From contig CAWGRW010000009.1 of NCBI GenBank assembly GCA_963825135.1, positions 96,001 to 160,000 of the forward strand: 64,000 nucleotides of DNA, written 5' to 3'. Under the pieces are notes generated by a model, which saw only the letters and a program-made list of their open reading frames with translations, searched no databases and was not told the origin of the DNA. Shown piece after piece: positions 1 to 64,000 of this stretch. Position numbers and translations under genes: made by a program. The first letter of the stretch is position 1. Each line of letters begins with the position of its first letter. This stretch comes from an uncultured bacterium. Lineage in GTDB: Bacteria; Desulfobacterota_D; UBA1144; Nemesobacterales; UBA2774.

Positions 1-338
1 TCTCTCAGGGGATTTATCAGGTCGGGGGAATAGGGGTTAATGTTTTCACTGTTGGTGTTATTGCGCATCGCCTCGACCGCGCTCTCCGGGGGCCCCGCGA
101 AGCAGGTCATCCATCCGAAGTCGGCCCACGTCCGGGGATCGAGGTCTATGCGGCCGTTAGCGTATATCTCCCCCGCGTCTAACCCGAGGATGTTTATCGC
201 GTCCCTGTAGGACATGTAGTTCCACATCCCGTGCGGGCTCTCCATTACGGACCTCACCCTCGCGGACAACGCGCGCGGGAGGAATTCAGGACCCGATTCC
301 CCGCCTTCCCATCCCAGTATGAACCTTTCTTTTCCCAT
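1..338 (-). CDS. PLP-dependent aminotransferase class I/II, N-terminal part (truncated by window edge)
   Basis: Manual translation from ATG at 338: MGKERFILGWEGG...DFGWMTCFAGPPESAVEAMRNNTNSENINPYSPDLINPLR, open to the edge; resembles the N-terminal GxP..P..V.EA....Y.....LR region of class I/II aminotransferases. Confidence 0.55.
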   Translation of the reverse strand, partial: MGKERFILGWEGGESGPEFLPRALSARVRSVMESPHGMWNYMSYRDAINILGLDAGEIYANGRIDLDPRTWADFGWMTCFAGPPESAVEAMRNNTNSENINPYSPDLINPLR

Positions 339-363
339 GCCCGGTATCCGGCCCTGCTCCTTT

Positions 364-1212
364 TCAATTCCTCATCATCACTACCGCGTAAATACCGTAG
401 GGGTCGAACGTGATTTTCGGGTCCCTGAAACCCGCCTCTACCGCCCACCCGATTACCTGCTCGACCGGGCGGAGATGCCATACGCACCTCTCCCCGTTCT
501 GGTTACGGAGCGCTCTCGCTATTAGCTCGATCTGGGGGTTCTTCGTCTGCACGTTAAACAGCAGCGCGTCCGGGTTGAGTACGTCCCTGAGCTGGGAAAA
601 GTGTTTCCGTATGAGCGCGTCGTCGTGGATTATCCCGTAGAGCCCGACCTCTATCACAAGGTCGGGCTTTTCGGCGATCGCCTTCAGGCTTTCCGTATCG
701 AGCGCGTCCCCGAGCCCGAAAGAAACCCTGTCCGTAAGCCCGAGACGCCTGGCCGTCCTCCCGCTTCCGGCGAGCGCGGTCTCGCTTATGTCCCTGAGGA
801 GCGCCCTCACCTCCGGGCCCGTCTGCCGGAGCACGTCGTAGAGGTAGTCGGCGTCCCCCGAGGCCAGGTCCGCTATGAACGCCCCCCCGCCGTCCCTCTC
901 CGCCAGGTAGCTGAGTATCATGTTTTTCTGTATCTCTTTGACAGCTCTCCACGCCCTGCACGTAACTTGATTGAGGAACGCCTCGTCGAGTTTCCTGCCG
1001 ATGTAGAACCTCCCGCGCGGGGAGTTTTTATAGACGTAATTCATTATCATCCCCGAGTCGAAACCGTGCCTGCAGCCCGTCCTTATGCCGTCCGACAATT
1101 GTCCGACCGTTCCGAGGAAGAAAGAGACGAGCGCGAAGTACCAGCCCCGGGGCGAATACCGGGGAAGCGGTTTTTGCAATTCCTCGAAGCCCGGCATTTG
1201 GTTACGAAGCAT
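364..1212 (-). CDS. SAM-dependent methyltransferase (YnbC C-terminal/Methyltransf_20-like)
   Basis: GIRTG..HGFDSG..MNYVY.N motif, motif I-like IADLASGD, GDALD; overlaps the upstream gene's stop. Confidence 0.75.
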   Translation of the reverse strand: MLRNQMPGFEELQKPLPRYSPRGWYFALVSFFLGTVGQLSDGIRTGCRHGFDSGMIMNYVYKNSPRGRFYIGRKLDEAFLNQVTCRAWRAVKEIQKNMILSYLAERDGGGAFIADLASGDADYLYDVLRQTGPEVRALLRDISETALAGSGRTARRLGLTDRVSFGLGDALDTESLKAIAEKPDLVIEVGLYGIIHDDALIRKHFSQLRDVLNPDALLFNVQTKNPQIELIARALRNQNGERCVWHLRPVEQVIGWAVEAGFRDPKITFDPYGIYAVVMMRN

Positions 1213-1768
1213 ACCACTCTATCTCCACGTCTTCTCTGTCGGCGTATATTTTATCGGCGACCGATTTTATCTCCCGGGCCCTCTTCTTTTTCGCAGCGGT
1301 ATCGGCGTTACGCTCGAAGTATTTCCTGAGCTGGCGGAGGTGTCTCCTCACGTCTTTCTGCACCTTCTCTACTACGAGGCGGCTCTTTTCGTCGGCTGCG
1401 TCGCGGTACACATCGAGGAGCGCCGAGAAATGAATGAGCGATCCCCAGGCGTACGCGAGCTCGTCGAACGTATCGTTGTAGGTCTCGAGTATGTCGTAGA
1501 TCTCCCGGCCTATCCGCGGGGGCGTGTACGTCTCGGGGGTCTCTCCGAGCTCGCGCGCCCTGTCCGAGAAGAGCTTCGCGTGCCTGGCGTTGTCCGCGAT
1601 GATCCCGGCCGCGACCAGCTTGACGCCGGGGTCCCTTATCGACTTGAGCTTCGCCCCGAAGAGGTCGACCCACGCGAGCATCCCGTACGTATGCCTGCTG
1701 AACGCCCTCGCCAGGCGCCTCGGGTCCGACAACACCTCTCTCAGTCTATCGGGATTGCGTATGCTCAT
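1202..1768 (-). CDS. ferritin-like domain protein
   Basis: Helical protein with two DxxxH motifs (DNARH, DVRRH) and RARELGETP, typical of four-helix ferritin-like bundles; ATG at 1768. Confidence 0.6.
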   Translation of the reverse strand: MSIRNPDRLREVLSDPRRLARAFSRHTYGMLAWVDLFGAKLKSIRDPGVKLVAAGIIADNARHAKLFSDRARELGETPETYTPPRIGREIYDILETYNDTFDELAYAWGSLIHFSALLDVYRDAADEKSRLVVEKVQKDVRRHLRQLRKYFERNADTAAKKKRAREIKSVADKIYADREDVEIEWYAS

Positions 1769-1828
1769 AACCTTTACCCTCTCTAACTTATGCAAACAGG
1801 GATAGTCCGTCCCGGCGCCGGGGCGGAC

Positions 1829-2284
1829 TCAGTACATCTTTTTCAATATATCTATGATTTTTTCATCGCCCCCTGCGGGCGCTTCCCATTCCACCTGAAC
1901 GACCTCTACGCCCTGAGCCTCGAGAGCGTCCCTGAATATGTCGAGCCCGATGTTTACGGCCAGTATCTCCCGGTTGAATATGTCCCGCGATTCGCCCCCT
2001 GCACCCGTAGAGCCCGCTGAGATCATCTCCTCCATTGCGTCAAGCGCCTTTTCCGCCGCCTCATCCGAATCGGCTTCGACGACCATCACGAGGTCGCCGC
2101 CCCCGGCGCCCTTTATCCCGGGCGTCAGGAGCCCGGCGGATTCGAGCGCGAACCTGGCCTTGTCCGTAGCCATTACGGCGGTCGCCTTCTTCACCCCTTC
2201 CATCCCGCCCGCGGTCTTCGATATGCGCATCAAGCGGAGCGCGTCCTGAAAGTAATTCTTTTTGATCCTGAATTTAAGCGGCAA
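1829..2284 (-). CDS. small FdrA-related protein (FdrA N-terminal domain joined to FdrA C-terminal domain)
   Basis: TTG start after AAGGAG; N-terminus KKNYFQDALRLMRIS...MAT...DLVMVVEA matches the N-terminus of the fdrA at 11246; C-terminus AVNIGLDIF..LEAQG..VVQVEW.APAGG resembles the E. coli FdrA C-terminus. Confidence 0.7.
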   Translation of the reverse strand: MPLKFRIKKNYFQDALRLMRISKTAGGMEGVKKATAVMATDKARFALESAGLLTPGIKGAGGGDLVMVVEADSDEAAEKALDAMEEMISAGSTGAGGESRDIFNREILAVNIGLDIFRDALEAQGVEVVQVEWEAPAGGDEKIIDILKKMY

Positions 2285-2313
2285 TGCCCCTCTCCTTGAT
2301 CCTCCCGTCCGCC

Positions 2314-2700
2314 CTATGCGATTACGTATTCGATAGGGCACGGGTTCATAATGGTCCTGCTCACAAAACAGTATTTTTTCGCCTCGTCGATGAGCCCTTC
2401 CAGGGTCCGGGTCGGGACCGTGCTCATGACTTTAACGACGATCTTCGTAAATAGAAAGTTCTTCGTGTCCTTCTCCCCCTCGACCTCGACCTCCATATCC
2501 TCGACCTCTATCTGCCTCTTGCCGGCGGCGTATATGAGCGCCATGCAGAAGCAGGAAGCGAGCGACGCGAGGAAAAGCTCTGTCGGCATCATGCCCGTAT
2601 CGTCGCCGCTGAAATCCACAGGCTCGTCCGTCAGCACCCTGAACTGCCGGGCTCTCACGTCCACCTGATACCTCATCTTCCAGAATGCCTTTACGCTCAT
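2314..2700 (-). CDS. OsmC/Ohr family protein
   Basis: DEP...GDDTGMMPTELFLASLASC and KYCFVSRTI motifs. Confidence 0.85.
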   Translation of the reverse strand: MSVKAFWKMRYQVDVRARQFRVLTDEPVDFSGDDTGMMPTELFLASLASCFCMALIYAAGKRQIEVEDMEVEVEGEKDTKNFLFTKIVVKVMSTVPTRTLEGLIDEAKKYCFVSRTIMNPCPIEYVIA

Positions 2701-2701
2701 A

Positions 2702-3907
2702 TCATCTCCTCACCACAACCGTCTCTTTTTCGCCGATGCCGGTACCGTTCAGTATGCCTGTGTAGAACACGACGTGCCCGCGGGCGGCGTTCTCCCAGCT
2801 GTATTCCTCCGCTGTCTCTCTCCCCTTAGAAGCGAGCGCGAGCCCGAGCTCTCCGTTCTCCGCGAGCTCGATGATCAGGGACGCGATACGATCAGAGTCC
2901 ATCGGGGACACGAGGAGCGAATTCTCCCCGTCCCTCAGATACTCGGTCATGGGCTCTATGCCCGAAGCGATAACGGGCACGCCCGAGGCGAGGGCCTCCA
3001 AAACGACCAACCCCCACCCTTCCCTGACCGACGGGAAAACGAAGACGTCCGCCGCGTGATAGAGTCGGGCGACCTCGTCCTCCGATACGCTGCCCGGTAT
3101 GAATATATCCTTCCCGACGGCGAGCCCGAGCCTCTCCGCCCCGGAGAAGAACTCTTCCCTGTACGCCCTGTAATCGAAAAGCGTCTCACCGCCCCCGATG
3201 ACCCAGACGAGCCTCTCGCCTTTCTCTTGAAAATGAGACCTGGCAGCGTGAAATGCCGTGAGAGACGTCAGCGTGTTTTTCCTCGGCTCTATGCCGCCTA
3301 TGCTCAGCATCACCCTCGCGCCCCCGAGCGAGAATTTCTCCTTATACGTTTCTTTAGAGCCCTCGTCCGGGAGCGGGCGGAACCTCAGCGTGTCCACTCC
3401 GTTCCTGATGACGGTCGAGCGGAGAGAGTACGCCGACAACAGCTCTCTCTCCCATGCCTCGCTTACGGTGATTAAATAATCGGGCTCGATAATGCTTTTT
3501 AGCTGGCATTCGATTAAGGCCTCGGAAGTGAAGTCGTCTATATGGTGGACGGTCCTCGCGAAGGACCCGATCAGGCCCCCTTGTCTCAGGTTCAACAGCG
3601 CGTTTGCCGAAATGCAGTCCTCGGCGTGGAATATATCGTGCGCGAGGGCGTGCGAGGAGAGGTATTCGGTGTATATATTTATGTAGTCCCTGATTTTTTC
3701 GTCCATGCCCGCGTATTCCTTTTTCGGACACGGGATGAGCGTATGGGGGACCGATACGTCCCTGAAAAAATTTCCCCCCGAGGATAGCGAGTACACGCGG
3801 ACGGCGTGTCCCAGGCGCGCGAGGCTTTCGGCGAGGCAGAGTGTGTGCACCACGCCGCCCCTGGGCTTGGTAGAATATGTGAGGAGCGCCACGTCAAGCG
3901 ATTTCAT
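2702..3907 (-). CDS. MSMEG_0565-family glycosyltransferase (GT4)
   Basis: TYSTKPRGGVVHTL, RTVHHIDDF, GGIEPRKN, FPSVREGWGLVVLEALASG. Confidence 0.9.
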   Translation of the reverse strand: MKSLDVALLTYSTKPRGGVVHTLCLAESLARLGHAVRVYSLSSGGNFFRDVSVPHTLIPCPKKEYAGMDEKIRDYINIYTEYLSSHALAHDIFHAEDCISANALLNLRQGGLIGSFARTVHHIDDFTSEALIECQLKSIIEPDYLITVSEAWERELLSAYSLRSTVIRNGVDTLRFRPLPDEGSKETYKEKFSLGGARVMLSIGGIEPRKNTLTSLTAFHAARSHFQEKGERLVWVIGGGETLFDYRAYREEFFSGAERLGLAVGKDIFIPGSVSEDEVARLYHAADVFVFPSVREGWGLVVLEALASGVPVIASGIEPMTEYLRDGENSLLVSPMDSDRIASLIIELAENGELGLALASKGRETAEEYSWENAARGHVVFYTGILNGTGIGEKETVVVRR

Positions 3908-4889
3908 TGAGCGCCTCCGTTTCGAGCATAGACCCGAGATACCTCACCCCGTAATAAATACCGACAGCCATGTCGGCCCCCGTGGTCGCCCCCATGGCGA
4001 GGAGCTTCTTCGCGGAGGCGGCCGTATCTTCGGGCCCTCCCGCGACGAGGCTCACGATCAGGCCGGTCGCCGCAAGAGGCCCCTCTCCGCGCCGGGCGTC
4101 GTCTATCAGTCCCCGGCTGTATATGGTGGTCTTCACTTTCGAGAGTCTGAAAATTTCATTTCCGACTTTCTTAAAAAACCGGGCGGCGCTCCCGTCCGTG
4201 GAAAATGCCTTTCCCGCGAAGCAGAGGCTCATGAGCAGGCCCGCGAGGAAATCGTCGCACGAGGGGGTGAGCCCCGGCCCGAGCCCGAGTATCGCCCCTG
4301 CCTTTTCGGAGACGGCGGCGAGATCGCCCGAGTAGAGGCCCCACATTAGCTGCTCTATGTGAGGACGCGCCCTTTCGGCCACGCTCTCCCCCCGAGGCTC
4401 GAGGAACACCTTCATCGGCCCCCGGAGGTCCACGTCCTCGAGAAGCGGGACGAGCCCTTCCCGTCCGGGGAACGTATAGATCACGTCCCGCAGTATCCTC
4501 AGGTTAAACGCGACCTCGTCCGGGTTTATAGGCCGGCTCCGCTTCGGAAGCCCCTGCTTTTTCAGTACGCGCGCATTTGAAATATTTACAGCCACAGCGC
4601 CCGAGGTGAGCGTCTTTCCATCGAAGAGCACGCGCTCCCCCGTCTCAAAGCCGAGGGATTTCATTGACGCGCTCTCGTGATTTTTTATCAGGATTGAATA
4701 GGGGCTTACGAAATCTTTATTCAGTATTAATTTCAGCAGCTCGTTCTTTCCGCCCGATATATAGACCGCGTGATCGAAAACGCCGTGAATCTCGCTTCCA
4801 TCGCCTGATTTCCCGAGGGCTTTTAACGCCTTCTGCCCCACCGACTCCGCTTCGAGCGAAATTCTGTTGACGCCGCCTGACTTTCTCAT
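3894..4889 (-). CDS. DUF2877 family protein (YlbF/AllH-like)
   Basis: Signature LGLGPGLTPSCDDFLAG and GATTGADMAVG; start uncertain. Confidence 0.85.
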   Translation of the reverse strand: MRKSGGVNRISLEAESVGQKALKALGKSGDGSEIHGVFDHAVYISGGKNELLKLILNKDFVSPYSILIKNHESASMKSLGFETGERVLFDGKTLTSGAVAVNISNARVLKKQGLPKRSRPINPDEVAFNLRILRDVIYTFPGREGLVPLLEDVDLRGPMKVFLEPRGESVAERARPHIEQLMWGLYSGDLAAVSEKAGAILGLGPGLTPSCDDFLAGLLMSLCFAGKAFSTDGSAARFFKKVGNEIFRLSKVKTTIYSRGLIDDARRGEGPLAATGLIVSLVAGGPEDTAASAKKLLAMGATTGADMAVGIYYGVRYLGSMLETEALNEIA

Positions 4890-4978
4890 TATATAAAGCT
4901 CTATCGGGTCCCGTAACCGCGCGGGTATACCGTCCGCCCGCGGCTCGAATAACAAATCAGAACGCGGACGCACGCCGG

Positions 4979-5227
4979 TCAATTAAACTTCTTCCAGCTC
5001 GGGCGCTTCCCCCCGGGATAAGACGTAAAAAGAATAATTTTTCTCCTCACCTGCCAGGGTATGGCGAGGTAAACGGGGACGAATATGTTCATCCACAGAA
5101 AAGGTATGAGCCCCTTCTCCCTGTAGGGTTTCGCGCAGTACTCCGGATAGCGGGAGGCGACGCTGTCTCTCGCGGCCTCCATCAGATATTTTTCAGCGTT
5201 TTTCCTGAGCCATAATCCGAAAGCCAT
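4979..5227 (-). CDS. small hypothetical protein
   Basis: 82-aa ORF, co-oriented in the operon, with an upstream GAGG and a short hydrophobic segment. Confidence 0.6.
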   Translation of the reverse strand: MAFGLWLRKNAEKYLMEAARDSVASRYPEYCAKPYREKGLIPFLWMNIFVPVYLAIPWQVRRKIILFTSYPGGKRPSWKKFN

Positions 5228-5331
5228 TAGAACCCCTCACATTATTTCTATAAGCTTATTATTTCGTAATATTTTGCACCCTGCGCGTATCCCCGGCTCT
5301 TGCCGGTCCCCCGCCCTGCGTATGCCCCCGG

Positions 5332-6681
5332 CTATTTCTTTTTCGCGAGCTCCGCGAGCCCCGCCTGGGCCGCCAGAGCTATGGGCTCCATGAGCGCCCC
5401 TATCGGAGGGGAGTATACGTTTTCCATCCACGCGAAGTCCTCTATGCGCGCCCCGCGCTTAATCGAGAACGCGAGGAAATCGGCCCTCTCCTTGATGCCT
5501 TCCCCGCCGGACATCTGCGCCCCGAGCACCCTGTGCGTGTCGGGGTCCACTATGAGCTTCACCCTTATCCTGGTGACGCCCGGATAGTACCTCGCCCTCG
5601 ATATGCCTGTCGCCGCTGCGACGAAATGCGGTATGCCGAGCGCCTTGTGGAGGGTCTCGCCCAGGGACACCCCGCCTATCTGCACCTGCCCGCCCACCAT
5701 GCCCCAGGGCACGAACACCGGGTCGTAAGAGCGCTCCACCCCTCCGGCGTTTGCTCCCGCCACGCGTCCCTGCGAGTAGGCGTGGCTCCCGGAAAGCCCC
5801 TGGATCGGTATGTCGGTCACGCCGTGGACGACCTCGGCGCAGTCCCCTGCCGCGTAAACGTCTTTCACGGAGGTACGCATGTGGTCGTCTACAATTATTC
5901 CGCCCGTCGAGCCTATCTCCACGCCTGCCTCGCGCGATATGCGGTTATTCGGTTTCTTGTGCGTCGCTATTACCGCCACGTCGCACTCTATCTCGCCGCC
6001 CGTCGTGACGACGGACCGGAGCTTTCCGCCCTCGCCCCTGAACTCGAGCACCTTCACGCCGAAGTGGATCACGGCGCCCTCTTCTTCGAGCGACTTTTGA
6101 ACGGGCTCCATGATGTCGGGGTCGGCGACTTCAGACATGAGCCACGCGCCTTCGTCGACGAGGTGGGTCTCGAGGCCCCTGTGCGCGAGGTTGCCGGTGA
6201 TCTCTATCCCGAGCGGGGTCGCGGCCATGACGACTACCTTCTTCACGGTGTCGAGCACCTTGTCGAACTCCATCGCGCGCCTTATGTTCTTCACGTAATG
6301 TATCCCTTCGAGATCGACGCCCGGCATCTCGGGCTTCTCGTACTCGAACCCCGTCGCGATAATCAGACGGTCCCAGGGGAATTTGTCCGGGCCCACGCTC
6401 ACCGTGCGCCCCTTGAGGTCAATAGCCGTCACGGCGGTCTTGAGCCTCAAGTCTATGCCGATAGAGGCGTAGTGCTCGGACGTCTGGAGGAAAAGGCGCT
6501 CGAAATCCGGTATCTCCTTTCCGAGCACGAACGGTATGCCGCACGGGCTGTAGGCCACGTCCTCGTATTCCGTGAATACGGTGACGGACGCGCCCGGGGC
6601 TACAGACTTCGACGTGGAAGCGGCCGATATGCCGCCCGCGCCCCCGCCTATTACGATTATCCGCAAATTATCACTGCTCAT
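5332..6681 (-). CDS. FAD-dependent pyridine nucleotide-disulfide oxidoreductase (NADH oxidase/CoA-disulfide reductase type)
   Basis: GGGAGG FAD motif, YSPCGIP single redox Cys, YAAGDC, C-terminal YSPP dimerisation domain. Confidence 0.9.
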   Translation of the reverse strand: MSSDNLRIIVIGGGAGGISAASTSKSVAPGASVTVFTEYEDVAYSPCGIPFVLGKEIPDFERLFLQTSEHYASIGIDLRLKTAVTAIDLKGRTVSVGPDKFPWDRLIIATGFEYEKPEMPGVDLEGIHYVKNIRRAMEFDKVLDTVKKVVVMAATPLGIEITGNLAHRGLETHLVDEGAWLMSEVADPDIMEPVQKSLEEEGAVIHFGVKVLEFRGEGGKLRSVVTTGGEIECDVAVIATHKKPNNRISREAGVEIGSTGGIIVDDHMRTSVKDVYAAGDCAEVVHGVTDIPIQGLSGSHAYSQGRVAGANAGGVERSYDPVFVPWGMVGGQVQIGGVSLGETLHKALGIPHFVAAATGISRARYYPGVTRIRVKLIVDPDTHRVLGAQMSGGEGIKERADFLAFSIKRGARIEDFAWMENVYSPPIGALMEPIALAAQAGLAELAKKK

Positions 6682-6784
6682 CCGGTTTCACCCCTTAACG
6701 TCGTAAATTTGTCCCGTCCGGAGCGCAAAGCCTCGCGCCCGGCGGTATGTCCCGCCGTGTCCGCGGCTCCGGGCACAGGGCCTT

Positions 6785-7918
6785 TTAACTCACGCCCAGC
6801 TGCTTCGTAAACTTTTTAAACCTGACCCCGCCCGCTCCCGCAGACTTTTCGAAATCGTGGAGCGCGGAGCATTCCCCGCAGCTGACGCAGCCTGCCTTGC
6901 TGTTCTTCGCGATCCCGTCGTACTCCGCGAGTATCTTCGCCGCCTCGGTGTACACGCGCTCCATTATCTCCGGCCCGGGCGGCGAGTTCCGCTCCATCGG
7001 CGTGCCGGCTATGGGCCTGAACGGGACTATGAACGGGTAAACCCCGATCCCGGCGCAGAGCGCCGCGCCTTCGATCACGGTCTCTATCCTCTCGCCTAAC
7101 CCGACCAGTATGTACGTGCTGACCTGCCACCTCCCGAACACCCTCACCGCTTCCTTCCAGGTCGCGATATATTTGTCGAGCCCGATCGCGGCCTTCCCCG
7201 GCGTGACGGTCCTGAACACGTCGGGGTCGAATGTCTCTATGTGCACGCCTAACGAATCGACGCCCGCCTCTTTTAACCTTTCAAGCCACGCAAGGTCCTC
7301 AGGCGGTATTATTTGAAGCTGTATCGGGAGGCCCGTCGCGTTCTTCACCTCGCGGCATATCTCCGCGTACTTCGCGAGCGCCTTCTCCTCGTCAGGGGCT
7401 ACCCCCGAGGTGAACACGACGTTCGTTATCCCGTCGAGCTCCTTTGCGAGCGTAAGGGTCTCGACGAGGCTCTTCGCGTTCTTGAACCCGACGGTGCTCC
7501 TGTCCTTCAGGGTGAGCTCGATGCCGCAGAACTTGCACCTCCTCTCGTCTTCCCAGAAGTCGCACGTCTGAAGGAGAGTGGTCGCGAAGGTCGTGGGACA
7601 GTGGAGGAGCCCTATGCGCTGCATCGGGATGCCTGAAGACGTCTTGTGCTCCTGGAACCTGGCGCTCTTCTCCATCAGCTCCACCTGTGCGACCGCGACC
7701 CCGTCCTTGAATATCCAGTGCTCCCCGTTTATCAGGTCCAGATGATAGGGGGATGCGCTGACGAAATCGCCGACTACCGGAATGTTCGCCTCGCCGCCCG
7801 AAAGAATTTTCAGGTGGAGCCCGCCGGTAGGCCCGGCGCCCCCGCTCCTGATGTCTTTCGTATCGGGAATCCTTAACCCGTAACTCTGCAACTCCACCTT
7901 AAGGGTTCTTGAATCCAT
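6785..7918 (-). CDS. MSMEG_0568-family radical SAM protein
   Basis: ELQSYGLR, RSGGAGP, ATTLLQTC-x8-CKFC cluster motif, PFIVPFRPIAGTP, C-terminal GCVSCGECS. Confidence 0.9.
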   Translation of the reverse strand: MDSRTLKVELQSYGLRIPDTKDIRSGGAGPTGGLHLKILSGGEANIPVVGDFVSASPYHLDLINGEHWIFKDGVAVAQVELMEKSARFQEHKTSSGIPMQRIGLLHCPTTFATTLLQTCDFWEDERRCKFCGIELTLKDRSTVGFKNAKSLVETLTLAKELDGITNVVFTSGVAPDEEKALAKYAEICREVKNATGLPIQLQIIPPEDLAWLERLKEAGVDSLGVHIETFDPDVFRTVTPGKAAIGLDKYIATWKEAVRVFGRWQVSTYILVGLGERIETVIEGAALCAGIGVYPFIVPFRPIAGTPMERNSPPGPEIMERVYTEAAKILAEYDGIAKNSKAGCVSCGECSALHDFEKSAGAGGVRFKKFTKQLGVS

Positions 7919-8051
7919 AACGTGCCCCCTTATTATTGGTTAAACAAAAAACCGCTCGCAGGCTCACCCTAACAAACCCGTAAAATTATCCGCCTGTACG
8001 GATATAAAATAACGCCTTACAGCCAAATGGAAAGTATAAGGTACGAAAACC

Positions 8052-8543
8052 CTATACAGTCCAGGTGCTGAACATCATAGCCCCGGCTCTGTGGTGCTCG
8101 ATAACGATGTCGAGTATATCCGTCGGGTGGATCGGTATTACGCCCTCGAGGAAGTTCGACTCGTTCTGACCGAGGAGAGCCGCTGCCGAGAAACGGCACG
8201 CGAGGACCTTAATGCCTTCGCTAATCATCCTGTTGACGAGGTTCGGGTAGAGCTGTATGCCGGCGCCGTAGCCGTCGTCGCCTACGTTCGGCCAGCCCCT
8301 GTATACCGGGATGCCCGACGCAGGGCCGTAGAACAGCACGGTCGTTTCGTACCCCTTCTTCTTCGTCCTTATCGCCGTCAGCATGTTGATGCCCGCGACC
8401 GAGCCCTCGTAAGGGACCGAGTGAATGAGGAATAACGCCTTCTCGCCCGGTTTCGCCTGGTGGTCCGGATAGAGCTTCTCCTCGTAATTAACTAATGCTT
8501 TACCCTTCTCGGGCCTGTCCGCTTTAACTCTGTTTACAGCCAT
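8052..8543 (-). CDS. MSMEG_0572/Sll0783-family DsrE-like protein
   Basis: LVNYEEKLYPD.QA.PGEKAL..IHSVPYEGS, VLACRFS, C-terminal TWTV; strong RBS AGGAGG. Confidence 0.9.
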   Translation of the reverse strand: MAVNRVKADRPEKGKALVNYEEKLYPDHQAKPGEKALFLIHSVPYEGSVAGINMLTAIRTKKKGYETTVLFYGPASGIPVYRGWPNVGDDGYGAGIQLYPNLVNRMISEGIKVLACRFSAAALLGQNESNFLEGVIPIHPTDILDIVIEHHRAGAMMFSTWTV

Positions 8544-8734
8544 TGTAAATTACCTCCTGTAATTTATTTAGAATCAGACCCCGGAGCTCGCGCCCCGGGC
8601 TTTTTTCTCTATGTTGTGGTCAGATTTACTCCCAACTCCCTTATCCTCATCATATTATAAAACATCAAACTTAATCAATCGAATCGGCATATCTCCCGCC
8701 GGCGGGCCGCTTCCGAAACACGCCCGCGTAAAGC

Positions 8735-9673
8735 TCACTGCGTTATCTCCGTCCCGCCCTTTCCGTTGATGGCCGCGTCCATCTTCTCGGCCGAGGTGAT
8801 GACAGCCTTCTTCCCGCCCGCGCGGAGGAAGCTTATGGCGGCTTCGATCTTGGGCCCCATGCTCCCCGGGGGGAAATGCCCTTCGGCGTGATACCGCTCG
8901 GCTTCTTCGAGCGTGATCCTGGAAAGGAGCTTCTCCTCGGGCTTCCCGAAATTTATCGCGACCTTCTCGACCGGAGTAATGAGGACGAGTATCTCCGCCC
9001 CTATGAGCGTCGCCAGCTTCTGCGCGGCGAAATCTTTGTCGATTACGGCGGCTACTCCCTTGAGCTTCCCCTTCTTGTCCTTTAACACGGGTATGCCGCC
9101 CCCGCCGCAGGCGATCACGACGTACCCCCTGTCGGCCATTTCCGAGATCTCCCTCTTCTCCACTATATCTATGGGCCTGGGCGAGGGCACGACGCGCCTG
9201 TATCCGCGCCCCGAGTCCTCCTTCATCACCCAGCCCTCCCTCTTCCGGAGGTTCCTGCTCTCCTCCTCGGTGAAGAACGGGCCTATGAACTTCGTCGGGT
9301 TCTGAAACGCCGGGTCGTCTTCGGAGACCACGACCTGCGTCACGAATGCGACGGTCGGGTTCGACATCTTCTTTTCCGTGAACAGGTTCCGTAGCCTCTG
9401 CTCTATCATGTACCCGATCTGCCCCTGGGTCATGGCGTTACAGACATCGAGTGGCATGGGCGGTATCGACGAGGACAGGCTCTCCTGCTGCATGAGGAAA
9501 TTCCCCACCTGCGGGCCGTTGCCGTGCGTTATCACGACCCTGTATCCCATATCGAAAAGGCCCATGAGCTTCCTGCACATCTTATCGGTCTTCATTATCT
9601 GCTCTACGTAAGTGCTCTTGCCTTTATGGTCCATCAGGGCGTTACCCCCGAAGGCTACTACCGCTGTCTTCAT
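8735..9673 (-). CDS. arcC: carbamate kinase
   Basis: VVAFGGNAL, THGNGPQVG, DPAFQNPTKFIGP, GYRRVVPSP, AVIDKD, GSMGPKIEAA. Confidence 0.95.
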   Translation of the reverse strand: MKTAVVAFGGNALMDHKGKSTYVEQIMKTDKMCRKLMGLFDMGYRVVITHGNGPQVGNFLMQQESLSSSIPPMPLDVCNAMTQGQIGYMIEQRLRNLFTEKKMSNPTVAFVTQVVVSEDDPAFQNPTKFIGPFFTEEESRNLRKREGWVMKEDSGRGYRRVVPSPRPIDIVEKREISEMADRGYVVIACGGGGIPVLKDKKGKLKGVAAVIDKDFAAQKLATLIGAEILVLITPVEKVAINFGKPEEKLLSRITLEEAERYHAEGHFPPGSMGPKIEAAISFLRAGGKKAVITSAEKMDAAINGKGGTEITQ

Positions 9674-11246
9674 AATATCCCCCTGTCTGTTTCTCCCTCT
9701 CCCCCGGCCGTTATCCAGCCCGCCACCCTCGACGCGAGGGCATTGGTCGGAAAGACCATCACGCCTTCTTTCCTGAGCTTCTCTTCCTGGTCACGGAGTC
9801 CCTGGGGGTCCCGCTCCGTGCCGCACACGTGAGCGACGTACGCGACAGAGCGCCCCTTTTTCCGGGCGGCCGCCTTCGCCGCCCTTATCGCCGGCAGGAG
9901 GTCCCCCGCCGGGTCGGGGCTCGCGACGTGGCCGAGCACGACGTCGAAGAGTATCACCGCGACTTCGGGCTTCGCGGCTTCGCTCAGGAGCCTTTCGCTC
10001 CGGAGCGTCGCGTCTATCATCGGGTGCGGGCGTCCGACCGTGAACTCCTCCTCCCCCAGATCGACGCACGTGTTGCCTACGCTGACGTTTGAGTCCTTCA
10101 GCTTGTTTTTCTTGTTTAGAGGCGCGTTCGAATATACGTCCCCGAGCGACAGGGTGAGTATCTGCTGCGCCTCGTAGCAGAGCGTACCTCCCGAGAATAG
10201 CCCCCTCAGGTAACGCTGATTGCGCTTCCGCGAGCGGACGTATTTCCCGGCCTGCCTCTTCCAGCTCTTTCCAGCGCCGGGGGCGTGCTTCTTAATGCCC
10301 CCGTTTACGAGGGCGAGCGCCGAGAAAGCGGCTTCTTCGAGAGTCGATACGAGCTTTATATTCTCGTCTTCCGGCAGGCGCAGACCGTGCCCCAGGAAGC
10401 ATACGACGGCGGGCTTTCCGGTCTCGCCTATCGCGGCGAGTATCTTTTCCGCCACATTTTTCGAAGGCGGCTTCGAGACGACGAGCAGCGCCTTCGTATT
10501 ATTATCGCTACCCAGTATCCTGAGCGCTGCGAGCGTCATTATCCCGCCCACTTCCCCCGACAGGTCCCTTCCCCCGACCCCTATAGCGTGCGTGATGCCG
10601 GAGCCCAAGTTGCTAATGAGGCTCGTCACCTCCTGCATGCCCGTGCCGGCGGCGGCTATCACACCTATCGGGCCCCTCTCCACGACGTTTGCGAACCCGA
10701 GCCCCGTGCCGTTTATTATCGCCGTGCCGCAGCCCGGGCCCATGACCAGGAGCCCGCGCCCGGACGCCCTTCTTTTTAGCTCTATTTCTTCTTCTACCGT
10801 TACGTTGTCGCTGAATAAAAATGTGTGAAGCCCCTTTTCTATGGCCTTCGAGACCTCGAGCTTCGCGTACTCCCCCGGCACCGAAATGAGCGCGATATTC
10901 GCCGCCGGAAGGACGTTCAACGCGGTATCGAGCCCCTTCACCGCCTCGGCCGTCCCCGCCCGCCGGGCGCCCTGAGGGGCAAGGAGCGAATCGAGCATGC
11001 CCATCGCTTCGCTGCGCCTTTGACTCCGTCTCGGCCTCGACCGCGACGATGAGGTCGTTCGCGCTCGCCTGCTCCGGGGCCTCCGTGATGAGCCCGGCTT
11101 CCCTGAGCATTTTCAGATTGGCTTCGGTCGCCATTATCGCCGAGGCCTTTTTTATACCGGGCAGAGCCGGAGAGCTTCCGGCTGAGCTGCATGAGCTTTA
11201 GCGAGTCCTGGTAATGATTCTTTTTAATTATGCTGGCTATCGCCAT
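9670..11246 (-). CDS. fdrA: FdrA/AllF acyl-CoA-synthetase-like protein, with two +1 frameshifts (~11165, ~11011; possibly sequencing errors)
   Basis: Joined reading: MAIASIIKKNHYQDSLKLM..SG/LPGIKKASAIMATEAN..ESKA/EAMGML..ISVPGEYA..FSDNV..MGPGCG..GGRDL..GLFSGGTLCYE..FTVGRPHPMID. Confidence 0.85.
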
Positions 11247-11308
11247 AATAGTTCCTTTACCGACTTCCAACCCGTCCCGCGAACCCGGCGCCGCCTGCGT
11301 CCGCAATC

Positions 11309-12604
11309 TCAGGCCGCGAGCTTATGTCTCTGCCCATACGCCGTGACCGCCTTTACGAAACATTCGTAAGGCGCCCTCACTATCCCCGCTCCTATCTGCC
11401 CCGCGCCCGAGCTCTTATGCACGACGGCGCTGTTGATGCTGGGCAGTATCCCCGTCTCGACCACTTTCCTGAGGTCTATGCCCGTGGGCGTGCCCTCGAA
11501 GTCGAGTGCCGGTATTCCGAACTTCGGGTTTTTAAGAGTCGTTATGAGCTGCATTCTCTTCGTGATGCTTATAGATTCCCGGACGCCCCCGCCCGCGAAC
11601 GCGGCCATTGAAGGCGCGGCCGCTATGGCGAACCCGCCTAATCCCATGGTCTCGATTATGGAGCTGTCCCCTATATCGGGCGCGCCGTCCTCCGCGCTGT
11701 ATCCCGGATTGTAGAGCGCGTCGAGGAGATATGGCGCCGGGGCGGTGAACCACGCGTCGCCGAGCCCGCTGACTTTTATGCCGAAGTCGGTCCCGTTCCG
11801 GGACATGGCCGTAACTATGGTCGAATCCTCTATCCCGTGCGCGGCGTCCATGGCGAGCTTGCACGCGGTCATAGTGATGTTGAGGAAGAAGTGGCTGTTC
11901 CCCGCTATGAACCTGTAGACCTCGAGCGCCCTCTCGCGGGGCAGGTCGAGCTTGAAGAGCGTCTCGGCGATTATCTTGAGGAATATGTTCGTCGACGCGG
12001 CGTGCCTGTTGTGGCACTCGTCCCCCATCTGTATGCCCTGGGCGAGTATGCTCCACACGGGTATTCCGCCCGTCATGCCGAGGGCCTTTTTCATTACGGG
12101 GGCGAGCACGTCCCTCATCCACCTGAGCCGCTTTATCGTCTCTTCCCCCACGGAGCCGAACCAGAGGACCTTGCCTCCGCCCTCGTTGAACGTCGAATAG
12201 ACGGTCCTGCCGTGAGTTATGTCCTTCGTCACTATGACGGGCATCGAGGGGGAGATTATCCCCGTCATCGGGCCCACGGCGTCGTGATAGTGATTGGGAG
12301 AAAATTTTATTTTTTTCGATTTGATCAGCGCCTCCGCGCCCTTGTCGTCATGGGCGAGGCCCTCGAATATGAGCGCGCCCCTGACGGCCCTCTTCATCGC
12401 GTCGCACATCCTCTGCCATGTGACGGGAGGCCCCGCGTGGAGTATCGTGTCCGGGGTCATCCCCGGAACGGACGAGAGCGCGGTATCTACGCCCGACAGC
12501 ACGGGCTCCGTCGAGAGGAGCCTCTCTAACGCGCGCGCGTTTGACTCCCTTATGCGGTCGCCCATGTATCTCTCTACGGGCTTTTCGGCCCCTTTAATAG
12601 ACAT
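11309..12604 (-). CDS. DUF1116 family protein (YlbE/AllG-like)
   Basis: ILHAGPP, AVGPMTG, MGDECHNR, MSRNGTDFGI, PDIGDSSI.ET.GLGG, GQIGAG. Confidence 0.9.
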   Translation of the reverse strand: MSIKGAEKPVERYMGDRIRESNARALERLLSTEPVLSGVDTALSSVPGMTPDTILHAGPPVTWQRMCDAMKRAVRGALIFEGLAHDDKGAEALIKSKKIKFSPNHYHDAVGPMTGIISPSMPVIVTKDITHGRTVYSTFNEGGGKVLWFGSVGEETIKRLRWMRDVLAPVMKKALGMTGGIPVWSILAQGIQMGDECHNRHAASTNIFLKIIAETLFKLDLPRERALEVYRFIAGNSHFFLNITMTACKLAMDAAHGIEDSTIVTAMSRNGTDFGIKVSGLGDAWFTAPAPYLLDALYNPGYSAEDGAPDIGDSSIIETMGLGGFAIAAAPSMAAFAGGGVRESISITKRMQLITTLKNPKFGIPALDFEGTPTGIDLRKVVETGILPSINSAVVHKSSGAGQIGAGIVRAPYECFVKAVTAYGQRHKLAA

Positions 12605-12628
12605 TCTACCGTTTTCTCCCCCCGCCCG

Positions 12629-13216
12629 TTATGATGGCGGGACTGCCAGTATCCAAAGTAATTTGGCCTTGCTCTGTCCCACGTTTCTCCATTTGTGTTC
12701 GAGGAGCGTCCTGAAGTGGATGCTGTCTCCGGGGGCGAGCGTGTACGTTTTATCGTACACCTGGAACTCCACTTTCCCGTTGATGCAGTAAACCAGCTCC
12801 TCTCCCCTGTGCTTCATCGGCGTCTTGCCGCTCGACGCCCCGACCTCGAGCACCGAGTACGCGGCGGTCATGATGAAATCCCCGTACTTCGTGGCCGATA
12901 TGCCCTGGAGCTCGAGCCCTTTTTTAAACGTGAGTATCGGCTCGCGCTCATTCGCCGAAACAAAAACCACGTCGCTGTCCTCTTTTTTTTCTTCTATGAA
13001 ATGGCTCACCTTTTTTCCGAGCGCGTCCGAGATCTTCATCATCGTCGTGATGGTGGGGGTTATGCCGTTTGACTCGATCTTGTGAATCGCCGCGGCCGAG
13101 ACGCCCGATTTATTCGCGAGATCCTTGAGCGAGAGACCCCTCTCGGTACGCATGTTTTTTATCTTCTCGCCGAGCCTCGATACTATGTGATCTATCCGAT
13201 ATTTCTCAGCCGCCAT
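12629..13216 (-). CDS. XRE-family HTH-cupin transcriptional regulator
   Basis: N-terminal HTH_3 (LSLKDLANKSGVSAAAIHKIE) and C-terminal cupin (HRGEE, GDSIHF...H). Confidence 0.92.
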   Translation of the reverse strand: MAAEKYRIDHIVSRLGEKIKNMRTERGLSLKDLANKSGVSAAAIHKIESNGITPTITTMMKISDALGKKVSHFIEEKKEDSDVVFVSANEREPILTFKKGLELQGISATKYGDFIMTAAYSVLEVGASSGKTPMKHRGEELVYCINGKVEFQVYDKTYTLAPGDSIHFRTLLEHKWRNVGQSKAKLLWILAVPPS

Positions 13217-14192
13217 TTTTCACCTGTGGGGTATTTACGGGATTCACGCCTATTAGAGGCTCTTCGTCAAAATTCCAGAACATCGCTTTTTCGCCGCCGT
13301 CCGTGAAGTAAACCCTGCTGTCGTTTATGACCCGGCCTATCGTTTCGCATACGAGGCCCCCGTCCCTGAACCTGTCCTTTATATATTGCGTCTTATCCGG
13401 CCGGGACGAGATGATGAACCCGTAACTCGGGAATGTCAGGAGCCACTTTTGGAGCGGCACGTCCCCGGGCGCAGGGATGCGGTCGAGATAGATTTCGGCC
13501 CCGGCCTTCGAGCCCTCGAGCAGCATGAGCGCTGAGCCTATGAGCCCGGCCATGCTCACGTCCTTTGCGGCGTCGGCGAGCCCCTCTTCCGCGAGCCGCG
13601 GAAGTATTTCGAGCTGCCGCCTGAGCTCGTCTTCGGCGAGCGCGCTCGAGGAGTCCCAGAAATTAAACGCCGGGTAGAACCTGCCTTCGAGGTCGGCGGC
13701 GAGAATAATGTCGTCGCCTTCGAGTGCGCCGAAGCCCGAGAGCAGGCGCTCGGCCTTTCCCAATATAAAAACAGACAGGGAGCCGGATTCGGCGTCTAAC
13801 GTCGTGTGCCCGCCCACTACAGGGACGCCGTAACGCCCGGCGTTGTCCCTTATGCCGCGCAGCACCTCTCCGGCGCTCTCCAGGTCTTTAGAGAAGAGCA
13901 CGTCCACTAGCGCGACGGGCCTCCCGCCCATCGCGTATATATCGTTCACGTTCGTGAGCACGGAAGTCCTGCCCGCGAGGTACGGATTCGAATCGAGGAG
14001 CGGCTGGTACACGCCTTCAGCGGCGAGCAGCAGATATCCGTCCCCGGATTTTATGGCCGCCGCGTCGTCGCCCAGAAGTATGTCGTTCCCGTCTATGCGG
14101 GGCGCGAGCGGGAAGTACCGCCAGAGGCCCGCGAGGTACTGCTTCTGAACGAGCCTGGTTGAGGATTTGAGTGTCCGGATCAGATTCTGCAA
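13206..14192 (-). CDS. sll0787-family AIR synthase/selenophosphate-synthetase-like protein
   Basis: LGDDAAAI, NVNDIYAMGGRP, VGGHT, AKDVSMAG, WLLTFPSYG. Confidence 0.9.
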   Translation of the reverse strand: MQNLIRTLKSSTRLVQKQYLAGLWRYFPLAPRIDGNDILLGDDAAAIKSGDGYLLLAAEGVYQPLLDSNPYLAGRTSVLTNVNDIYAMGGRPVALVDVLFSKDLESAGEVLRGIRDNAGRYGVPVVGGHTTLDAESGSLSVFILGKAERLLSGFGALEGDDIILAADLEGRFYPAFNFWDSSSALAEDELRRQLEILPRLAEEGLADAAKDVSMAGLIGSALMLLEGSKAGAEIYLDRIPAPGDVPLQKWLLTFPSYGFIISSRPDKTQYIKDRFRDGGLVCETIGRVINDSRVYFTDGGEKAMFWNFDEEPLIGVNPVNTPQVKNGG

Positions 14193-14211
14193 ACGCGCTT
14201 CCTTTACTCTT

Positions 14212-14703
14212 TTATGCGGAGTGGAGGTCCGCTTCCATCAGCTGGTGCGTGACGCCTTCGTATTCGACCGGGTCGCCCGCGGGCTTCCAGTCGAGCCTCT
14301 TGAAAAAATTCACGTTCTGAGGCTGCACGTACGCGAGGAATTTTTTGCATCCCCTCGATTTGACCGTCTCTACGGCGAACCTGACGAGTCCCGAGCCCAC
14401 GCGGCCGTTCCTGTAGCCGTTGGCCGCCGTGAGTCTCCCGCCGTACCACGTGTCGTTACCCGTCGTATAGCACCTCACTCCCCCTACCATGACTCCGTCC
14501 GGGCCCTTGAGCGCGATTATGTGTATCGCCCCCCGGTCGCGCTCGTCCACGTCCGTGCCGCTGAATATCTTCTGCTCTTCGACGAATACCGCGTGACGGA
14601 GCCTGAAATAATTACCGAGCTCTTCCCCGTTCTCCGCGATCTTGAATGTGTATTCCCCGGATTTTCGAATGTGCGCTTCCCCAACCTGTTTGAATGTGTT
14701 CAT
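14212..14703 (-). CDS. MSMEG_0567/sll0786-family GNAT N-acetyltransferase
   Basis: LRHAVFVEEQKIF, WYGGRL, FLAYVQPQNVNFF, HQLMEADL; ATG 14703 preferred because the longer start overlaps the predicted -10 box. Confidence 0.88.
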   Translation of the reverse strand: MNTFKQVGEAHIRKSGEYTFKIAENGEELGNYFRLRHAVFVEEQKIFSGTDVDERDRGAIHIIALKGPDGVMVGGVRCYTTGNDTWYGGRLTAANGYRNGRVGSGLVRFAVETVKSRGCKKFLAYVQPQNVNFFKRLDWKPAGDPVEYEGVTHQLMEADLHSA

Positions 14704-14730
14704 CCGCGGTCCCGGAACACCTGCCGGCCC

Positions 14731-14775
14731 GTCCACTATATTGGACACTATATCAACTTTAGTAAATCAAGTCAA
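14731..14775 (-). promoter_or_regulatory. sigma70-type promoter for the cluster with an adjacent inverted repeat (candidate operator)
   Basis: Minus strand TTGACT (14775-14770), 17 bp, TATAGT (14752-14747); GTCCA-N6-TGGAC at 14731-14746 directly downstream. Confidence 0.6.
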
Positions 14776-14858
14776 GAATATTCCGGGCGCGGAAGAACGC
14801 GGTGCGCCCGTCATTCGGAGCCCCGTGTTTAATGAGGATCAAGCGGTTTGCGGACGCC

Positions 14859-14887
14859 TTGACTAGCGGGTATTAATTTCCTATAAT
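14859..14887 (+). promoter_or_regulatory. sigma70 promoter of the FmdB-like gene
   Basis: TTGACT-17 bp-TATAAT, about 30 bp upstream of ATG 14917. Confidence 0.7.
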
Positions 14888-14916
14888 GTACGGAGCATAT
14901 ACTATAGGAAAACAAC

Positions 14917-15291
14917 ATGCCCATCTATGAATACCACTGTCCCAAGTGCCGGAAGGAAGTAAGTATTTTTTTCCTGACCGTGTCGGAGGCCCTGGAAAGA
15001 AAGCCGGCGTGCCCCGAATGCGGGAGTAAAAAGCTCGCGCGGGTCATCTCGAATATCTCTACGGTATCGAAAGCGGACAGCGCCAAAGAGACAGGCGTCC
15101 CGAAGGCCGGAGCCCCGGGTGAAGACACCGCTTCCCTCGCCCGCATCATGCGCGAGTCGAGCCGGAAGTCGAAGACCGGCTACGGGGAGCAGTTCAGCGA
15201 GGTAGCGGCCCGTCTCGAAAAAGGGGAGCCGTCGAAATCGATAGAGAAGAAGCTCAGGAAAAGGGTCGGCGAGACAATGGAAACTCATTGA
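14917..15291 (+). CDS. FmdB-family zinc-ribbon regulatory protein
   Basis: MPIYEYHCPKC...CPECGSKKL.RVIS. Confidence 0.88.
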   Translation: MPIYEYHCPKCRKEVSIFFLTVSEALERKPACPECGSKKLARVISNISTVSKADSAKETGVPKAGAPGEDTASLARIMRESSRKSKTGYGEQFSEVAARLEKGEPSKSIEKKLRKRVGETMETH

Positions 15292-15306
15292 CGGGGGGCA
15301 GTCCAC

Positions 15307-15400
15307 GGGGCGGATAAGGGGGACAGACGAGCGGGGGCAAACAGGGGGCGGATAAGAGGAACAGGCGGGCGGGGGCAAACAGGGGGCGGACAATGGGGGA
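15307..15400. repeat. G-rich 38-bp tandem repeat (~2.4 copies)
   Basis: ggggcggataagggggacagacgagcgggggcaaacag / ggggcggataagaggaacaggcgggcgggggcaaacag / ggggcggacaatggggga. Confidence 0.75.
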
Positions 15401-15499
15401 GAATGACCGGCGATAATTAAGCGGGACAGATAGACAAAGACCCGGGGCGGTTAGATAAAGACAATGGGTCAAAAAACAAAGACAAAAGGAGACAGTCCG

Positions 15500-16357
15500 A
15501 TGAGCAGCATAGTAAAAAGAAAGAAGATTTTCGATAACCATAGTCACATAGGGCCTGTGCCCGGCTTCGCTTACTACGGCCTGCCTCAGGCGGTGAAACC
15601 CACGACGGATTACGATAAGACAGAGGACTATATAAAAGGTATGGACAAGCACGGTGTCGACCGCGCCCTGGTCATGTCGAATTACGGCTACCCGGATTCG
15701 GCGCAGCCGTTCACGCTGAACCCGCTAGTCGCGGACAGCGCGCAGAAAACGGACAGGCTCATGGGGGCCATATGGGTCTCGGCGCTTCCCAAGGACAAGG
15801 AGCGCACGACCGAGGCGCTCAAGCTCATAGGCGAAAAGGGGCTCGTAGCGTTAAAGACGACCTGCCTCCTCGGAGGGACGTTTAACCCCGAGCAGTGGGA
15901 CAAGGAATCGGAAGAGCTCTGGACGATGATCCTCGACGCGGCCGCGGCTCACGACATGCCGTTCCACATACACACGAGCCCGGGCGGGGGGTCGGACATC
16001 GACGGCGCGCTCGCTCTTATCAGGAAATTCGGAAAGAAGGCAAAGATACACGTCGTCCACATGGGCGGCGGGGTGAGCGGCCATATCAAGTTCGTCCCCA
16101 GGTTCTTCGAGCTCGTGGAAGAGGGCTATCAGGTCTATACGGACTCGTCCTGGGCCGTAGGGTTCGGCTCGACGTGGCTCCTCGAGGAGATAGAGCGGAG
16201 AGGCGTCGGAGGCGACCGCTTCCTGTTCGGCTCCGATATACCGTGGAGCGATTTCGCGTCCGAGTACTGGAAGATAGAAGGCGCCGACGTATCGGAAAAA
16301 CTGAAAGCGGATATATTCTGGAACAACGCCGAGAAGCTCTACGGCAAGTTCTGGTGA
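15500..16357 (+). CDS. amidohydrolase family protein (Amidohydro_2)
   Basis: DNHSH, HIHT, VHMGGG and FGSDIPW metal-binding motifs; RBS AAGGAG before ATG 15500. Confidence 0.88.
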   Translation: MSSIVKRKKIFDNHSHIGPVPGFAYYGLPQAVKPTTDYDKTEDYIKGMDKHGVDRALVMSNYGYPDSAQPFTLNPLVADSAQKTDRLMGAIWVSALPKDKERTTEALKLIGEKGLVALKTTCLLGGTFNPEQWDKESEELWTMILDAAAAHDMPFHIHTSPGGGSDIDGALALIRKFGKKAKIHVVHMGGGVSGHIKFVPRFFELVEEGYQVYTDSSWAVGFGSTWLLEEIERRGVGGDRFLFGSDIPWSDFASEYWKIEGADVSEKLKADIFWNNAEKLYGKFW

Positions 16358-16497
16358 TCAATCCGGCCGATTGCAAATAATCCGGCGGCTCTTGCGTCTC
16401 CCGCGGCGAAAGTCAGCGCAGCACCGCGCGCTTCGGGGTTGAATTCACCGCCTCCGGCCGGTTAATATTAAATACGCTCTATCCACGGCGTCAATTA

Positions 16498-17100
16498 ATG
16501 AACACGGTCGCTAATTCTTCATTCGGTCTATTCCTCAAGAAGGACTTTCTCGATGCGGAGCTGTGCAGCGCAGTCCGGTCGGAGATGTCCTCGTCCGCAG
16601 GGGACCCGGCGTCAATCGTAAAAACAGGCATGCGCCTGATCGACGAAGACACGCGGCGCACCGTGAGAAAAACGGTGTCGGACGAGACGATTTCTCTCCT
16701 CCGCGGCAGGCTGACCTGCGTCAAAAGCGAGCTCGAATCCTATTTCGGCATAGAGCTCTCGCATCCGCAGGAGCCTCAATTCCTTTTTTACAGGCCCGGA
16801 GATTTCTTTCAAGTTCACACCGACTGGAACGCCAACCCGAAAAACCCGGAGACGGTCAGGGAGCGCAAGGTTTCGGCGGTCGTGTTCCTGAACGACGAAT
16901 CGGACGAGCCCGGGGACGATACCTACGCCGGGGGCTCGCTTGTTTTATACGGGATACTGAAGGACCCGCGGTTCGAGTCGAGGGGCTTCAAGGTGCCGGG
17001 CGCCGCCGGAATGCTGCTCGCATTTCGTTCGGACCTCTTTCACGAGGTCACGCCCGTGACGCGCGGGTCGAGATATACCGTGGTTACCTGGTTCGCCTGA
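16498..17100 (+). CDS. 2OG-Fe(II) oxygenase (P4Hc/PKHD-like)
   Basis: HTD, RKVSAVVFLN, GGSL, HEVTPVTRGSRY...WF. Confidence 0.9.
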   Translation: MNTVANSSFGLFLKKDFLDAELCSAVRSEMSSSAGDPASIVKTGMRLIDEDTRRTVRKTVSDETISLLRGRLTCVKSELESYFGIELSHPQEPQFLFYRPGDFFQVHTDWNANPKNPETVRERKVSAVVFLNDESDEPGDDTYAGGSLVLYGILKDPRFESRGFKVPGAAGMLLAFRSDLFHEVTPVTRGSRYTVVTWFA

Positions 17101-17264
17101 CTGCGGTTCAGGCCCGAAATATCTTCATCATTGAAGTGGGCCGGGCGCCGGACATAACATCAACAGGCCTTCACCTCTGCCGTCCGGGAGATGAAAGAAA
17201 CGCGGGGATATCCGCGGGCGGAAGTCCGGGGTATATACGTCCGGGATTCCTTCTTGCCTTATTC

Positions 17265-17711
17265 TCACCCCCTCTTCCCCGGAAGCCTCCTGAAGCTGAT
17301 AGCGATCCTGTTCCAGAAGTTCATGTCCGCAATCACCAGCGTGAGGTCGATGAGCTCCTTTTCCGGGAACTGTTCGGCAACATATTCATAAATCGAATCG
17401 GGGGCGTGAGTATCTTCAACACGCGTCACGGCCTCCGCCCATTCGAGTGCCGCGCGCTCGCGCTCGTCGTAAAAGGGGACCTCCCTCCATACGACGAGGC
17501 AGTCTATACGCTGGGGCGTCTCCCCCTCTTTTCTAAGCTGGTTGGTATGCAGGTCCACGCAGTAGGCGCAGCCGTTTATCTGCGAGACGCGGAGCTGCAC
17601 CAGATACCGAAGCTTGCGCTCGATCGACGAATTCTCCAGATAATTGGCCCCCGAGGAAAAGGCCTTGACCGCCTCGGGCGCGACTTTGATGTAAGATGCC
17701 CGTTTTATCAT
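17265..17711 (-). CDS. carboxymuconolactone decarboxylase/AhpD-like protein
   Basis: LVQLRVSQINGCAYCVDLH, ERERAALEWAEAVT, NFWNRIAI. Confidence 0.9.
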   Translation of the reverse strand: MIKRASYIKVAPEAVKAFSSGANYLENSSIERKLRYLVQLRVSQINGCAYCVDLHTNQLRKEGETPQRIDCLVVWREVPFYDERERAALEWAEAVTRVEDTHAPDSIYEYVAEQFPEKELIDLTLVIADMNFWNRIAISFRRLPGKRG

Positions 17712-17968
17712 GCTGCACCTCTCTTTTGCTTTTTTCTCCATATAAATATCAACGGAATAGGCACGTTTGACAAGGAATTTTTGAGGGCAGTGGGGAAGCC
17801 GTATAAAGAACCAGGACAAGCCCTTTTCACAACTCATCCCGGGAGCAATGCATCATCAGTCTATCAGGGCAAATGACATACAAAAGTGATCATTGACAAT
17901 CATTCATGAGGTATAATATGATTTATTTGCAATATCACATAGATCCCTGCGGGGGGAGGTTTCAGACG

Positions 17969-18151
17969 ATGGGCGAGAGAAAGGTAATGGACTGCAGTAA
18001 GCATCCGAGCGACAACAACTGCACGCTCAGGATCAGCGGGAAAGAGGAAGAGGTCATGCCGGTTGCGGTATATCACGCTACGACGGCGCACGGCCACAAG
18101 GACAGTCCCGAACTCAGAAAACAGCTGAAATCCATGCTCGAAAACGAGTAG
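17969..18151 (+). CDS. DUF1059-family small protein
   Basis: DC...PS..NCTL.ISG.EEEV...A..HA...HGH; RBS GGAGG. Confidence 0.8.
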   Translation: MGERKVMDCSKHPSDNNCTLRISGKEEEVMPVAVYHATTAHGHKDSPELRKQLKSMLENE

Positions 18152-18488
18152 GCGGATTGATCTGAAATAGAAATTGCGCGCGGAAGATTCAGAAGCGGAC
18201 GAAATGTTCGAAGGATTCGTTTACATTAAATTGGTATACCCTCCGCATCAATAACACGTATAATTTTATTCCCATTCTCACGATTTTACTTATATCGTTA
18301 TTATTTATCAGCACTTGACTCCTGACTCCCGGCATTTCCCGACCGAATCGATAAAATATTTAATCCGAAGGGCATAAAAGTGACGTAGAATTAATGTAAT
18401 TTGAAAAGCCGGAATGAACGATTTTATCGAACGTTAATTACACGCGTCCGTATTTTATAGATTGTTCATTCGAAGAAGGAGGATTTCG

Positions 18489-20042
18489 ATGAAACGCACT
18501 GCCGTAATTGGAAGTTTGTTACTGATTGCTGGAATTTTATCCATCTTTATGGCCGCCGGATGTGACGACAATGGCGGAGGCGGCGATGACCCGTTCCCTC
18601 CGCCGAACTCGATCGCGACCAGGCTCGCCCAGAGGGGACAGACGGCGCCCGACGGGCAGGCGACTTTTACCGGCTTCATTCGACTTGGCGGGTCCGAGCA
18701 GCGGCGGTTTGGTGTCCTTCGTATCGCTCGAGAACATTGCAGAGGACACTAGAAGGCTGGTCCTGTACTATAGCCGACACGGGCGGGCTCATGGAAGTAG
18801 TGAAGACCGGGGACACCGCCCCGGATGGAGGAGGTATATTCAGGAGCTTTCTTCAGCTTATCGGAGTGAACGACCAGGCGCAGGTCGCGTTCGTCGGAAG
18901 GACGGCGGAATCCCCTCACGACGAGTTCGGCGATACGGAAGGATATTATCTCGGCAGCGAAGAAGGAATAGAAGTCCTCGTCCGCGAAGGGGACGCGGTA
19001 CCCGGCGGAGGTACGGTATTCAAGCTCTGCATACCCGGCTTCCTCGCCTGCTCGTACAGGTACGGCGGGCTAAACGAGAGCGGGCAGATCGTGTTCGTCG
19101 CGGCCCTTACAGACACGAACGACAACAGAGCGTTATTCCTCGCCGATACGGACGGTATAACGGAGCTTGCGCGAAAAGGCGACCCGGTGCCCGGCGGGAA
19201 CGGCGCGTTCGAGGATTTCTTCGACCCGGCCGGGCCTAACGAGAGCGGCCAGGTCGCGTTCGTCGGACGCATATCGGGGACTTCGGACGGAGAAAACGAC
19301 AACGAGGGCATCTACCTCGCGACCGAAGGCGGCGTCATAGAGCTCGCGCGCGAAGGCGACACAGTGCCGGGCGGAAACGGCACATTCGGGGATTTCCTGT
19401 TGCTATCGGGAATAAACGACGAGCGGCCAGGCCGCATTCAGCGCACAGCTCGTCGGCACGTCGGGAGGCGAGACCGATAACGAAGCGATCTTCCTCGCGA
19501 GCGAAGACGGAATTAGAGAGCTCGTGCGTAAAGGAGATTTAGTTCCCGGAGGCGGAGGCGGGATCATAGACAGCGAATTCTATCCCAGGGGTCCGAACGA
19601 AAACGGCGAGGTCGCGTTCGGCGCGGCAATCAGAAACGGCGACGAGGACGTTCCCATCGACTCGGCCATATTCCTCGCTGGTCCTTCCGGTATTACTACG
19701 CTCATCCGTCACGGCGATCCCGGCCCCGGGGGAGTCGGCCAGTTCGCACAGTTCGGGCTCGCGGGGTTAAACGATTCGGGGCAGGTGATATTCAGGTCGA
19801 GGCTGTTTGAGGGCAAGAAATCAGCCCAGGGCCTCTACCGCGTAGGTCCCGGGGAAAAAGTAACCGCGCTCGCGCAGGCGTTTCAGCCTGCCCCGCCCGG
19901 ACGGCTCGAAGCTCTACCGTACAATCGAGGACAACAGGTACCCGGGCCGAGCGACAGCGGACTCGCGTTTTTCGTAGCCGGCCTCATGAACGCGGACCGC
20001 ACATATTCGATCCAGGACACGGGCATCTTTTTAGCGCAGTGA
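18489..20042 (+). CDS. lipoprotein with NxxGxxAF tandem repeats (beta-propeller-like), three +1 frameshifts (~18678, ~18768, ~19423)
   Basis: Lipobox AAGC; repeats LARKGDPVPGG...NESGQVAF/NDQAQVAF/NENGEVAF continue across consecutive frames. Confidence 0.7.
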
Positions 20043-20102
20043 GGTTTTAAATATCGGGGCTTTCGGGTTTGAATCTACTAAGCGCCGCAATCGAAGAGGA
20101 TG

Positions 20103-20342
20103 TTAAAACAGATCCCTCTGGGCGTCTTCGAGAAGCACTTTCTTGAGGAGGCTCTTGGCGTGGACAATGGCCTTCTCTTTAATCTCTTCGAGGTCGGAAG
20201 ACTCGTTCGCGAGCGGAAATGAAAGGGAGATAAAAACCGAATCCGAGTCCGCCTCGTAATCCTCGAGCTCTATTGTCAGGTCTATAAGGAACGACTGCTC
20301 GTCGTCGGTTAGTGTGATGTTCTCGACTTTATACTGGATCAT
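20103..20342 (-). CDS. acidic hypothetical protein
   Basis: 79-aa ORF with protein-like composition; no family recognised. Confidence 0.65.
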   Translation of the reverse strand: MIQYKVENITLTDDEQSFLIDLTIELEDYEADSDSVFISLSFPLANESSDLEEIKEKAIVHAKSLLKKVLLEDAQRDLF

Positions 20343-20691
20343 ATCAGAATCTCTTCCGTTCCATTGTTATCGTCAGGCACCAGAGCGCATGGTTCGTCAT
20401 ATACGGTCACTCCGGCAATTAAAACACGAAGCCCGAAACGAAGGTCGGCCCGGCGTATCGTCACGCATGGCGGCCGGGAATTAGGTTGATTATATAAGGT
20501 ACGCCGCGAATTATCAATTCACCGGAAGAAATAACGGGGCCTTCGTCCCTCGCGCGGGACAAAACGCCTCCGTTTTTTTTACTCGCTAATCAAGGTGGTG
20601 TATCATTCACTGGAGGCAGGCCGAAAGTCGGCTCCGGCGTGATAATAACCTGAAAATATAATCACATCCGGTCGGGACCTGCCAATTGCAC

Positions 20692-23016
20692 ATGCGCGAT
20701 CCCCGTTATCTTAACCGTATAATTCTGGCCCTGACGCTTGCCGGTATCTCAGCGGGCGGAGCCGGGTATCTCCTGCGAATCCCCGGCGTCGCGGACATCG
20801 CCTGGGCCGCCGCCACAGTGGCGGCTCTCATACCTCTCGTGTTCATGACCGCGCGCACGCTCATGTCGGGCAAGCTCGGCGTGGACATCATCGCGCTTAT
20901 AGCCATGGCGGGGTCTCTATATCTCGGGCAGTACCTGGCGGGGGCGGTCATCGCGCTCATGCTCTCGGGCGGACAGGTGCTCGAGGAGTACGCGGAAGCG
21001 AGGGCCAGGAGAGAGCTCTCGGCGCTCATCGGACGGACCCCGCGCACGGTCAACAGGATAGACGGCGACAACGTAACCACTGCGGCAATAGAAGAGGTAA
21101 AGCCCGGGGACTTCCTCATGGTAAAGCCGGGCGAGATCGTCCCCGTAGACGGCGTCGTGATCGGTCCCTCCGCAGTGCTCGACGAATCCGCCCTCACGGG
21201 GGAGCCGAAGCCGGTCGAGCACATGGACAGGGACCAGGTTTCGAGCGGCACGGTGAACGCGTCCAAAACGCCCTTCAAGATGAGGGCGACCGTGAACGCG
21301 GACGAAAGCACGTACGCGGGAATAATAAGGCTGGTCGAGCAGGCTCAGGCCTCGAAGGCCCCGCTCGTAAGGATGGCCGACAGGTACGCGATATTCTTCC
21401 TCCCCGCGACTCTCGCAGTCTCCGCATTGGCCTGGATCATCTCGGGCGACCCGGTACGCGCCCTGGCGGTGCTCGTGGTCGCAACGCCCTGCCCCCTCAT
21501 ACTCGCGGTCCCCGTGGCCATCGTCTCAGGGCTTTCCAGGGCGGCCCGCCGGGGGATAATCATAAAGGGCGGCGGCGCTCTCGAAACGCTCGCCCGCGGC
21601 AAGATCCTCGTCCTCGACAAAACAGGGACCATAACGAAGGGCGAGCCCTTACTCACCGGGGTCGAAAGCCTCGGGGCATACGATCCGGACGAGCTTCTCA
21701 GGCTCGCCGCGTCCCTCGATCAGGCTTCTCCCCACGTGCTCGCAAGGCCCATAGTGAAATCGGCGGTAGAGCGGGGGTTCGCCCTGGCCTTCCCCGAGGG
21801 TGTCTCCGAGGAATTCGGCTCGGGAATCAGCGGAAAAGTAAACGGCAGGACTGTGAAGCTCGGCAGGATGAACTGGGTATTCGGCTCGATTCCCGAGGAC
21901 CCGGCCGCGCACCGCATACACAACAGGTCCCTCTTGGACGGCTCCTCGTGCGTATTCATATCGGTCGACGGAGTTCCGGCCGGGGCTCTGATACTCGAGG
22001 ACCCGGTCAGACCGGACGCGCCTCTCACTATACGCGCGCTAAAGCGCGTCGGGTTTCAAAAAATAGTCATGCTTACCGGGGACCACAAGGACGTGGCGGT
22101 TTCCGTGGGCGCGGCCATAGGCATAGACAAAGTCCTCGCAGAGCGCACGCCCCGGGAAAAAGTGGACGCGGTGCTCACGGAATGCGCGGAAGGCACGACG
22201 GTAATGGTGGGGGACGGCATAAACGACGCGGCAGCCCTCGCGTCGGCCCACGTGGGCGTTGCTATGGGCGCACGGGGCGCGACGGCCTCTTCGGAAGCGG
22301 CCGACGTCGTGCTGCTCGTCGACAGGCTCGACCGCCTCATAGAAGCCGTGCGCATAGCACGGAGGTCGAGGTCCATAGCGTTTGAGAGCATCGCCGTCGG
22401 CATGGGGCTTTCGATAATAGCCATGCTCGCGGCGGCCGCGGGGTTCCTCGTGCCGGTCGCGGGGGCCCTCCTGCAGGAAGTGATAGACACCATTGTCATT
22501 CTCAACGCGCTTCGCGCGCTCAGGGACGGCCAGCACAAGAGCCAGATAGACCCGGATGCCGCCCGGATAGGTCTCCAGTTCCGGGACGAGCACGAGAAGC
22601 TGATGCCCGAGGTCAGGCGCATCCGCTACGTTACGGACAGGCTCGACACCATGCCCCCGGAAACGGCGGTCAGGGAGCTGAGGGAGATACACAGATTCCT
22701 CTCGGAGCGCCTCCTCCCCCACGAGAAGGCCGAAGACGCCGTCGTCTACCCGCTCGTGGCCGACATCATAGGCGGTGAAGACCCGACGGCCACCATGAGC
22801 AGGGCGCATATCGAGATCAGCCATCTGATAAAGGTGTTCGGCCGTCTTTTGGAAGAGATGCCGGGCGAGGGGCCCGGCCCCGAGGATATGCGCGAGCTAA
22901 GAAGGGTGCTTTACGGGCTGTACGCGATACTCACGCTCCATTTCGCACAGGAGGAGGAGTCCTACCTGGCTCTGATAGAAGAACGCATGAAATCGGACAA
23001 GGACAGGCAGGGTTGA
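20692..23016 (+). CDS. heavy-metal P1B-type ATPase (P1B-5-like) with C-terminal hemerythrin domain
   Basis: TGE, TPCP, DKTGT, GDGIND, QEVID; C-terminal H..HEKAED...H...HFAQEEE hemerythrin pattern. Confidence 0.92.
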   Translation: MRDPRYLNRIILALTLAGISAGGAGYLLRIPGVADIAWAAATVAALIPLVFMTARTLMSGKLGVDIIALIAMAGSLYLGQYLAGAVIALMLSGGQVLEEYAEARARRELSALIGRTPRTVNRIDGDNVTTAAIEEVKPGDFLMVKPGEIVPVDGVVIGPSAVLDESALTGEPKPVEHMDRDQVSSGTVNASKTPFKMRATVNADESTYAGIIRLVEQAQASKAPLVRMADRYAIFFLPATLAVSALAWIISGDPVRALAVLVVATPCPLILAVPVAIVSGLSRAARRGIIIKGGGALETLARGKILVLDKTGTITKGEPLLTGVESLGAYDPDELLRLAASLDQASPHVLARPIVKSAVERGFALAFPEGVSEEFGSGISGKVNGRTVKLGRMNWVFGSIPEDPAAHRIHNRSLLDGSSCVFISVDGVPAGALILEDPVRPDAPLTIRALKRVGFQKIVMLTGDHKDVAVSVGAAIGIDKVLAERTPREKVDAVLTECAEGTTVMVGDGINDAAALASAHVGVAMGARGATASSEAADVVLLVDRLDRLIEAVRIARRSRSIAFESIAVGMGLSIIAMLAAAAGFLVPVAGALLQEVIDTIVILNALRALRDGQHKSQIDPDAARIGLQFRDEHEKLMPEVRRIRYVTDRLDTMPPETAVRELREIHRFLSERLLPHEKAEDAVVYPLVADIIGGEDPTATMSRAHIEISHLIKVFGRLLEEMPGEGPGPEDMRELRRVLYGLYAILTLHFAQEEESYLALIEERMKSDKDRQG

Positions 23017-23032
23017 ACTGATCCGCGGACAA

Positions 23033-23641
23033 TTATCGGATCAGTGCGTCGTCCTGGCTATTCTGTTGAATATTTTTTTCGAGTTTCGGCTTTAAATAAA
23101 GCTCGATGCTTTCGAACATCACGCCGTGCCTGCACTTCCCTTCCACGCCTCCGAGAGTCTCTTTAATAACGGTTCCGTCTTTCACCCAGGAGGCGGAATA
23201 CGCGAGCTTGCCGCCGCAGACCGCGGCGCCCGGCTTATCTTTGTACTGAAGCTCCTCACCCTCGCCCCAGTCTACTTTGTCCTCGGCCGGAGCCCCGTAT
23301 TCCTTTATCAGATTTTCCTTTACCTTCTCATAGTCGCCGACGTACGATTCCGGGTCCTCGGACGTACTCCGCATCAGGTACCCCGCCCTTACGAGCTTAT
23401 CGCCCTCGAACATGTATCCGATGATCGACGGTATGCCGCCGTACTCGCCCGTATACGTAACCACTTCCGGTCTGTCCTCGGTCGGCGTATCGCTCTCGGA
23501 GGCTTTCACCTGATCCCGGCTCATCCCCCATGTCGTTTTCCTGAAATTAAACTCCCCTTCATCTATCTTCCTCACGTCCCTGCAGGACAGAGCCGCAATC
23601 CCAATGGCCCCGATAAACGCCAGCAGCAATACCTTTTTCAT
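23033..23641 (-). CDS. hypothetical lipoprotein
   Basis: MKKVLLLAFIGAIGIAALSC lipobox; FRKTTWGMS..V motif; RBS GGAGG. Confidence 0.75.
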   Translation of the reverse strand: MKKVLLLAFIGAIGIAALSCRDVRKIDEGEFNFRKTTWGMSRDQVKASESDTPTEDRPEVVTYTGEYGGIPSIIGYMFEGDKLVRAGYLMRSTSEDPESYVGDYEKVKENLIKEYGAPAEDKVDWGEGEELQYKDKPGAAVCGGKLAYSASWVKDGTVIKETLGGVEGKCRHGVMFESIELYLKPKLEKNIQQNSQDDALIR

Positions 23642-23907
23642 GCTTCGAGTCTCCTCCCTGCGGATTGTCGGGAATGAATACCGCGTCCTGCGCCGCCTGC
23701 CCGTCGCCGGGACGCGGTCAGACGCCCGAGCGTAACGTGCGGAAATCCCGGTCACGCTATTTGACGGTAACTATTTTACACGATTATTATGCGCGGGTAT
23801 CCGGCGTAGTCATTCAGCCGAATTGCGCCTGGTTGTAGTGAGAGGACGCCCGGCGTATCCGGTACGATCCCCGCATGCCCGTTTCCGCGGTATCCGCCGC
23901 CCGCCCG

Positions 23908-24162
23908 TCAGTCATCCGAATTCCCCCTGCCGAACTCCTGCAGCACCTCGTTTATCACATCATCCGAGGCATCCCTGAGCAGCTCGTCGTAACGCTCCAG
24001 AAGCTCCTCACGGCTAATGACGCCTTTATCGGTCAACAGCCTCTCAAGAGCCGAGATCTTTATCCTGTCGGTAACGATTGCCCTGACAAGGTCCAGGATC
24101 AGTCTCCACTGAGTATCGCTTCCGAGCAGCTCGTAAAGAGGCTTTGTTTCGGCCTTCTCCAA
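23908..24162 (-). CDS. hypothetical protein
   Basis: TTG start after GGAGG; LERLLTDKGVISREEL helical motif. Confidence 0.6.
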   Translation of the reverse strand: MEKAETKPLYELLGSDTQWRLILDLVRAIVTDRIKISALERLLTDKGVISREELLERYDELLRDASDDVINEVLQEFGRGNSDD

Positions 24163-24434
24163 GTCCTTTCCTCCCTTATCTTCCCGTCGGCGCCGGGGCC
24201 CTCGGGGTTTAATATTAATGTCGGCGTACGAATAGAGCAAATATACCGGGGAACTTCAGCCGCCCCTTAAATTCCGGCCCGAAAGAATTATATATACATT
24301 CTGCCGCGGGGGAAAGTGGGCCGGACAACAACGGGCCGCACCCTTCATAAGGGCTTATCGTTGCCGTGAATTAAGAAATTGCGGATCGAAAAAACCGCCC
24401 GGTTCCGGGGCAAACGGTGAGCAATCGTCTTAGG

Positions 24435-24791
24435 TTATGAGTGCTTCCAGGCGGCAAGGCCCTGGCAGACCACGGTGAACCAGTTCTGCGGGTATTCCCT
24501 TTCGAGCTTCCAGGTCGTGTTCAGCACGGAATTGGCTCCGACGAGTATGGCCTGGTCCTTAAGCGCGTTTATGCACTGGCCCACGTACATCTCCTCGTTA
24601 TACTCGAACTCCCACGCCTCTTTGAAGTGCCTCTGGCTCTTGCCGGTCACGTACTCGACGGAATCGTACTGCTCGATCTCGTCAGGCGCGCCCTTCTGCT
24701 CAATGAATATGAACTCGCGGAGATTCTCCCAGGCGCCCGATACGCTGGCGCTAACGGATAGAATCAGCAACGCTGCAAAGAATGTCCTCAT
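24435..24791 (-). CDS. secreted hypothetical protein (YbjQ-like fold possible)
   Basis: Signal peptide; LKDQAILVGANSVL...CQGLA; RBS AGGAGG. Confidence 0.65.
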   Translation of the reverse strand: MRTFFAALLILSVSASVSGAWENLREFIFIEQKGAPDEIEQYDSVEYVTGKSQRHFKEAWEFEYNEEMYVGQCINALKDQAILVGANSVLNTTWKLEREYPQNWFTVVCQGLAAWKHS

Positions 24792-24922
24792 ATCATCCTC
24801 CTTCCGGATATAGACACGGCAGACCCGCAGGCGGGAGACTCCTTGCCTCCGGTGCCCGCGCCAATATTATATACCCGATATAAGGGATTGAGAATACCGC
24901 CCTTAAAAATTATCGATGCCGG

Positions 24923-26389
24923 TTACGCCGGGACTGCGGGCTTCCTTATCAGCCGGACGATGTAGGCCCCGCCCAGCGCCAGAACGGCGTAAAGCGGGAT
25001 AAGGGCGGCGTGCCCCGCGGAGTAAACCCTCAGGGAGTCGGCCAGGAAAACCTTGAACGCGGAGAATTGATGCAAGTCTCCCTCCAGAAAACCCGGGATA
25101 ATATACTCCGTGAGTATGTTGACGTTCCGGTCGTACTCGTTCGTCATCGTGAACGAGACGCATGCGAGGGATATAAGAAAACTGAGCGCGAAAAGCCCGA
25201 GCATGCCCGCGCGGAGCCTCCTGCCCGCCCCCGCCCACATCACCGCGAGCGGCGGGCAGAGGAACGGCAGCATCGGGGTCAGGAAGCGGGGCCCGGTCGA
25301 TCCCCCTCCCGTCCAGTACTCATACGACGAGTTCAGGAGCAGGTAATAGAGCGGCACGGCGGCGAGCGCAATTGTAACGGCTTTGGCGCCGGGCGTCTTC
25401 CACAGCCTGTAGAACGCATACGGGGTCATCAGCAGGATCGGCGAGAGCCAGAAAAGACCGTGCCCTCCGGCGAAGAGGAGCTTCGCCATCAGCAGAGGAT
25501 GCGGGTACGTAAGCCCGTAATACCCGAGCCTCATGCCGGTGTAATATACCGTGTAGCTGTAAAGCGAGCCGAAGAGAGACCCGGTAATGCTGTAATTATA
25601 GATTAACAGGGGAGATATGAAGACGAGCGAGCCCGCCGCCACGGAAAGGAGCACGCGCGCGAGCCTCCGCCTCTCCCAGCCCCTCGCGCAGAATATGCCG
25701 TAAACGGCGATAACGGCGGTAGCCGGAGCGGACGTAAGCTCTATCACTACCGCCCAGGATAGAAGAGCCCCTGCTGCAAACCCTAGCAGGATATCCTTCC
25801 TCGCGCTCCCCGGCGAAACGGCGAGATAATATACGGCCGCGAACCCCATCATGAGACACCCGCCCGCGGGGTTGTGCCCGAAGAACGCCGTCGCCCACCC
25901 CCATGCAGGCGTGGCGAGCCCGTAGGCAAGAGCGCCCAACACGGCCCCCGGGAGACCGGCCCCGAGCCTCATCGAGAGGAAATATATTGTCAACGCGGTA
26001 AACACGGTAAAAATAGCCGTCGTAAAAATGTTCGCCACTTGCTCGAGAAGAACAAAATAAATCGTTATATATCCCCTGGGGCCGAGCCACCTGACATCTC
26101 CGAGATACGATTTCATAAACAGCCGCGCCAGGGCTACGCCGGGTATGGCCATCAAAGACATCCCGGGCGCCTTATCGGAGTAAAACCTGCCTTTATACCG
26201 GGCTATATCATGTGTTGTATTTTTGTATTTATCGATCGCCGGCGTCCCGTCTTCGATAATCGACAGGGCAAGCGCTATCCGCGGCACCGAGTTCCAGTTG
26301 TCGGGGTTCTGGAGGAAATAGCAATAGGAGAAATACAGCATTATGGAAAGGACCGCTGCGATTCTGATTATTTTTTTCCTTTCCGTCAT
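24923..26389 (-). CDS. multi-pass membrane protein, GT-C glycosyltransferase-like
   Basis: About 10 hydrophobic segments; FYSDKAPG, GLFWLSP, WTGGGSTGPRFL. Confidence 0.7.
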   Translation of the reverse strand: MTERKKIIRIAAVLSIMLYFSYCYFLQNPDNWNSVPRIALALSIIEDGTPAIDKYKNTTHDIARYKGRFYSDKAPGMSLMAIPGVALARLFMKSYLGDVRWLGPRGYITIYFVLLEQVANIFTTAIFTVFTALTIYFLSMRLGAGLPGAVLGALAYGLATPAWGWATAFFGHNPAGGCLMMGFAAVYYLAVSPGSARKDILLGFAAGALLSWAVVIELTSAPATAVIAVYGIFCARGWERRRLARVLLSVAAGSLVFISPLLIYNYSITGSLFGSLYSYTVYYTGMRLGYYGLTYPHPLLMAKLLFAGGHGLFWLSPILLMTPYAFYRLWKTPGAKAVTIALAAVPLYYLLLNSSYEYWTGGGSTGPRFLTPMLPFLCPPLAVMWAGAGRRLRAGMLGLFALSFLISLACVSFTMTNEYDRNVNILTEYIIPGFLEGDLHQFSAFKVFLADSLRVYSAGHAALIPLYAVLALGGAYIVRLIRKPAVPA

Positions 26390-26611
26390 CCGTATGGCTC
26401 CGTTCAGCTGTTTGAAACGGCAATAACAAGAGGATTGTACTTGAAATGTATCGTCCGCGCCCGGCCGACATGCGCGATTATGCTGATTTCATTTGCTCTC
26501 TCTTTCAATGTCCCTGTATAATTTAAATAATTTTTTGACAGAAAAACACCGCTAAGGCGTATTCACCCACAGTACGCGCGGAATCAAATACCAGTCAGGG
26601 TCCGGGTCCCT

Positions 26612-28681
26612 ATGACAGAGAATTGTGAATTCAGCGAATATTTCAGCGAATTTATTAACGATACCGGAATCCGTATCAGGCCCCGGGGCGGGGAGAGGAC
26701 CGCGCTCGGGGATATATTCGTATTCCCGGACCTCGAAATTCTGACGCCTGACCGGCACACGGGCGCGGGGCCGTCAGGCGGGATTGTGAACTCTTCCGGT
26801 CTCGCCGCAGCCGCTGCCGCCGGGGGCGGCATATTGATATACGGCCCTGTAGATTCGGGAAAGACGTCCCTTCTCAAAACCCTGGCCCTGCGGCTCTCGG
26901 GCTCGGGTTTCCATCCCGTCTACATGGACGGCAAGACGCTCCGCATCCCGCGCTCGGGAGACAAGGCCCGATTTTTTCTCAGGAAATACGAAGAGCAGTA
27001 TACGCCCGGGAGTTACGAGCGAATTAAAGCCGGACCCGCCGGAAAGAGGATACTGCTTCTCGATAACGCCGACAGGATTCCCGCGGGCTCTGCCGAGCTC
27101 GGCTCCTTCCTCGGCGGCCTTACGGACCATTTCGGCTCAGTCCTGGTTACGGCGGCAAACACGCCCGAGTTCAAGGGCCTCCCCGAGGGGCTGAGCGTCT
27201 TCGGCGTACCCGCCGGGTTCTCCGTTTACGAAATAAAGGAATTCGGACGGGCCCTCAGGGAGGAGCTGATATCGAAATGGATTGACGCAGGCGCGCGCGG
27301 GAGCGAAGAAGATGCCGCCCGAACGAAGGCCAGGCTCACGGGCGCGGTCGACACCGTGCTCGGCAGGAGCCTTGTCCCCTCATACCCCGTCTTCATACTG
27401 ACCATATTGCAGATGGCCGATTCGGAGGATCCGGCCGCGCCCGGCGCGGGCTCCTACGGACAGTACTACGAATACATCATAACCAAATCGCTTAAGGACG
27501 TGACGCGAAGGGAGGATTTCCCGTTCTTTCAGAGCCTCCTCGCCCGTACCGCATACAGGATGTTCTCCAAGAGGAGCAGGTGGATATCGGAGGAGGACAT
27601 CGAGAACCTCGCGGCGGAGGTCTCTGCCGGGTTCCCGAGCCCCCCGGAGGACACCGGGTCCGTGATGACGGCCCTCCTCGAATCGGACACCCTCACACGC
27701 AGGGAGTCCGGGTTCGAATTCAGGTACGGCTACTCGTACCACTACTTCGCCGCCCTTCACTTTTCCCGCAGCCTCCTTGACGAGAGCGCGAGAGAAGAGG
27801 TGAGGAGGCTATGCGGCAGCCTCGAAGACGAGGAGCACGCGAACATCGTTCTGTTCCTTACCCACCTGTCGGGCGACCCCTTCCTGCTGGAGCTGATTGC
27901 GCGCAGCGTCGTGTACGCCGCGTCCTCGGAGGAGCAATACGCGGCCGGGGAAGAGGAAGCCTATCTGGACGATCTGGTCACCGAGCTCCAGAGGCTTATA
28001 GACAAGGACAGGAAGCTCAGAGAGATAAGGGCCGAGTACCGCTCCTCCATGGAAGAGAGGCCGAAGCCTCCGATCGGGTTCCGTACGGACGGCCCGGACA
28101 TACGCGTCAGCAGAAGGAGGGAGAGAGAGCTCTACGACGCTATGCGCAAGTCCCGGTCCGTAAGCGCCCTCCTGAGAATATCCTCTGAGGCGCTTCACGG
28201 GCAGACGCCGGAGGGGCCGTACGACATTCCGGACGGCTTCGAAGAAAATATGCACCTGCTCTGGTCGTCGTCTCTCAGGAGAAAGAAAAGAGACGCGGAC
28301 AGGATGAAGGAGGCGGCCTCCGGCAGTAAGGGATACGGATTTGAAGGCGGCGGCGAAGGGGAGACGCTCGGCTATCTGACCCTGCTCTACGGTTTCTATA
28401 TGAGAATCTACATGAACTGCGTCAGGGAATTTTCCCTACTTGCCGAAGCGGGTATTGCCGGGCGTACGGACGCAGTGCCGGACGATCTGACAAATATCTG
28501 CGCGAGCCTCTTCCGTAAAGACCGGCCGCCCGACCCGGGCACGATCAGCCGGTTTCTCTCGGAGAACGAAAAGAGGAGATTCGCGAAGGCTCTCATAAGA
28601 GAATGCGCGTCGCTCCGCATCTACCTCTACGGCGGGGAAGACGAATATTCGCGCGGGCTCGGGAAGCTCCTCGGATTTTAG
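26612..28681 (+). CDS. STAND/NACHT-like P-loop NTPase
   Basis: DIFVFPDL pre-motif, Walker A GPVDSGKT, Walker B ILLLDN, YP motif and EFRYGYSYHYFAA winged-helix-like motif. Confidence 0.75.
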   Translation: MTENCEFSEYFSEFINDTGIRIRPRGGERTALGDIFVFPDLEILTPDRHTGAGPSGGIVNSSGLAAAAAAGGGILIYGPVDSGKTSLLKTLALRLSGSGFHPVYMDGKTLRIPRSGDKARFFLRKYEEQYTPGSYERIKAGPAGKRILLLDNADRIPAGSAELGSFLGGLTDHFGSVLVTAANTPEFKGLPEGLSVFGVPAGFSVYEIKEFGRALREELISKWIDAGARGSEEDAARTKARLTGAVDTVLGRSLVPSYPVFILTILQMADSEDPAAPGAGSYGQYYEYIITKSLKDVTRREDFPFFQSLLARTAYRMFSKRSRWISEEDIENLAAEVSAGFPSPPEDTGSVMTALLESDTLTRRESGFEFRYGYSYHYFAALHFSRSLLDESAREEVRRLCGSLEDEEHANIVLFLTHLSGDPFLLELIARSVVYAASSEEQYAAGEEEAYLDDLVTELQRLIDKDRKLREIRAEYRSSMEERPKPPIGFRTDGPDIRVSRRRERELYDAMRKSRSVSALLRISSEALHGQTPEGPYDIPDGFEENMHLLWSSSLRRKKRDADRMKEAASGSKGYGFEGGGEGETLGYLTLLYGFYMRIYMNCVREFSLLAEAGIAGRTDAVPDDLTNICASLFRKDRPPDPGTISRFLSENEKRRFAKALIRECASLRIYLYGGEDEYSRGLGKLLGF

Positions 28682-28736
28682 TATGGAAAAAATGCGATCG
28701 TTGGATAAAGTATTAAACGGGAGGGGGAAAGAAATC

Positions 28737-29489
28737 ATGACGATAAATCGACCGATGATAAAACTGGTCCTCACATTATTCATATGCGCCGGCAGCATCG
28801 CCGCCTGTGCGTCCGCAATAGCCGATACCGCCGGGCAGCCCGTCGTCCTTGAGCTGTTCACGTCCCAGGGCTGTTCTTCATGCCCGCCCGCTGACGAGCT
28901 CATGGGCGCATTGGCCGCGAATCCGAAGGTCCTGCCGCTGTCGTTCCATATCGATTACTGGGACAGGCTGGGATGGAAAGACCCTTATTCCTCCCGCGAG
29001 AATACAGAGCGTCAGGGTAACTATGCAAAGGCGATGGGACTCGATTCCGTTTTCACCCCGCAGCTGATCGTCGACGGCGCCGTATCGGTAGTCGGGTCGA
29101 ACGAGAGCGATGTGCGCGAGGCGATTGTAACGGCCGGCAAGAGCCCGCGCCCCTATAATATCGGAATCCGGCCGGAGAAGACCGGCGGAGGAATGGATAT
29201 CACTGTTTCAGCCGAAAAGACGCCTGCCTCTCCAGGCGGATTAGATATAGTGGAAATCCGCTTCGTGAGCCAGGCCAGAACGGACGTTACCGCCGGCGAA
29301 AACACGGGACGTAATCTGGAGAGTGTCAACAACGTCACATCGATTAATTTTCTCGGCAAATGCCGGGATGAAAAATGCAGTTACAAGTCATCCCCGCTCC
29401 GTTCTCCTGACGACGGAATCGCAGTCATCGCGCAGTCGCCCGACTACGGTCACATCCTGGGCTCGGCCGCGTACAAAACGCCGCGATAG
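28737..29489 (+). CDS. DUF1223 thioredoxin-like secreted protein
   Basis: VVLELFTSQGCSSCPPAD, FHIDYWDRLGWKDP, TPQLIVDG, GEN.GR.L...N.V; start uncertain (28683-28755). Confidence 0.9.
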   Translation: MTINRPMIKLVLTLFICAGSIAACASAIADTAGQPVVLELFTSQGCSSCPPADELMGALAANPKVLPLSFHIDYWDRLGWKDPYSSRENTERQGNYAKAMGLDSVFTPQLIVDGAVSVVGSNESDVREAIVTAGKSPRPYNIGIRPEKTGGGMDITVSAEKTPASPGGLDIVEIRFVSQARTDVTAGENTGRNLESVNNVTSINFLGKCRDEKCSYKSSPLRSPDDGIAVIAQSPDYGHILGSAAYKTPR

Positions 29490-29548
29490 AACCGAAGCCG
29501 CTGCCGGATAATTTCAAATTGCGGTATTGAGCAGGGCGGAAGAGCTCC

Positions 29549-30857
29549 TCACCCGAACGTCGTAACGAAGTCGTATTCTATTTCGTGGGGGATGTCCGTG
29601 TCGGCGATCACCTTCCTCAGCTCCTCCGGGCAGCCCCGCGGGAGGTCGTCCGTGTCCTCCACCCCGAGCCACCCCCAGCTGTTGACGAAACCCCTGGCCC
29701 TCGTTTCGTTCCCGTCCGCGAAAAGCCTGACGAGGTCCCATGCGAACTCGTCCACCACGGCCTCGAGCGTCTTCACGTCGACGATGAATTTCCCGCCCCA
29801 GGGGTCGTGCCTGATAGCCCCCCTGTCCCTGAAATGCCTGTATGCGAGATAGGCGGAGCCGGTGTCGGGGTGCTTTACGAACCCTTCCCTCCTCATGTAC
29901 CTCAGCATCTCGGCGACCGTGAGGAGATACGCCTTGTGGAGCAGCCCGCCGCTCAATAGACCCCCGGAGAGGTGTTTCATGTTGTAGAGCGCGATCATGT
30001 CCGACTTCAGCTCGTGGAGCACCATATAATTACTGTCGAACTCGGACATCACACGGCCGAGCCTGTCGGCCCCGATGAAATGCCCCGCGTCATGCCCCCT
30101 CAGCCATATGAGCAGGAGCCTCGCGGCCTCGCCCTCGCGAAAGCTCCGCGAGCCCTTCCGCCCCCGCGAGGTAACGGAGCGCGATCTTCTCCGTAAGCGC
30201 CTTGAACCTGGCCGCGTACAGGTTGATGAATACGGTCATACGGGAAAGGGAAGACACGTTCTCCTTCGTCCCTCCCGAGAAGAAAACGCAAATGGGCTTG
30301 TGCCTCACGTCGAGACCGCCAGCGAGGGAGAACACGTCTAGGCATTTTACCCTGGGAAGCTCCCCGTTGAAGACCTTCCCCTTGTACCCGCGCGACGTCA
30401 TGAGCGCCTCGGTGAACCTGCCCATGTTGCTGTCGTATTCCTCGAGCAGTTGGGCGTATTCCCCGTTCTCGATCCCCGCAGCCCCCGCGTAATAGCTCTC
30501 GCCGTCCCCTTCCGAGGAAAACACCTTCCCGATTATCAGCTCCATTGCGCCTTTCACGCGGGCGCTTCCGGCGGCGAGGGGAAAGAGGTCGAATATGCCT
30601 TTTTCGAGTACGGCCACGCCGGATTCGTATCCGGCGCGAGCGTCCCCGGACAGGGAGTCCGCGCCCGCCCGCAGCTTAGCGGTTATTTCGTTCCAGAGAC
30701 CTTTTTCGAGAGAAAGAGTGAGCTCGTTCGAGAGCTGCCTCCTGTAGAGGCCGTCAATAAGCCCGAGCGATTCCGCAAAGGCGCCGGCAGCGCCCTTGAA
30801 CGCACCGGGCAGCGTGACGTGAATATCTTGTTTTAGCGTCTTCCTTGCCGGAGGCAT
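29549..30857 (-). CDS. peptidase M49/DPP-III-like protein with variant metal motif; one +1 frameshift near 30140
   Basis: Removing one base joins the two ORFs through LLLIWLRGHDAGHFIG...VLHELKSD, resembling the HExxH...EExKAD layout. Confidence 0.55.
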
Positions 30858-30915
30858 GACCCGGTATTTTAACCGGGAATAAAGGTAGATTTAAACAGGG
30901 AATTTTCAGGCTGAT

Positions 30916-31248
30916 TCAGTCGAGCATTTCTCTTTTTCCGGAGACGACCTCGACTACCGACAGGTATTCGTCGAGCATTTCGAGCGCCTTCTCAATCTCG
31001 GCAGTGTTGCCCGACTTCGCGGCCTCCTCGATGACCTTCCCGATCCTGCCTATCTCCCGGAAACCGTATCCGCCGCCCGCGCCCTTCATACCGTGTCCCA
31101 GTCTCTGCGCTTCTTTAAGGTTCGAGTCCCTGAGGCATTCCCTGATGTTCACGATATCTTTATGCCTGCATTCGAGAAAGAACGGTATGAGGTCCATGAA
31201 ATCAGGGTCCACGTAAACTATCTCTTTCTGGTAACGTTTGCCCGGCAT
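30916..31248 (-). CDS. Hpt domain protein
   Basis: LGHGMKGAGGGYGF phosphotransfer motif. Confidence 0.9.
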   Translation of the reverse strand: MPGKRYQKEIVYVDPDFMDLIPFFLECRHKDIVNIRECLRDSNLKEAQRLGHGMKGAGGGYGFREIGRIGKVIEEAAKSGNTAEIEKALEMLDEYLSVVEVVSGKREMLD

Positions 31249-31352
31249 TCGAAGTGCTCCTCCTTAGGCGCGCGCGCGCGCGGTCGTCGCCGATAATAAT
31301 ACACCCGATAGGTTCTCCCGGTAAACTGCAAACAGCCGGTATTTTCCCGGCA

Positions 31353-32901
31353 TTAGAGCTTGGGCTGGTGTTCGGGCTTGAGAAGGTCGAAAACGGTCTT
31401 TACCGGGTTGAAAGTCACGAGCGGCACCTCGACGAAAACGGTATTCCAGAAGGCCATCGTTCCGTTCCAGAGCCCCGGGAGCTCGAGCGCCTTGAGCTCC
31501 CTTCCGTCCTTCGATTTCACGGAAATGAACCCCGCTTCGGGGTCCGTGAACCCGGACAAGTCGAAAGGCTCTCCCCTATGGTCTCTCAGGGCGCATACCA
31601 GGTCCACGGGGTTAAAGTGGGTCGAGGACTCCCACGCGGCCTTTTGACCGGGCGCGGTCATATCCACCTGAGCCGATTCCACAATCTGCTTCGACACGCG
31701 GCCGTCCTTCCCCCTCACCCAGAAAGGCCCTCCCCCGGGCTCTCCCTCGTTCCTCACGACGCCGCACACCCTTAGCGGGCGGGCGAGCGCCGAAACGAGA
31801 GCGGCCGGGTCTTCGCCCCCCGGGCATTCTATGGCGAGCCCCATCCTTCCGAGCTCTCCCAGCTCCGCCGAAACGTCCCCGCGCGAGGCTCCCCCGCCGA
31901 GCTTGCCGAGCGCCGAGAACACGAGGCTCTCGAGCTTCAGCAGATATCCGCCGAGCGCCTTCTTCCAGAGATAAGTCTCGTCCTTGAGCCTGTCCGGCAG
32001 GACGTTGTCTATATTCTTTATGAATACGATATCGCAGCCGAGCTCGTTTAGGTTCTCGATCAGGGCGCCGTGTCCGGCCGGCCTGAATACGGGCTTCCCG
32101 TCGTCGCCGACGAACGGCCTGTTCTCCATATCGACGGCTATGGTGTCGGTCGAAGGCTTCTGTACCGAGCAGCCGATTTCGAGACCCCCCGTCTCCCCGG
32201 CGTAGAACCCCTTGACGCTCTCCAGGTGGGCCCTCACCGTCTCCACGATGCTCGGGCGACAGGGTGAAATGCACCCTCGCCGTCCCCGAGGCGTCCTTCG
32301 TATAGTGGAGCGCCTCCGCGAGGTGCTCCTCGAAGGCCGTCCTGCTGTGCGCCGGGTGCTTGTGGAATTTGATAATGCCTTTCGGCAGGTTCGAATAGTT
32401 AAGCCCCTTCGCGTCTAGCGTGTGCTCGAACACCTCCCGGTATTCGCCCGCCGAGAGGAGCTCTCTCATGTCGTACCCGTTTTTTTCGAGCGCCGATTCG
32501 AGGTCGTCGTGAAAGGCGAACCTCGGGAGCTCCCCGATGAACCTGAGAGCGGACCGGGCGTCCCCGTCCCCCTCCCTCGCCGCCCTTTCCAGGCGCGCCC
32601 GCTCGAGCGGGCCTCCGGCGGCGGCCGCCTGGAGGTCCCTGAACATCCTGCTCGCCGCCCCTGAAGCCGGGACGAATTTGATAATTTTTTTGCGAACGGA
32701 CTCCGATTCGTAATACCGGGCGTAGCCCCCGGCTTCGTCCCTTATGGACACTATCCCGTCCCCGGGCGTGCAGGGTCTCACCAGACGGGACGCGGACATG
32801 CCCCTCTCGAACATCCCTATCTGGGACAACACGGTCTCCACGTCCATACCCCTCGATTCGATTTCCCTGATCACATTGCTGCCGAGTATAAGCTCGCTCA
32901 T
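31353..32901 (-). CDS. DUF4301 family protein; one +1 frameshift near 32248
   Basis: KFVPASGAASRMF, HFTLSPEH, QKPSTDTIAVD, FRPAGHGAL, IKNIDN, GEPGGGPF, ELPGLWNG, TFNPVKTV. Confidence 0.88.
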
Positions 32902-33021
32902 GCCCTGCTCCCTATACGCCCGTGCTGTACGTTTTAAGTCCGGCAATATTTTATACGGAAAAAATCGCGTCCCCAAGAAGGCGTCCCGCAAGGTGCGGAA
33001 GGGCCGCGTCGGATATAAGAC

Positions 33022-36000
33022 TCACGCCCCCAGGTCGACTCCCGGAGAGGCGCTCTCCGCCGCAGGCGTGTTCAGCCACTTCCTCACCATATCGAGAAGC
33101 GACTTTTTCGTAAGCGGCTTCGTGATGTAATCGTCCATACCGCTCTCCAGGCATTTTTCCCTGTACCCTGTGAGGGCGTGCGCAGTAACCGCGATGATCG
33201 GCGTCCTCCGCCCGGCGTTCCCCTTCTCCCATTCCCTGATCACCGTCGTCGATTCGAAGCCGTCCATAACGGGCATCTGTATGTCCATCAGTATCAGGTC
33301 GTACCAGCTTCCGCGCGCGGCGTCCGCGCCTTCCTGCCCCCCCGAAGCGACGTCGACGGCGTAGCCTCCGATCTCGAGTATCCTCTTCACGAGGTTCTGA
33401 TTGTCGGGCGTGTCGTCCACGACCAGTATGCGCGGCTTATCCCGTTCCCTGACCTTGGCTGATTCGAACGGTGAGCCCGTGTAGCCGGCGTCCGCGCCGC
33501 CCTTCGCATAATTGTCATCCTTGACGAGCCTCGACACGGCTTCGTAGAGCTTCGCGGTCTTTACGGGCTTGACTATGGTTTCGTCTATCCCCTTGTCCTT
33601 GATCTCGGAGAAGTTCATCCCGGCCCACGACGTGAGAAGGAGAATTTTGATGCCTCCGCCTATGGAATTCCTCACGTGCTCCGTGAACTCTATACCGTCC
33701 ATCCCGGGCATCTGCTTGTCCACGATAATCAGCGGGGGCCTGCGGTCCATGTTATGGAGCAGCGACAACGCCGCTCTGCCTCCGCTCGCTTCCAGGACCT
33801 CGAACCCCCAGAGCGAAAGCATCTTCCTCAGCACCGACCTGTTGGTCCCGTTGTCGTCGACCACGAGTACCGGCGTGCCGCGGAAATTGGGCTGGACCCT
33901 CGTGATCCCCCCCTCCTTCTCCCAGTCGAGCTTAAGCGGGAGGCTGAAATAGAACGTGGAGCCCTTCCCGGCCTCGCTCTCGAACCATATCTTTCCGTTC
34001 ATCAGCAGTACGAGCGACTTCGAGATGCTGAGCCCGAGCCCCGCCCCCCCGAACGTCCTCGTAGTCGAGCTGTCCACCTGCGAGAACTTCTCGAATATCT
34101 TCTCCCTGTGCTCCTCCTGTATTCCGATCCCCGTGTCGGCCACCTTGAACTGGAGCTCGACCTCTTCCCCGTCGAGGGGCCTCAGGTTCTCGAGGTTGAT
34201 CAGCACCTCGCCCGTGTCCGTGAACTTTATCGCGTTTATCACCAGGTTCACGAGTACCTGCCTTATCCTCGTCATGTCCCCGATCAGGCGGTCGGGCACG
34301 TTGTGGTTTATGTAGCACACGAGCTCGAGCCCCTTCTCGAAAGCCCTTACCGAGAGAGAATCCACCACCCCCTCGACGAGGTCCTTCAGGCTGAAGGGCT
34401 CCTCCTCGATCTCCATCTGCCCGACTTCGATCCTCGAGAAATCCAGTATTTCGTTAATTAGACTCAGGAGCGCCACCGAGGACGACTCTATTACCCTGAG
34501 CGTCTCCTGCTGCTCGCTCGAGAGCGAGGTGTCGAGCATCAGGTCCGTCATTCCGACGATCGCGTTTAAAGGTGTCCTTATCTCGTGGCTCACGTTCGCG
34601 AGGAACTCTGACTTGGCCTGGCTCGCGGCCTCCGCCGCTTCCTTCGCGTGCTTGAGCTCCTCCTCGGTCATCTTCATTTCGGATACGTCCATCAGGCTCC
34701 CGAGGATCGCCTGCCTGCCCCTGTACTGTATCGACGTGCTCGTCTCCATCACCCATTTGATCTCGCCCTTGCCCGTCACTACCCTGTATTCGTACGGGAG
34801 CTTCCTCTCCCCCTCCTGCATCTGCCTCGACTTCTCCCTCACGTCGTCGCGGTCGAGCGCGTGCACGAGCTTCCACGGGTTCGTGCCGACGAGCTCGTCC
34901 CTCGCGTAACCCATGAATTCCTCGAACTGCGGGTTTACGTATTCGAATCTAGAGTCCTGTATTATGAACACCCCTATGGGCGTTCCGGTCGAAAGGGTCT
35001 CGAACAGCTCCTCGGCCTGCTTCCTCTCGGAGACGTCCATCAGCGTGCCGAGCACCGCGTCTTTACCCATGTACTGAATAGACCTCACGACCTCCATCGA
35101 CCACATCATGCTGCCGTCCTTCCTTACCGCCCTGTATTCGTAGGGGGCATTGATCTCGCCCTTCAGCATCCGCACCGCGTTCTGCCTGACCGACTCCCTG
35201 TCCTCGCCGTAGATATACCATGCCGACTTACTGCCGAGGAGCTCCTCCTCGCTATACCCCGTATATTTCTGGAACTGCGGGTTGACGAATTTGAATTCAC
35301 CGTTCTGGACGATGTATATGCCTATAGGAGAGCTCGTGGAGAGCGTCCTCAGCATGACCTCCACCCTCCGGCGGTCGGTGACGTCGGCTACGCTGCCGAG
35401 CACCGCGCTCTTGTCCCCGAACCTTATCCCGGTGACTGTCTCCGTGAGCCACTTAACCTCGTTATCCTTGCTGAGTATCCTGTACTCGTAAGGCTCGGCG
35501 CCAGAGCTCTCGAGCATCCGCCTCGACTTCTCCTTCGCCGATTCCCGGTCGAGATAGTGGATAATCCTGTCGGCGGGCGTCCCCAGAAGCTCGTCTTCCG
35601 GGTATCCGGTGTAATCGCAGTACTGCCTGTTCACGTACCTTATCTCACCGTCCTGAACTATGTAGATACCTAACGGCGAGCTCGTGGAGAGCGTCCTCAG
35701 CATCTCCTCGGCGTGCTTTCCCGGAGTGACGTCGACGACGCTTCCGAGGAGCGCCTGCTTCCCGCCGTACGTAATTTTCGTGACCGTATCGGATACCCAG
35801 ACGGCCCGTTTTTTCCCGTTGATTATTCTGTACTCGCAGCGGACCGAAGCCGCCCCGTCGTCGATCCCCCGTATAAGCCTGATGCGCTCTTCCCTGTCGT
35901 CGGGTGAAACGAGCGCCTCCATTTTAGAGCCTATAAGCTCCTTTTCCTTATAGCCGGTAACCTTTTCGTACGCGGGGTTTACAAACATGAAACGCCCGTC

Positions 36001-36999
36001 CGAGATTATGTAAGTTCCGCAGGCCGAGCCCGCGGACACAGTTTCGAGAAAATCTTCCGAGGCTTTGAGCGCCCGTATTTTCTCATCGAGCCTGCCTACG
36101 GCCGAGCGGTTCTCCTCCTCAGCCCTTTCCAGCCTGACAGCGGCTTCCCTCGATTTTTTCTCCGCGTGCCTCTTCTCCCTGTAATTCCTCGAGTACTCGA
36201 GCGTGAGCCCGAGGAACGGGATGAAGCAGGCCAGCACCTTGAGGAAATCGGCGTACAGAAAATGCTCGCCCGGAAATAGAGACGAGACGAGGGTGGTGAA
36301 GATTTCCGATGCGAGGAGCGGTATCAGCGTTATCTCGAGGACGTAGGACATGAGCGTCCTCCTCGCGCTCGTATAATATTCGGCGGCGAGCGCGGCGGCG
36401 ATTACGGACGCCATCGGAGCGAGCGTCCATAAACGGGTCAGGAGCGTATGCGCGTCGGGGGAGCCCGACCTCAGGCCCGTTTCGGCGAGCGTGTAAATTA
36501 TCCCGAGCGAAACGCCGATTATCACGGAGCCGGTGATGAGATAGGGCCCGGTCCTCTTCTCGAATTCCCCCTCCGTCTTTTTCCTGAGCAGCAACAGCGC
36601 GCCCGCGAGTATGAGGACAGCCGGGAAGAGGTCAACCGCTCCCGAGGATACGGATATAAAGAATTCCCTGTAAACGCCTACCTTGAACAAATATGAGGCG
36701 AAGAGCTGGAAACCGCTTATGACGGCTGTGCCGATAAGGGAAACGCCGAATATGAAAGTTATCCTGCTCCTCTCGAGTGAGTAGTGCATCAGACAAAGCG
36801 TCCCCGAGAAGAGGGAGACGAGGATGGTCGCCGTGACGGTGATCCTGAAAGCCTCGGTCACCTCAAGGTACCTCATCCTGAAATCGGCGCCGAGGAGCGA
36901 CAGCACGAAGGGCATGACGGAGAGCGCGAGGACGGCAATGAAGAGCCCTTTCGGGAACCGCGAATTTCCTGATTTAGCAGTCAGCTTTTCCGAATTCAT
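33022..36999 (-). CDS. membrane-bound hybrid sensor histidine kinase (4 PAS, HisKA, HATPase, 2 receiver domains)
   Basis: N-terminal TM region, four PAS/PAC repeats, SHEIRTPLN, NLVINAIKFT, GAGLGL, two VVDD...D.QMP.MDG receivers. Confidence 0.95.
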   Translation of the reverse strand: MNSEKLTAKSGNSRFPKGLFIAVLALSVMPFVLSLLGADFRMRYLEVTEAFRITVTATILVSLFSGTLCLMHYSLERSRITFIFGVSLIGTAVISGFQLFASYLFKVGVYREFFISVSSGAVDLFPAVLILAGALLLLRKKTEGEFEKRTGPYLITGSVIIGVSLGIIYTLAETGLRSGSPDAHTLLTRLWTLAPMASVIAAALAAEYYTSARRTLMSYVLEITLIPLLASEIFTTLVSSLFPGEHFLYADFLKVLACFIPFLGLTLEYSRNYREKRHAEKKSREAAVRLERAEEENRSAVGRLDEKIRALKASEDFLETVSAGSACGTYIISDGRFMFVNPAYEKVTGYKEKELIGSKMEALVSPDDREERIRLIRGIDDGAASVRCEYRIINGKKRAVWVSDTVTKITYGGKQALLGSVVDVTPGKHAEEMLRTLSTSSPLGIYIVQDGEIRYVNRQYCDYTGYPEDELLGTPADRIIHYLDRESAKEKSRRMLESSGAEPYEYRILSKDNEVKWLTETVTGIRFGDKSAVLGSVADVTDRRRVEVMLRTLSTSSPIGIYIVQNGEFKFVNPQFQKYTGYSEEELLGSKSAWYIYGEDRESVRQNAVRMLKGEINAPYEYRAVRKDGSMMWSMEVVRSIQYMGKDAVLGTLMDVSERKQAEELFETLSTGTPIGVFIIQDSRFEYVNPQFEEFMGYARDELVGTNPWKLVHALDRDDVREKSRQMQEGERKLPYEYRVVTGKGEIKWVMETSTSIQYRGRQAILGSLMDVSEMKMTEEELKHAKEAAEAASQAKSEFLANVSHEIRTPLNAIVGMTDLMLDTSLSSEQQETLRVIESSSVALLSLINEILDFSRIEVGQMEIEEEPFSLKDLVEGVVDSLSVRAFEKGLELVCYINHNVPDRLIGDMTRIRQVLVNLVINAIKFTDTGEVLINLENLRPLDGEEVELQFKVADTGIGIQEEHREKIFEKFSQVDSSTTRTFGGAGLGLSISKSLVLLMNGKIWFESEAGKGSTFYFSLPLKLDWEKEGGITRVQPNFRGTPVLVVDDNGTNRSVLRKMLSLWGFEVLEASGGRAALSLLHNMDRRPPLIIVDKQMPGMDGIEFTEHVRNSIGGGIKILLLTSWAGMNFSEIKDKGIDETIVKPVKTAKLYEAVSRLVKDDNYAKGGADAGYTGSPFESAKVRERDKPRILVVDDTPDNQNLVKRILEIGGYAVDVASGGQEGADAARGSWYDLILMDIQMPVMDGFESTTVIREWEKGNAGRRTPIIAVTAHALTGYREKCLESGMDDYITKPLTKKSLLDMVRKWLNTPAAESASPGVDLGA

Positions 37000-37051
37000 G
37001 CCATGTCCGTAGGGGACAAATAAACATTAAAGTATCCCATTCCTGAATCAG

Positions 37052-37066
37052 GCAATTCCCATGCCA
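37052..37066 (-). promoter_or_regulatory. sigma54 (-24/-12) promoter candidate
   Basis: Minus strand TGGCATGGGAATTGC (GG-N10-GC), about 50 bp upstream of the kinase ATG. Confidence 0.6.
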
Positions 37067-37138
37067 TGTTTATCGCATGATAACCAGCCGTATCCACTAG
37101 AAATCATGAAGATTTTTGGCGCCCTCAAACGGCACGTA

Positions 37139-37153
37139 TGACAATAATTGTCA
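37139..37153. promoter_or_regulatory. perfect inverted repeat, candidate enhancer-binding-protein site
   Basis: TGACAAT-A-ATTGTCA, about 75 bp upstream of the sigma54 motif. Confidence 0.5.
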
Positions 37154-37326
37154 AAACTCCGCCAAAATTGCGGAAATTAGCGAATTTGTGAAATATGGAA
37201 TATCGACGTCCGTAAGCGCAGCCGCCTCCCCCGACTTGCGCAATCCCCCCCGGTCGAGTTACTATTAATCTCCGAATTGCTTAATGACGCCATTTCTCAA
37301 ACTAAACGTTAGGCAGGGGTCCGGTC

Positions 37327-37839
37327 ATGAAAAACACAGGGGACGCACTAATCAACCGTACTTCGGGTCTGATCGTGTTAATTTCCTCGATCGTAATGAT
37401 CGCGTTCATGGTAACGGGAGGGTGCGAAGGCGACGGCGACGGCACCCCGCCCTCGGCTACGGGGTTCCCACCGGAATGCAACGGCACTTTCGACGTCGAT
37501 CTCAGCTGTCCGGCCTCGAGCCTGGCCGGCTCCACATGCCTTCCTTATGTATGCGATATCGTAGACGACACCGGGAACCCGCCCGAGATCGTCGACACGA
37601 CGACTATAATTTTCGGCAAAAGCTGCACGCAAGCGGACTGCTTCACGCTCGAATGTCAGGACATATTTAACGGACCTGTGATCGATGCCGATGCGGCGAC
37701 TATCATCATAGAGAGCGTAAGCGGCACTCCCGTCGGAGGGGACGTCGGAGGCGAGGTGTTTCAGGGAACTCCCGACGGCAGAATTATTATCGATAACGAG
37801 GAATTCACCCTCGACTGCAACGCGATTGTTGTCCCGTGA
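37327..37839 (+). CDS. Cys-rich hypothetical lipoprotein
   Basis: Hydrophobic segment then TGGC lipobox; acidic mature part with several Cys. Confidence 0.7.
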   Translation: MKNTGDALINRTSGLIVLISSIVMIAFMVTGGCEGDGDGTPPSATGFPPECNGTFDVDLSCPASSLAGSTCLPYVCDIVDDTGNPPEIVDTTTIIFGKSCTQADCFTLECQDIFNGPVIDADAATIIIESVSGTPVGGDVGGEVFQGTPDGRIIIDNEEFTLDCNAIVVP

Positions 37840-37979
37840 ATAAGCAGTGCGCGGAGAGACGAGGCCGTAGAGTTCTCAAATAAAAAAGTGTGACATATAG
37901 AGCCCGATCAGCTTCACGCCTGCGGCCCGGTATTTACAAGGCTATTGCCGGCTGTATTATTTCCAGAGGAGGGACCGAC

Positions 37980-38307
37980 ATGCGAAAGAACGTACTCACG
38001 ATTCCGGACGGCAATCATAATCGGCCTGCTCGTATCGGCGGCCGCCTGCGCCCAGCCCGCAGCCGAGCCGGGCAAGGTATACGACCCGGGCCAGGTCTCG
38101 GCGACGTGCGCCGAGAATCTCGGGCTCGACGGCGCGGTAATAATGTCTCTCGCTGCGGCTTTCAGGGACTCGGACGGCAAGATAACCGACTCGTTTAAGG
38201 AAAAGGCGAGCAAGGACATTGCGGAGTCGGAGAACGTACAGCCTTCCGAGAACGACGCCGTATTCCAGCAGTACATCTCGTGCCTCGAAAGCTCCGTGGC
38301 GCAGTGA
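37980..38307 (+). CDS. small lipoprotein (paralog of the next gene); apparent +1 frameshift near 38007
   Basis: ATG 37980 after GGAGG gives MRKNVLTIP, then the shifted frame gives TAIIIGLLVSAAAC... Confidence 0.6.
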
Positions 38308-38365
38308 TAGACGGCCCGTGCCGCCGCGGCCTTTACAACCCCCGAGATTTCTGTAGAATTGGATT

Positions 38366-38713
38366 ATGAAAATCAAGCATCCGAAAAATCCCGCCCTATA
38401 TTATTCGCTAGTCCTGATTTGCGCGCTCGTAGCCGCGACGGGCTGTTTCTGGAAAGGAGACGAGGTCAAGTTTCCGAAGGCGTCCGACCCGGAGGCCGCG
38501 GCAACGTCTTGCGCTCAGAGCCAGGGGTTCGACGAACAGGTAACCAAACGTCTGACCTATCAGTTCAAAGAACACGACGGCGAGGTGAGCGACGATTTCA
38601 AGCTCGCGGCTTCGACCATAATTTCCGAATCCGGCAAAGTGCCCGCCCCGCAGCGCAATGCCGTGTTGAAGGAATATTTTTCCTGCCTCGCAGGTCCTGC
38701 CGAGAAGAAGTAG
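38366..38713 (+). CDS. small lipoprotein (paralog of the previous gene)
   Basis: ATGC lipobox; shares DP...CA...G.D...F...DG...D.FK..AS..I.ES..V....AV...Y.SCL with the neighbour. Confidence 0.75.
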   Translation: MKIKHPKNPALYYSLVLICALVAATGCFWKGDEVKFPKASDPEAAATSCAQSQGFDEQVTKRLTYQFKEHDGEVSDDFKLAASTIISESGKVPAPQRNAVLKEYFSCLAGPAEKK

Positions 38714-38760
38714 CTCTCCCGCACCGGGAGAGGGTCAGGAGTCACGGGTGAGCCGTGTTT

Positions 38761-39561
38761 TCACTTCTTTTCGGGCGGCGAGACCTTTTCCATCACTATC
38801 GAGCCCGTCAGGCACACGTACTGGAACTGGAGCTGCCACGCCGGCGACAGCCAGGGCCCTTCGAGGACGGTCGGAATAGTCGTTATCTCCGTGAACACCT
38901 GTCTCATCACCTTCGCCCCCGGCCCTCCCGGACCGCTGTAGTCGCCCGCGAAGAGCTGGTCGAGCTTCTGAAGCGCCTGGCTCGCCGCGTTATACTCCGA
39001 GACCGCGATCCGCTTGCTCGCGAACTCTCCGCTCGTCATGGGCCCCTGCTTGTCTATGGTCCTTATTAGCGCCCTCGCGGAGTTCCGCGCTTCCGTGGCG
39101 AATTTCTTGTCTTCGGCCTCGTTCCCGCCCGCCGACTGCAATATGTTGAAGCTGATGCCGTACACCTTCTCCCCCGCCTGCCCGAGCGCCGACCTGTATA
39201 TGGAGCCCTTGCCCGCCCAGGTCGCGTCTATATTGGCGTTGTCGGTGAAAGCCTTGTACGTGCCCGCATAATATACACCGAACACCTCGGCCAGCTTTGC
39301 CGCGTCTCCCGTAAGGCCCGTTACCGGATACTTATAGAGGTTCTCGATCTTCGGGTCGGCCGCAACCTTGTCCCTCCACATGCCGTTCGCGGCGTTCGTC
39401 CCCTTGGGCAGGTTCATGTTCGAAAGCTCGTAGAGCCTGTAGAGCAGCACCTGGAACCTGAGATTAATGTCCTTTACGGCCTTTGCCTCGTCCTGGGCCT
39501 GAGCGCGTGCCGCCGCCCCCAGAAAAAGTACCATTATCAATGCGATATATGCCTTTCTCAT
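38761..39561 (-). CDS. secreted hypothetical protein
   Basis: Signal peptide MRKAYIALIMVLFLGAAARAQA; 266-aa ORF. Confidence 0.75.
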   Translation of the reverse strand: MRKAYIALIMVLFLGAAARAQAQDEAKAVKDINLRFQVLLYRLYELSNMNLPKGTNAANGMWRDKVAADPKIENLYKYPVTGLTGDAAKLAEVFGVYYAGTYKAFTDNANIDATWAGKGSIYRSALGQAGEKVYGISFNILQSAGGNEAEDKKFATEARNSARALIRTIDKQGPMTSGEFASKRIAVSEYNAASQALQKLDQLFAGDYSGPGGPGAKVMRQVFTEITTIPTVLEGPWLSPAWQLQFQYVCLTGSIVMEKVSPPEKK

Positions 39562-39739
39562 TTCAATATCCCCCTGTCTGGGCGGGCTATAAACTACGCA
39601 CCCGCAACAGATTACATTAAAGCAAATTTATTCCCCCTAGTCCAGAGGATTTATCAGTTCGAGAGATTTATCGATATCACCCGGCGGACGCAAATAATCA
39701 GCGGCATGAATACCCTTACGGCCCTAAGTCTTAAAAATC

Positions 39740-39789
39740 GGCACAGACGACTGGACTTGAACCCGCGGCCACCGGTTTGACAGGCCGGC
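39740..39789 (-). repeat. degenerate tRNA-Asp 3'-half copy 4 (att-like)
   Basis: ggcacagacgactggacttgaacccgcggccaccggtttgacaggccggc aligns to tRNA-Asp 56030-56079, including the GTC anticodon arm. Confidence 0.8.
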
Positions 39790-39900
39790 AGCCCTCCTTT
39801 CCCGGGCGGACGGAGTTTGTGTTTTACTCATCGTCACACTATAATAGATTTTATATATCAATATTCCTCATAATTCGCGACTTAAACAGGAGGCAATAAC

Positions 39901-40278
39901 ATGAGCGTGAAAATAATTAATGCTATTTTATTGCTTTTCGTATTATCCATACCCGCTTTGGCTGCGGATACCCCTAAGATGCCCGAGGCAGACACTCCGG
40001 ACATGCCGAAAGTGGACACTCCCGAGATGCCCAAAGCAGATACTCCGGACATGCCGAAAGTAGACACTCCCGAGATGCCGAAAGCGGATACTCCGGACAT
40101 GCCGAAAGTAGACACTCCCGAGATGCCCAAAGCGGATACTCCGGACATGCCGAAAGTGGATACTCCGGACATGCTGAAAGCGGATACTCCCGAGATGCCG
40201 AAAGTGGATACTCCGGACATGCCGAAAGTAGACACTCCGGACATGCCCAAGGCAGATAATCCGGCAGCACCCGAATAA
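39901..40278 (+). CDS. secreted protein made of about 12 [AV]DTP[DE]MPK octapeptide repeats
   Basis: Signal peptide, RBS AGGAGG; synonymous variation among repeat units supports coding. Confidence 0.85.
   Translation: MSVKIINAILLLFVLSIPALAADTPKMPEADTPDMPKVDTPEMPKADTPDMPKVDTPEMPKADTPDMPKVDTPEMPKADTPDMPKVDTPDMLKADTPEMPKVDTPDMPKVDTPDMPKADNPAAPE
39964..40251 (+). repeat. 24-bp coding tandem repeat (~12 copies)
   Basis: Units like gcggatactccggacatgccgaaa / gtagacactcccgagatgcccaaa. Confidence 0.9.
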
Positions 40279-40416
40279 AGATATGTGAAAGTACATCCAC
40301 TCTATCAAGTGTAATTAAGCTCAACCCTCACGCGAGCTGACGTGTCAGTCAATGTCTAATAGGGATTGGAAATACAGGCAGTGACGCGGGACATTTACCC
40401 CCCTCCCCCCCGATTT

Positions 40417-41540
40417 CTAGGAGTGATCGATCAGGTACACGATCTGATCCTGGCTATGCATAAACCTGTAGTAGATGGAATACCATATGAGGATATAGAG
40501 CAGAGGGAAGACGAACCTCGCCGCTACGTTCCCGTAATCCCATATCTTCAGCTTTCCGTGGTGCTTGAACAACTCGAAGCTTATGACCGAAACGATCGTA
40601 ACGCCGCACATCAGGTATCCGGACAATATTATCGCGTCCAGAATCGTCAAGTAAGACACGTTCGGGAAGAAGCTCGATACGACGAAATTAAACGCCACGG
40701 CGGTCAGCGCGAAAGCGGCCACGATGCTCACGCGCCTGTCGAGCGACTCCCTCTGCATCCAGAATACACAGGTCGAGAGCAGTATGAAAAAGCAGAACGG
40801 AAATAGTATCCTCCACAGATAATACGCGGTCCTCCTTTCCATAGGGACGTAAAAGCTGACGTACGACCAGTCATCGGTTTCCGATTCCCAGAGCCTCCTG
40901 ATACCCGCTGTAGACGACATCTCGTGGAGTATCCACTCGTCGTTCTGAAAGTTATGATTGACGCCCGTCCTCTCGCTCCAGACCTTATAGTCGAGCTCGT
41001 CCTTGGGATATGAAAAGGATTCGAATTCCATCCTGACCGTCTGAAGGTCAAACGGGAATTTCCGGAATTCGAGCGTCGTCGCGGTATCCGCCACGAACAC
41101 GGAGGAATATACGATGTCCCCGTCCGGGTGAATGAGGAGTCTCTTGTTTATCTCCGTTATTGCGCCCAGCTGATTGGTGATCTGCGGGTCGGGCCACCAC
41201 ATGTATTTTATGCGCTCCGCGACCTCGTCTCCCATAACTATGTCCGGTTTATGATCCGCGCTCTCGAACGCCTCCTGGGGTCTTTCCAGTGAAGGGACAG
41301 GGCGTACCGGGCGCTCAGCATCTGCTTCGGCTGATCGAGCTTGATAAAATCGAGCAAATAAAGTCCGACGTCCACGGTCGTAGGCCCCCCGGCGTTGGGC
41401 GGAGTATTGTACTCCTTATGCTGTTGGGAAGCGAGGCTCGCGGCCGGGAGCAGAAAGAGATATATAACCAGGAGCGCGCCCATAACATCGAGCGCTCTCA
41501 AAGCGGTTCTACGCCCGCCATCAAGCGGGGCCGAATTCAT
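40417..41540 (-). CDS. pentameric ligand-gated ion channel (GLIC/ELIC-like); frameshift near 41272
   Basis: PTTVDVGLYL...LSLHWKDPR, WWPD...NQ, FRKFPFDLQT loop, R...YYLW, four C-terminal TM helices; start uncertain. Confidence 0.85.
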
Positions 41541-41714
41541 ACTTATCACTGCGGGAAGCACCCCGCTCTCAAGGGTTGTGTAATCATTAGAACCTGACCG
41601 GCGCGCCGTAAAAAGCCGGACAGGTAAGTTTACAACCGAATATCGTCTAAAAGCAAAGCCCTTCCAGAGATAGGTAAATAATTTCCGAATGATAGGGAAT
41701 CTCCGGAAAGGAAA

Positions 41715-41750
41715 GGCCGGGACGACGGGGCTTGAACCCGCACCGTCCGG
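41715..41750 (-). repeat. degenerate tRNA-Asp 3' fragment copy 3 (att-like)
   Basis: ggccgggacgacggggcttgaacccgc matches the acceptor 3' strand and T-arm of tRNA-Asp. Confidence 0.8.
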
Positions 41751-41791
41751 TCCGGACCTCCAACAATCAGCTCAGGACCTAACTCCGGACC

Positions 41792-43048
41792 TCATAAGCG
41801 CTTGTCGGAAGATGTATTCCGGGCCATTAATTTACCTATCAATTCGAAATATGATTTCAGGTGGGATTCCGCGTTCCACTTCCTGATGTAGCATTCATAG
41901 CCCCTGGTCCCGAGCTCTTCCCTCAATGAAGGCTCGTCAATGAGCCTATCCATCGCGCTTACTATTTCATTCTCGGAGTTGTATACAAATCCGCCGCCGC
42001 TCTCAACTACAAGCTCGGGGAGCCCCCCGATGTTATTTACTATGACGGGCGTTTTCTCCCTGAAGGCTTCAAACACCACAAGAGTGGAGATCTCATAGTT
42101 TATAGAGGGCACGATGAGGGCAACAGCCTTTTTATATATATTCCTGAGCCCGGCAGGCGGCACATAGCCGGTCATATCGATGTTCAGGCTTCCAAGTGCA
42201 AGCCGGCGGATGTCACCCTCATACTCGCCTTTACCGGCAATCACGAGTCTAGCTTTTTTATATTTTCTGAATAAGGGTATCAGATTCTGTATGCCCTTTA
42301 ATTTCTCGATCCTTCCCACATATAAAAAGAAAGGCTCTTCAGGAACAGTTATGTCGTATTTGCCGCCCCGGCCCGTGGAATAGTTATCTTCAGGGATAAA
42401 ATTCGGGATGTGATGTATGGGTACCTTCAAGCCCTTTGTTTCATACAGCTTTTTGCTGAACATGCTCGGGCTAATTATTGCGTCAAGATGGTCTAAAGAC
42501 TTGTCGATGAGACCGGTATACCTCCAGAGCTGAGGCGGGCGGGCGTGGACGAGCTGGCACATCAGGCAGTGAGGCTTTTCGCACGGGGCACGGTCAAACC
42601 TCATCAGCACATGGGTCGGGCAGACGAGCCAGTATTCGTGCGTCGTGTAGAGCTTGACCCCCTCCCCGTATTCGATTACCTTCGGTCCCCCTACGAGCGA
42701 AATATTGTGGAAGTGTATGACGTCGAATCCCCGGTCCAGAATCTCCTTGATCCGCCCCGATTTGAAAAAGGGATATCCCGTTTGCTGTGTAGCGAGCGGA
42801 GAGAGAAAACCGTATTTGCTCTTTAGTCCGCAAACATCGACATTCGGGTGGTTTTCATATACGGCGTCCGGTTCTCCGCCGGCAAGCATTTCATAAGAAT
42901 CGATGCAGTGAATTACGGTTACATGATGGCCCCTCCGGGCGAGTTCGTTCGCGAGCTGCCAGACATAGATTGCATCACCCCCGAAGCTCCAGGGAGGGTA
43001 GAACGTCGTGATCATGCAGAACCTGAGATGCTTCGGCGGAGCGCTCAT
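41792..43048 (-). CDS. glycosyltransferase family 4
   Basis: ITTFYPPWSFGG, HEYWLVCP, YVGRIEKLKG, PSINYE...EAF...PVI..NIGGLPE. Confidence 0.9.
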   Translation of the reverse strand: MSAPPKHLRFCMITTFYPPWSFGGDAIYVWQLANELARRGHHVTVIHCIDSYEMLAGGEPDAVYENHPNVDVCGLKSKYGFLSPLATQQTGYPFFKSGRIKEILDRGFDVIHFHNISLVGGPKVIEYGEGVKLYTTHEYWLVCPTHVLMRFDRAPCEKPHCLMCQLVHARPPQLWRYTGLIDKSLDHLDAIISPSMFSKKLYETKGLKVPIHHIPNFIPEDNYSTGRGGKYDITVPEEPFFLYVGRIEKLKGIQNLIPLFRKYKKARLVIAGKGEYEGDIRRLALGSLNIDMTGYVPPAGLRNIYKKAVALIVPSINYEISTLVVFEAFREKTPVIVNNIGGLPELVVESGGGFVYNSENEIVSAMDRLIDEPSLREELGTRGYECYIRKWNAESHLKSYFELIGKLMARNTSSDKRL

Positions 43049-43806
43049 CTTCCACCCAGCCCGCGCCTGACAGTACGCGGGATATTGCGTAAAAAGATGT
43101 ACACGGGAAATGACTTCGTCGTAATGAGATTGAACAACCTTTCGCGCCTGAGATAATAGGCGTCCACGCGCTCGAGGGCGTAGATATCGCTTTCCCTCGT
43201 TAATAAACCGAGCTTGTCCGAACATGCGCATTCGAAGTTTCTTCCCGCGATTTCAAGACCTCTCCCGTCGTATCTCCCGTAGGGATAGGCAAACGATAAG
43301 ACGGGAGCGCCCAGATTGTTCTCGATTATTTCTTTAGACCCGGTTATCTCGCGTAGGACGCCGGACGTCTCAATCAGGGTGAGGTCAGGGTGTGTGATCG
43401 TATGGGCTCCGAAATCGATTCCCGCTTGCTTCATTTCCCTTATCTCCCCCCAGCTCAGCATCTCGACCCCGTTAAGCGGCGTCAAACGGTCGTCAGCGCC
43501 CGCCTTCTTCGAGTCGCCCCCGGCGAGGAATATAGTGGCGGTCATCCGATAGTTATCAAGTACGGGAAAAGCCTCCGCGTACACGCTCCCGTACCCGTCG
43601 TCGAAGGTAATGACAAATGATTTTTCGGGGAAGGGCCTCCGATCTCTGATCAGGGCCGCCGCGTCGCTCAGCCTGAGAGTCCTGTATCCGTTCCGGTAGA
43701 GTCTTTCCATCGAGCGTCCGAACATTTCCGGGCTGAAAGCTATAACCGTGCGGCTGTCGTCTATCCTGTGGAAAGTCAGGACCGGAATATAACCTGCGAT
43801 GCGAAT
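43045..43806 (-). CDS. polysaccharide deacetylase (NodB homology)
   Basis: IPVLTFH, ITFDDGY, GAHTITHPDL, FAYPYG; frame extends to an ATT at 43806 just after GGAGG, so the start is uncertain. Confidence 0.88.
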   Translation of the reverse strand: MRIAGYIPVLTFHRIDDSRTVIAFSPEMFGRSMERLYRNGYRTLRLSDAAALIRDRRPFPEKSFVITFDDGYGSVYAEAFPVLDNYRMTATIFLAGGDSKKAGADDRLTPLNGVEMLSWGEIREMKQAGIDFGAHTITHPDLTLIETSGVLREITGSKEIIENNLGAPVLSFAYPYGRYDGRGLEIAGRNFECACSDKLGLLTRESDIYALERVDAYYLRRERLFNLITTKSFPVYIFLRNIPRTVRRGLGGR

Positions 43807-43955
43807 TTCTCCTCCCCTGGAGTGTTCGGCATTTCCCGATCATCCGCGCGAGTATCCGCGGCAGGCGCTTTCATTAAATTAACGTCTCAACGGAGCCGGG
43901 GCCGAAATGAATGTCTATAGCGGATGACGGATTACTTTAATCTGGCGCTCGGAGA

Positions 43956-44300
43956 TCAATCAACCGTATCGTCCAAAGGCACCACCGCGACAAGCGCTGC
44001 TTCGTTTCCAAGAACACGCGTCGTATGACCCTCTCCCTCAGTGTCCAATATGACCCGGACGTCCCCCGCGCCAAATGTATGCCGGCTCCCGTCCCCGAAG
44101 CTATTTTCCAAACGGCCTGACAGAATGATGACGATCTGTCTGCGCGGGGCGGGGTGCCAGTCGAGGAACGTGCCCGGCGGAAATTCCTTAAAAAACATTG
44201 TCGATGCGGTCCTCATCGATGTCCAGAACGGATCGTGCGGCGGAAGCTCTTCGATGCGGGATCTGCCGTCTTCGCCCTTATAAATTCTGTATATGCCCAT
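43956..44300 (-). CDS. cupin domain protein
   Basis: DWHPAPRRQ..IILSG.LE...GDG...FGAGDV...DTEGEGH. Confidence 0.85.
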   Translation of the reverse strand: MGIYRIYKGEDGRSRIEELPPHDPFWTSMRTASTMFFKEFPPGTFLDWHPAPRRQIVIILSGRLENSFGDGSRHTFGAGDVRVILDTEGEGHTTRVLGNEAALVAVVPLDDTVD

Positions 44301-44310
44301 GTGTAAAGTT

Positions 44311-45195
44311 CTATCCGGCCGCTCGTATGTCGGTGCCTCTATTTCTAAGAAGAAGCTCCTGTTCATCCATCCCTTCAACGATCTCGAATGTGTCGATCGC
44401 AGGACCGAGATTCATAGACGCGACGCGTCCGAACATTATTCTCATCGCCTCGCGTACGTCCTCCGGTATGCGGAGGAAATCCTCTATTCTGAACATCTCG
44501 ACGTGTTCTTTCGCGAGCCCCCTCCCGAATTTGCTCGCGAAGGAATACACTTCCCGGGAATTTTCGCACCCCCACAGGAGAGAGCGCTGACAGGCGGCGG
44601 CAATATCGCGCGTCAGCCCCTCGCCAAGCCCCTTCCGGACAAGGTTGAGTCCCACGGGCAGAGGGAGCCCCGTGTCCTCACACCATGCGACACCAAGATC
44701 GCGCACACAGACGAGCCCCCTTTCCCGGAAGTGGATTAGCTCTTCGTGTATCATAACGCCCGCATCCACTTTGTCCCCGGCGATAGCGTCGACTATGGCG
44801 TCAAAGGGCATTTCAACAAGATCGATATCCGGACAATACATCAACGCAAGCACGCTGCCCGTCGTCGGATGCCCCCCCACCGCAACTCGCTTTCCCCGCA
44901 GGTCTTCGACCGTCTTGTATCGTTTTGAAACGAGTGCAGGGCCGAAATTCCTCCCCACGCTGTTCCCTACGCAAAGAATAAGGTACTTGTCGGCGACCTT
45001 GGGGTAGAAAACGGAAGAGACGGCTACGACGTCGTATTGAGCCTCGAGTGCCGCACGATTGAGATCGATGATATGATTCCGATAAAATACGGGCTTGCAG
45101 CCGTCGACGCCCAACGTTACTCGACCTTGCTCCCAGGCGTAGTAGTTGAACAAATCATCGCTGTCCGGCGTGTAGGCGATAGAAAGATCCTTCAT
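44311..45195 (-). CDS. MqnD-like protein (MqnA/MqnD periplasmic-binding fold)
   Basis: IAYTPDSDD.F.YYA, LNRAAL, GNSVGRNFGP, GVMIHE, DLG..W...TGLPLPVG. Confidence 0.8.
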   Translation of the reverse strand: MKDLSIAYTPDSDDLFNYYAWEQGRVTLGVDGCKPVFYRNHIIDLNRAALEAQYDVVAVSSVFYPKVADKYLILCVGNSVGRNFGPALVSKRYKTVEDLRGKRVAVGGHPTTGSVLALMYCPDIDLVEMPFDAIVDAIAGDKVDAGVMIHEELIHFRERGLVCVRDLGVAWCEDTGLPLPVGLNLVRKGLGEGLTRDIAAACQRSLLWGCENSREVYSFASKFGRGLAKEHVEMFRIEDFLRIPEDVREAMRIMFGRVASMNLGPAIDTFEIVEGMDEQELLLRNRGTDIRAAG

Positions 45196-45400
45196 TAACA
45201 CTCCCCCTCGCAATCTAAGAGCATTATTAATAGTTATGAATGAGAAATCAAACGACGTTAGATCATTATCCAAGGGTCTAAATAAGCATATATTGGTAAC
45301 ACATTAGTAATATTAGATATTCTCGGATATATTATCCCGGTTCATACATAGCGTCAAAATACTCGTTTAACGCTTGTACACGATAGTCTCAGATACCGCT

Positions 45401-46978
45401 ATGCTCGATGATTTGAAAATTTTCAGCAGGTACGCATGGGGGCTCAATGATTTCTTCCGTCACACCCTGCCCCCGGAAGTCTGCAGAAATATGATTGCCG
45501 GTCAGCTGCAAAACAGGGAGAAGTCCTTTTTGCGCATACTGAAGCTGGGGATTTACGATAATCCGAGAAGCCCGTATTTCAAGCTCCTAAGGCACGCGGG
45601 GATCGAGTACGGGGATTTTGTAAAACTTGTAGAGAGCGAAGGCGTTGAGGGATCACTCTCGAAAATCTACGACTCAGGCGTTTACCTCACTCTGAATGAA
45701 TTCAAGGGCAGGCAGCCCGTCCGTCGCCCCGGGCTCGAGTTCCCGACCCAGCCCCATGATTTCGACAACCCGTTCCTGGTTAAGTTTTATGAAGCAAGGA
45801 GCGGCGGGTCGAGGAGCAGGGGGAACCGCATCATTATCGACCTCGATCTGCTCACCCATGAGGCCGCCTATTTTCAATCATTTCTCGAGTCATTCGGGTT
45901 GACCGCGAATCCCCGGGGAGCATGGCGGGAGATACCCCCCGTGGCTGTAGGAATGAAACTCGCCCTCCGTTATTCCAAGCTCGGGAGTCCGCTCGAACGG
46001 TGGTTTTCGCCCACCGCGCTTTCGCTCGATTTAAAAAACCTCAAATTCTATATCTTCACGAGATACAGCATCCTTGCGAGCAGGATGTTCTCGAATCCCA
46101 TGCCCGTGCCCGAGCACGTGCCTCTGAACGAGGCTCACAAGGTCGCCGCCTGGCTCGAGACGAAGAGAAGCCAAGGCAGACCGGCCGTTCTGGATACTAA
46201 TGTGAGCGCCGCGGTCAGGGTATGCCTCGCCGCCCGGGAAAAGGGGTTCGACATATCAGGCACCTTCTTCCCGGGAGGAGGCGAACCGCTCACACCGGCA
46301 AAAGCGAAGATAATAAGAGAAACCGGCAGCAGGGCACACTGCCACTATTCGATGACGGAATTGGGCACCATGGGGCTTGCTTGCGCGAACCCCATACACC
46401 TGGACGAAGTCCACCTCCTCACCGATAAGATAGCGGTGATACAGCGTACGAAGGAAGTAGGGGCCGGCGGAGGGAAGGTCGGAGCCCTCGTATATACGTC
46501 TGTCCTTCCGCTCTGCCCGAAGCTCATGCTGAACGTGGAGAGCGACGACTACGGAGATCTCGAGTCGAGGGACTGCGGCTGCCGAATAGGAGAGCTCGGA
46601 TACGGTACGCACCTTTCCAATATCAGAAGCTATGAAAAACTTACGAGCGAGGGAGTGAGCTTCCTCGGGACAGAGTTGATCAGGGTAATCGAGGAGGTCC
46701 TGCCCGGCAGGTTCGGGGGCGGCCCTACAGACTACCAGTTCGCAGAGGAAGAGGTGGACGGGCTTCCGAAGGTAAATATAGTCGTGAGCCCTCGAGTGGG
46801 AGAGGTTGACGATAAAGCAGTCATCGACGCGGTAGTCAACGCTCTTATCCCCTATCCGGGGGGCGAGGTGATGGTCAGTCAGTGGCGCCAGGGTAACACC
46901 CTCCGCGTTATAAGAAGAGAGCCTTACACCACGTCGTCCGCGAAAATCCTGCCCCTGCATATCACTAAATTATCGTAG
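45401..46978 (+). CDS. PaaK/phenylacetate-CoA-ligase-like (adenylate-forming superfamily) protein
   Basis: RSGGSRS P-loop-like, GGEPLT, YSMTE.G, NVESDD.G, CGC, IRSYEKLT. Confidence 0.65.
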   Translation: MLDDLKIFSRYAWGLNDFFRHTLPPEVCRNMIAGQLQNREKSFLRILKLGIYDNPRSPYFKLLRHAGIEYGDFVKLVESEGVEGSLSKIYDSGVYLTLNEFKGRQPVRRPGLEFPTQPHDFDNPFLVKFYEARSGGSRSRGNRIIIDLDLLTHEAAYFQSFLESFGLTANPRGAWREIPPVAVGMKLALRYSKLGSPLERWFSPTALSLDLKNLKFYIFTRYSILASRMFSNPMPVPEHVPLNEAHKVAAWLETKRSQGRPAVLDTNVSAAVRVCLAAREKGFDISGTFFPGGGEPLTPAKAKIIRETGSRAHCHYSMTELGTMGLACANPIHLDEVHLLTDKIAVIQRTKEVGAGGGKVGALVYTSVLPLCPKLMLNVESDDYGDLESRDCGCRIGELGYGTHLSNIRSYEKLTSEGVSFLGTELIRVIEEVLPGRFGGGPTDYQFAEEEVDGLPKVNIVVSPRVGEVDDKAVIDAVVNALIPYPGGEVMVSQWRQGNTLRVIRREPYTTSSAKILPLHITKLS

Positions 46979-47097
46979 TGTAGATTCGATATAATATATT
47001 CACGGGTCGTTTCATGCCTCTCGATATCGTCTCCCCGCGAACCGGGATACCCCGAGCCGTCACTTGTTAGTCGGCAGGACCGGCTCTCTCCCGTCCA

Positions 47098-48079
47098 TTA
47101 TCTATATTCCCTGTCCAAAATCATACGCCTTAGTCTCGAATCCTCCTTCCCGACCGGATATCTCATGTTCTTCACCACAAGGTCCCCGAAATCCGTCCTT
47201 ATCGTTGAGACATACGCAAACATCATCAGGTGACGGGGTTTCACCGCGTTACGGCTGCCGTAGTGAAAACACACATTGCTGTCAATGAACAACACCGTCC
47301 CCGCGGGATAACAGAGCCTTATCAATTCACTCTCGGGAACGACCGCATACATCTTCTCGTCAGTAACTCGGTGACCGCCTTTCTTTGTATGATAATCACC
47401 GAGACCTGTCTCCGGCTTTCGCCGACACGGACTTGGGCAGGAAGCAAAAAGGCCCCCTCTCCATCGTGACCTCCCTCAAAACGACAATGACGTAGACCAT
47501 CGGCTTATCGTGGTAGTCAAGATGAAAGAGCTGGCTCTCTCTGGGCTGAGCGTCGGGGTTATCATCGAATTTATTCCAGGACTCTACAAGCCTCACGCCG
47601 TAGGGTCTGGAATAAGAAAGCGTGGGTATGAAGCCGAGGTAGCTGCATACGGTCGACAGCACGTCCGAAGAAGTCGCGAAATTGAGTATCGATGGGCACC
47701 TCGGGAAGTAATCTTCGATAAATATATCCTGAAAAAAAGGCCTCCATTTAAGATGCTGCTTTTCGCCGCCCCGCTCATCTATTATCTCTGCCGATTCCCT
47801 GAGGAGCTCCTCGAGATAAGGAAGCCTCCCTGAGGTATCGATAACCCATCCGTCCTTCATTTCGTTCACGGGCGCGACAGGGTTTCCGTTCTCTTTGATA
47901 AGCTCCGGGAAATTATCCCGATACTGCCGCTTCCTGTACTCATGATACTTCCCGAACCTGAGACTGTTATAGGCCCTGGCAATCGCCGTAGTGCTATTCA
48001 CCCCCAGGGCGCTCATGTAATTCCTCTCGAGGATTTTGGCGGCAGGTTTGAATACCGCGTCCATGGCTTTACCGATCAT
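47098..48079 (-). CDS. PhyH-like Fe(II)/2OG dioxygenase, copy 2; +1 insertion near 47412
   Basis: SQLFHLDYHD...GPFCFLP...FHYGSR; comparison with the adjacent paralog shows one extra G. Confidence 0.75.
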
Positions 48080-48136
48080 CTCTCCTCCCGCGCCGCCGCT
48101 TGATTCCCAGACGGACCGGCGCTATTCCGCTCCTTA

Positions 48137-49114
48137 TCAATATTCCTTGTCCAGCACCATACGCCTCAGCTTTGAATCCTCCTTCCCGACCGGATATCTC
48201 ATGTTCCTGAGCACTATATCGCCGAAATCCGTCCTAATTGTTGAGACATACGCAAACATCATCAGGTGACGGGGTTTCACCGCGTTACGGCTGCCGTAGT
48301 GAAAACACGCGCTGCTGTCGATGAACAACACCGTCCCCGCCGGATAACAGAGCCTTATCAATTCGCTCTCGGGAACGACCGCATACATTTTCTCGTCAGT
48401 AACACGGTGACCGCCCTTCTTTGTATGGTAATCAACGAGACCTCTCTCGGCTTTCGCCGACACTGACTTGGGCAGGAAGCAGAAGGGCCCCCTCTCCATC
48501 GTGACATCCCTCAAAACGACAATTACATAAACCATCGGCTTATCATGATAGTCGAGATGAAAGAGCTGGCTCTCTCTCGGCTGAACATTAGGCGTATCAT
48601 CGAATTTATTCCAGGACTCGATGAGCCTCACGCCGTAAGGTTTGGAATAAGAAAGCGTGGGTATGAAGCCGAGGTAGCTGCATACCGCCGACAGCACGTC
48701 AGAAGAGGTTGCGAAATTGAGTATAGATGGGCACCTCTGGAAATAATCGTCGGTAAATAAATCCTGGAAAAATGGTCTCCTGTAAAATTGATGCTTTTCG
48801 CCGCCCCGCTCATCTATTATCTCTGCCGATTCCCTGAGAAGCTCCTCGAGATAAGGAAGCCTCCCCGAGGTATCGATAACCCATCCGTCCTTCATTTCGT
48901 TTACGGGCGCGACAGGATATCCGTTCTCGGCAATCAGCTCGGAAAAGTTTTCCCTATACCGCCTCTTCCTCTGCTCGTGGCTGCTTCCGTGCCTGAGACT
49001 GTTGTAGGCCCTGGCAATCGCCGTAGTATTATTCACCCCCAGGGCGCTCATGTAATTCCTCTCAAGTGCCCTGGCAGCCGGTTTGAATACCGCGTCCATG
49101 GTTTTACCGATCAT
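48137..49114 (-). CDS. PhyH-like Fe(II)/2OG dioxygenase, copy 1
   Basis: HxD (HLD)...H (FHYG)...R facial-triad pattern; RBS GGAGG. Confidence 0.78.
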   Translation of the reverse strand: MIGKTMDAVFKPAARALERNYMSALGVNNTTAIARAYNSLRHGSSHEQRKRRYRENFSELIAENGYPVAPVNEMKDGWVIDTSGRLPYLEELLRESAEIIDERGGEKHQFYRRPFFQDLFTDDYFQRCPSILNFATSSDVLSAVCSYLGFIPTLSYSKPYGVRLIESWNKFDDTPNVQPRESQLFHLDYHDKPMVYVIVVLRDVTMERGPFCFLPKSVSAKAERGLVDYHTKKGGHRVTDEKMYAVVPESELIRLCYPAGTVLFIDSSACFHYGSRNAVKPRHLMMFAYVSTIRTDFGDIVLRNMRYPVGKEDSKLRRMVLDKEY

Positions 49115-49276
49115 TTCTCCCCTCCTCCTGCGTGAGCAGACCGCCGTGATCCTCTACGCACGCGCGTTATGGAATGTTGAAAAATAATACAAGATTATGA
49201 ATAAATTGAGAAGTAAGGGTAAAAGTTTGCTATGGGATAACAATCTGTGCCGGCGGCTGTAACGGCAATAAAAACC

Positions 49277-49314
49277 GGCGGCGACGGGGCTTGAACCCGC
49301 GACCTCCGGTGTGA
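49277..49314 (-). repeat. degenerate tRNA-Asp 3' fragment copy 2 (att-like)
   Basis: ggcggcgacggggcttgaacccgcgacctccggtgtga; similarity ends within the anticodon loop. Confidence 0.85.
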
Positions 49315-49384
49315 GGGTCTATTGCACCGGGAAAACCAAACAGCGTCTCAACCCGGCCAAAAGGGGGCATATCCGCGCCGAGGC

Positions 49385-50341
49385 CTACTCCAGCTTCGTC
49401 CATGTTTTATCAGGATTGAATTCTTTTACGCCTAGCGCGATTTTTTCGGTGTCCTCTCCCAGGTCTTTTTGATAGATCGCCCCGTTCTGGTTGACTAGAA
49501 ACGTCATTACGCCGCTCGAACCGTACTTCGCGGGATAGGCCAGGAGAGCGAATCCCCCAACCATGTAGCCGTTGATCAGGTAGCTGTATTTCCCCCCGGG
49601 CGCGTTGGGCCCCTGGGAGGTCAGGATGCGGTAGTAGTAGCCGTGATAAGGTACGGGTTCGGGGTGGGCCTTGGCAATATTGTAGCCCTCCGCCGTTGCG
49701 CCGGCCATCAAAGGGCCTATCGGACTCTCTTCTTCGCCCTTCGCCGCATCCCAATAGAGCCCATCGTGCTTGCCGGGCGTGCTAAGGAACTTTCTGGCGT
49801 ACTCGAGCACTCCATTGCCGTTCCTGTCCTCACTCGCGTAATCCCGCTCGGCGCTGACGAAGTTGGCGCAAACTGATATGGTATTGAGCTCATTTTTCCC
49901 GATCCTTCTGTCAAGCATCTCTTCCATCCCCGACGCCGTATCGAAGTGCCATTTATCACCGTCCTTTACTAAGGGGACGGGGAACGGCCAGTCGTCGTTT
50001 CCGATGCTGAGGATTGCTTTCCCGTCCTTCGTATAATCGATGCGGTTCATCTCATCGGTTCTTTTGACAAAGTTTTGCATCGCGATTTCGTCGGCCTTTT
50101 GATCTCCCGAAGAGACCAGATCCTCGCTGCCGGGGCCGAAGATCTCTAAAAGCTGTTCCGTGCTCTCCGATTTCGCTGCGGCGATAAGAGCCTTCACCGC
50201 GTCCTCGGGCGAGGAAAAGACCTGCTGCTGAACCGTGTCGGCATGAGAATCAATCGAAAGAATCCATAGTAAGGCAAGCGTGAATGTCAAAAATAATGAT
50301 GGAAGGTATCTTGATAAGCTTCTTTTGGTCTTATTAGCCAT
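49385..50341 (-). CDS. DUF2950 family protein
   Basis: WPFPVPLVK, RRIGKNEL, GKHDGLYW, SPIGP, PYHGYYYRIL, YPAKYGSSGVMTF. Confidence 0.92.
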   Translation of the reverse strand: MANKTKRSLSRYLPSLFLTFTLALLWILSIDSHADTVQQQVFSSPEDAVKALIAAAKSESTEQLLEIFGPGSEDLVSSGDQKADEIAMQNFVKRTDEMNRIDYTKDGKAILSIGNDDWPFPVPLVKDGDKWHFDTASGMEEMLDRRIGKNELNTISVCANFVSAERDYASEDRNGNGVLEYARKFLSTPGKHDGLYWDAAKGEEESPIGPLMAGATAEGYNIAKAHPEPVPYHGYYYRILTSQGPNAPGGKYSYLINGYMVGGFALLAYPAKYGSSGVMTFLVNQNGAIYQKDLGEDTEKIALGVKEFNPDKTWTKLE

Positions 50342-50385
50342 TATGATTTCCCCCTGTATTGTATGCTGATAAATGATGGAACCCC

Positions 50386-51693
50386 TTATCTCCTTTTACC
50401 TCTGTTGCTGCCCTTGCTGCCTCTCTGGCTGCCGCTTCTGCTTGTGCTGCGCTGATAGCTCTCACGGCTCGATCTCCCGCGATTACTATCGGCCCGGGTC
50501 TCGCTGCGGCTCCCGTAGCCGCTGAACGCATCGGAGCGGTCTCTCGACCCGGTGCTTCTGTTCTCCCCGGTCCTCGCGCGATCCCTTGTGCTTGATGCGG
50601 ATGAGCCCGTATTCTTTCTATCCTCAATCCCTGACTTGCTCGAACCCGTTTGACGGCTCTCACGCCCGACCTTGCTCTCCTGTTTCGTCGCCTGACCGCG
50701 GTCATAACCGCTGAAGGCCCCGTTATCTCCCCTGTCTTGCAGCCCTTTCTCGACTGAGGCTGTCGTCGGTCTTTTTTCACCATACCCTTTATACTCGCGG
50801 TTGGACACGCCCTGATTTCCTTTCTGGTACCGCTCGGCAACTGTATTATTCTTGTATTCGACCCCTCTCCTGTGCTCGGGGTTGTGCTGCCAACGGCGTT
50901 CCCCCGCATTGTTTCCGTTGATGTTGACCTTATTCCCGATATTAACATCCCCTCTGTTGATATTTACATTTGTATTCCCGTGCCCGTATCCCCCTCCCCA
51001 GTAGCAGCAATTGTTATGACCCCAGTCGAAACTGGCGAAGGTGGCGCCTACCGCTACTCCGAGACCGAACGAAAAGACGCTCGACGCGACGTATCCGGGA
51101 GGATATATGGCATAGGGAGGATATGCGGGATAGTACCAGGTGCCGTATACGACCGCCGGGTTATACGCGGGGACATAGACGACCTGCGGGTCGGCGGGTT
51201 GTATGATTATAGTTTCCTTTTCCTTAACAACGACCTGCTCCTTGGTCGATTTCAGATTTCCCGAGGAGTCCGCTCTTTCCCTGAGCACCTGCACCGCGTC
51301 CATCACTTCCTGCTGCTGCGCGAGGAACGCATCGCCGAGGCTCGTAGTCCAGTCGAGATTCTCATTCATCATTGAAACCACGTCCGGAAATTCGACGAGG
51401 GATTTTACGCTATCGTCCCAGTCCTGTTTCTGGGCTTCCGCGAACAATTGCTCTCCCTTGAGATTCTTATTCTTATCCAGCCAGCGCGCGGCCTGCACGA
51501 CCTCCAGGGGATACGTTGACGCCATCAGGACCTGGGCCAGGAGCGTATCGGGATAAAGCGCAATCGGAGCCAGCAATTGCTCGAGTTCCGCGGAGCTCAG
51601 TCGTCCGGACGGGTCTTCCTGGGCGAATGAACACCTTGAGCCTAGGGTGCTAAATAAGAGAATGATAACAACGCCATACTTGATTACCCGCAT
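50386..51693 (-). CDS. DUF3300 family protein
   Basis: LEQLLAPIALYPD.LLAQVLMASTYP, WDDSVKSL, VYVPAYNP..VYG.W, WQHNPEHRRGV; low-complexity tail. Confidence 0.92.
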   Translation of the reverse strand: MRVIKYGVVIILLFSTLGSRCSFAQEDPSGRLSSAELEQLLAPIALYPDTLLAQVLMASTYPLEVVQAARWLDKNKNLKGEQLFAEAQKQDWDDSVKSLVEFPDVVSMMNENLDWTTSLGDAFLAQQQEVMDAVQVLRERADSSGNLKSTKEQVVVKEKETIIIQPADPQVVYVPAYNPAVVYGTWYYPAYPPYAIYPPGYVASSVFSFGLGVAVGATFASFDWGHNNCCYWGGGYGHGNTNVNINRGDVNIGNKVNINGNNAGERRWQHNPEHRRGVEYKNNTVAERYQKGNQGVSNREYKGYGEKRPTTASVEKGLQDRGDNGAFSGYDRGQATKQESKVGRESRQTGSSKSGIEDRKNTGSSASSTRDRARTGENRSTGSRDRSDAFSGYGSRSETRADSNRGRSSRESYQRSTSRSGSQRGSKGSNRGKRR

Positions 51694-52167
51694 TATCCCA
51701 CCTCGTGGAAAATGATTTATAAAGACATCAAGTGTGAAATCCCCTCGATGTCGACTTGATATAAACATCCTTGATACACTGATTATCGCTTTCGGGCTGA
51801 GCCGGGCCCGGGCATAAGCCCCGCGGCTCGAGCATCATTTATAAAACAGTCTGTTTCGCATCTTTTATCAGAATTGACATAAATTATATGATAATTATCA
51901 TAAATTGCACGGAAAGCAATGAAAGAATGTTACCATAAACCATGGCAATTCATAACATTAGATACAACCCTTTTTCCGCTTTAATCCGGGTAAAATCGAG
52001 GCCCGGCCCTCGACCGGCCGGATCATTGCACGAAAGCCCCGGCACATTTGCTATGCTTTCTTCAAAAGGCGCATCAAGGGAGAACGGTTATATAGACGTG
52101 TTCCGACAGTTCTTGATCCTCTATTCCACAAATGCTGAACAGAAGTTACGATCCAACTCGGGACATT

Positions 52168-52276
52168 GTCATTGGGCATCAACCATTTGGCAAGTGATTG
52201 AGATATCGTTAGGGCACGATAGGCCAGTTCGATGGGATACAGGGTAGAATTTCTCAACTTTTAAATCGAGTCTCAC
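52168..52276 (-). pseudogene. truncated SRPBCC/AHSA1-domain gene remnant
   Basis: GTG overlapping the ArsR stop: MRLDLKVEKFYP/YPIELAYRALTISQSLAKWLMPND, after which similarity is lost. Confidence 0.55.
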
Positions 52277-52617
52277 AGCTCACTTCCTTTTTCATCAAAT
52301 AAGTGCTGAAGCCTGTCAAGGCTGCTTTCCCAAAATCGCCTGTAATGTGTGAGCCATTCATAAACCTCTCGTAAAGTATCGGGCCTCGCCTGATAAATAC
52401 GAAAGCGCCCTTGTTTGCGCCGAGATACCAACCCGGCTTCGGCAAGAATCTGCAAGTGTTGAGAGACGGCCTGAAAAGAAATATCAAAGTGACTTGCCAG
52501 GTTGTGAACGGGCATTTCTTCTTGCTGCAACAGATCAAGTATTTTTCGGCGATTGGTATCAGCAATCGCATGAAATACATCAGATTTTTGAGTTGTAACG
52601 ATTTCTGAATTCCGCAT
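52273..52617 (-). CDS. ArsR/SmtB-family transcriptional regulator
   Basis: DVFHAIADTNRRKILDLL, SFQAVSQHLQIL.EAGLV...QGR.RIY. Confidence 0.92.
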   Translation of the reverse strand: MRNSEIVTTQKSDVFHAIADTNRRKILDLLQQEEMPVHNLASHFDISFQAVSQHLQILAEAGLVSRRKQGRFRIYQARPDTLREVYEWLTHYRRFWESSLDRLQHLFDEKGSEL

Positions 52618-52628
52618 GAAATGATTAT

Positions 52629-52691
52629 ATTCAAGAAGATGCTTGAATGTCAAATAAGGGCGTGCTACGATATTCAATCAATCACTTAAAT
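52629..52691. promoter_or_regulatory. two candidate ArsR operator boxes
   Basis: ATTCAAG-N6-CTTGAAT (52629-52648) and ATTCAAT-N6-CTTAAAT (52672-52691) between the divergent arsR and DUF899 genes. Confidence 0.6.
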
Positions 52692-52708
52692 GAGGAGGTC
52701 TGATCTTC

Positions 52709-53434
52709 ATGAAAAAAGAATCCGGCGGCGGCATCAATAACCACATTGTGGTTAACCATGAGGAGTGGCTTACTGCGCGTATGTCGCTCCTCGCAAAGGA
52801 GAAAGAATTTACCCGGTTGCGTGACCAGCTCAGCCAAGAGCGGAGAAACCTGCCGTGGGAAGAAGTCGAGAAGGAGTATATTTTTGAGGGTTCGAACGGT
52901 AAGCAAAACTTGGGAGAGCTCTTTGATGGTAGAAGCCAATTGATCGTCTATCACTTCATGTTTGGCCCGAGCTGGGTGGCAGGATGCCCCCACTGCTCCC
53001 GTTGGGCTGACAGTTTCAATGGAATAATTATTCACTTGAACCAGCGCGATGTAACCATGATCGCCGTGTCACGGGCGCCTTACACCAGGTTAGCGGCATA
53101 CCAGAAGCGAATGGGCTGGAATTTTAAGTGGGTCTCATCACTTGAGACGGATTTCAATTTTGATTGCCATGTGTCGTTTACACCGGAAGAGCTGGCCGGG
53201 AAAAAAACATTCTATAACTTCACAATGGAAGATCAAGATAGTTCTGAGCGGGAAGGGGTCAGCGTATTTTACAAGGACTCGGCGGGTAAAGTGTTTCACA
53301 CCTACTCGACTTATGCGCGCGGCATCGACTTATTGAACGTGGATTATAATTACCTTGACCTTGTGCCCAAGGGCCGGGATGAGGGAGATCGTGGACCCTT
53401 TTGGGTGCGCCGCCACGATGAATACGGTCTATAA
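52709..53434 (+). CDS. DUF899 thioredoxin-like protein
   Basis: EEWL.AR..LL.KEKE.TR, LF.GRSQLIVYHFMF, GCPHCS, HTYSTYARG, WVRRHDEY. Confidence 0.93.
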   Translation: MKKESGGGINNHIVVNHEEWLTARMSLLAKEKEFTRLRDQLSQERRNLPWEEVEKEYIFEGSNGKQNLGELFDGRSQLIVYHFMFGPSWVAGCPHCSRWADSFNGIIIHLNQRDVTMIAVSRAPYTRLAAYQKRMGWNFKWVSSLETDFNFDCHVSFTPEELAGKKTFYNFTMEDQDSSEREGVSVFYKDSAGKVFHTYSTYARGIDLLNVDYNYLDLVPKGRDEGDRGPFWVRRHDEYGL

Positions 53435-53604
53435 CCGGTAATCGGGCAGCATCGACAGGGGGACCGAGAAATGATCGTAAAAAGCTATAGACGCCAGATC
53501 CGAGATCGCGGCAGGTGCTCTCAATTCCAGGCATTACTACTCGTCAAACCGGCAAATGGAAACGAATAATCTACCCGGTCAATTGTTATTAAGGAATAAG
53601 TACC

Positions 53605-53643
53605 GGCGGGGACGACGAGGCTTGACCCCGCGACCTCTGGCTT
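53605..53643 (-). repeat. tRNA-Asp 3' fragment copy 1 (att-like; 36/39 identical to the intact gene)
   Basis: ggcggggacgacgaggcttgaccccgcgacctctggctt versus ggcggggacgacgggacttgaacccgcgacctctggctt (56030-56068). Confidence 0.9.
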
Positions 53644-53799
53644 CGGAGGGCTTTAGTATAGTTGTATGAATTATTACCCTTTTGTATAGAGCGTACCGCT
53701 CCCCATTAGTCAAGCTCGGATTAACGCGGAGTGATGAACCGTAAAAATGTTAAAAATTTAAATGCCATTATTATCCGGTCTTATGCCCTGCTCCGGCAC

Positions 53800-54174
53800 T
53801 CAGTCCGTTCCCCAAGGGTTGTCGATCACGATGCGCCAGGATCCGTCTTCCTGACGACGCAGAACATCCGCGGATTTTCCCGCCAGCTTCTCCGGTTCGC
53901 CGTCCGGCCCGGTTCCGGTGAATGACCAAACCGAGATTACGAGGGCCAGACCGCTCGCCTCAAGAACCCTTGTCACTTTGAGATCGAGTGTGCCCTTCAT
54001 CGCGATGAAACCGGCCAGCGCTTCACGGATACCCGGTATGCCGCGGGCGAGGTTCCCGGGCTGAGCCGCAAGAGCGGCGTCAGGCTCATAAAGAGTCATG
54101 AGAGTGTCGAGATCGCCGGCGTTAATTCCGTCAACTACAGATTTGAGGACTTGCTCGGGTGTTCCTCTGGACAT
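53800..54174 (-). CDS. NTF2-like (YybH/SnoaL/DUF4440) protein
   Basis: INAGDLDTLMTLYEPDA...ADVLRRQEDGSWRIVIDNPWG. Confidence 0.88.
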   Translation of the reverse strand: MSRGTPEQVLKSVVDGINAGDLDTLMTLYEPDAALAAQPGNLARGIPGIREALAGFIAMKGTLDLKVTRVLEASGLALVISVWSFTGTGPDGEPEKLAGKSADVLRRQEDGSWRIVIDNPWGTD

Positions 54175-54411
54175 ACCATCCTCCCGCTATGTTAAGTTTT
54201 TAATCGTCGTGTAGAGGCCTGACTACCAATTAGACTGCCTAGATTGCTAATCCCGTTTTACGCATGAAGCTTTTCTATTGCTATTCTCTCACAAGTAAGA
54301 AGTTCTTGTCAAGCAAAGGTATAGGTCCACTACATATGAGAGATGGAGTAAGATAATAAAAAGAAGCTGACCGGAAGACTTACTGTGCGGGGTTTTTGCA
54401 GTTCGGGAAAA

Positions 54412-55590
54412 TTAATACTTTTTAACTACAACAGCATCTCCATCGAAACCTATGAATCTGTCGACACAACTGCCGCATACCGGACAATAAACTTCTATAT
54501 TTCCCTGGTGACCGGGTATAACGCGTTCTTCGATCACCAGATTCTTAAGACACCAATAGCATACATATTCACGTTTAATAACATTCATATCTTCGGTCTC
54601 GTGTGGCGGAATTGTTCCGATCTGAAACGCTTGAATGTCCGGAGAAGACGGCTTAGAAATCGTAACTAACTCAACGCCGTCCGAGAACACGCTTACCGGG
54701 CCGTCTTCCGATACCGTAAGTACGACTGATTTAGCTTCTTCATAAGAGTATCTTAGAGCTGAGGTATGACGAGTTCCTCTATACTCGGGGATCATCTCCT
54801 TAGTCGATTCCTTGCTGTCTAATTTAATTTTCGTACATCCAAGTATCCCGTCCTGGTTGAAAAATGTAGCGCCGTCAACTTGCGACAATAAATTTGAAAT
54901 CAGTATTTTATGTTCATCACTCAAAATAGATAGAGTAATCGGAGCAAGGTCCTCAAGGGGTTCAACTTTTGGAATTTTAGACCCCGTCTCGTCGTCAATG
55001 AAATATATAATGGTCGCTCCAATATTTCTTGGACTCAAATAATAGTATGCAAATTCGAGAAGAGCCGATAGTATTTCATCTTGCATTTGCGGTACATGTA
55101 ATTTAATTTTTGTTATGAGAGGATATATGCATTGTATTTTTAACCAATTTCTATTGTGATGTATGTATAGATTGTTATTATGGAACAACTTTGTTTTTAA
55201 GGCATTATCTCTTTGCAGTATCAAAGCGTTTAAATCTTGATGCAATCTTAATAATTCGTATTCTGAACCATAAATTTCGTTCAAAAATATAAGCCCAATC
55301 AGGTTATCTCGTTCATATAACAAATATGATTTATATCCATCTGATAATATTCTTAATGTGGAAGAGTCCAATGTCTTGTTGAATATTATTTTATAGGACT
55401 TTAAGTTCTCGATATTTTCTACAAAAATCACACCGAAGGTTGGTATTAGATTTTCATGCAGCGTAGGATATACACAATAACTTAGCTCTTCCCAAAATAA
55501 TTCCATATCTTTCCATTTGTTGTCTATATCTATTTGATTTAACTCTAACTCATGCTTCAAAATAGAAATTTTTGTATTATTGTCCATCAT
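54412..55590 (-). CDS. DAC (DisA_N diadenylate cyclase) domain protein with C-terminal CxxC...CxxC motif
   Basis: IGATI, VDGA, GTRHTSA, VSEDGPVS; CYWC...CPVC; visibly AT-rich. Confidence 0.82.
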   Translation of the reverse strand: MMDNNTKISILKHELELNQIDIDNKWKDMELFWEELSYCVYPTLHENLIPTFGVIFVENIENLKSYKIIFNKTLDSSTLRILSDGYKSYLLYERDNLIGLIFLNEIYGSEYELLRLHQDLNALILQRDNALKTKLFHNNNLYIHHNRNWLKIQCIYPLITKIKLHVPQMQDEILSALLEFAYYYLSPRNIGATIIYFIDDETGSKIPKVEPLEDLAPITLSILSDEHKILISNLLSQVDGATFFNQDGILGCTKIKLDSKESTKEMIPEYRGTRHTSALRYSYEEAKSVVLTVSEDGPVSVFSDGVELVTISKPSSPDIQAFQIGTIPPHETEDMNVIKREYVCYWCLKNLVIEERVIPGHQGNIEVYCPVCGSCVDRFIGFDGDAVVVKKY

Positions 55591-56028
55591 GGATCGATAT
55601 CAATCTTTGTTCTTGTGGATGAATTATTACAAATCCCGTCAATTTGAATAAAGCTGTTATTATTTTAACCCTCTCGGATTATTATTAGAATAGGCCAAAA
55701 TCCTTTTACTGCATATATACCCGTACCTTCTAACTTATTTGTTGTTAAAGACTAATTCATATATATAATTCTTTTTCTCAGCATGTCTTTCAGCCGCATA
55801 TACGGCCACCCCGGCTATTCAATGCAAGTATACCTCAAACCATTGCCGGAACCTTTCTTTGTTCTCGTCCTGCGGCCGCCGGAGTTTTTCGGTACACCGG
55901 AGAGTATTCGTGTCTTCTTCGGTATTCGGACAGTGTGGAGCCTGTCCGTAGTTAGAATAGCGCCAACAAAAGTGCTAACACTTTTACCCTGGTTTCCATT
56001 TGTCCAGCCGGGAATGTTCATTAGTGAC

Positions 56029-56106
56029 TGGCGGGGACGACGGGACTTGAACCCGCGACCTCTGGCTTGACAGGCCAGCGTTCTAACCGGACTGAACTAC
56101 GTCCCC
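56029..56106 (-). tRNA. trnD: tRNA-Asp (GTC)
   Basis: GGGGACG..CGTCCCC acceptor stem, CTGGC-CT-GTC-AA-GCCAG anticodon arm, TTCAAGT T-loop, encoded CCA. Confidence 0.98.
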
Positions 56107-56123
56107 GCAAGTAATTTATGGAG

Positions 56124-56200
56124 TGGTGGGCGGTACAGGATTTGAACCTATGACATCCTGCTTGTAAGGCAGGCGCTCTCCCATGCTGAGCTAACCGCCC
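56124..56200 (-). tRNA. trnV: tRNA-Val (TAC)
   Basis: GGGCGGT..ACCGCCC acceptor stem, CCTGC-CT-TAC-AA-GCAGG anticodon arm, TTCAAAT T-loop, encoded CCA. Confidence 0.98.
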
Positions 56201-56504
56201 ACTCCGAATTTGAGTAGTTCCGCACCTAAATCCGAACCGTAAGGGAGAAATATATAACTGAATTTTAAGCTTTTGTCCACACACATAGTGTGATTCTATG
56301 ATCCCTCCCATCCGCTCAGTTCCGCCGACATTTCGCACATTTGCGACTACCCGCCGTCATTTCTGTCCTTATGCGCAGAACCTGCGCTCGTATACGATTC
56401 CTCCCCGGCTCATCCGCCCAGCCGGCATATGCGGCAATTTCAAATGTCGGCAGCGACTCGCCGTCCCGTACATTACCACAGAAACACCCTGAGTCGTCCG
56501 GGCC

Positions 56505-56533
56505 AAAAAAAAAGGCGGTTATCTCTAACCGCC
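56505..56533 (-). terminator. Rho-independent terminator after lon
   Basis: GGCGGTTA-GAGA-TAACCGCC followed by T9 on the minus strand. Confidence 0.85.
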
Positions 56534-56564
56534 CCCTCTTCAAAATCATCTTTTAGTTTATAGT

Positions 56565-58991
56565 CTAGTTTACGTTCGTCCCCAGCTCTTCGCCTATCGG
56601 CAGCGCCGGAGGGATTACCACGTTCTTGAGCACGGGCTCGTCGGTTTCGATCGCGGCTTCAAGCACCTCGTCCATGTGGTCGACGAGCTTGATCTTGATG
56701 TCCTTGAGAATGTTCTCGCGGATGTCCTTAATGTCCTTCTCGTTCTCCTGCGGGATAATTACGGTCTTCACCTTACCCCTGTGAGCAGCGAGGATCTTCT
56801 CCTTGAGTCCGCCTATCGGGAGCACCCGTCCTCTGAGGGTTATCTCACCGGTCATAGCGACGTCGTGCCTGACCGGCTTCTTGATGAGCGCGGACACGAT
56901 AGCGGTAGCGATCGCTATGCCCGCCGACGGTCCGTCCTTGGGCGTCGCTCCCTCGGGGACGTGTATGTGCACGTCCACCTTCTGATGGAAGTTGCGCTCG
57001 AGCCCGAGCCTCTCGGCCCTGGATCTGACGTAGCTCATCGCAGCCTGCGTCGATTCCTGCATGACCTCTCCGAGCTTGCCGGTAACGGTGAAATTCCCCT
57101 TTCCGGGCACCACCGACACTTCGATAGTGAGGAGCTCTCCGCCGACTTCCGTCCAGGCGAGTCCAGTGGACATACCCACCTGCGGCATCTCCTCGATCTC
57201 CCCGTACTTGAACTTCGGAATGCCCAGGTACTTCTGGCTCGTTATCAGGTTCGGGGTAACCTTCACCACATGCTCGGTCCCCTTCTTTACGATGTCCCTC
57301 GCAGCTTTCCTGCAGAGAGAAGCTATCTCCCTTTCGAGCGTCCTCACCCCCGCTTCCCTCGTGAAGCGCCTTATTATGGTCAGTATGGCATTGTCCGATA
57401 TCTTCAGGTTCTCTTCCTTCAACCCGTGCGCTTCGAGCTGCTTGGGGACGAGGAACTTCTTCGCTATCTCGAGCTTCTCGTCTTCCGTGTAGCCCGAGAT
57501 GCGGATTATTTCCATCCTGTCCTGGAGCGCCCACGGTATCGTGTGCAGGATGTTCGCGGTCGTGATGAACATTACGTTCGAGAGGTCGTAATCGACTTCG
57601 ATGTAATGGTCGTTGAACGCGTTGTTCTGCTCCGGGTCGAGCGCCTCAAGGAGGGCGGACGCCGGGTCTCCCCTGAAGTCCATTCCCAGCTTGTCTATTT
57701 CATCGAGCAGGAACACCGGGTTCGTGGTCCCCGCCTTTCTCACTCCCTGTATTATCTTTCCGGGCAGCGCTCCGATGTAGGTGCGCCTGTGCCCCCTGAT
57801 CTCGGCCTCGTCCCTGACGCCGCCGAGCGAGACCCTCACGAACTTCCTTCCCATAGAGCGTGCGATAGACTTCGCGAGCGAGGTCTTTCCCACTCCGGGC
57901 GGCCCTACGAAGCATAGTATCGGGCCCTTTATCTTTTTCGTCAGTGCCTGTACGGCGAGGTATTCCAGGATCCTCTCTTTCGGCTTTTCCAGGCCGAAAT
58001 GGTCTTCTTCGAGTATCTTCTGGGCCTCGTCTATGTCTATCCTGTCGTCCGTCTTCTCTTCGCCCCACGGTATCGAAAGGAGCCAGTCTATGTAGTTCCT
58101 TACGACGGTGGCTTCGGCCGACATGGGCGACATCTGTTTTAGTTTCTTTATCTCTTTTTTGACCTTCTGCTCGGCCTCTTCAGGCATGGTCTTCTTTTTG
58201 AGCCTGTCCTCGAATTCCTGTATCTCGGATTTGAGGTCGTCCTTCTCGCCGAGCTCCTTCTGAATGGCCCTCATCTGCTCCGTGAGGTAGTACTCCTTCT
58301 GGGCCTTCTCCATCTGCTTCTTGACTCTCGACCTTATCTTCTTCTCTATCTGGAGTATCTCCACCTCGGACTGTATCTTCTCGTAGAGCTTCTCCAGCCT
58401 CTCCGCCGGGTCGAGGGTTTCCAGTATCTCCTGCTTGTCCTCGAGCTTGAAGCCCAGGTGAGAGGAGATGGTGTCCGAAAGCCTGCCCGCGTCCTCGATC
58501 GAGGACACCGTGACGAGCACCTCGGACGGTATCTTTTTATTCAGCTTCACGTAGTTTTCAAACGCGGTGACGAGGGTCCTTATGAGGGCCTCCGTCTCCA
58601 CTCCTACTTCCTGCGGTTCGGGGATGACCTCCGCCTCGACGAGGAAATAGCCCTTGTTCGGGAGGTAATTCAGGACCTTCGCCCTCTTCTTCCCCTCGAC
58701 GAGCACCTTTACGGTCCCGTCCGGGAGCCTCAGCATCTGAACTATCGTCCCGATAGTCCCTATGTCGTAAATGTCCGTCTCCTGGGGATCGTTCGTCTTC
58801 GCATCCCTCTGCGCGACGAGGAAAATCTCTTTTGATTTCTTCATCGCCTCTTCGAGCGCGCGTATCGACTTCTCGCGCCCCACGAACAGCGGCGCGACCA
58901 TGTACGGGAATATGACTACATCTCTAAGCGGTAATAACGGTATTGTTTCCATTTGCCCCTTTCCCTCTTCGTTTTTGAAAAACATCGGCAT
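56565..58991 (-). CDS. lon: ATP-dependent protease La (Lon)
   Basis: [46 protein letters not shown]. Confidence 0.99.
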
Positions 58992-59023
58992 GGCATGTCT
59001 CCTTAACTATCCGGATTCACATC

Positions 59024-60301
59024 CTACGTTCCCAGACGCGCTTCCTCCTCGTAAATAAAGAGGGGGTCGCCCTTCCCGTTAATTACGTCCTCCGTGATAA
59101 CACAACGCCTTAGCCCTTTAAGCGACGGAACCTCGTAAGATATATCGAGCATCACGGTCTCGATAATCGCTCTCAGTCCCCTCGCGCCCGTTTTTCTCGA
59201 TATAGCCTCGCGGGCGATTGCTGCGAGAGCGCCTTCCGTGACCTCGAGCTCGACACCTTCGAGCTCCATCAGCTTTTGAAACTGCTTTATAATCGCATTC
59301 TTCGGTTTGGTAAGAATCTCCACGAAGGACTCTTCGCTGAGCTCTTCGAGAGTGGCCACGACCGGTATCCTGCCGACGAATTCCGGAATCAGTCCGAACT
59401 GTATCTGGTCCTCGGGCTGCACCTCTTTTAAGAGCGCGCCCAGGTCCTTTTCCTTCGTCCTTCCGAGATTCGCCTCGAATCCGATCGACTTCTCCCCGAT
59501 CCTCTGTTTCACTATATCCTCAAGCCCGCAAAAGGCCCCGCCGCAGATAAACAGAATGTTCGTCGTATCCACCTGCAGGAACTCCTGCTGGGGGTGTTTC
59601 CTTCCGCCCTTCGGCGGAACGTTCGCCTTGGTCCCTTCCATGATCTTGAGAAGGGCCTGCTGAACACCCTCCCCGGAAACGTCCCTCGTTATAGACGGGC
59701 TGTCCCCGGTCTTTCTCGCGAGCTTGTCTATCTCGTCTATATATATAATACCCTTTGATGCCCTTTCAAGGTCATAATCCGCGGCCTGGAGAAGACTCAC
59801 TATCATATTCTCCACGTCCTCTCCGACGTAGCCCGCCTCGGTGTAGCACGTGGCGTCCACGATCGTGAACGGCACGTCGAGGAGCCTCGCGAGCGTCTGG
59901 GCCAGCAGCGTCTTGCCGCTCCCCGTGGGTCCTATCATCAGAATATTGCTCTTCTGCACCTCGACGTCTGAATTCCTCTTCCCGCCGTTGTGCGCGTTTA
60001 ATTCGACTCTCTTGTAGTGGTTATATACCGCTACCGACAGTATCTTCTTCGCCCGTATCTGTCCGATAACGTATTCGTCTAGAAACTTCTTTATCTGCGA
60101 GGGCGTCGGTAAGGCGGTATATCTTTTCTTGAGCACGCCTTCCTTGGCGTCTTCGTCGGCGATTATCTCGTTACAGAGCTCTATGCACTCGTTGCATATA
60201 TATACGGTAGGGCCCGCAATGAGTTTCCTTACTTCTTTCTGGCTCTTTCCGCAGAAAGAGCAGTATAGTTTCCCTTCTTTCGCGTCGCGTCTGGAAGTCA
60301 C
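59024..60301 (-). CDS. clpX: ATP-dependent Clp protease ATP-binding subunit ClpX
   Basis: CSFCGK zinc finger, [22 protein letters not shown] loop. Confidence 0.99.
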
Positions 60302-60897
60302 TTGCCCGCCTCCTCTCTCTTAGAAATTATAGCATCAACGAGACCGTATTCTAAGGCGTCATTTGGACGGAGGAAAAAATCCCTCTCCGTGTCCTTCGCT
60401 ATCCTGTCGATAGGCTGATTTGTATGCTTGGCCAGAATACGGTTCAGCTCCTCGCGCATCCTCAGTATTTCCTTTGCGTGTATCTCTATGTCGGTAGCCT
60501 GCCCTTCGACGCCCCCCAATACCTGATGGAGCATCACGCGGGCGTGCGGCAGCGCGTACCTCTTCCCCTTCGTCCCCGCGGCGAGGAGCACGGCGGCCAT
60601 GCTGGCTGCCTGCCCCAAACACATTGTCGCAACGTCGCACTTTATGTACTGCATCGTGTCGTAGATCGCGAGCCCCGAGGTCACGTTTCCCCCGGGAGAA
60701 TTGACGTAAACGAAGATGTCCTTCTCCGGGTTCTCCGACTCTAAAAACAACAGCTGCGCTATTACCGTGTCGGCGACCGGATCGTTGATCACTGACCCGA
60801 GAAACACTATTCTGTCTTTGAGTAATCGGGAAAAAATGTCATATGCCCTCTCGCCCCTGCTTGTCTGTTCAATTACAATCGGCACATAGCTGGACAT
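60298..60897 (-). CDS. clpP: ATP-dependent Clp protease proteolytic subunit
   Basis: [31 protein letters not shown]. Confidence 0.99.
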
Positions 60898-62225
60898 TAT
60901 TCTTGAGTATACTGATTCTCCCCTTTATTGTCAACGAGAATCGGCTCCCCCTGAACCTCCTCAATCGTCGCGTTTTCTATAATGAAATCAATGACTTTTT
61001 GCTCCGCGAGACTCGCGTCGAGTCCCTCCAGGAGGTCGTTCTTGCCGTATATCTCGCGCACCTGTTCGGTGGGCATATTATAGGTGGCGGCGATGCCCGA
61101 AAGGCTCTCGTCGATGTCCTCGTCCGTGACCTTGATGTCCTCTTTCTTCCTTATTTCCGAGAGTATGATCGACGTCTTCACGTTCCTCTGCGCGCTCTCG
61201 GCTATCACGGCTTTTGCGCTGTCGTCGAGCGTTTGAATGTTGAGCCCCCTCTGACGGAGACTCTGCGCCATATTCCGCGCGAGCCTGCCCACCTCTTCGT
61301 TGACGAGGCTCTGGGGGGCGTCGACGGTATTCCTTTCGATGAGCGCGTCCACCACCTGCTGCCTCATCTTGCTCTCCGACTGGTGCTCCGACTGCTTTTT
61401 CAAATCCTCTCTCACATGTTCCCTGAGCGCGGCCACGTCCTCCATTCCCACCTCTTTCGCGAGCTCGTCGTTTAACTCGGGCAGCGTCCTCTTAAGGACG
61501 TCCGTCACGGAAAACTTGTAACGCACCGCCTTGCCCGCCGCTTCCTTTACCTGAAAATCCTCTCCGTAGCTGACGTCGAACTCCTTCGTCTCCCCCTTTT
61601 TCATGCCGATGACGTTCTCCTCGAACTCCGGTATGAGCCTGTCGTGCCCCACGAGGAACTGGAGACCCGTCCTCTTCAAATCCTTCACCTGCTCGCCGTC
61701 TATCGAGCCCTCGAAATCCACTACCGCGACGTCCCCGTTCTCGACCGCCTTCTCCCCTTCGTAGGACTTTATCTCGGCCCTGTGCTCGATAAGATGCTCG
61801 ATAGTATGATCGACGTCCTCGTCCCTGACCCCGTGTATCTCCTTTTTGAGCGGGATGCCCTTGTATTCGGCGAGCTCGAATTGGGGAAGCACCTCGAAGA
61901 CGGCCGAGTAGTGGAAGTCTTTATCGGTCTCGAATACGTCGGGCGGGTTGATCCGGGGCCTGCTTATCGGGTGCGCCGATACCTCTTTGAGCGCCTCTTC
62001 GAGCGAGTCCGTGACGAGCCTCGTCGCGGTCTCTCCCAGTATCTCCTTCCTGTACACGGATTCGATAACGTTAACGGGCGCCTTCCCGGGGCGGAACCCC
62101 TTTATTTTGGCGTTCTTCTTGATCTCGGAGAAGACTATATCCCTCTTCTCCCTCACCACCTCGACGGGGATTACGACGTCCACCTTCCTCTCCGTACCGC
62201 TCAAATTCTCTATGTTCACCTTCAT
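60897..62225 (-). CDS. tig: trigger factor
   Basis: GFRPGKAP signature, FKBP domain; tig-clpP-clpX-lon order with TAATG overlap. Confidence 0.97.
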
Positions 62226-62443
62226 GTCTCTCTACCTCTCGGAATGTCCGATAATTTATGCAGTATTTTTAAGCCCTTATCCCCTGCGTAAAAAGCTTGT
62301 AATTATACATGACAATATTTATTGTGAACAATTTTTCAAGTCGGAATAGATATGATGCGGGAATGCGGCAAATAGATTCGGGCGGGGGGGGTGATCGGGT
62401 CATCTCTTTCCTCTCACGGAGGGGAAGCCCGGATACAGGTCAA

Positions 62444-62552
62444 TCCCGTTCAGCCTGAGCAGGAGCCTGCCCCGAGCAGTGAGCCCGTCGAGCTATCGAA
62501 GGGCGGCTATCCCCGCTTCATCCTCTTCGCAGGAGCGGCTTCCAGCCGCGAT
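62444..62552. repeat. intergenic palindromic repeat remnants including a REP-like unit
   Basis: GCAG-GA-GCGGCT-TCC-AGCCGC-GAT at 62529-62552 (GTAG-type REP layout); ccgttc.gcctgagc...tcgaaggg element upstream. Confidence 0.5.
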
Positions 62553-62594
62553 ACTTCGCTTCTCACACACTCTCCACAAAATCCGGAGAGCCCC

Positions 62595-63704
62595 CTACCC
62601 CGCCTGGCCCAGGAACCTGAGCCATCTGTAATGGGAGATGAGCCCGGAGAAGAAGCCTTTGTAGGCATAATAGGTAACGCTGTATTCCCTGCACGTCTCC
62701 TCGACAATGCGGGAGAGCGCGGGATAGTTTACGTGGCATATCTTGGGGAACAGGTGGTGCTCCACCTGGTAGTTGAGCCCGCCCAGGTACCACGTCAGGA
62801 AATGGTTGTCCTTGCCGAAGTCCGTGGTGGTGCTCAGCTGATGCACCATCCAGCTCGTGTCCATCTGCTGCGTTTCCCCCGAGTGCATGGGGAACCCCGC
62901 GTCCTCGTTGCAGTGGGCCAGCTGGAACACGACCGACATTATGAGCCCCTGCAGGAACGCGACCAGCATGTAGAACACGATTACGTAGAGGACCGGATAG
63001 AAGAAGAGCGGTATCACGAAAGCCATGGTGAGGAAGAATATCTTCCCCGAGAAAAAAATTACCGCGTCCCACCCCGCGGGTCGGTCTATCTCGTGCCCGT
63101 TGATCTTGTTCGTAAAAAAGGTGTAGAAGTCGTCGAACAGGTGCCACTTGATCGCGAGGAACCCGTACAGGGGCCATATATACAAGTGCTGGTAGCGGTG
63201 AAAGAAATACCTTTTATGATGGGGGCTCAGGCGCGCGAAGATACCCGCCTCTATGTCGTCGTCGTGCCCCGCTATGTTGGGATAGGAATGGTGGAAGTAG
63301 TTGTGCTTCCTGTACCAGAAATACGAGCTCCCCCCGATGAGGTCGAGGAAGTGTCCCATCAGCTTGTTCACCCACGGGCGCTCGGAATATGCCCCGTGGA
63401 GCGCGTCGTGCATCACATTGAAGGAGAGCGCGTTTAACGCGACGCCCAGGGATACGGCGGCGAGTATCAGGCCCCAGACCGGGAGTCCCGCGAATACCAG
63501 GAGTGAATACGAAGCCGCCACCCACAGAACAGCGATAAGCGTCTTGAGATACATCCGGGCGTTGTCCTTCTTCGATACGGCGTTCTCCTCGAAGTAAACC
63601 GAAACCCGTTTCTTGAGCTCCTTCTCGAACTCCGTGTTCGGGGTAAAGCGTATCTTCGTGTTCGCGATGGAGTTATTGTCCGCTGAAGTGTTGAGCTGAG
63701 CCAT
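62595..63704 (-). CDS. acyl-CoA/fatty acid desaturase
   Basis: Histidine boxes HDALH, HNYFHH, QVEHH; FQLAH. Confidence 0.93.
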   Translation of the reverse strand: MAQLNTSADNNSIANTKIRFTPNTEFEKELKKRVSVYFEENAVSKKDNARMYLKTLIAVLWVAASYSLLVFAGLPVWGLILAAVSLGVALNALSFNVMHDALHGAYSERPWVNKLMGHFLDLIGGSSYFWYRKHNYFHHSYPNIAGHDDDIEAGIFARLSPHHKRYFFHRYQHLYIWPLYGFLAIKWHLFDDFYTFFTNKINGHEIDRPAGWDAVIFFSGKIFFLTMAFVIPLFFYPVLYVIVFYMLVAFLQGLIMSVVFQLAHCNEDAGFPMHSGETQQMDTSWMVHQLSTTTDFGKDNHFLTWYLGGLNYQVEHHLFPKICHVNYPALSRIVEETCREYSVTYYAYKGFFSGLISHYRWLRFLGQAG

Positions 63705-64000
63705 AGTATGATTAGACAGGCAGTGATCCGCGTTCGGCAGTATCGAATACGACTCCGCAACCGATAATAACTGAAGCCTCAAGTGTCCGAGCCGGCACTA
63801 CGTTAAATCCCGACATTCGGCGCATTCGGTAATTCAAATACGGCAATCAACCGGACCTGTCAAATTCCCCTTTTCTAACCCTGCAATTTTTCACTCTCGA
63901 GCCTGTATATCAACGATTAGATCCGGATGAGTGGTTGAAGGGCAAATTTATTAGGCGGATAGTATAACATTTTCACCGCCGAGTACAACGGGTGCACACA

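Follow-up and report, generated by a model that had tools for sequence, protein, structure and literature searches.

Nit1C is an unexplained nitrogen-starvation gene cluster in which a nitrilase is usually present. The window analysed here, a stretch of 64,000 nucleotides, raises the question of what such a cluster does when the nitrilase is missing and genes of carbamoyl metabolism stand among its own. The initial annotation described a Nit1C-type set interleaved with an All-type module, and all of its family calls were reproduced by Pfam and NCBIfam profile searches (Table 1). Five signature genes of the Nit1C/MSMEG_0565-0572 set (radical SAM, GNAT, AIR-synthase-like, Sll0783 and GT4) score above their NCBIfam cut-offs and are interleaved, on the same strand, with AllG, FdrA/AllF, AllH and carbamate kinase.

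These genes belong to a conserved pathway cluster, with about 22 genes in about 19 kb, which extends 3.2 kb beyond the left edge of the window. The minus-strand array is co-directional, with genes that overlap or nearly abut and a widest gap of 191 nt. The Nit1C core is retained as the triad of radical SAM, GNAT and AIR-synthase-like genes, together with Sll0783 and GT4, whereas the nitrilase, the MSMEG_0569 flavoprotein and MSMEG_0570 are missing from the cluster; in their place stand an Amidohydro_2 metal hydrolase, an AllFGH-like three-subunit enzyme and a carbamate kinase. A thiol-redox set (CoADR-like flavoprotein and OsmC), a heme-oxygenase-like protein, a methyltransferase and PLP enzymes complete the inventory. 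The best explanation is that the locus represents a "carbamoyl-type" sister of the Nit1C/gpr (MSMEG_0565-0572, sll0783-0787) cluster and that this type is widespread.

Table 1. Features of the cluster and its divergent flank (window coordinates unless stated otherwise).
Feature	Position	Strand	Evidence and remarks
Class I/II aminotransferase, 462 aa	G000:C9:94950-96338; 5' part at window 1..338	-	PF00155, 104.6 bits
SAM-dependent methyltransferase (Methyltransf_20)	364..1212	-	PF12147, 170.6 bits
All-helical protein, 197 aa	1202..1795	-	no family match; heme-oxygenase-like fold (predicted)
"Mini-FdrA", 170 aa, FdrA N-terminal-domain-like	1829..2341	-	NF004760, 68 bits, model positions 6-99; start codon uncertain
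OsmC-family protein, two cysteines, thiol peroxidase-like	2314..2700	-	PF02566, 84 bits
MSMEG_0565-family GT4 glycosyltransferase	2702..3907	-	TIGR04047, 396 bits (cut-off 260)
AllH/DUF2877-like subunit, 362 aa	3894..4982	-	PF11392, 65.6 bits, residues 231-345
Small protein, 82 aa, one hydrophobic stretch	4979..5227	-	no family match
CoA-disulfide-reductase/NADH-oxidase-like flavoprotein	5332..6681	-	Pyr_redox_2, 165 bits; TIGR03385, 266 bits (below cut-off 579)
MSMEG_0568-family radical SAM enzyme	6785..7918	-	TIGR04043, 336.9 bits (cut-off 303.7); C-x8-C-x2-C cluster motif
MSMEG_0572/Sll0783-family nitrogen-starvation response protein	8052..8543	-	TIGR04044, 170 bits (cut-off 110)
Carbamate kinase	8735..9673	-	TIGR00746, 404 bits (cut-off 358); sole one in genome
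FdrA/AllF-like subunit	9670..11246	-	NF004760, 419 bits; THAIG loop kept
AllG/DUF1116-like subunit	11309..12604	-	PF06545, 288 bits; sole copy in genome
XRE-HTH + cupin regulator, PuuR-like architecture	12629..13216	-	family profiles
sll0787-family AIR-synthase-like (PurM superfamily) protein	13206..14192	-	TIGR04049, 357 bits (cut-off 321)
MSMEG_0567/Sll0786-family GNAT, first gene of the long array	14212..14748	-	TIGR04045, 143 bits (cut-off 68)
FmdB-family CxxC-CxxC zinc-ribbon protein	14917..15291	+	PF09723, 46 bits; TIGR02605, 49 bits (cut-off 31)
G-rich tandem repeat, 38-nt unit, 2.4 copies	15307..15400	.	between FmdB-like and amidohydrolase genes
Divergent Amidohydro_2 metal-dependent hydrolase	15464..16357	+	PF04909, 69 bits; divergent from operon

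A divergent pair of promoter-like sites, the two strongest within 17 kb, marks the head of the array. The minus-strand site (14775-14747) consists of TTGACT, a 17-nt spacer and TATAGT, and the plus-strand site (14859-14887) matches at 11 of 12 positions. Because the former overlaps position 14748, the true start of the GNAT gene probably lies downstream of it. On the other side, the FmdB-family gene is transcribed divergently from the operon; a 163-aa minus-strand ORF at 14902-15393 was rejected as a shadow of this genuine gene. The region of the G-rich repeat is strain-variable, with 62 different letters in place of 15291-15506 in run X2.

Within the core, the iron-sulfur cluster motif of the radical SAM enzyme is found in 87 of 99 family rows. 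The protein initially labelled "DsrE-like" is firmly placed in the Sll0783/MSMEG_0572 family, and its resemblance to DsrE/YchN is weak (Pfam DsrE match, E 0.11). Unlike HypE, the AIR-synthase-like protein has no C-terminal cysteine, and unlike SelD it has no N-terminal Cys-Lys.

The carbamoyl module resembles the E. coli All proteins to differing degrees. The AllG-like subunit is 45% identical to YlbE (AllG) over 411 aa and the FdrA/AllF-like subunit 44% identical to FdrA over 410 aa, while the AllH-like subunit shares 29% identity with YlbF (AllH) over 133 aa in its last third only, its N-terminal 230 aa having no family match; a custom HMM detected AllH-like genes in 48 loci. Mini-FdrA occurs as a stand-alone gene in Dadabacteria-type loci only. 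In this assembly fdrA spans three frames, owing to an extra base near 11011 and another near 11166. Contigs of near-identical strains lack the former (runs X1 and X4) or the latter (X1, X2 and X3), and the gene is a single open frame in relatives; thus, an assembly error or a private lesion is the most likely cause of the split. The carbamate kinase is 39% identical to E. coli AllK/YbcF. Since the genome also contains carB (1568 bits) and has only this one carbamate kinase, the cell's general supply of carbamoyl phosphate does not come from this kinase. The E. coli AllFGHK enzymes are functionally characterised (PMC11326118), and in the genomes of nitrifiers AllFGHK is also a neighbour of genes for triuret and biuret degradation (PMC12625717). 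Nitrogen scavenging, carbamoyl transfer and the direction of that transfer are putative for the present cluster and are deduced from homology to the E. coli enzymes.

Is this combination more than a chance adjacency? Among 120 genomes of the window's phylum, 50 carry the radical SAM gene, 53 carry AllG and 49 carry both; AllG lies within 6.1 kb on the same contig in 40 of the 50, on another short contig in nine, and is absent in one. The same set, about 15 genes, recurs in Actinomycetota, rearranged and at about 40% identity, and likewise on many metagenome contigs. Across 78 radical-SAM-anchored loci, including 33 Dadabacteria-type and 31 actinobacterial ones, AllG, FdrA or carbamate kinase accompanies the radical SAM gene in 26/33 and 30/31, respectively, the other eight being cut contigs. 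An unbiased sample of 301 Actinomycetota genomes yielded six variant clusters, nine solitary radical SAM genes, three classical clusters with a nitrilase-superfamily gene and one cluster cut at a contig end. The association is therefore not private to this genome, and its recurrence across two phyla and many metagenome contigs disposes of the reading of the two gene sets as chance neighbours: the genes very probably constitute one conserved functional unit. A literature search for a combined Nit1C/All-type cluster found no description. As for ancestry, the AU test did not reject a tree in which all variant radical SAM genes arose once (p 0.61); in the free tree, the variant from Dadabacteria does not come out as sister to the actinobacterial one, and it is the latter with which the classical clade groups.

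The nitrilase, reported as not visible by the initial annotation, is indeed lacking from the window region and from 16 kb to its left, where the cluster continues on the same strand from the aminotransferase into a CysK/CBS-like PLP enzyme (PALP, 286 bits) and a DAP/ornithine-decarboxylase-like gene (Orn_Arg_deC_N + Orn_DAP_Arg_deC), the latter split by one frameshift in this assembly when frames are compared with relatives. Genome-wide, the best match to the nitrilase profile TIGR04048, more than 1.1 Mb distant, reaches 233 bits where the cut-off is 503, so that no Nit1C-type nitrilase is present, and none of the 78 radical-SAM-anchored loci contains a nitrilase-like gene. Classical clusters have a nitrilase-superfamily gene in the slot beside the radical SAM gene, and most variant clusters have Amidohydro_2 there. 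In the classical cluster L091, the nitrilase-superfamily gene sits between Sll0783 and the radical SAM gene, a position occupied by Amidohydro_2 in L095-L099. Amidohydro_2 lies immediately upstream of the radical SAM gene in 22/31 actinobacterial loci and just upstream of the Sll0783 and radical SAM genes in 12/33 Dadabacteria-type loci, and in six loci (Pseudonocardia, Nanopelagicales) the slot contains genes for nitrile hydratase (alpha, beta and accessory), each scoring above its cut-off. Furthermore, a metagenome search anchored on the amidohydrolase found cluster genes in 65 of 80 loci, and the 15 without them are all contigs of 5.7 kb or less; the amidohydrolase is thus part of the unit. 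Its position supports the earlier suggestion that it takes over from the nitrilase, although a shared position does not prove a shared step. Its invariant residues are H26, H28, K131, H168, H170, H199 and D258, and its predicted structure is a TIM-barrel (pLDDT 87) with ACMSD, IDCase, LigI and LigJ as nearest solved structures (E 1.6e-11). These are mostly decarboxylases, along with a hydratase and a lactonase, and the modelled enzyme may, given such relatives, not hydrolyse C-N bonds.

Several accessory genes are also widely retained, among them the Methyltransf_20 gene (17/33 Dadabacteria-type and 20/31 actinobacterial loci) and the XRE-HTH/cupin regulator (23/33 and 28/31). The 82-aa gene always adjoins the CoADR-like gene (31/33 and 6/31), whose product carries the single-cysteine motif YSPCGIP. 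The 197-aa protein, previously called ferritin-like, is predicted to adopt a heme-oxygenase-like fold unlike that of classical ferritin; its model (pLDDT 93) resembles TenA, CADD, BesC and UndA with TM 0.59-0.74 and a best E of 2.5e-3, no match reaching 1e-3. Among its invariant residues are H35, H72, H122, N69 and R34, and a custom HMM found the protein in 37 loci.

How might such a unit replace a nitrilase? In the proposed scheme, the core enzymes would convert an amino-acid-derived precursor to an intermediate bearing a nitrile, amide or ureide group. The enzyme of the slot, Amidohydro_2 in this cluster and nitrile hydratase in those of Pseudonocardia type, would hydrate or hydrolyse that intermediate to a carbamoyl (ureido) compound. 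The AllFGH-like enzyme would then cleave this compound phosphorolytically with phosphate, and carbamate kinase would turn the resulting carbamoyl phosphate into ATP, NH3 and CO2. The route as a whole would take over the one-step job of the classical nitrilase-superfamily hydrolase and yield ATP besides. Judged from sequence, this mechanism is a tentative proposal to which we give somewhat less than an even chance. A biosynthetic pathway, rather than a scavenging one, also fits the locus: enzymes typical of biosynthesis are abundant (aminotransferase, CysK-like PLP enzyme, decarboxylase, methyltransferase, GT4 and radical SAM) and the cluster contains no uptake transporter, so that making a compound suits these two features better than scavenging one. 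Also counting against the proposed phosphorolytic route, simple nitrogen release does not explain the peroxide resistance and higher NADPH/NADP ratio associated with the classical cluster of M. smegmatis (PMC6039565).

The replacement of the nitrilase by a hydrolase, a carbamoyl-phosphate-forming enzyme and carbamate kinase would provide a chemical clue to the role of the entire Nit1C family. The CN-hydrolases of classical actinobacterial clusters find their best match in N-carbamoylputrescine amidase, at 102-106 bits and thus far below the cut-off of 410. The agmatine pathway offers a parallel to the proposed exchange, with one route through N-carbamoylputrescine amidase and another through putrescine carbamoyltransferase and carbamate kinase.

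Pfam and NCBIfam searches reproduced the family calls of the initial annotation for the five Nit1C-type and the All-type proteins: all five Nit1C-type proteins and the carbamate kinase (CK) lie above curated NCBIfam cut-offs, and AllG and AllH lie above Pfam cut-offs. The radical SAM protein, encoded once in the genome, matches TIGR04043 with 336.9 bits (cut-off 303.7) and is 92-93% identical to proteins from Candidatus Dadabacteria MAGs; the adjoining gene encodes an Sll0783/MSMEG_0572 protein (TIGR04044, 170.2 bits, cut-off 109.85). The genes for a GNAT protein (TIGR04045, 143.3 bits, cut-off 68.45) and an AIR-synthase-like protein (AIRS; TIGR04049, 357 bits, cut-off 321.3) belong to the same array as the radical SAM gene, at a distance of 5.3-6.3 kb. 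CK and AllG are each present in one copy in the genome, both in the cluster, and a normal CarB is encoded as well.

The absences are equally distinctive. The initial annotation had remarked that no nitrilase was visible, and this is borne out: none (TIGR04048) is encoded in the cluster or in the 16 kb to its left, and the best match in the genome (3.13 Mb, 94% complete) reaches 233 bits against a cut-off of 502.6 and lies more than 1.1 Mb away. Across the whole genome, the MSMEG_0569 flavoprotein (TIGR04046) has a best match of only 20 bits, and the MSMEG_0570 protein of ~100 aa (TIGR04042) has no match. Instead, the cluster contains a different flavoprotein, resembling CoA disulfide reductase (CoADR), and an unrelated 82-aa protein. 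This 82-aa protein (h82) was considered as a hidden MSMEG_0570 and rejected: TIGR04042 did not match it, and an HMM built from it found nothing in classical loci.

The array runs unbroken on the minus strand leftwards from ~14748, its genes overlapping or separated by gaps of at most 191 nt. It begins with genes for GNAT, AIRS, an HTH-cupin regulator, AllG, FdrA, CK, Sll0783, and radical SAM; continues with the CoADR-like flavoprotein, the 82-aa protein, AllH, a GT4 glycosyltransferase, and OsmC; and then encodes a 170-aa "mini-FdrA," a 197-aa helical protein, a Methyltransf_20 protein, and an aminotransferase of 462 aa, whose gene crosses the window edge. Past that edge it proceeds with a CysK/CBS-like PLP enzyme gene and a DAP/ornithine-decarboxylase-like gene, and ends at a convergent GMC oxidoreductase gene. 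Divergent from the array head are genes for an FmdB-family zinc-ribbon protein and an Amidohydro_2 protein, with a G-rich 38-nt tandem repeat (2.4 copies) between them, upstream of the latter. Sequence searches of solved structures returned nothing significant for the 197-aa protein, Sll0783, or the methyltransferase.

The two best sigma-70-like matches of the whole 17 kb, which are consensus matches only, form a back-to-back pair in the GNAT/FmdB intergenic region. The top promoter-like match of the region (11 of 12 positions) belongs to the FmdB-family CxxC-CxxC gene, whose small product may regulate the divergent pair. One contig from a soil run carries 62 other letters in place of the repeat and its flanks; thus, the repeat-bearing spacer varies between strains. 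After the amidohydrolase gene comes a 2OG-Fe(II) oxygenase gene, overlapped by a 437-aa ORF without a family match; the same oxygenase neighbor occurs at four other loci (L007, L110, L112, and L180), where the amidohydrolases are 96-98% identical to that of the window. An Rfam scan of positions 1-18000 (E up to 1) gave no match and therefore no riboswitch clue to a ligand, and predicted terminators showed no excess (13 sites versus 16 expected by chance). None of the sequencing runs listed as containing this DNA was an RNA run. Two candidate small ORFs were rejected as genes. The first, h163, has no family match, is low in complexity and Pro/Arg-rich, is conserved in only four close loci, and overlaps the FmdB-like gene on the opposite strand; the second, h122, is the out-of-frame start of FdrA.

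Coordinates of features in and beside the cluster (window positions unless a contig or locus is named)
Feature	Position	Strand	Remark
197-aa helical protein	1202-1795	-	
mini-FdrA	1829-2341	-	170 aa
Promoter-like site inside the array	8678-8649		weak
Candidate ORF h122	10938-11306		rejected
FdrA frame change, first site	11011		one base fewer in strain contigs
FdrA frame change, second site	11166		one base fewer in strain contigs
Promoter-like match of FmdB-family gene	14859-14887		
Candidate ORF h163	14902-15393	-	rejected
FmdB-family zinc-ribbon gene	14917-15291	+	
Spacer replaced in soil-run contig	15291-15506		62 other letters
G-rich tandem repeat	15307-15400		
Amidohydro_2 gene	15464-16357	+	
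2OG-Fe(II) oxygenase gene	16498-17100	+	
437-aa ORF	16563-17876		
Split in decarboxylase-like gene	L005 ~13296 (G000:C9 ~93296)		left of window

FdrA falls short of its cut-off (419 versus 433 bits) because two frame changes truncate the ORF. Since the gene is a single frame in relatives, and independent metagenome contigs of near-identical strains are one base shorter at both sites, the break in the window assembly is most likely an artifact. The decarboxylase-like gene left of the window is likewise split once, and other genes of this long-contig assembly may carry similar indel errors.

A survey of co-occurrence, as proposed in the initial annotation, revealed that the radical SAM and AllG genes recur together across two phyla and in metagenome contigs; the concern raised there that the two gene sets might be adjacent only in this genome is thereby laid to rest. 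In 120 genomes of the window's phylum, the radical SAM gene was found in 50, AllG in 53, and both in 49. AllG lies within 6.1 kb of the radical SAM gene on one contig in 40 of the 50 and on other short contigs in nine; G082 is the sole genome with the radical SAM gene but without AllG, and the four AllG-only genomes are 77-88% complete. By family, presence was 25/32, 15/15, and 9/37, with none in six others, a patchy distribution that suits an accessory cluster.

A radical-SAM-anchored set of 78 loci, with one genome per species, comprised among others 33 Dadabacteria-type and 31 actinobacterial loci, the latter from Solirubrobacterales/Thermoleophilia, Pseudonocardia, and Nanopelagicales. AllG, FdrA, or CK was present in 26 and 30 of these, respectively, the eight exceptions being contigs cut near the anchor. 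No nitrilase-like gene was found at any of the 78 loci, and AllH was detected at 48 with an HMM built in this analysis. The Solirubrobacterales arrangement (L049) consists of two divergent operons, one encoding aminotransferase, methyltransferase, helical protein, OsmC, GT4, FdrA, CK, and HTH-cupin proteins, and the other Sll0783, Amidohydro_2, radical SAM, GNAT, AIRS (on the opposite strand), AllG, AllH, and a SLAC1/TehA-like channel. Despite this rearrangement, ~15 genes are common to the two phyla at ~40% identity.

An even sample of 301 Actinomycetota genomes yielded 20 radical SAM matches in 19 genomes: six variant clusters, three classical clusters with a nitrilase-superfamily gene, one cluster cut at a contig end, nine solitary genes, and one fragment. 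The solitary genes (L100-L108) score 266-312 bits on TIGR04043, some just above the cut-off, and lack cluster partners as well as the C-x8-C-x2-C spacing in their proteins; TIGR04043 therefore also catches a separate subfamily. In metagenomes, an amidohydrolase-anchored search recovered at least 575 relatives, and cluster genes were present in 65 of the best 80 loci, the other 15 all being contigs of at most 5.7 kb. Pseudonocardia ammonioxydans contains both a classical cluster (L092, on G001:C83), with a nitrilase-superfamily gene and, alongside, a second set of nitrile hydratase genes, and a carbamoyl-type cluster (L067/L089, on G001:C107); a separate AllG gene (L084) scores 306 bits on the AllG model, versus 214 for the cluster copy.

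Comparison of these loci drew attention to the gene place beside the radical SAM gene, referred to here as the hydrolase slot. The classical order described by Podar et al. (2005; PMC1199592), namely YchN-like hypothetical, nitrilase, radical SAM, acetyltransferase, AIR synthase, hypothetical, and flavoprotein, is found in L091; L092 and L093 have the nitrilase-superfamily gene past the AIRS gene instead. An Amidohydro_2 gene sits between the Sll0783 and radical SAM genes in 22 of the 31 actinobacterial loci and, within the sample, in L096-L098; in L095 and L099, it is again the immediate upstream neighbor of the radical SAM gene. Among Dadabacteria-type loci, it is located between CK and Sll0783 in 12 and stands divergent at the operon head in 11 others, including the window. 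Six Pseudonocardia/Nanopelagicales loci instead hold nitrile hydratase beta, alpha, and accessory genes in the slot, all above NCBIfam cut-offs. These clusters keep AllFGH and CK, with AllG and AllH just upstream.

The amidohydrolase of the window matches Amidohydro_2 (PF04909) with 69 bits (cut-off 26.4). In a structural model with a pLDDT of 87, its invariant residues (H26, H28, K131, H168, H170, H199, and D258) lie where barrel strands 1, 4, 5, 6, and 8 end. The nearest solved structures are ACMSD-type decarboxylases, the hydratase LigJ, and the lactonase LigI (E 1.6e-11, TM 0.62-0.67, 13-19% identity). Like ACMSD, IDCase, LigI, LigJ, and the dihydroxybenzoate decarboxylases, it is a TIM barrel in which strand 1 bears HxH, strands 5 and 6 bear His, and strand 8 bears Asp; unlike the ACMSD-type enzymes, to which it is only 13-19% identical, it has an invariant Lys on strand 4. 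This Lys prompted us to consider a cyclic amidohydrolase of the hydantoinase/allantoinase type, but the fold search points to the ACMSD type instead, leaving the former only a possibility. By gene position, the cluster amidohydrolase would replace a nitrilase-superfamily enzyme or nitrile hydratase, which no characterized member of the Amidohydro_2 family is known to do.

About 25 of the amidohydrolase-anchored metagenome loci, many of them marine, display a fourth cluster arrangement (among them L118, L127, L129, L131, L134-L137, L141, L143-L146, L153, and L157), with amidohydrolases 77-85% identical to that of the window. The neighboring radical SAM proteins are only 37-41% identical, and radical SAM, GNAT, and AllG overall 37-51%. 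This disparity suggests that lineages have exchanged the hydrolase gene, or else that it is under far stronger constraint than the genes around it.

In a radical SAM tree of 99 rows, the Dadabacteria variant formed one clade (support 100), the actinobacterial variant formed another (99) that was sister to the classical clade (95), and the fourth arrangement formed its own clade (100). The deep branches are weak, and a single clade of all variant proteins was not rejected (AU test p 0.61). In the delta-type loci L039 and L043, a single ORF encodes a radical SAM-GNAT fusion, and this ORF and an AIRS gene come after genes for a NitT/TauT-type ABC transporter and for an HdrD-like CCG/4Fe-4S protein. 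Because the fusion and AIRS genes stand alone there, the radical SAM-GNAT-AIRS triad is the minimal unit. An N-terminal Cys-Lys is the hallmark of SelD, and a C-terminal Cys that of HypE; the AIRS sequence lacks both, and neither assignment was retained.

From the gene content, its conservation, and the exchange of slot enzymes, we infer a chemistry in which the slot enzyme would produce a carbamoyl (ureido) compound. AllFGH and CK would then dispose of this compound by phosphorolysis, in place of a one-step nitrilase-superfamily hydrolase. Phosphorolysis is proposed because the proteins share 39-45% identity with E. coli AllF/AllG/AllK. As described for E. coli, AllFGHK splits oxalurate with phosphate and subsequently generates ATP, NH3, and CO2 (PMC11326118, PMC9843812), and a study of nitrifier MAGs places the module next to triuret and biuret degradation genes (PMC12625717). 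A lone CK in a genome with CarB would fit this proposal, as would the AguB-like CN-hydrolases of classical clusters, though these score far below the cut-off. The product of a nitrile hydratase working on a cyano group linked through N or S would be exactly a carbamoyl compound, which fits as well. Against phosphorolysis stand the lack of an uptake transporter in the cluster, its many enzymes of biosynthetic type, the further genes for ComA, two ASL/PurB-like lyases, and an AIRC-like protein in the Pseudonocardia-type cluster, and the redox nature of the phenotypes reported for classical clusters (PMC6039565). For these reasons, two other readings keep substantial weight.

In the first, which we consider possible but tentative, the pathway runs in the biosynthetic direction: CK would supply carbamoyl phosphate, the AllFGH-like enzyme would carbamoylate an amine or amide, and AIRS would activate a carbonyl group with ATP, yielding a glycosylated, methylated metabolite or cofactor that the nitrilase, nitrile hydratase, or amidohydrolase matures or recycles. 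One model for the AIRS step is HypE, in which a carboxamide is dehydrated to a cyano group; AIRS is about equally distant from SelD, PurL, ThiL, and HypE, all ATP-dependent substrate activators, but it lacks the C-terminal cysteine of HypE. The aminotransferase, PLP enzymes, decarboxylase, methyltransferase, GT4, GNAT, and radical SAM genes have an anabolic look, which is reinforced in the Pseudonocardia-type cluster by ComA, two Lyase_1 (ASL/PurB-like), AIRC-like, and PALP genes, and an uptake transporter is not a conserved part of the cluster. The radical SAM-GNAT fusions, together with NCBIfam TIGR04050 (the C-terminal AIRS domain of MSMEG_0567, which we take to be a GNAT-AIRS fusion), mark the triad as one machine. 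A nitrile hydratase or nitrilase-superfamily enzyme in the slot implies a nitrile or amide in the pathway, yet a nitrile both made and hydrolyzed within one operon needs extra explanation. Moreover, CarB already supplies carbamoyl phosphate in this genome, and catabolism is the direction taken by arcC-type carbamate kinases and by E. coli AllFGH, the latter with a reported Km for oxamate of 36.9 mM (PMC11326118).

The second reading, which appears quite unlikely, holds that the cluster makes or services a sulfur-containing, low-molecular-weight antioxidant (a thiol or related compound), with the carbamoyl module in a side role. GT4, GNAT, amidohydrolase, and CysK-like proteins would build the compound, the CoADR-like flavoprotein would reduce it, and OsmC would use it against peroxides. 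A Synechocystis sll0783 mutant is reportedly linked to NADPH supply, and the variant additionally encodes OsmC and a CoADR-like reductase with a single cysteine, although the reductase gene is missing from Solirubrobacterales-type clusters. After their own family, the next-best named matches of GT4 include MshA and BshA, and those of the PALP enzyme are to CysK, CBS, and cysteate synthase; every such match to a thiol-pathway enzyme, however, is far below the family cut-off. Sll0783 is weakly DsrE/YchN-like, and ComA in the Pseudonocardia-type cluster and the NitT/TauT-type transporter beside the triad in delta-type loci point the same way. According to a study of M. smegmatis, the classical cluster is both necessary and sufficient for cells to resist H2O2 during nitrogen starvation, and it increases the NADPH/NADP ratio (PMC6039565). 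A redox role nevertheless leaves unexplained both the conservation of AllFGH and CK and the nitrilase or nitrile hydratase in the slot. Finally, the notion that an oxalurate/allantoin-type set for nitrogen catabolism and a remnant of Nit1C are independent modules that merely happen to be adjacent draws on the closeness of the AllFGHK genes to the E. coli enzymes and on weak promoter-like sites inside the array but is close to refuted, as the genes are interleaved rather than juxtaposed, their association (49/50 phylum genomes) survives rearrangement in Actinomycetota and recurs in metagenomes, allB, allC, allD, and allE types are missing from the cluster family matches, and P. ammonioxydans keeps its separate, higher-scoring AllG besides the cluster copy.

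Phosphorolysis can also be set within a broader scheme, unlikely as a whole, in which the entire Nit1C/gpr family forms a cycle around one nitrogen-rich, probably sulfur-containing small molecule. The triad would build this molecule with a nitrile or ureido group, and swappable "exit" modules (a nitrilase-superfamily enzyme, nitrile hydratase with AllFGHK, or Amidohydro_2 with AllFGHK) would free the nitrogen, in the carbamoyl type via substrate-level phosphorylation from carbamoyl phosphate. If true, this would constitute a new nitrogen-storage and redox metabolite system that ties nitrogen starvation to peroxide resistance.

Several phyla contain Nit1C/gpr clusters, which have been tied to cyanide assimilation in Pseudomonas. 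In M. smegmatis, the cluster is described as induced more than 500-fold by nitrogen starvation and as conferring peroxide resistance (PMC6039565), while its chemistry, going by the original account (PMC1199592), has stood unexplained since 2005. The variant amounts to a natural swap experiment, in which one position is taken by an enzyme of the nitrilase superfamily, by nitrile hydratase, or by a metal hydrolase, and whenever clusters were compared, absence of the nitrilase went with presence of the carbamoyl-phosphate-handling enzyme set. The swap and this enzyme set thus narrow the intermediate to something convertible into a carbamoyl (ureido) compound. The cluster also places the recently characterized AllFGH type of enzyme in a setting other than purine catabolism. 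Cultured carriers of the carbamoyl type are available in P. ammonioxydans CGMCC 4.1877 (L067/L089) and P. parietis DSM 45256 (L072), both with the nitrile-hydratase version. In the open-access literature searched, we found no paper joining Nit1C with carbamate kinase or DUF1116/DUF2877, and none joining radical SAM, carbamate kinase, and nitrile hydratase; accordingly, we found no description there of the nitrilase-free Nit1C plus AllFGHK cluster, including its nitrile-hydratase version.

Among known systems, the closest is Nit1C/gpr itself (PMC1199592, PMC6039565; Pseudomonas nitB-H, Synechocystis sll0783-0787, M. smegmatis MSMEG_0565-0572). The window cluster shares all five of its signature families above cut-offs, as well as the C-x8-C-x2-C motif of the radical SAM protein, and many relatives keep the local order Sll0783, hydrolase, radical SAM, GNAT. 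The radical SAM and AIRS proteins score just above cut-offs, as expected for a sister subfamily. Unlike Nit1C/gpr, the window cluster has no nitrilase, MSMEG_0569 flavoprotein, or MSMEG_0570 anywhere in its genome, and it adds AllFGH-like genes, CK, Amidohydro_2, OsmC, the CoADR-like flavoprotein with its 82-aa partner, a methyltransferase and an aminotransferase, a heme-oxygenase-like protein, and an HTH-cupin regulator, joined in Dadabacteria by CysK-like and decarboxylase genes.

The second relative is E. coli allFGHK, described as encoding an oxamate carbamoyltransferase (oxamic transcarbamylase) and a catabolic carbamate kinase (PMC11326118, PMC9843812). All four genes have homologs in the cluster, with identities of 44% (AllF), 45% (AllG), 39% (AllK), and 29% (AllH, C-terminal part); FdrA again adjoins carbamate kinase, and its THAIG loop is kept. 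Unlike its E. coli counterpart, the cluster AllH is 90 residues longer, with 230 N-terminal residues that match nothing, and the All genes are scattered among Nit1C-type genes and accompanied by the extra "mini-FdrA." No allantoin-pathway family (allB, allC, allD, or allE) was found among the cluster genes or in the 16 kb to the left. Because of the missing allantoin neighbors, the longer AllH, the scattered genes, and the extra "mini-FdrA," oxalurate derived from allantoin is an unlikely substrate.

A third parallel is the agmatine deiminase pathway, one route of which employs N-carbamoylputrescine amidase, a nitrilase-superfamily enzyme, and the other putrescine carbamoyltransferase and carbamate kinase. 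The CN-hydrolases of classical actinobacterial clusters find their best match in AguB, the N-carbamoylputrescine amidase, albeit with 102-106 bits against a cut-off of 410. Although the carbamoyltransferase of the cluster is of the SCS-like AllFGH type rather than the ATCase/OTCase fold, the agmatine pathway offers a precedent in which one-step decarbamoylation by a CN-hydrolase is exchangeable for phosphorolysis plus carbamate kinase, with a gain of ATP.

Follow-up and report, generated by a model that had tools for sequence, protein, structure and literature searches.

Four small genomic islands probably stacked in tandem behind a tRNA-Asp gene of an uncultured bacterium

The window analysed here is a stretch of 64,000 nucleotides of DNA from an uncultured bacterium. 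Its tRNA-Asp(GTC) gene lies in the order lon-tRNAVal-tRNAAsp, which is conserved and also present in relatives, and is followed on its 3' side by four decayed, co-oriented copies of its own 3' part, all on the minus strand (copy starts ~53605, 49276, 41715 and 39740; array span ~16 kb; Table 1). All four copies lie between ORFs and divide the region into modules of 2.4, 4.3, 7.5 and 1.9 kb, from tRNA-Asp outward (M1 to M4). An earlier interpretation made from the sequence alone (the sequence-only reading) had described the copies, their intergenic position and the module sizes in these terms, and blastn-short, local alignment, shuffles, a repeat search and the ORF map bear it out. Its gene assignments needed revision in M3 and M4. 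Both dioxygenases of M3 are present, but they are a tandem duplicate with one copy broken, and the 'ligase' named there, the 534-aa gene, finds no support in Pfam or NCBIfam. The ion channel of M4 does belong to that family, but the gene is frameshifted; the relative L005 holds an intact 381-aa ortholog. The first gene beyond the array encodes 266 aa without a match in Pfam or NCBIfam, and has 87% amino acid identity to its counterparts in L005 and a second relative, L003.

Table 1 Features of the tRNA-Asp locus and the array, in window coordinates
Feature	Position	Strand	Basis or remark
lon	56565-58991		just upstream of both tRNA genes
tRNA-Val(TAC)	56124-56200	-	upstream partner of tRNA-Asp; ARAGORN; Rfam 69.3 bits
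tRNA-Asp(GTC), intact	56029-56106	-	integration target, attL side of array; ARAGORN; Rfam 75.5 bits
M1 (2.4 kb), low GC	53644..56028	-	
DACNK-DAC protein (M1)	54412-55590	-	Pfam
SnoaL/NTF2-like protein (M1)	53800-54174	-	Pfam
Relic 1	53605..53651	-	tRNA-Asp positions 39-77; blastn-short 53605-53643, 36/39, E 4.8e-9
M2 (4.3 kb)	49322..53604		genes on both strands
DUF899 (M2)	52709-53434	+	Pfam
ArsR regulator (M2)	52273-52677	-	Pfam
Unnamed ORF (M2)	51942-52247	+	
DUF3300 (M2)	50386-51768	-	Pfam
DUF2950 (M2)	49385-50341	-	Pfam
Relic 2	49275..49321	-	tRNA-Asp positions 37-75, 33/39; blastn-short 49282-49306, 24/25, E 1.8e-5
M3 (7.5 kb)	41764..49274		genes on both strands
PhyH-like dioxygenase (M3)	48137-49114	-	Pfam
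Broken duplicate of PhyH-like dioxygenase (M3)	47098-48079	-	
Unnamed 534-aa gene (M3)	45374-46978	+	
MqnD-like (M3)	44311-45273	-	Pfam
Cupin (M3)	43956-44378	-	Pfam
Polysaccharide deacetylase (M3)	43045-43725	-	Pfam
GT4 (M3)	41792-43231	-	Pfam
Relic 3	41715..41763	-	tRNA-Asp positions ~41-77, 25/28; blastn-short 41719-41741, 22/23, E 2.8e-4
M4 (1.9 kb)	39789..41714		genes on both strands
Pentameric ligand-gated ion-channel gene, frameshifted (M4)	40417-41561	-	Pfam, NCBIfam
Tandem-repeat secreted protein (M4)	39901-40278	+	
Relic 4	39740..39788	-	tRNA-Asp positions 28-71, 38/44; blastn-short 39746-39786, 36/41, E 1.8e-5
266-aa gene, no family	38761..39561	-	first beyond array; adjoins relic 4 in L003 and L005 too

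With the 78-nt tRNA-Asp as query, blastn-short returned four further minus-strand matches in the window, and a de novo repeat search recovered the same family at spacings of 1975, 7559, 4331 and 2425. The core, searched as the 14-mer GCGGGTTCAAGYCC with at most 2 mismatches and 100 shuffles as control, matched 6 times against 1.2 expected, a count that 0/100 shuffles reached; five of the six matches are tRNA-Asp and the four copies, and the sixth is unrelated and lies inside lon. A profile of the copies found no further copy over the 64 kb; the scores it gives the copies themselves are circular because it was trained on them. On local alignment the relics start at tRNA-Asp positions 39, 37, ~41 and 28, with the anticodon at 36-38, so that the claimed beginning at or beside the anticodon loop holds; relic 4 takes in the whole anticodon arm onward. 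Comparison with the nearest genomes, given below, shows that the relics are att-type scars of insertion into tRNA-Asp. Relic 1, nearest the tRNA, is the best conserved (~92% identical to tRNA-Asp), but with relics 2 to 4 at ~85, 86 and 86% identity shows no steady drop with distance, which counts against serial insertion. Relic 1 no longer has the invariant T54 or one of the T-stem pairs. A T-loop C common to relics 1-3 is not found in the live tRNA-Asp and would call for attP sites that are related, or for gene conversion, a further point against the explanation that we prefer below.

The copies could also be decayed duplicates of the whole tRNA-Asp with later gene insertions, or a tRNA-like dispersed repeat, and the local alignment of relic 3 can indeed be stretched over most of the tRNA. 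However, no relic is accompanied by a significant 5' half (its score is equalled or exceeded in 203 to 1919 of 2000 shuffles, in 324/2000 for relic 3), Rfam at E<=10 calls none of them a tRNA, and within the 64-kb window the copies are co-oriented and restricted to a 16-kb stretch 3' of the gene. Relic 2 is, moreover, orthologous to part of the single live tRNA-Asp of L003, and we find this origin scarcely credible.

Core-gene identity groups the genomes as ((L003,L005),window),L001. The dioxygenase gene that directly follows tRNA-Asp in L003 follows relic 2 in the window. Window 49309..48131 is colinear at 84% with L003 14007..15197, which begins at tRNA position ~42, crosses the flank and enters the dioxygenase gene, and window 56221..56027 matches L003 13852..14045; the two stretches together mean that 39 nt of tRNA-Asp are duplicated around a 6.7-kb insert, M1+M2, relic 2 being the ortholog of the intact L003 gene's 3' part. 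M1+M2 are missing from L003 and L005, and M1 from L001 as well. The 24-nt flank of relic 1 resembles the tRNA-Asp flank of L005 (86% over 65 nt; 0/1000 shuffles), so relic 1 must formerly have been the end of the live gene, and M2 and M1 are two separate insertions. The order in the sequence-only reading, newest next to the tRNA, is supported by the absence of M1 and M2 from L003/L005 and by the composition of M1 (GC 30-45% vs ~56%), which also suggests a foreign origin and which we count in favour of islands.

M4 is present in the window and L005 and missing in L003, the sister of L005. Homology to M4 of L005 starts at window 41709, and the L003 spacer consists of the 5' part of relic 3 joined to the 3' part of relic 4. 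Relic 4, the oldest border in the proposed order, has decayed orthologs in both relatives (window vs L005 ~64% identical, by hand count on the alignment). A core of M3 is common to all three and stands directly after tRNA-Asp in L003 and L005. Gain and loss of modules at the repeats, as had been predicted, is seen for M1+M2 and M4, but the GT4+deacetylase block (window only), the inverted 534-aa gene, the duplicated dioxygenase and an unrelated GT4 in L005 do not break there, and these differences in M3 gene content away from the scars are a point against the preferred explanation.

None of the 65 window ORFs matched a recombinase, transposase or phage family, recombinase traces occur in 0/149 six-frame stretches of at least 45 aa at 39400-56120, and tblastn of the L008 integrase against the window gave no match at E<=10, in line with the earlier reading. 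Nor is an integrase relic present in the M3 and M4 orthologs of L003 and L005. Three other relatives have a tyrosine integrase beside the same tRNA-Asp, 0.1-0.85 kb away: L008 encodes a 367-aa Phage_integrase (1.4e-30) at 0.84 kb, and L006 and L002 have homologous C-terminal pieces at ~100-120 bp, at contig ends. An identical 17-mer lies 72-74 nt after tRNA-Asp in these three relatives (3/80 loci). Two observations here count against the preferred explanation: this 17-mer is missing in the window (0 matches to a 24-mer containing it, at <=3 mismatches), and an integrase within 3 kb of tRNA-Asp is rare (1/35 Pfam-scanned loci only). A further relative, L056, has a 5.3-kb insert between tRNA-Asp and a near-perfect repeat, with an integrase in 0/46 six-frame stretches; the repeat, at a contig end, is 205 nt long with 5 differences, starts in the anticodon arm and reaches 154 nt beyond the tRNA.

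We consider it probable that the array is four small genomic islands (islets) in tandem, formed by serial site-specific integration into tRNA-Asp. A circular element bearing its own version of the tRNA, anticodon arm through 3' end, would be recombined into the tRNA gene by a tyrosine integrase whose attachment site is centred on the anticodon. The element's version would restore the gene, and the displaced old 3' part would end up at the far end of the insert. The next insertion would again adjoin an intact tRNA-Asp, so that older modules and their scars shift outward. M4 would have come first and M3 second, ahead of the divergence from L003 and L005, with M2 and then M1 added in the window lineage, the scars by now being decaying relics; in L003, recombination between the relics on either side of M4 would later have removed it. 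That an integrase of the family seen in the relatives made these insertions we infer, as we do its later fate.

A site-specific enzyme could be dispensed with if circular or incoming DNA bearing tRNA-Asp from another host had inserted in Campbell fashion through RecA, the shared tRNA stretch being duplicated by homologous recombination. The 205-nt repeat of L056 is longer than the usual att identity block, and the flank similarities of relic 1 to L005 and of relic 2 to L003 show that homology can exceed the tRNA. Homologous exchange should, however, give arbitrary end points, whereas each of the four relics starts at the anticodon loop or arm or immediately beside it, the crossover sublocation of tyrosine integrases in the Islander survey (PMC4383910). 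About 45 nt is also short for efficient RecA exchange, and an integrase family sits at the same site in three relatives, so that we hold this route to be very improbable.

Under serial site-specific integration, the best reading is that the islets lost, or never carried, an integrase. Another possibility is that the modules are integrase-free, cis-mobilizable cargo flanked by att sites on a tRNA-anchored accretion platform, with the tRNA acting like attI and a tRNA-Asp-specific tyrosine integrase from a helper island or the chromosome capturing, excising and reshuffling them. Such a platform would account for the lack of recombinase traces in all modules (0/4) and in the orthologous M3 and M4, and for the loss of M4 in L003 exactly from relic to relic, as expected of excision, although RecA is equally expected to give that deletion. 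The cognate integrase family is present in the clade, and 15 Dehalococcoides ssrA islands without an integration module have been proposed to be cis-mobilizable (PMC3146451). The integrase-free insert of L056 points the same way, but is not a clean parallel because of the reach of its repeat past the tRNA and its contig-end position. Against the platform, the relics are decayed, down to the lost T54 and T-stem pair of relic 1; relic 4 is seemingly less conserved than the promoter-side spacer beside it, and this speaks against the site being under selection; M3 and M4 have stayed where they are from before the window lineage diverged from L003 and L005; and the integrase is not found in the 64-kb window. 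We regard a platform as unlikely, if worth keeping in view.

In a more general form, tRNA-Asp beside lon would be a standing capture site of an uncultured Thermodesulfobacteriota/Dadabacteria-like lineage, at which an integrase acting in trans, which elements like those of L002, L006 and L008 may supply, stacks, inserts and excises modules, the last as with M4 in L003. We think this doubtful; if true, it would be a tRNA-anchored functional analogue of integron or CIME accretion, with the enzyme always encoded outside the array. Such a recombinase in trans, one of two routes offered in the sequence-only reading, is not needed, given the conventional source in the clade, the integrases of L002, L006 and L008, and that interpretation as a whole is partly supported. 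Four full losses of an integrase, each sparing both flanking scars, are a lot to ask of random deletion; we nevertheless lean towards each island having brought its own integrase, deleted later, over integrase-free modules moved by a helper.

In IMEX arrays, integrase-free elements use the host XerCD at dif, and every element leaves a degenerate dif copy behind. The array resembles them in that integrase-free elements pile up in tandem at one chromosomal site, but IMEX elements target dif through a housekeeping recombinase, whereas the target here is tRNA-Asp, for which we know of no housekeeping recombinase of this sort. CIMEs and accretion-mobilisation were reportedly described in Streptococcus thermophilus by Pavlovic in 2004 and Bellanger in 2011. 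Like CIMEs, the modules are att-flanked segments, with attL/attR-type flanks and no integrase or transfer genes, in tandem at an integration site. The att sites of CIMEs are intact and have reportedly been shown to recombine with a helper ICE, whereas those of the window are degenerate (85-92% identical to the tRNA), no helper is seen in the 64 kb and movement is putative.

Integrons and CALINs, the latter being cassette arrays without an integrase, share with the window a one-ended ordered array of captured genes between repeated recombination sites (PMC11389934). The proposal of an integron-like array nonetheless fails: the window has no recombinase, no intI with an adjacent attI and promoter, and its repeats are tRNA halves rather than attC hairpins. 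Integron cassettes are mostly single, promoterless ORFs in one orientation, each ending in an attC imperfect palindrome, whereas the modules here comprise 2-7 genes, carried on either strand, include an ArsR regulator of their own and presumably have promoters too.

The closest counterparts are tandem islands at RNA genes. Islander (Hudson, Lau & Williams 2015, PMC4383910) rests on the principle of a regenerated target and a displaced fragment, and places 2083 among 3919 islands at anticodon-centred sites. As in its tDNA islands, an intact tRNA here is accompanied by co-oriented displaced 3' fragments at island ends, four in number, which end at a crossover sublocation (anticodon loop or T loop/junction in its classes); the site is anticodon-centred, the newest island lies beside the tRNA, M1 has a foreign composition, and L003 lacks M1+M2 and M4 with breakpoints at the tRNA and fragment. 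That survey accepts an array only with an integrase in each member, and arrays of at least 3 are rare in it (4 among 3919 islands; PMC4383910). In the window, module ORFs, the 149 stretches and tblastn reveal no integrase, and the modules are islet-sized, 1.9-7.5 kb. The ssrA islands of Dehalococcoides (McMurdie et al. 2011, PMC3146451) also stand in tandem downstream of one small-RNA gene with direct repeats of its 3' end, in a region that varies among strains. Their target is tmRNA with a 20-bp repeat, against tRNA-Asp and ~45-nt anticodon-centred relics here, and their arrays keep a serine recombinase, DsiB, in 16 islands, whereas the window array has none and a tyrosine integrase occurs in relatives only. 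Many ssrA islands lack an integration module, and the 15 that do were proposed to be cis-mobilizable or fixed; tandem arrays that include islands without integration genes have thus already been described (PMC3146451). The region is of this known kind, tandem tDNA islands, with the integration-module-less ssrA islands of Dehalococcoides as its precedent.

The repeat-bounded array downstream of tRNA-Asp(GTC) is a real feature. A search of the window with the 78-nt tRNA-Asp as query returned four extra matches, each of which shares its strand and lies downstream of the gene. These decayed copies (relics 1-4, numbered outward) form the far borders of four gene modules, M1 to M4. The core 14-mer of the family, at ≤2 mismatches, occurs six times against 1.2 expected (six or more in 0 of 100 shuffles), and five of the six occurrences are tRNA-Asp and the four relics. 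The family was also recovered by an unaided repeat search of the window. No further copies in the 64 kb were found with a profile trained on these same relics, and the core 14-mer and profile searches gave no additional relics at 33-39.7 kb. In local alignment, relics 1-4 cover tRNA positions 39-77, 37-75, about 41-77 and 28-71, respectively (anticodon 36-38), and are 3' parts only, each beginning in or at the anticodon arm. No tRNA 5' half adjoins any of the four relics and there is no Rfam tRNA call at E ≤10, and whole-tRNA pseudogenes were rejected on these grounds. All four lie between ORFs, as the sequence-only reading had described, and the module sizes it gave (about 2.4, 4.3, 7.5 and 1.9 kb) are correct.

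Features of the tRNA-Asp array and of relatives' loci found by Lon match (identity: relics to tRNA-Asp, loci by Lon)
Feature	Position	Strand	Identity	E value	Remark
tig-clpP-clpX-lon	56565-62225	minus			Pfam
tRNA-Val(TAC)	56124-56200				downstream of lon
tRNA-Asp(GTC)	56029-56106				downstream of lon and tRNA-Val
M1	53644-56028
Relic 1	53605-53643		36/39	4.8e-9
M2	49322-53604
Relic 2	49282-49306		24/25	1.8e-5
M3	41764-49274
Relic 3	41719-41741		22/23	2.8e-4
M4	39789-41714
Relic 4	39746-39786		36/41	1.8e-5
L003			95%
L005			94%
L001			89%
L002	5752-5918		88%		integrative element at tRNA-Asp
L006	6524-6793		82%		integrative element at tRNA-Asp
L007			81%
L008	9897-11968		77%		integrative element at tRNA-Asp

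The data are consistent with serial, anticodon-centred tyrosine-integrase insertions into tRNA-Asp, which would have produced a four-member tandem array that is at present integrase-free. The principle and the crossover sublocations of such insertion are as laid out in the Islander paper (PMC4383910). RecA-mediated Campbell insertion is an unlikely origin for the modules because every relic ends at the anticodon arm.

Relics 1-3 (53605, 49276 and 41715) carry the T loop CAAGCC, which reads CAAGTC in the live tRNA-Asp, and relics 2-4 have an anticodon stem CCGG where tRNA-Asp has CCAG, with a compensating change on the other strand in relic 4. These shared variants suggest that the displaced halves derive from a different tRNA-Asp or attP allele (attP being the site on the incoming element), and not from random decay alone.

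No integrase, transposase or phage family is present among the 65 window ORFs, and none was matched at E ≤0.01 (Pfam) in 149 six-frame stretches (≥45 aa) from 39400-56120. A tyrosine integrase located beside tRNA-Asp in the relative L008 gave zero tblastn matches to the window at E ≤10. The earlier observation that the window lacks any such gene is thus borne out by ORF, six-frame and tblastn searches. Defence-islet content was also considered: PADLOC returned generic wHTH matches for the ArsR protein only, the DAC protein had one anti-phage NCBIfam match far below cutoff, and the idea was dropped.

Relatives were obtained by scanning GTDB species genomes with Lon, which returned 80 loci. Each locus took in 10 kb on either side of lon, and colinear genomes are covered no further than about window position 46.5 kb. 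The closest relatives among them come from MAGs bearing the label Thermodesulfobacteriota or Candidatus Dadabacteria. The lon-tRNAVal-tRNAAsp order is conserved, with tRNA-Asp on the lon strand in 48 of the 80 loci. Nucleotide identity over tig-lon (L003-L005, 95.1%; window versus L003/L005, 88.7% and 89.1%; L001, about 75%) gives the grouping ((L003,L005),window),L001. L003 has about 1.2 kb extra between lon and tRNA-Val (12430-13872), without counterpart in the window or L005.

Comparison with L003 maps one insertion at the nucleotide level. L003 13852..14045 aligns with window 56221..56027, and L003 14007..15197 aligns unbroken with window 49309..48131 at 84%, from tRNA position about 42 through a 160-nt flank into the dioxygenase gene. 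The 39 nt at L003 14007-14045 match the live tRNA-Asp and relic 2 alike; hence, the intervening 6.7 kb (M1+M2) is an insertion with target duplication, bearing the classical signature of attL and attR, the attachment sites of integrase insertion. In L003, tRNA-Asp is immediately followed by genes for a dioxygenase, an MqnD-like protein, a cupin, a second dioxygenase and a 534-aa protein, and next after that block comes a 266-aa gene, which is the gene beyond relic 4 in the window. Relic 1 and the next 24 nt match the L005 tRNA-Asp and its flank at 86% over 65 nt, and the resemblance of the two flanks alone was reached in 0 of 1,000 shuffles. This indicates that relic 1 was formerly the end of the live gene, and that M2 and M1 therefore arrived as two events. 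M1 is compositionally foreign, with a GC content of 30-45% versus about 56%.

The outer modules record older events. M4 is present in the window and L005 (window 41709..40387 versus L005 19861..21182, 83%) and absent from L003; given that L003 and L005 are sisters, M4 is ancestral and has been lost in L003. The L003 spacer resembles a decayed L005 relic 3 on its left and relic 4 on its right and contains GTCGTCCCCGC, which marks a relic-to-relic deletion. Relics 3 and 4 are badly decayed in L005 and L003, where BLAST and the profile missed them; their poor state shows that the outer border is old and its relics are drifting.

The sequence-only reading expected gene content to break at the repeats. 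The M1+M2 insertion and the M4 loss do so, and several M3 and L005 differences lie elsewhere. The GT4 and deacetylase genes (41792-43725) occur in the window only, relative to the relatives compared, and the 534-aa gene is inverted in the window versus L003 and L005. The window has a tandem duplicate of a PhyH-like dioxygenase gene (47098-49114, minus strand; 87% aa and 87-90% nt identity), the distal copy of which is disrupted, leaving ORFs of 227 and 84 aa; in L003 and L005 there is one ortholog of this gene together with a 55% paralog, the second dioxygenase, which is missing from the window. L005 carries an unrelated GT4 gene immediately after tRNA-Asp with no relic behind it. These differences show that ordinary rearrangement also shapes the region.

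Several further observations concern the content of the array and its surroundings. A pentameric ligand-gated ion-channel homolog (40417-41561, minus strand; Neur_chan_LBD, NCBIfam LGIC_1) is frameshifted into 107-aa and 272-aa ORFs; its 381-aa ortholog in L005 is intact and 83% identical over the C-terminal part. A small signal-peptide protein (39901-40278, plus strand) has about 12 copies of (A/V)DTP(D/E)MPK, encoded by a 24/48-bp tandem repeat at 39977-40247, and L005 lacks the roughly 600-nt stretch containing this gene (window 39779-40386). The M1 DACNK-DAC gene is echoed in L054, a Desulfocapsa MAG, by a DACND-DACNH-DAC protein directly after tRNA-Asp (5300-6856; 39% identity over 74 aa). 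In the more distant L009, L010, L012 and L014, a DUF4301 gene lies directly 3' of tRNA-Asp (about 12500-14030); in the window it is on the same strand at 31612-32991 (minus), 23 kb downstream. Its position in these four relatives raises the possibility that the entire 33-56 kb, including a 1325-aa PAS histidine kinase gene, may be accreted DNA from which older scars have vanished. Unrelated to the array, 3894-12604 (minus strand) encodes AllH-/AllG-like oxamate carbamoyltransferase subunits, a carbamate-kinase-like AA_kinase and a CoA-ligase-like protein, and looks like a purine/allantoin-type fermentation module.

A cognate-looking integrase-bearing family does occur at this tRNA in relatives. 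The Pfam integrase scan covered 119 of 324 downstream ORFs (≥200 aa, start ≤3 kb from tRNA-Asp) at 35 loci, with L001, L003 and L005 scanned separately. An integrase within 3 kb of tRNA-Asp was found at one of the 35 loci, namely L008 (367 aa, Phage_integrase 1.4e-30, minus strand, 0.84 kb from tRNA-Asp, abutted by a 68-aa ORF in excisionase position), and an IS66 transposase at one, L065. By tblastn, C-terminal pieces of homologs were added from L006 (65% over 79 aa) and L002 (63% over 40 aa), 100-120 nt from tRNA-Asp and running into contig ends. The tyrosine integrase is convergent with tRNA-Asp in all three, and in two of them the contig ends part-way through it. The same three of 80 loci have an exact 17-mer in common 72-74 nt after tRNA-Asp; a 24-mer containing it has 0 matches in the window at ≤3 mismatches. 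Together, the integrase, the two pieces and the 17-mer indicate a single family of integrase-bearing elements at exactly this site in three of the seven nearest loci. Over roughly the first 25 nt past the tRNA, L005 resembles L008 (4 of 1,000 shuffles; 55 pairs tested), and the nucleotides after relic 1 do so weakly (19 of 1,000; 55 pairs tested), a hint that a related family of elements gave rise to M2 and to the L005 insert.

The absence of integrases can still be read in two ways. They may have been deleted once the modules were fixed, a reading supported by the decayed relics, by how old M3 and M4 are, by pseudogenes within the array and by the flank resemblances that hint at a related integrase-bearing family. 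Alternatively, the modules never carried an integrase and were moved by a helper, for which the complete absence of remnants in the four modules and their orthologs, and the loss of M4 exactly from relic to relic, both argue. Movement by a helper is the defensible form of the earlier proposal of a tRNA-anchored gene-capture array; the integron analogy made there fails on structure.

In L056, a MAG further removed (Lon 59%), 5.3 kb of inserted DNA separates tRNA-Asp from a repeat (12562-18283); the insert encodes a RES-Xre toxin-antitoxin pair, and its 46 six-frame stretches contain no recombinase. The repeat spans 205 nt with 5 differences, beginning at the anticodon arm and extending 154 nt beyond the tRNA, and the contig ends 280 nt away; its length and this position led to L056 being downgraded as a second clear-cut integrase-free case. 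A genuine integrase-free element, homologous insertion and an assembly error are all possible, and L056 is excluded from support. Three GACGGCTTTT motifs just ahead of the distal repeat are not significant (12 of 200 shuffles).

As it stands, the locus is ordinary island biology with no new mechanism, and our literature search found nothing describing this lineage or locus. It preserves, cleanly and at good resolution, the history of serial insertion into a single tRNA in a metagenome-only lineage, comprising four dated layers, a nucleotide-mapped target duplication and one relic-to-relic deletion. The whole array would escape island finders that depend on an integrase, which is a blind spot of such tools. 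If the modules were mobilised in trans, the cis-mobilizable or 'hitcher' idea would extend to tRNA-targeting tyrosine integrases and help to explain the spread of small cargo islets.

Tandem tDNA islands are already in print, as are tRNA-fragment scars (PMC9897764) and arrays with integrase-less members (PMC3146451). Helper movement corresponds to the proposal published for Dehalococcoides, in which 15 ssrA islands without an integration module are put forward as cis-mobilizable elements (PMC3146451). Islander, which requires an integrase per member, reports four arrays of at least three among 3919 islands (PMC4383910). What is unusual here is that the integrase is missing from all four members, in an array of a depth that is itself rare.
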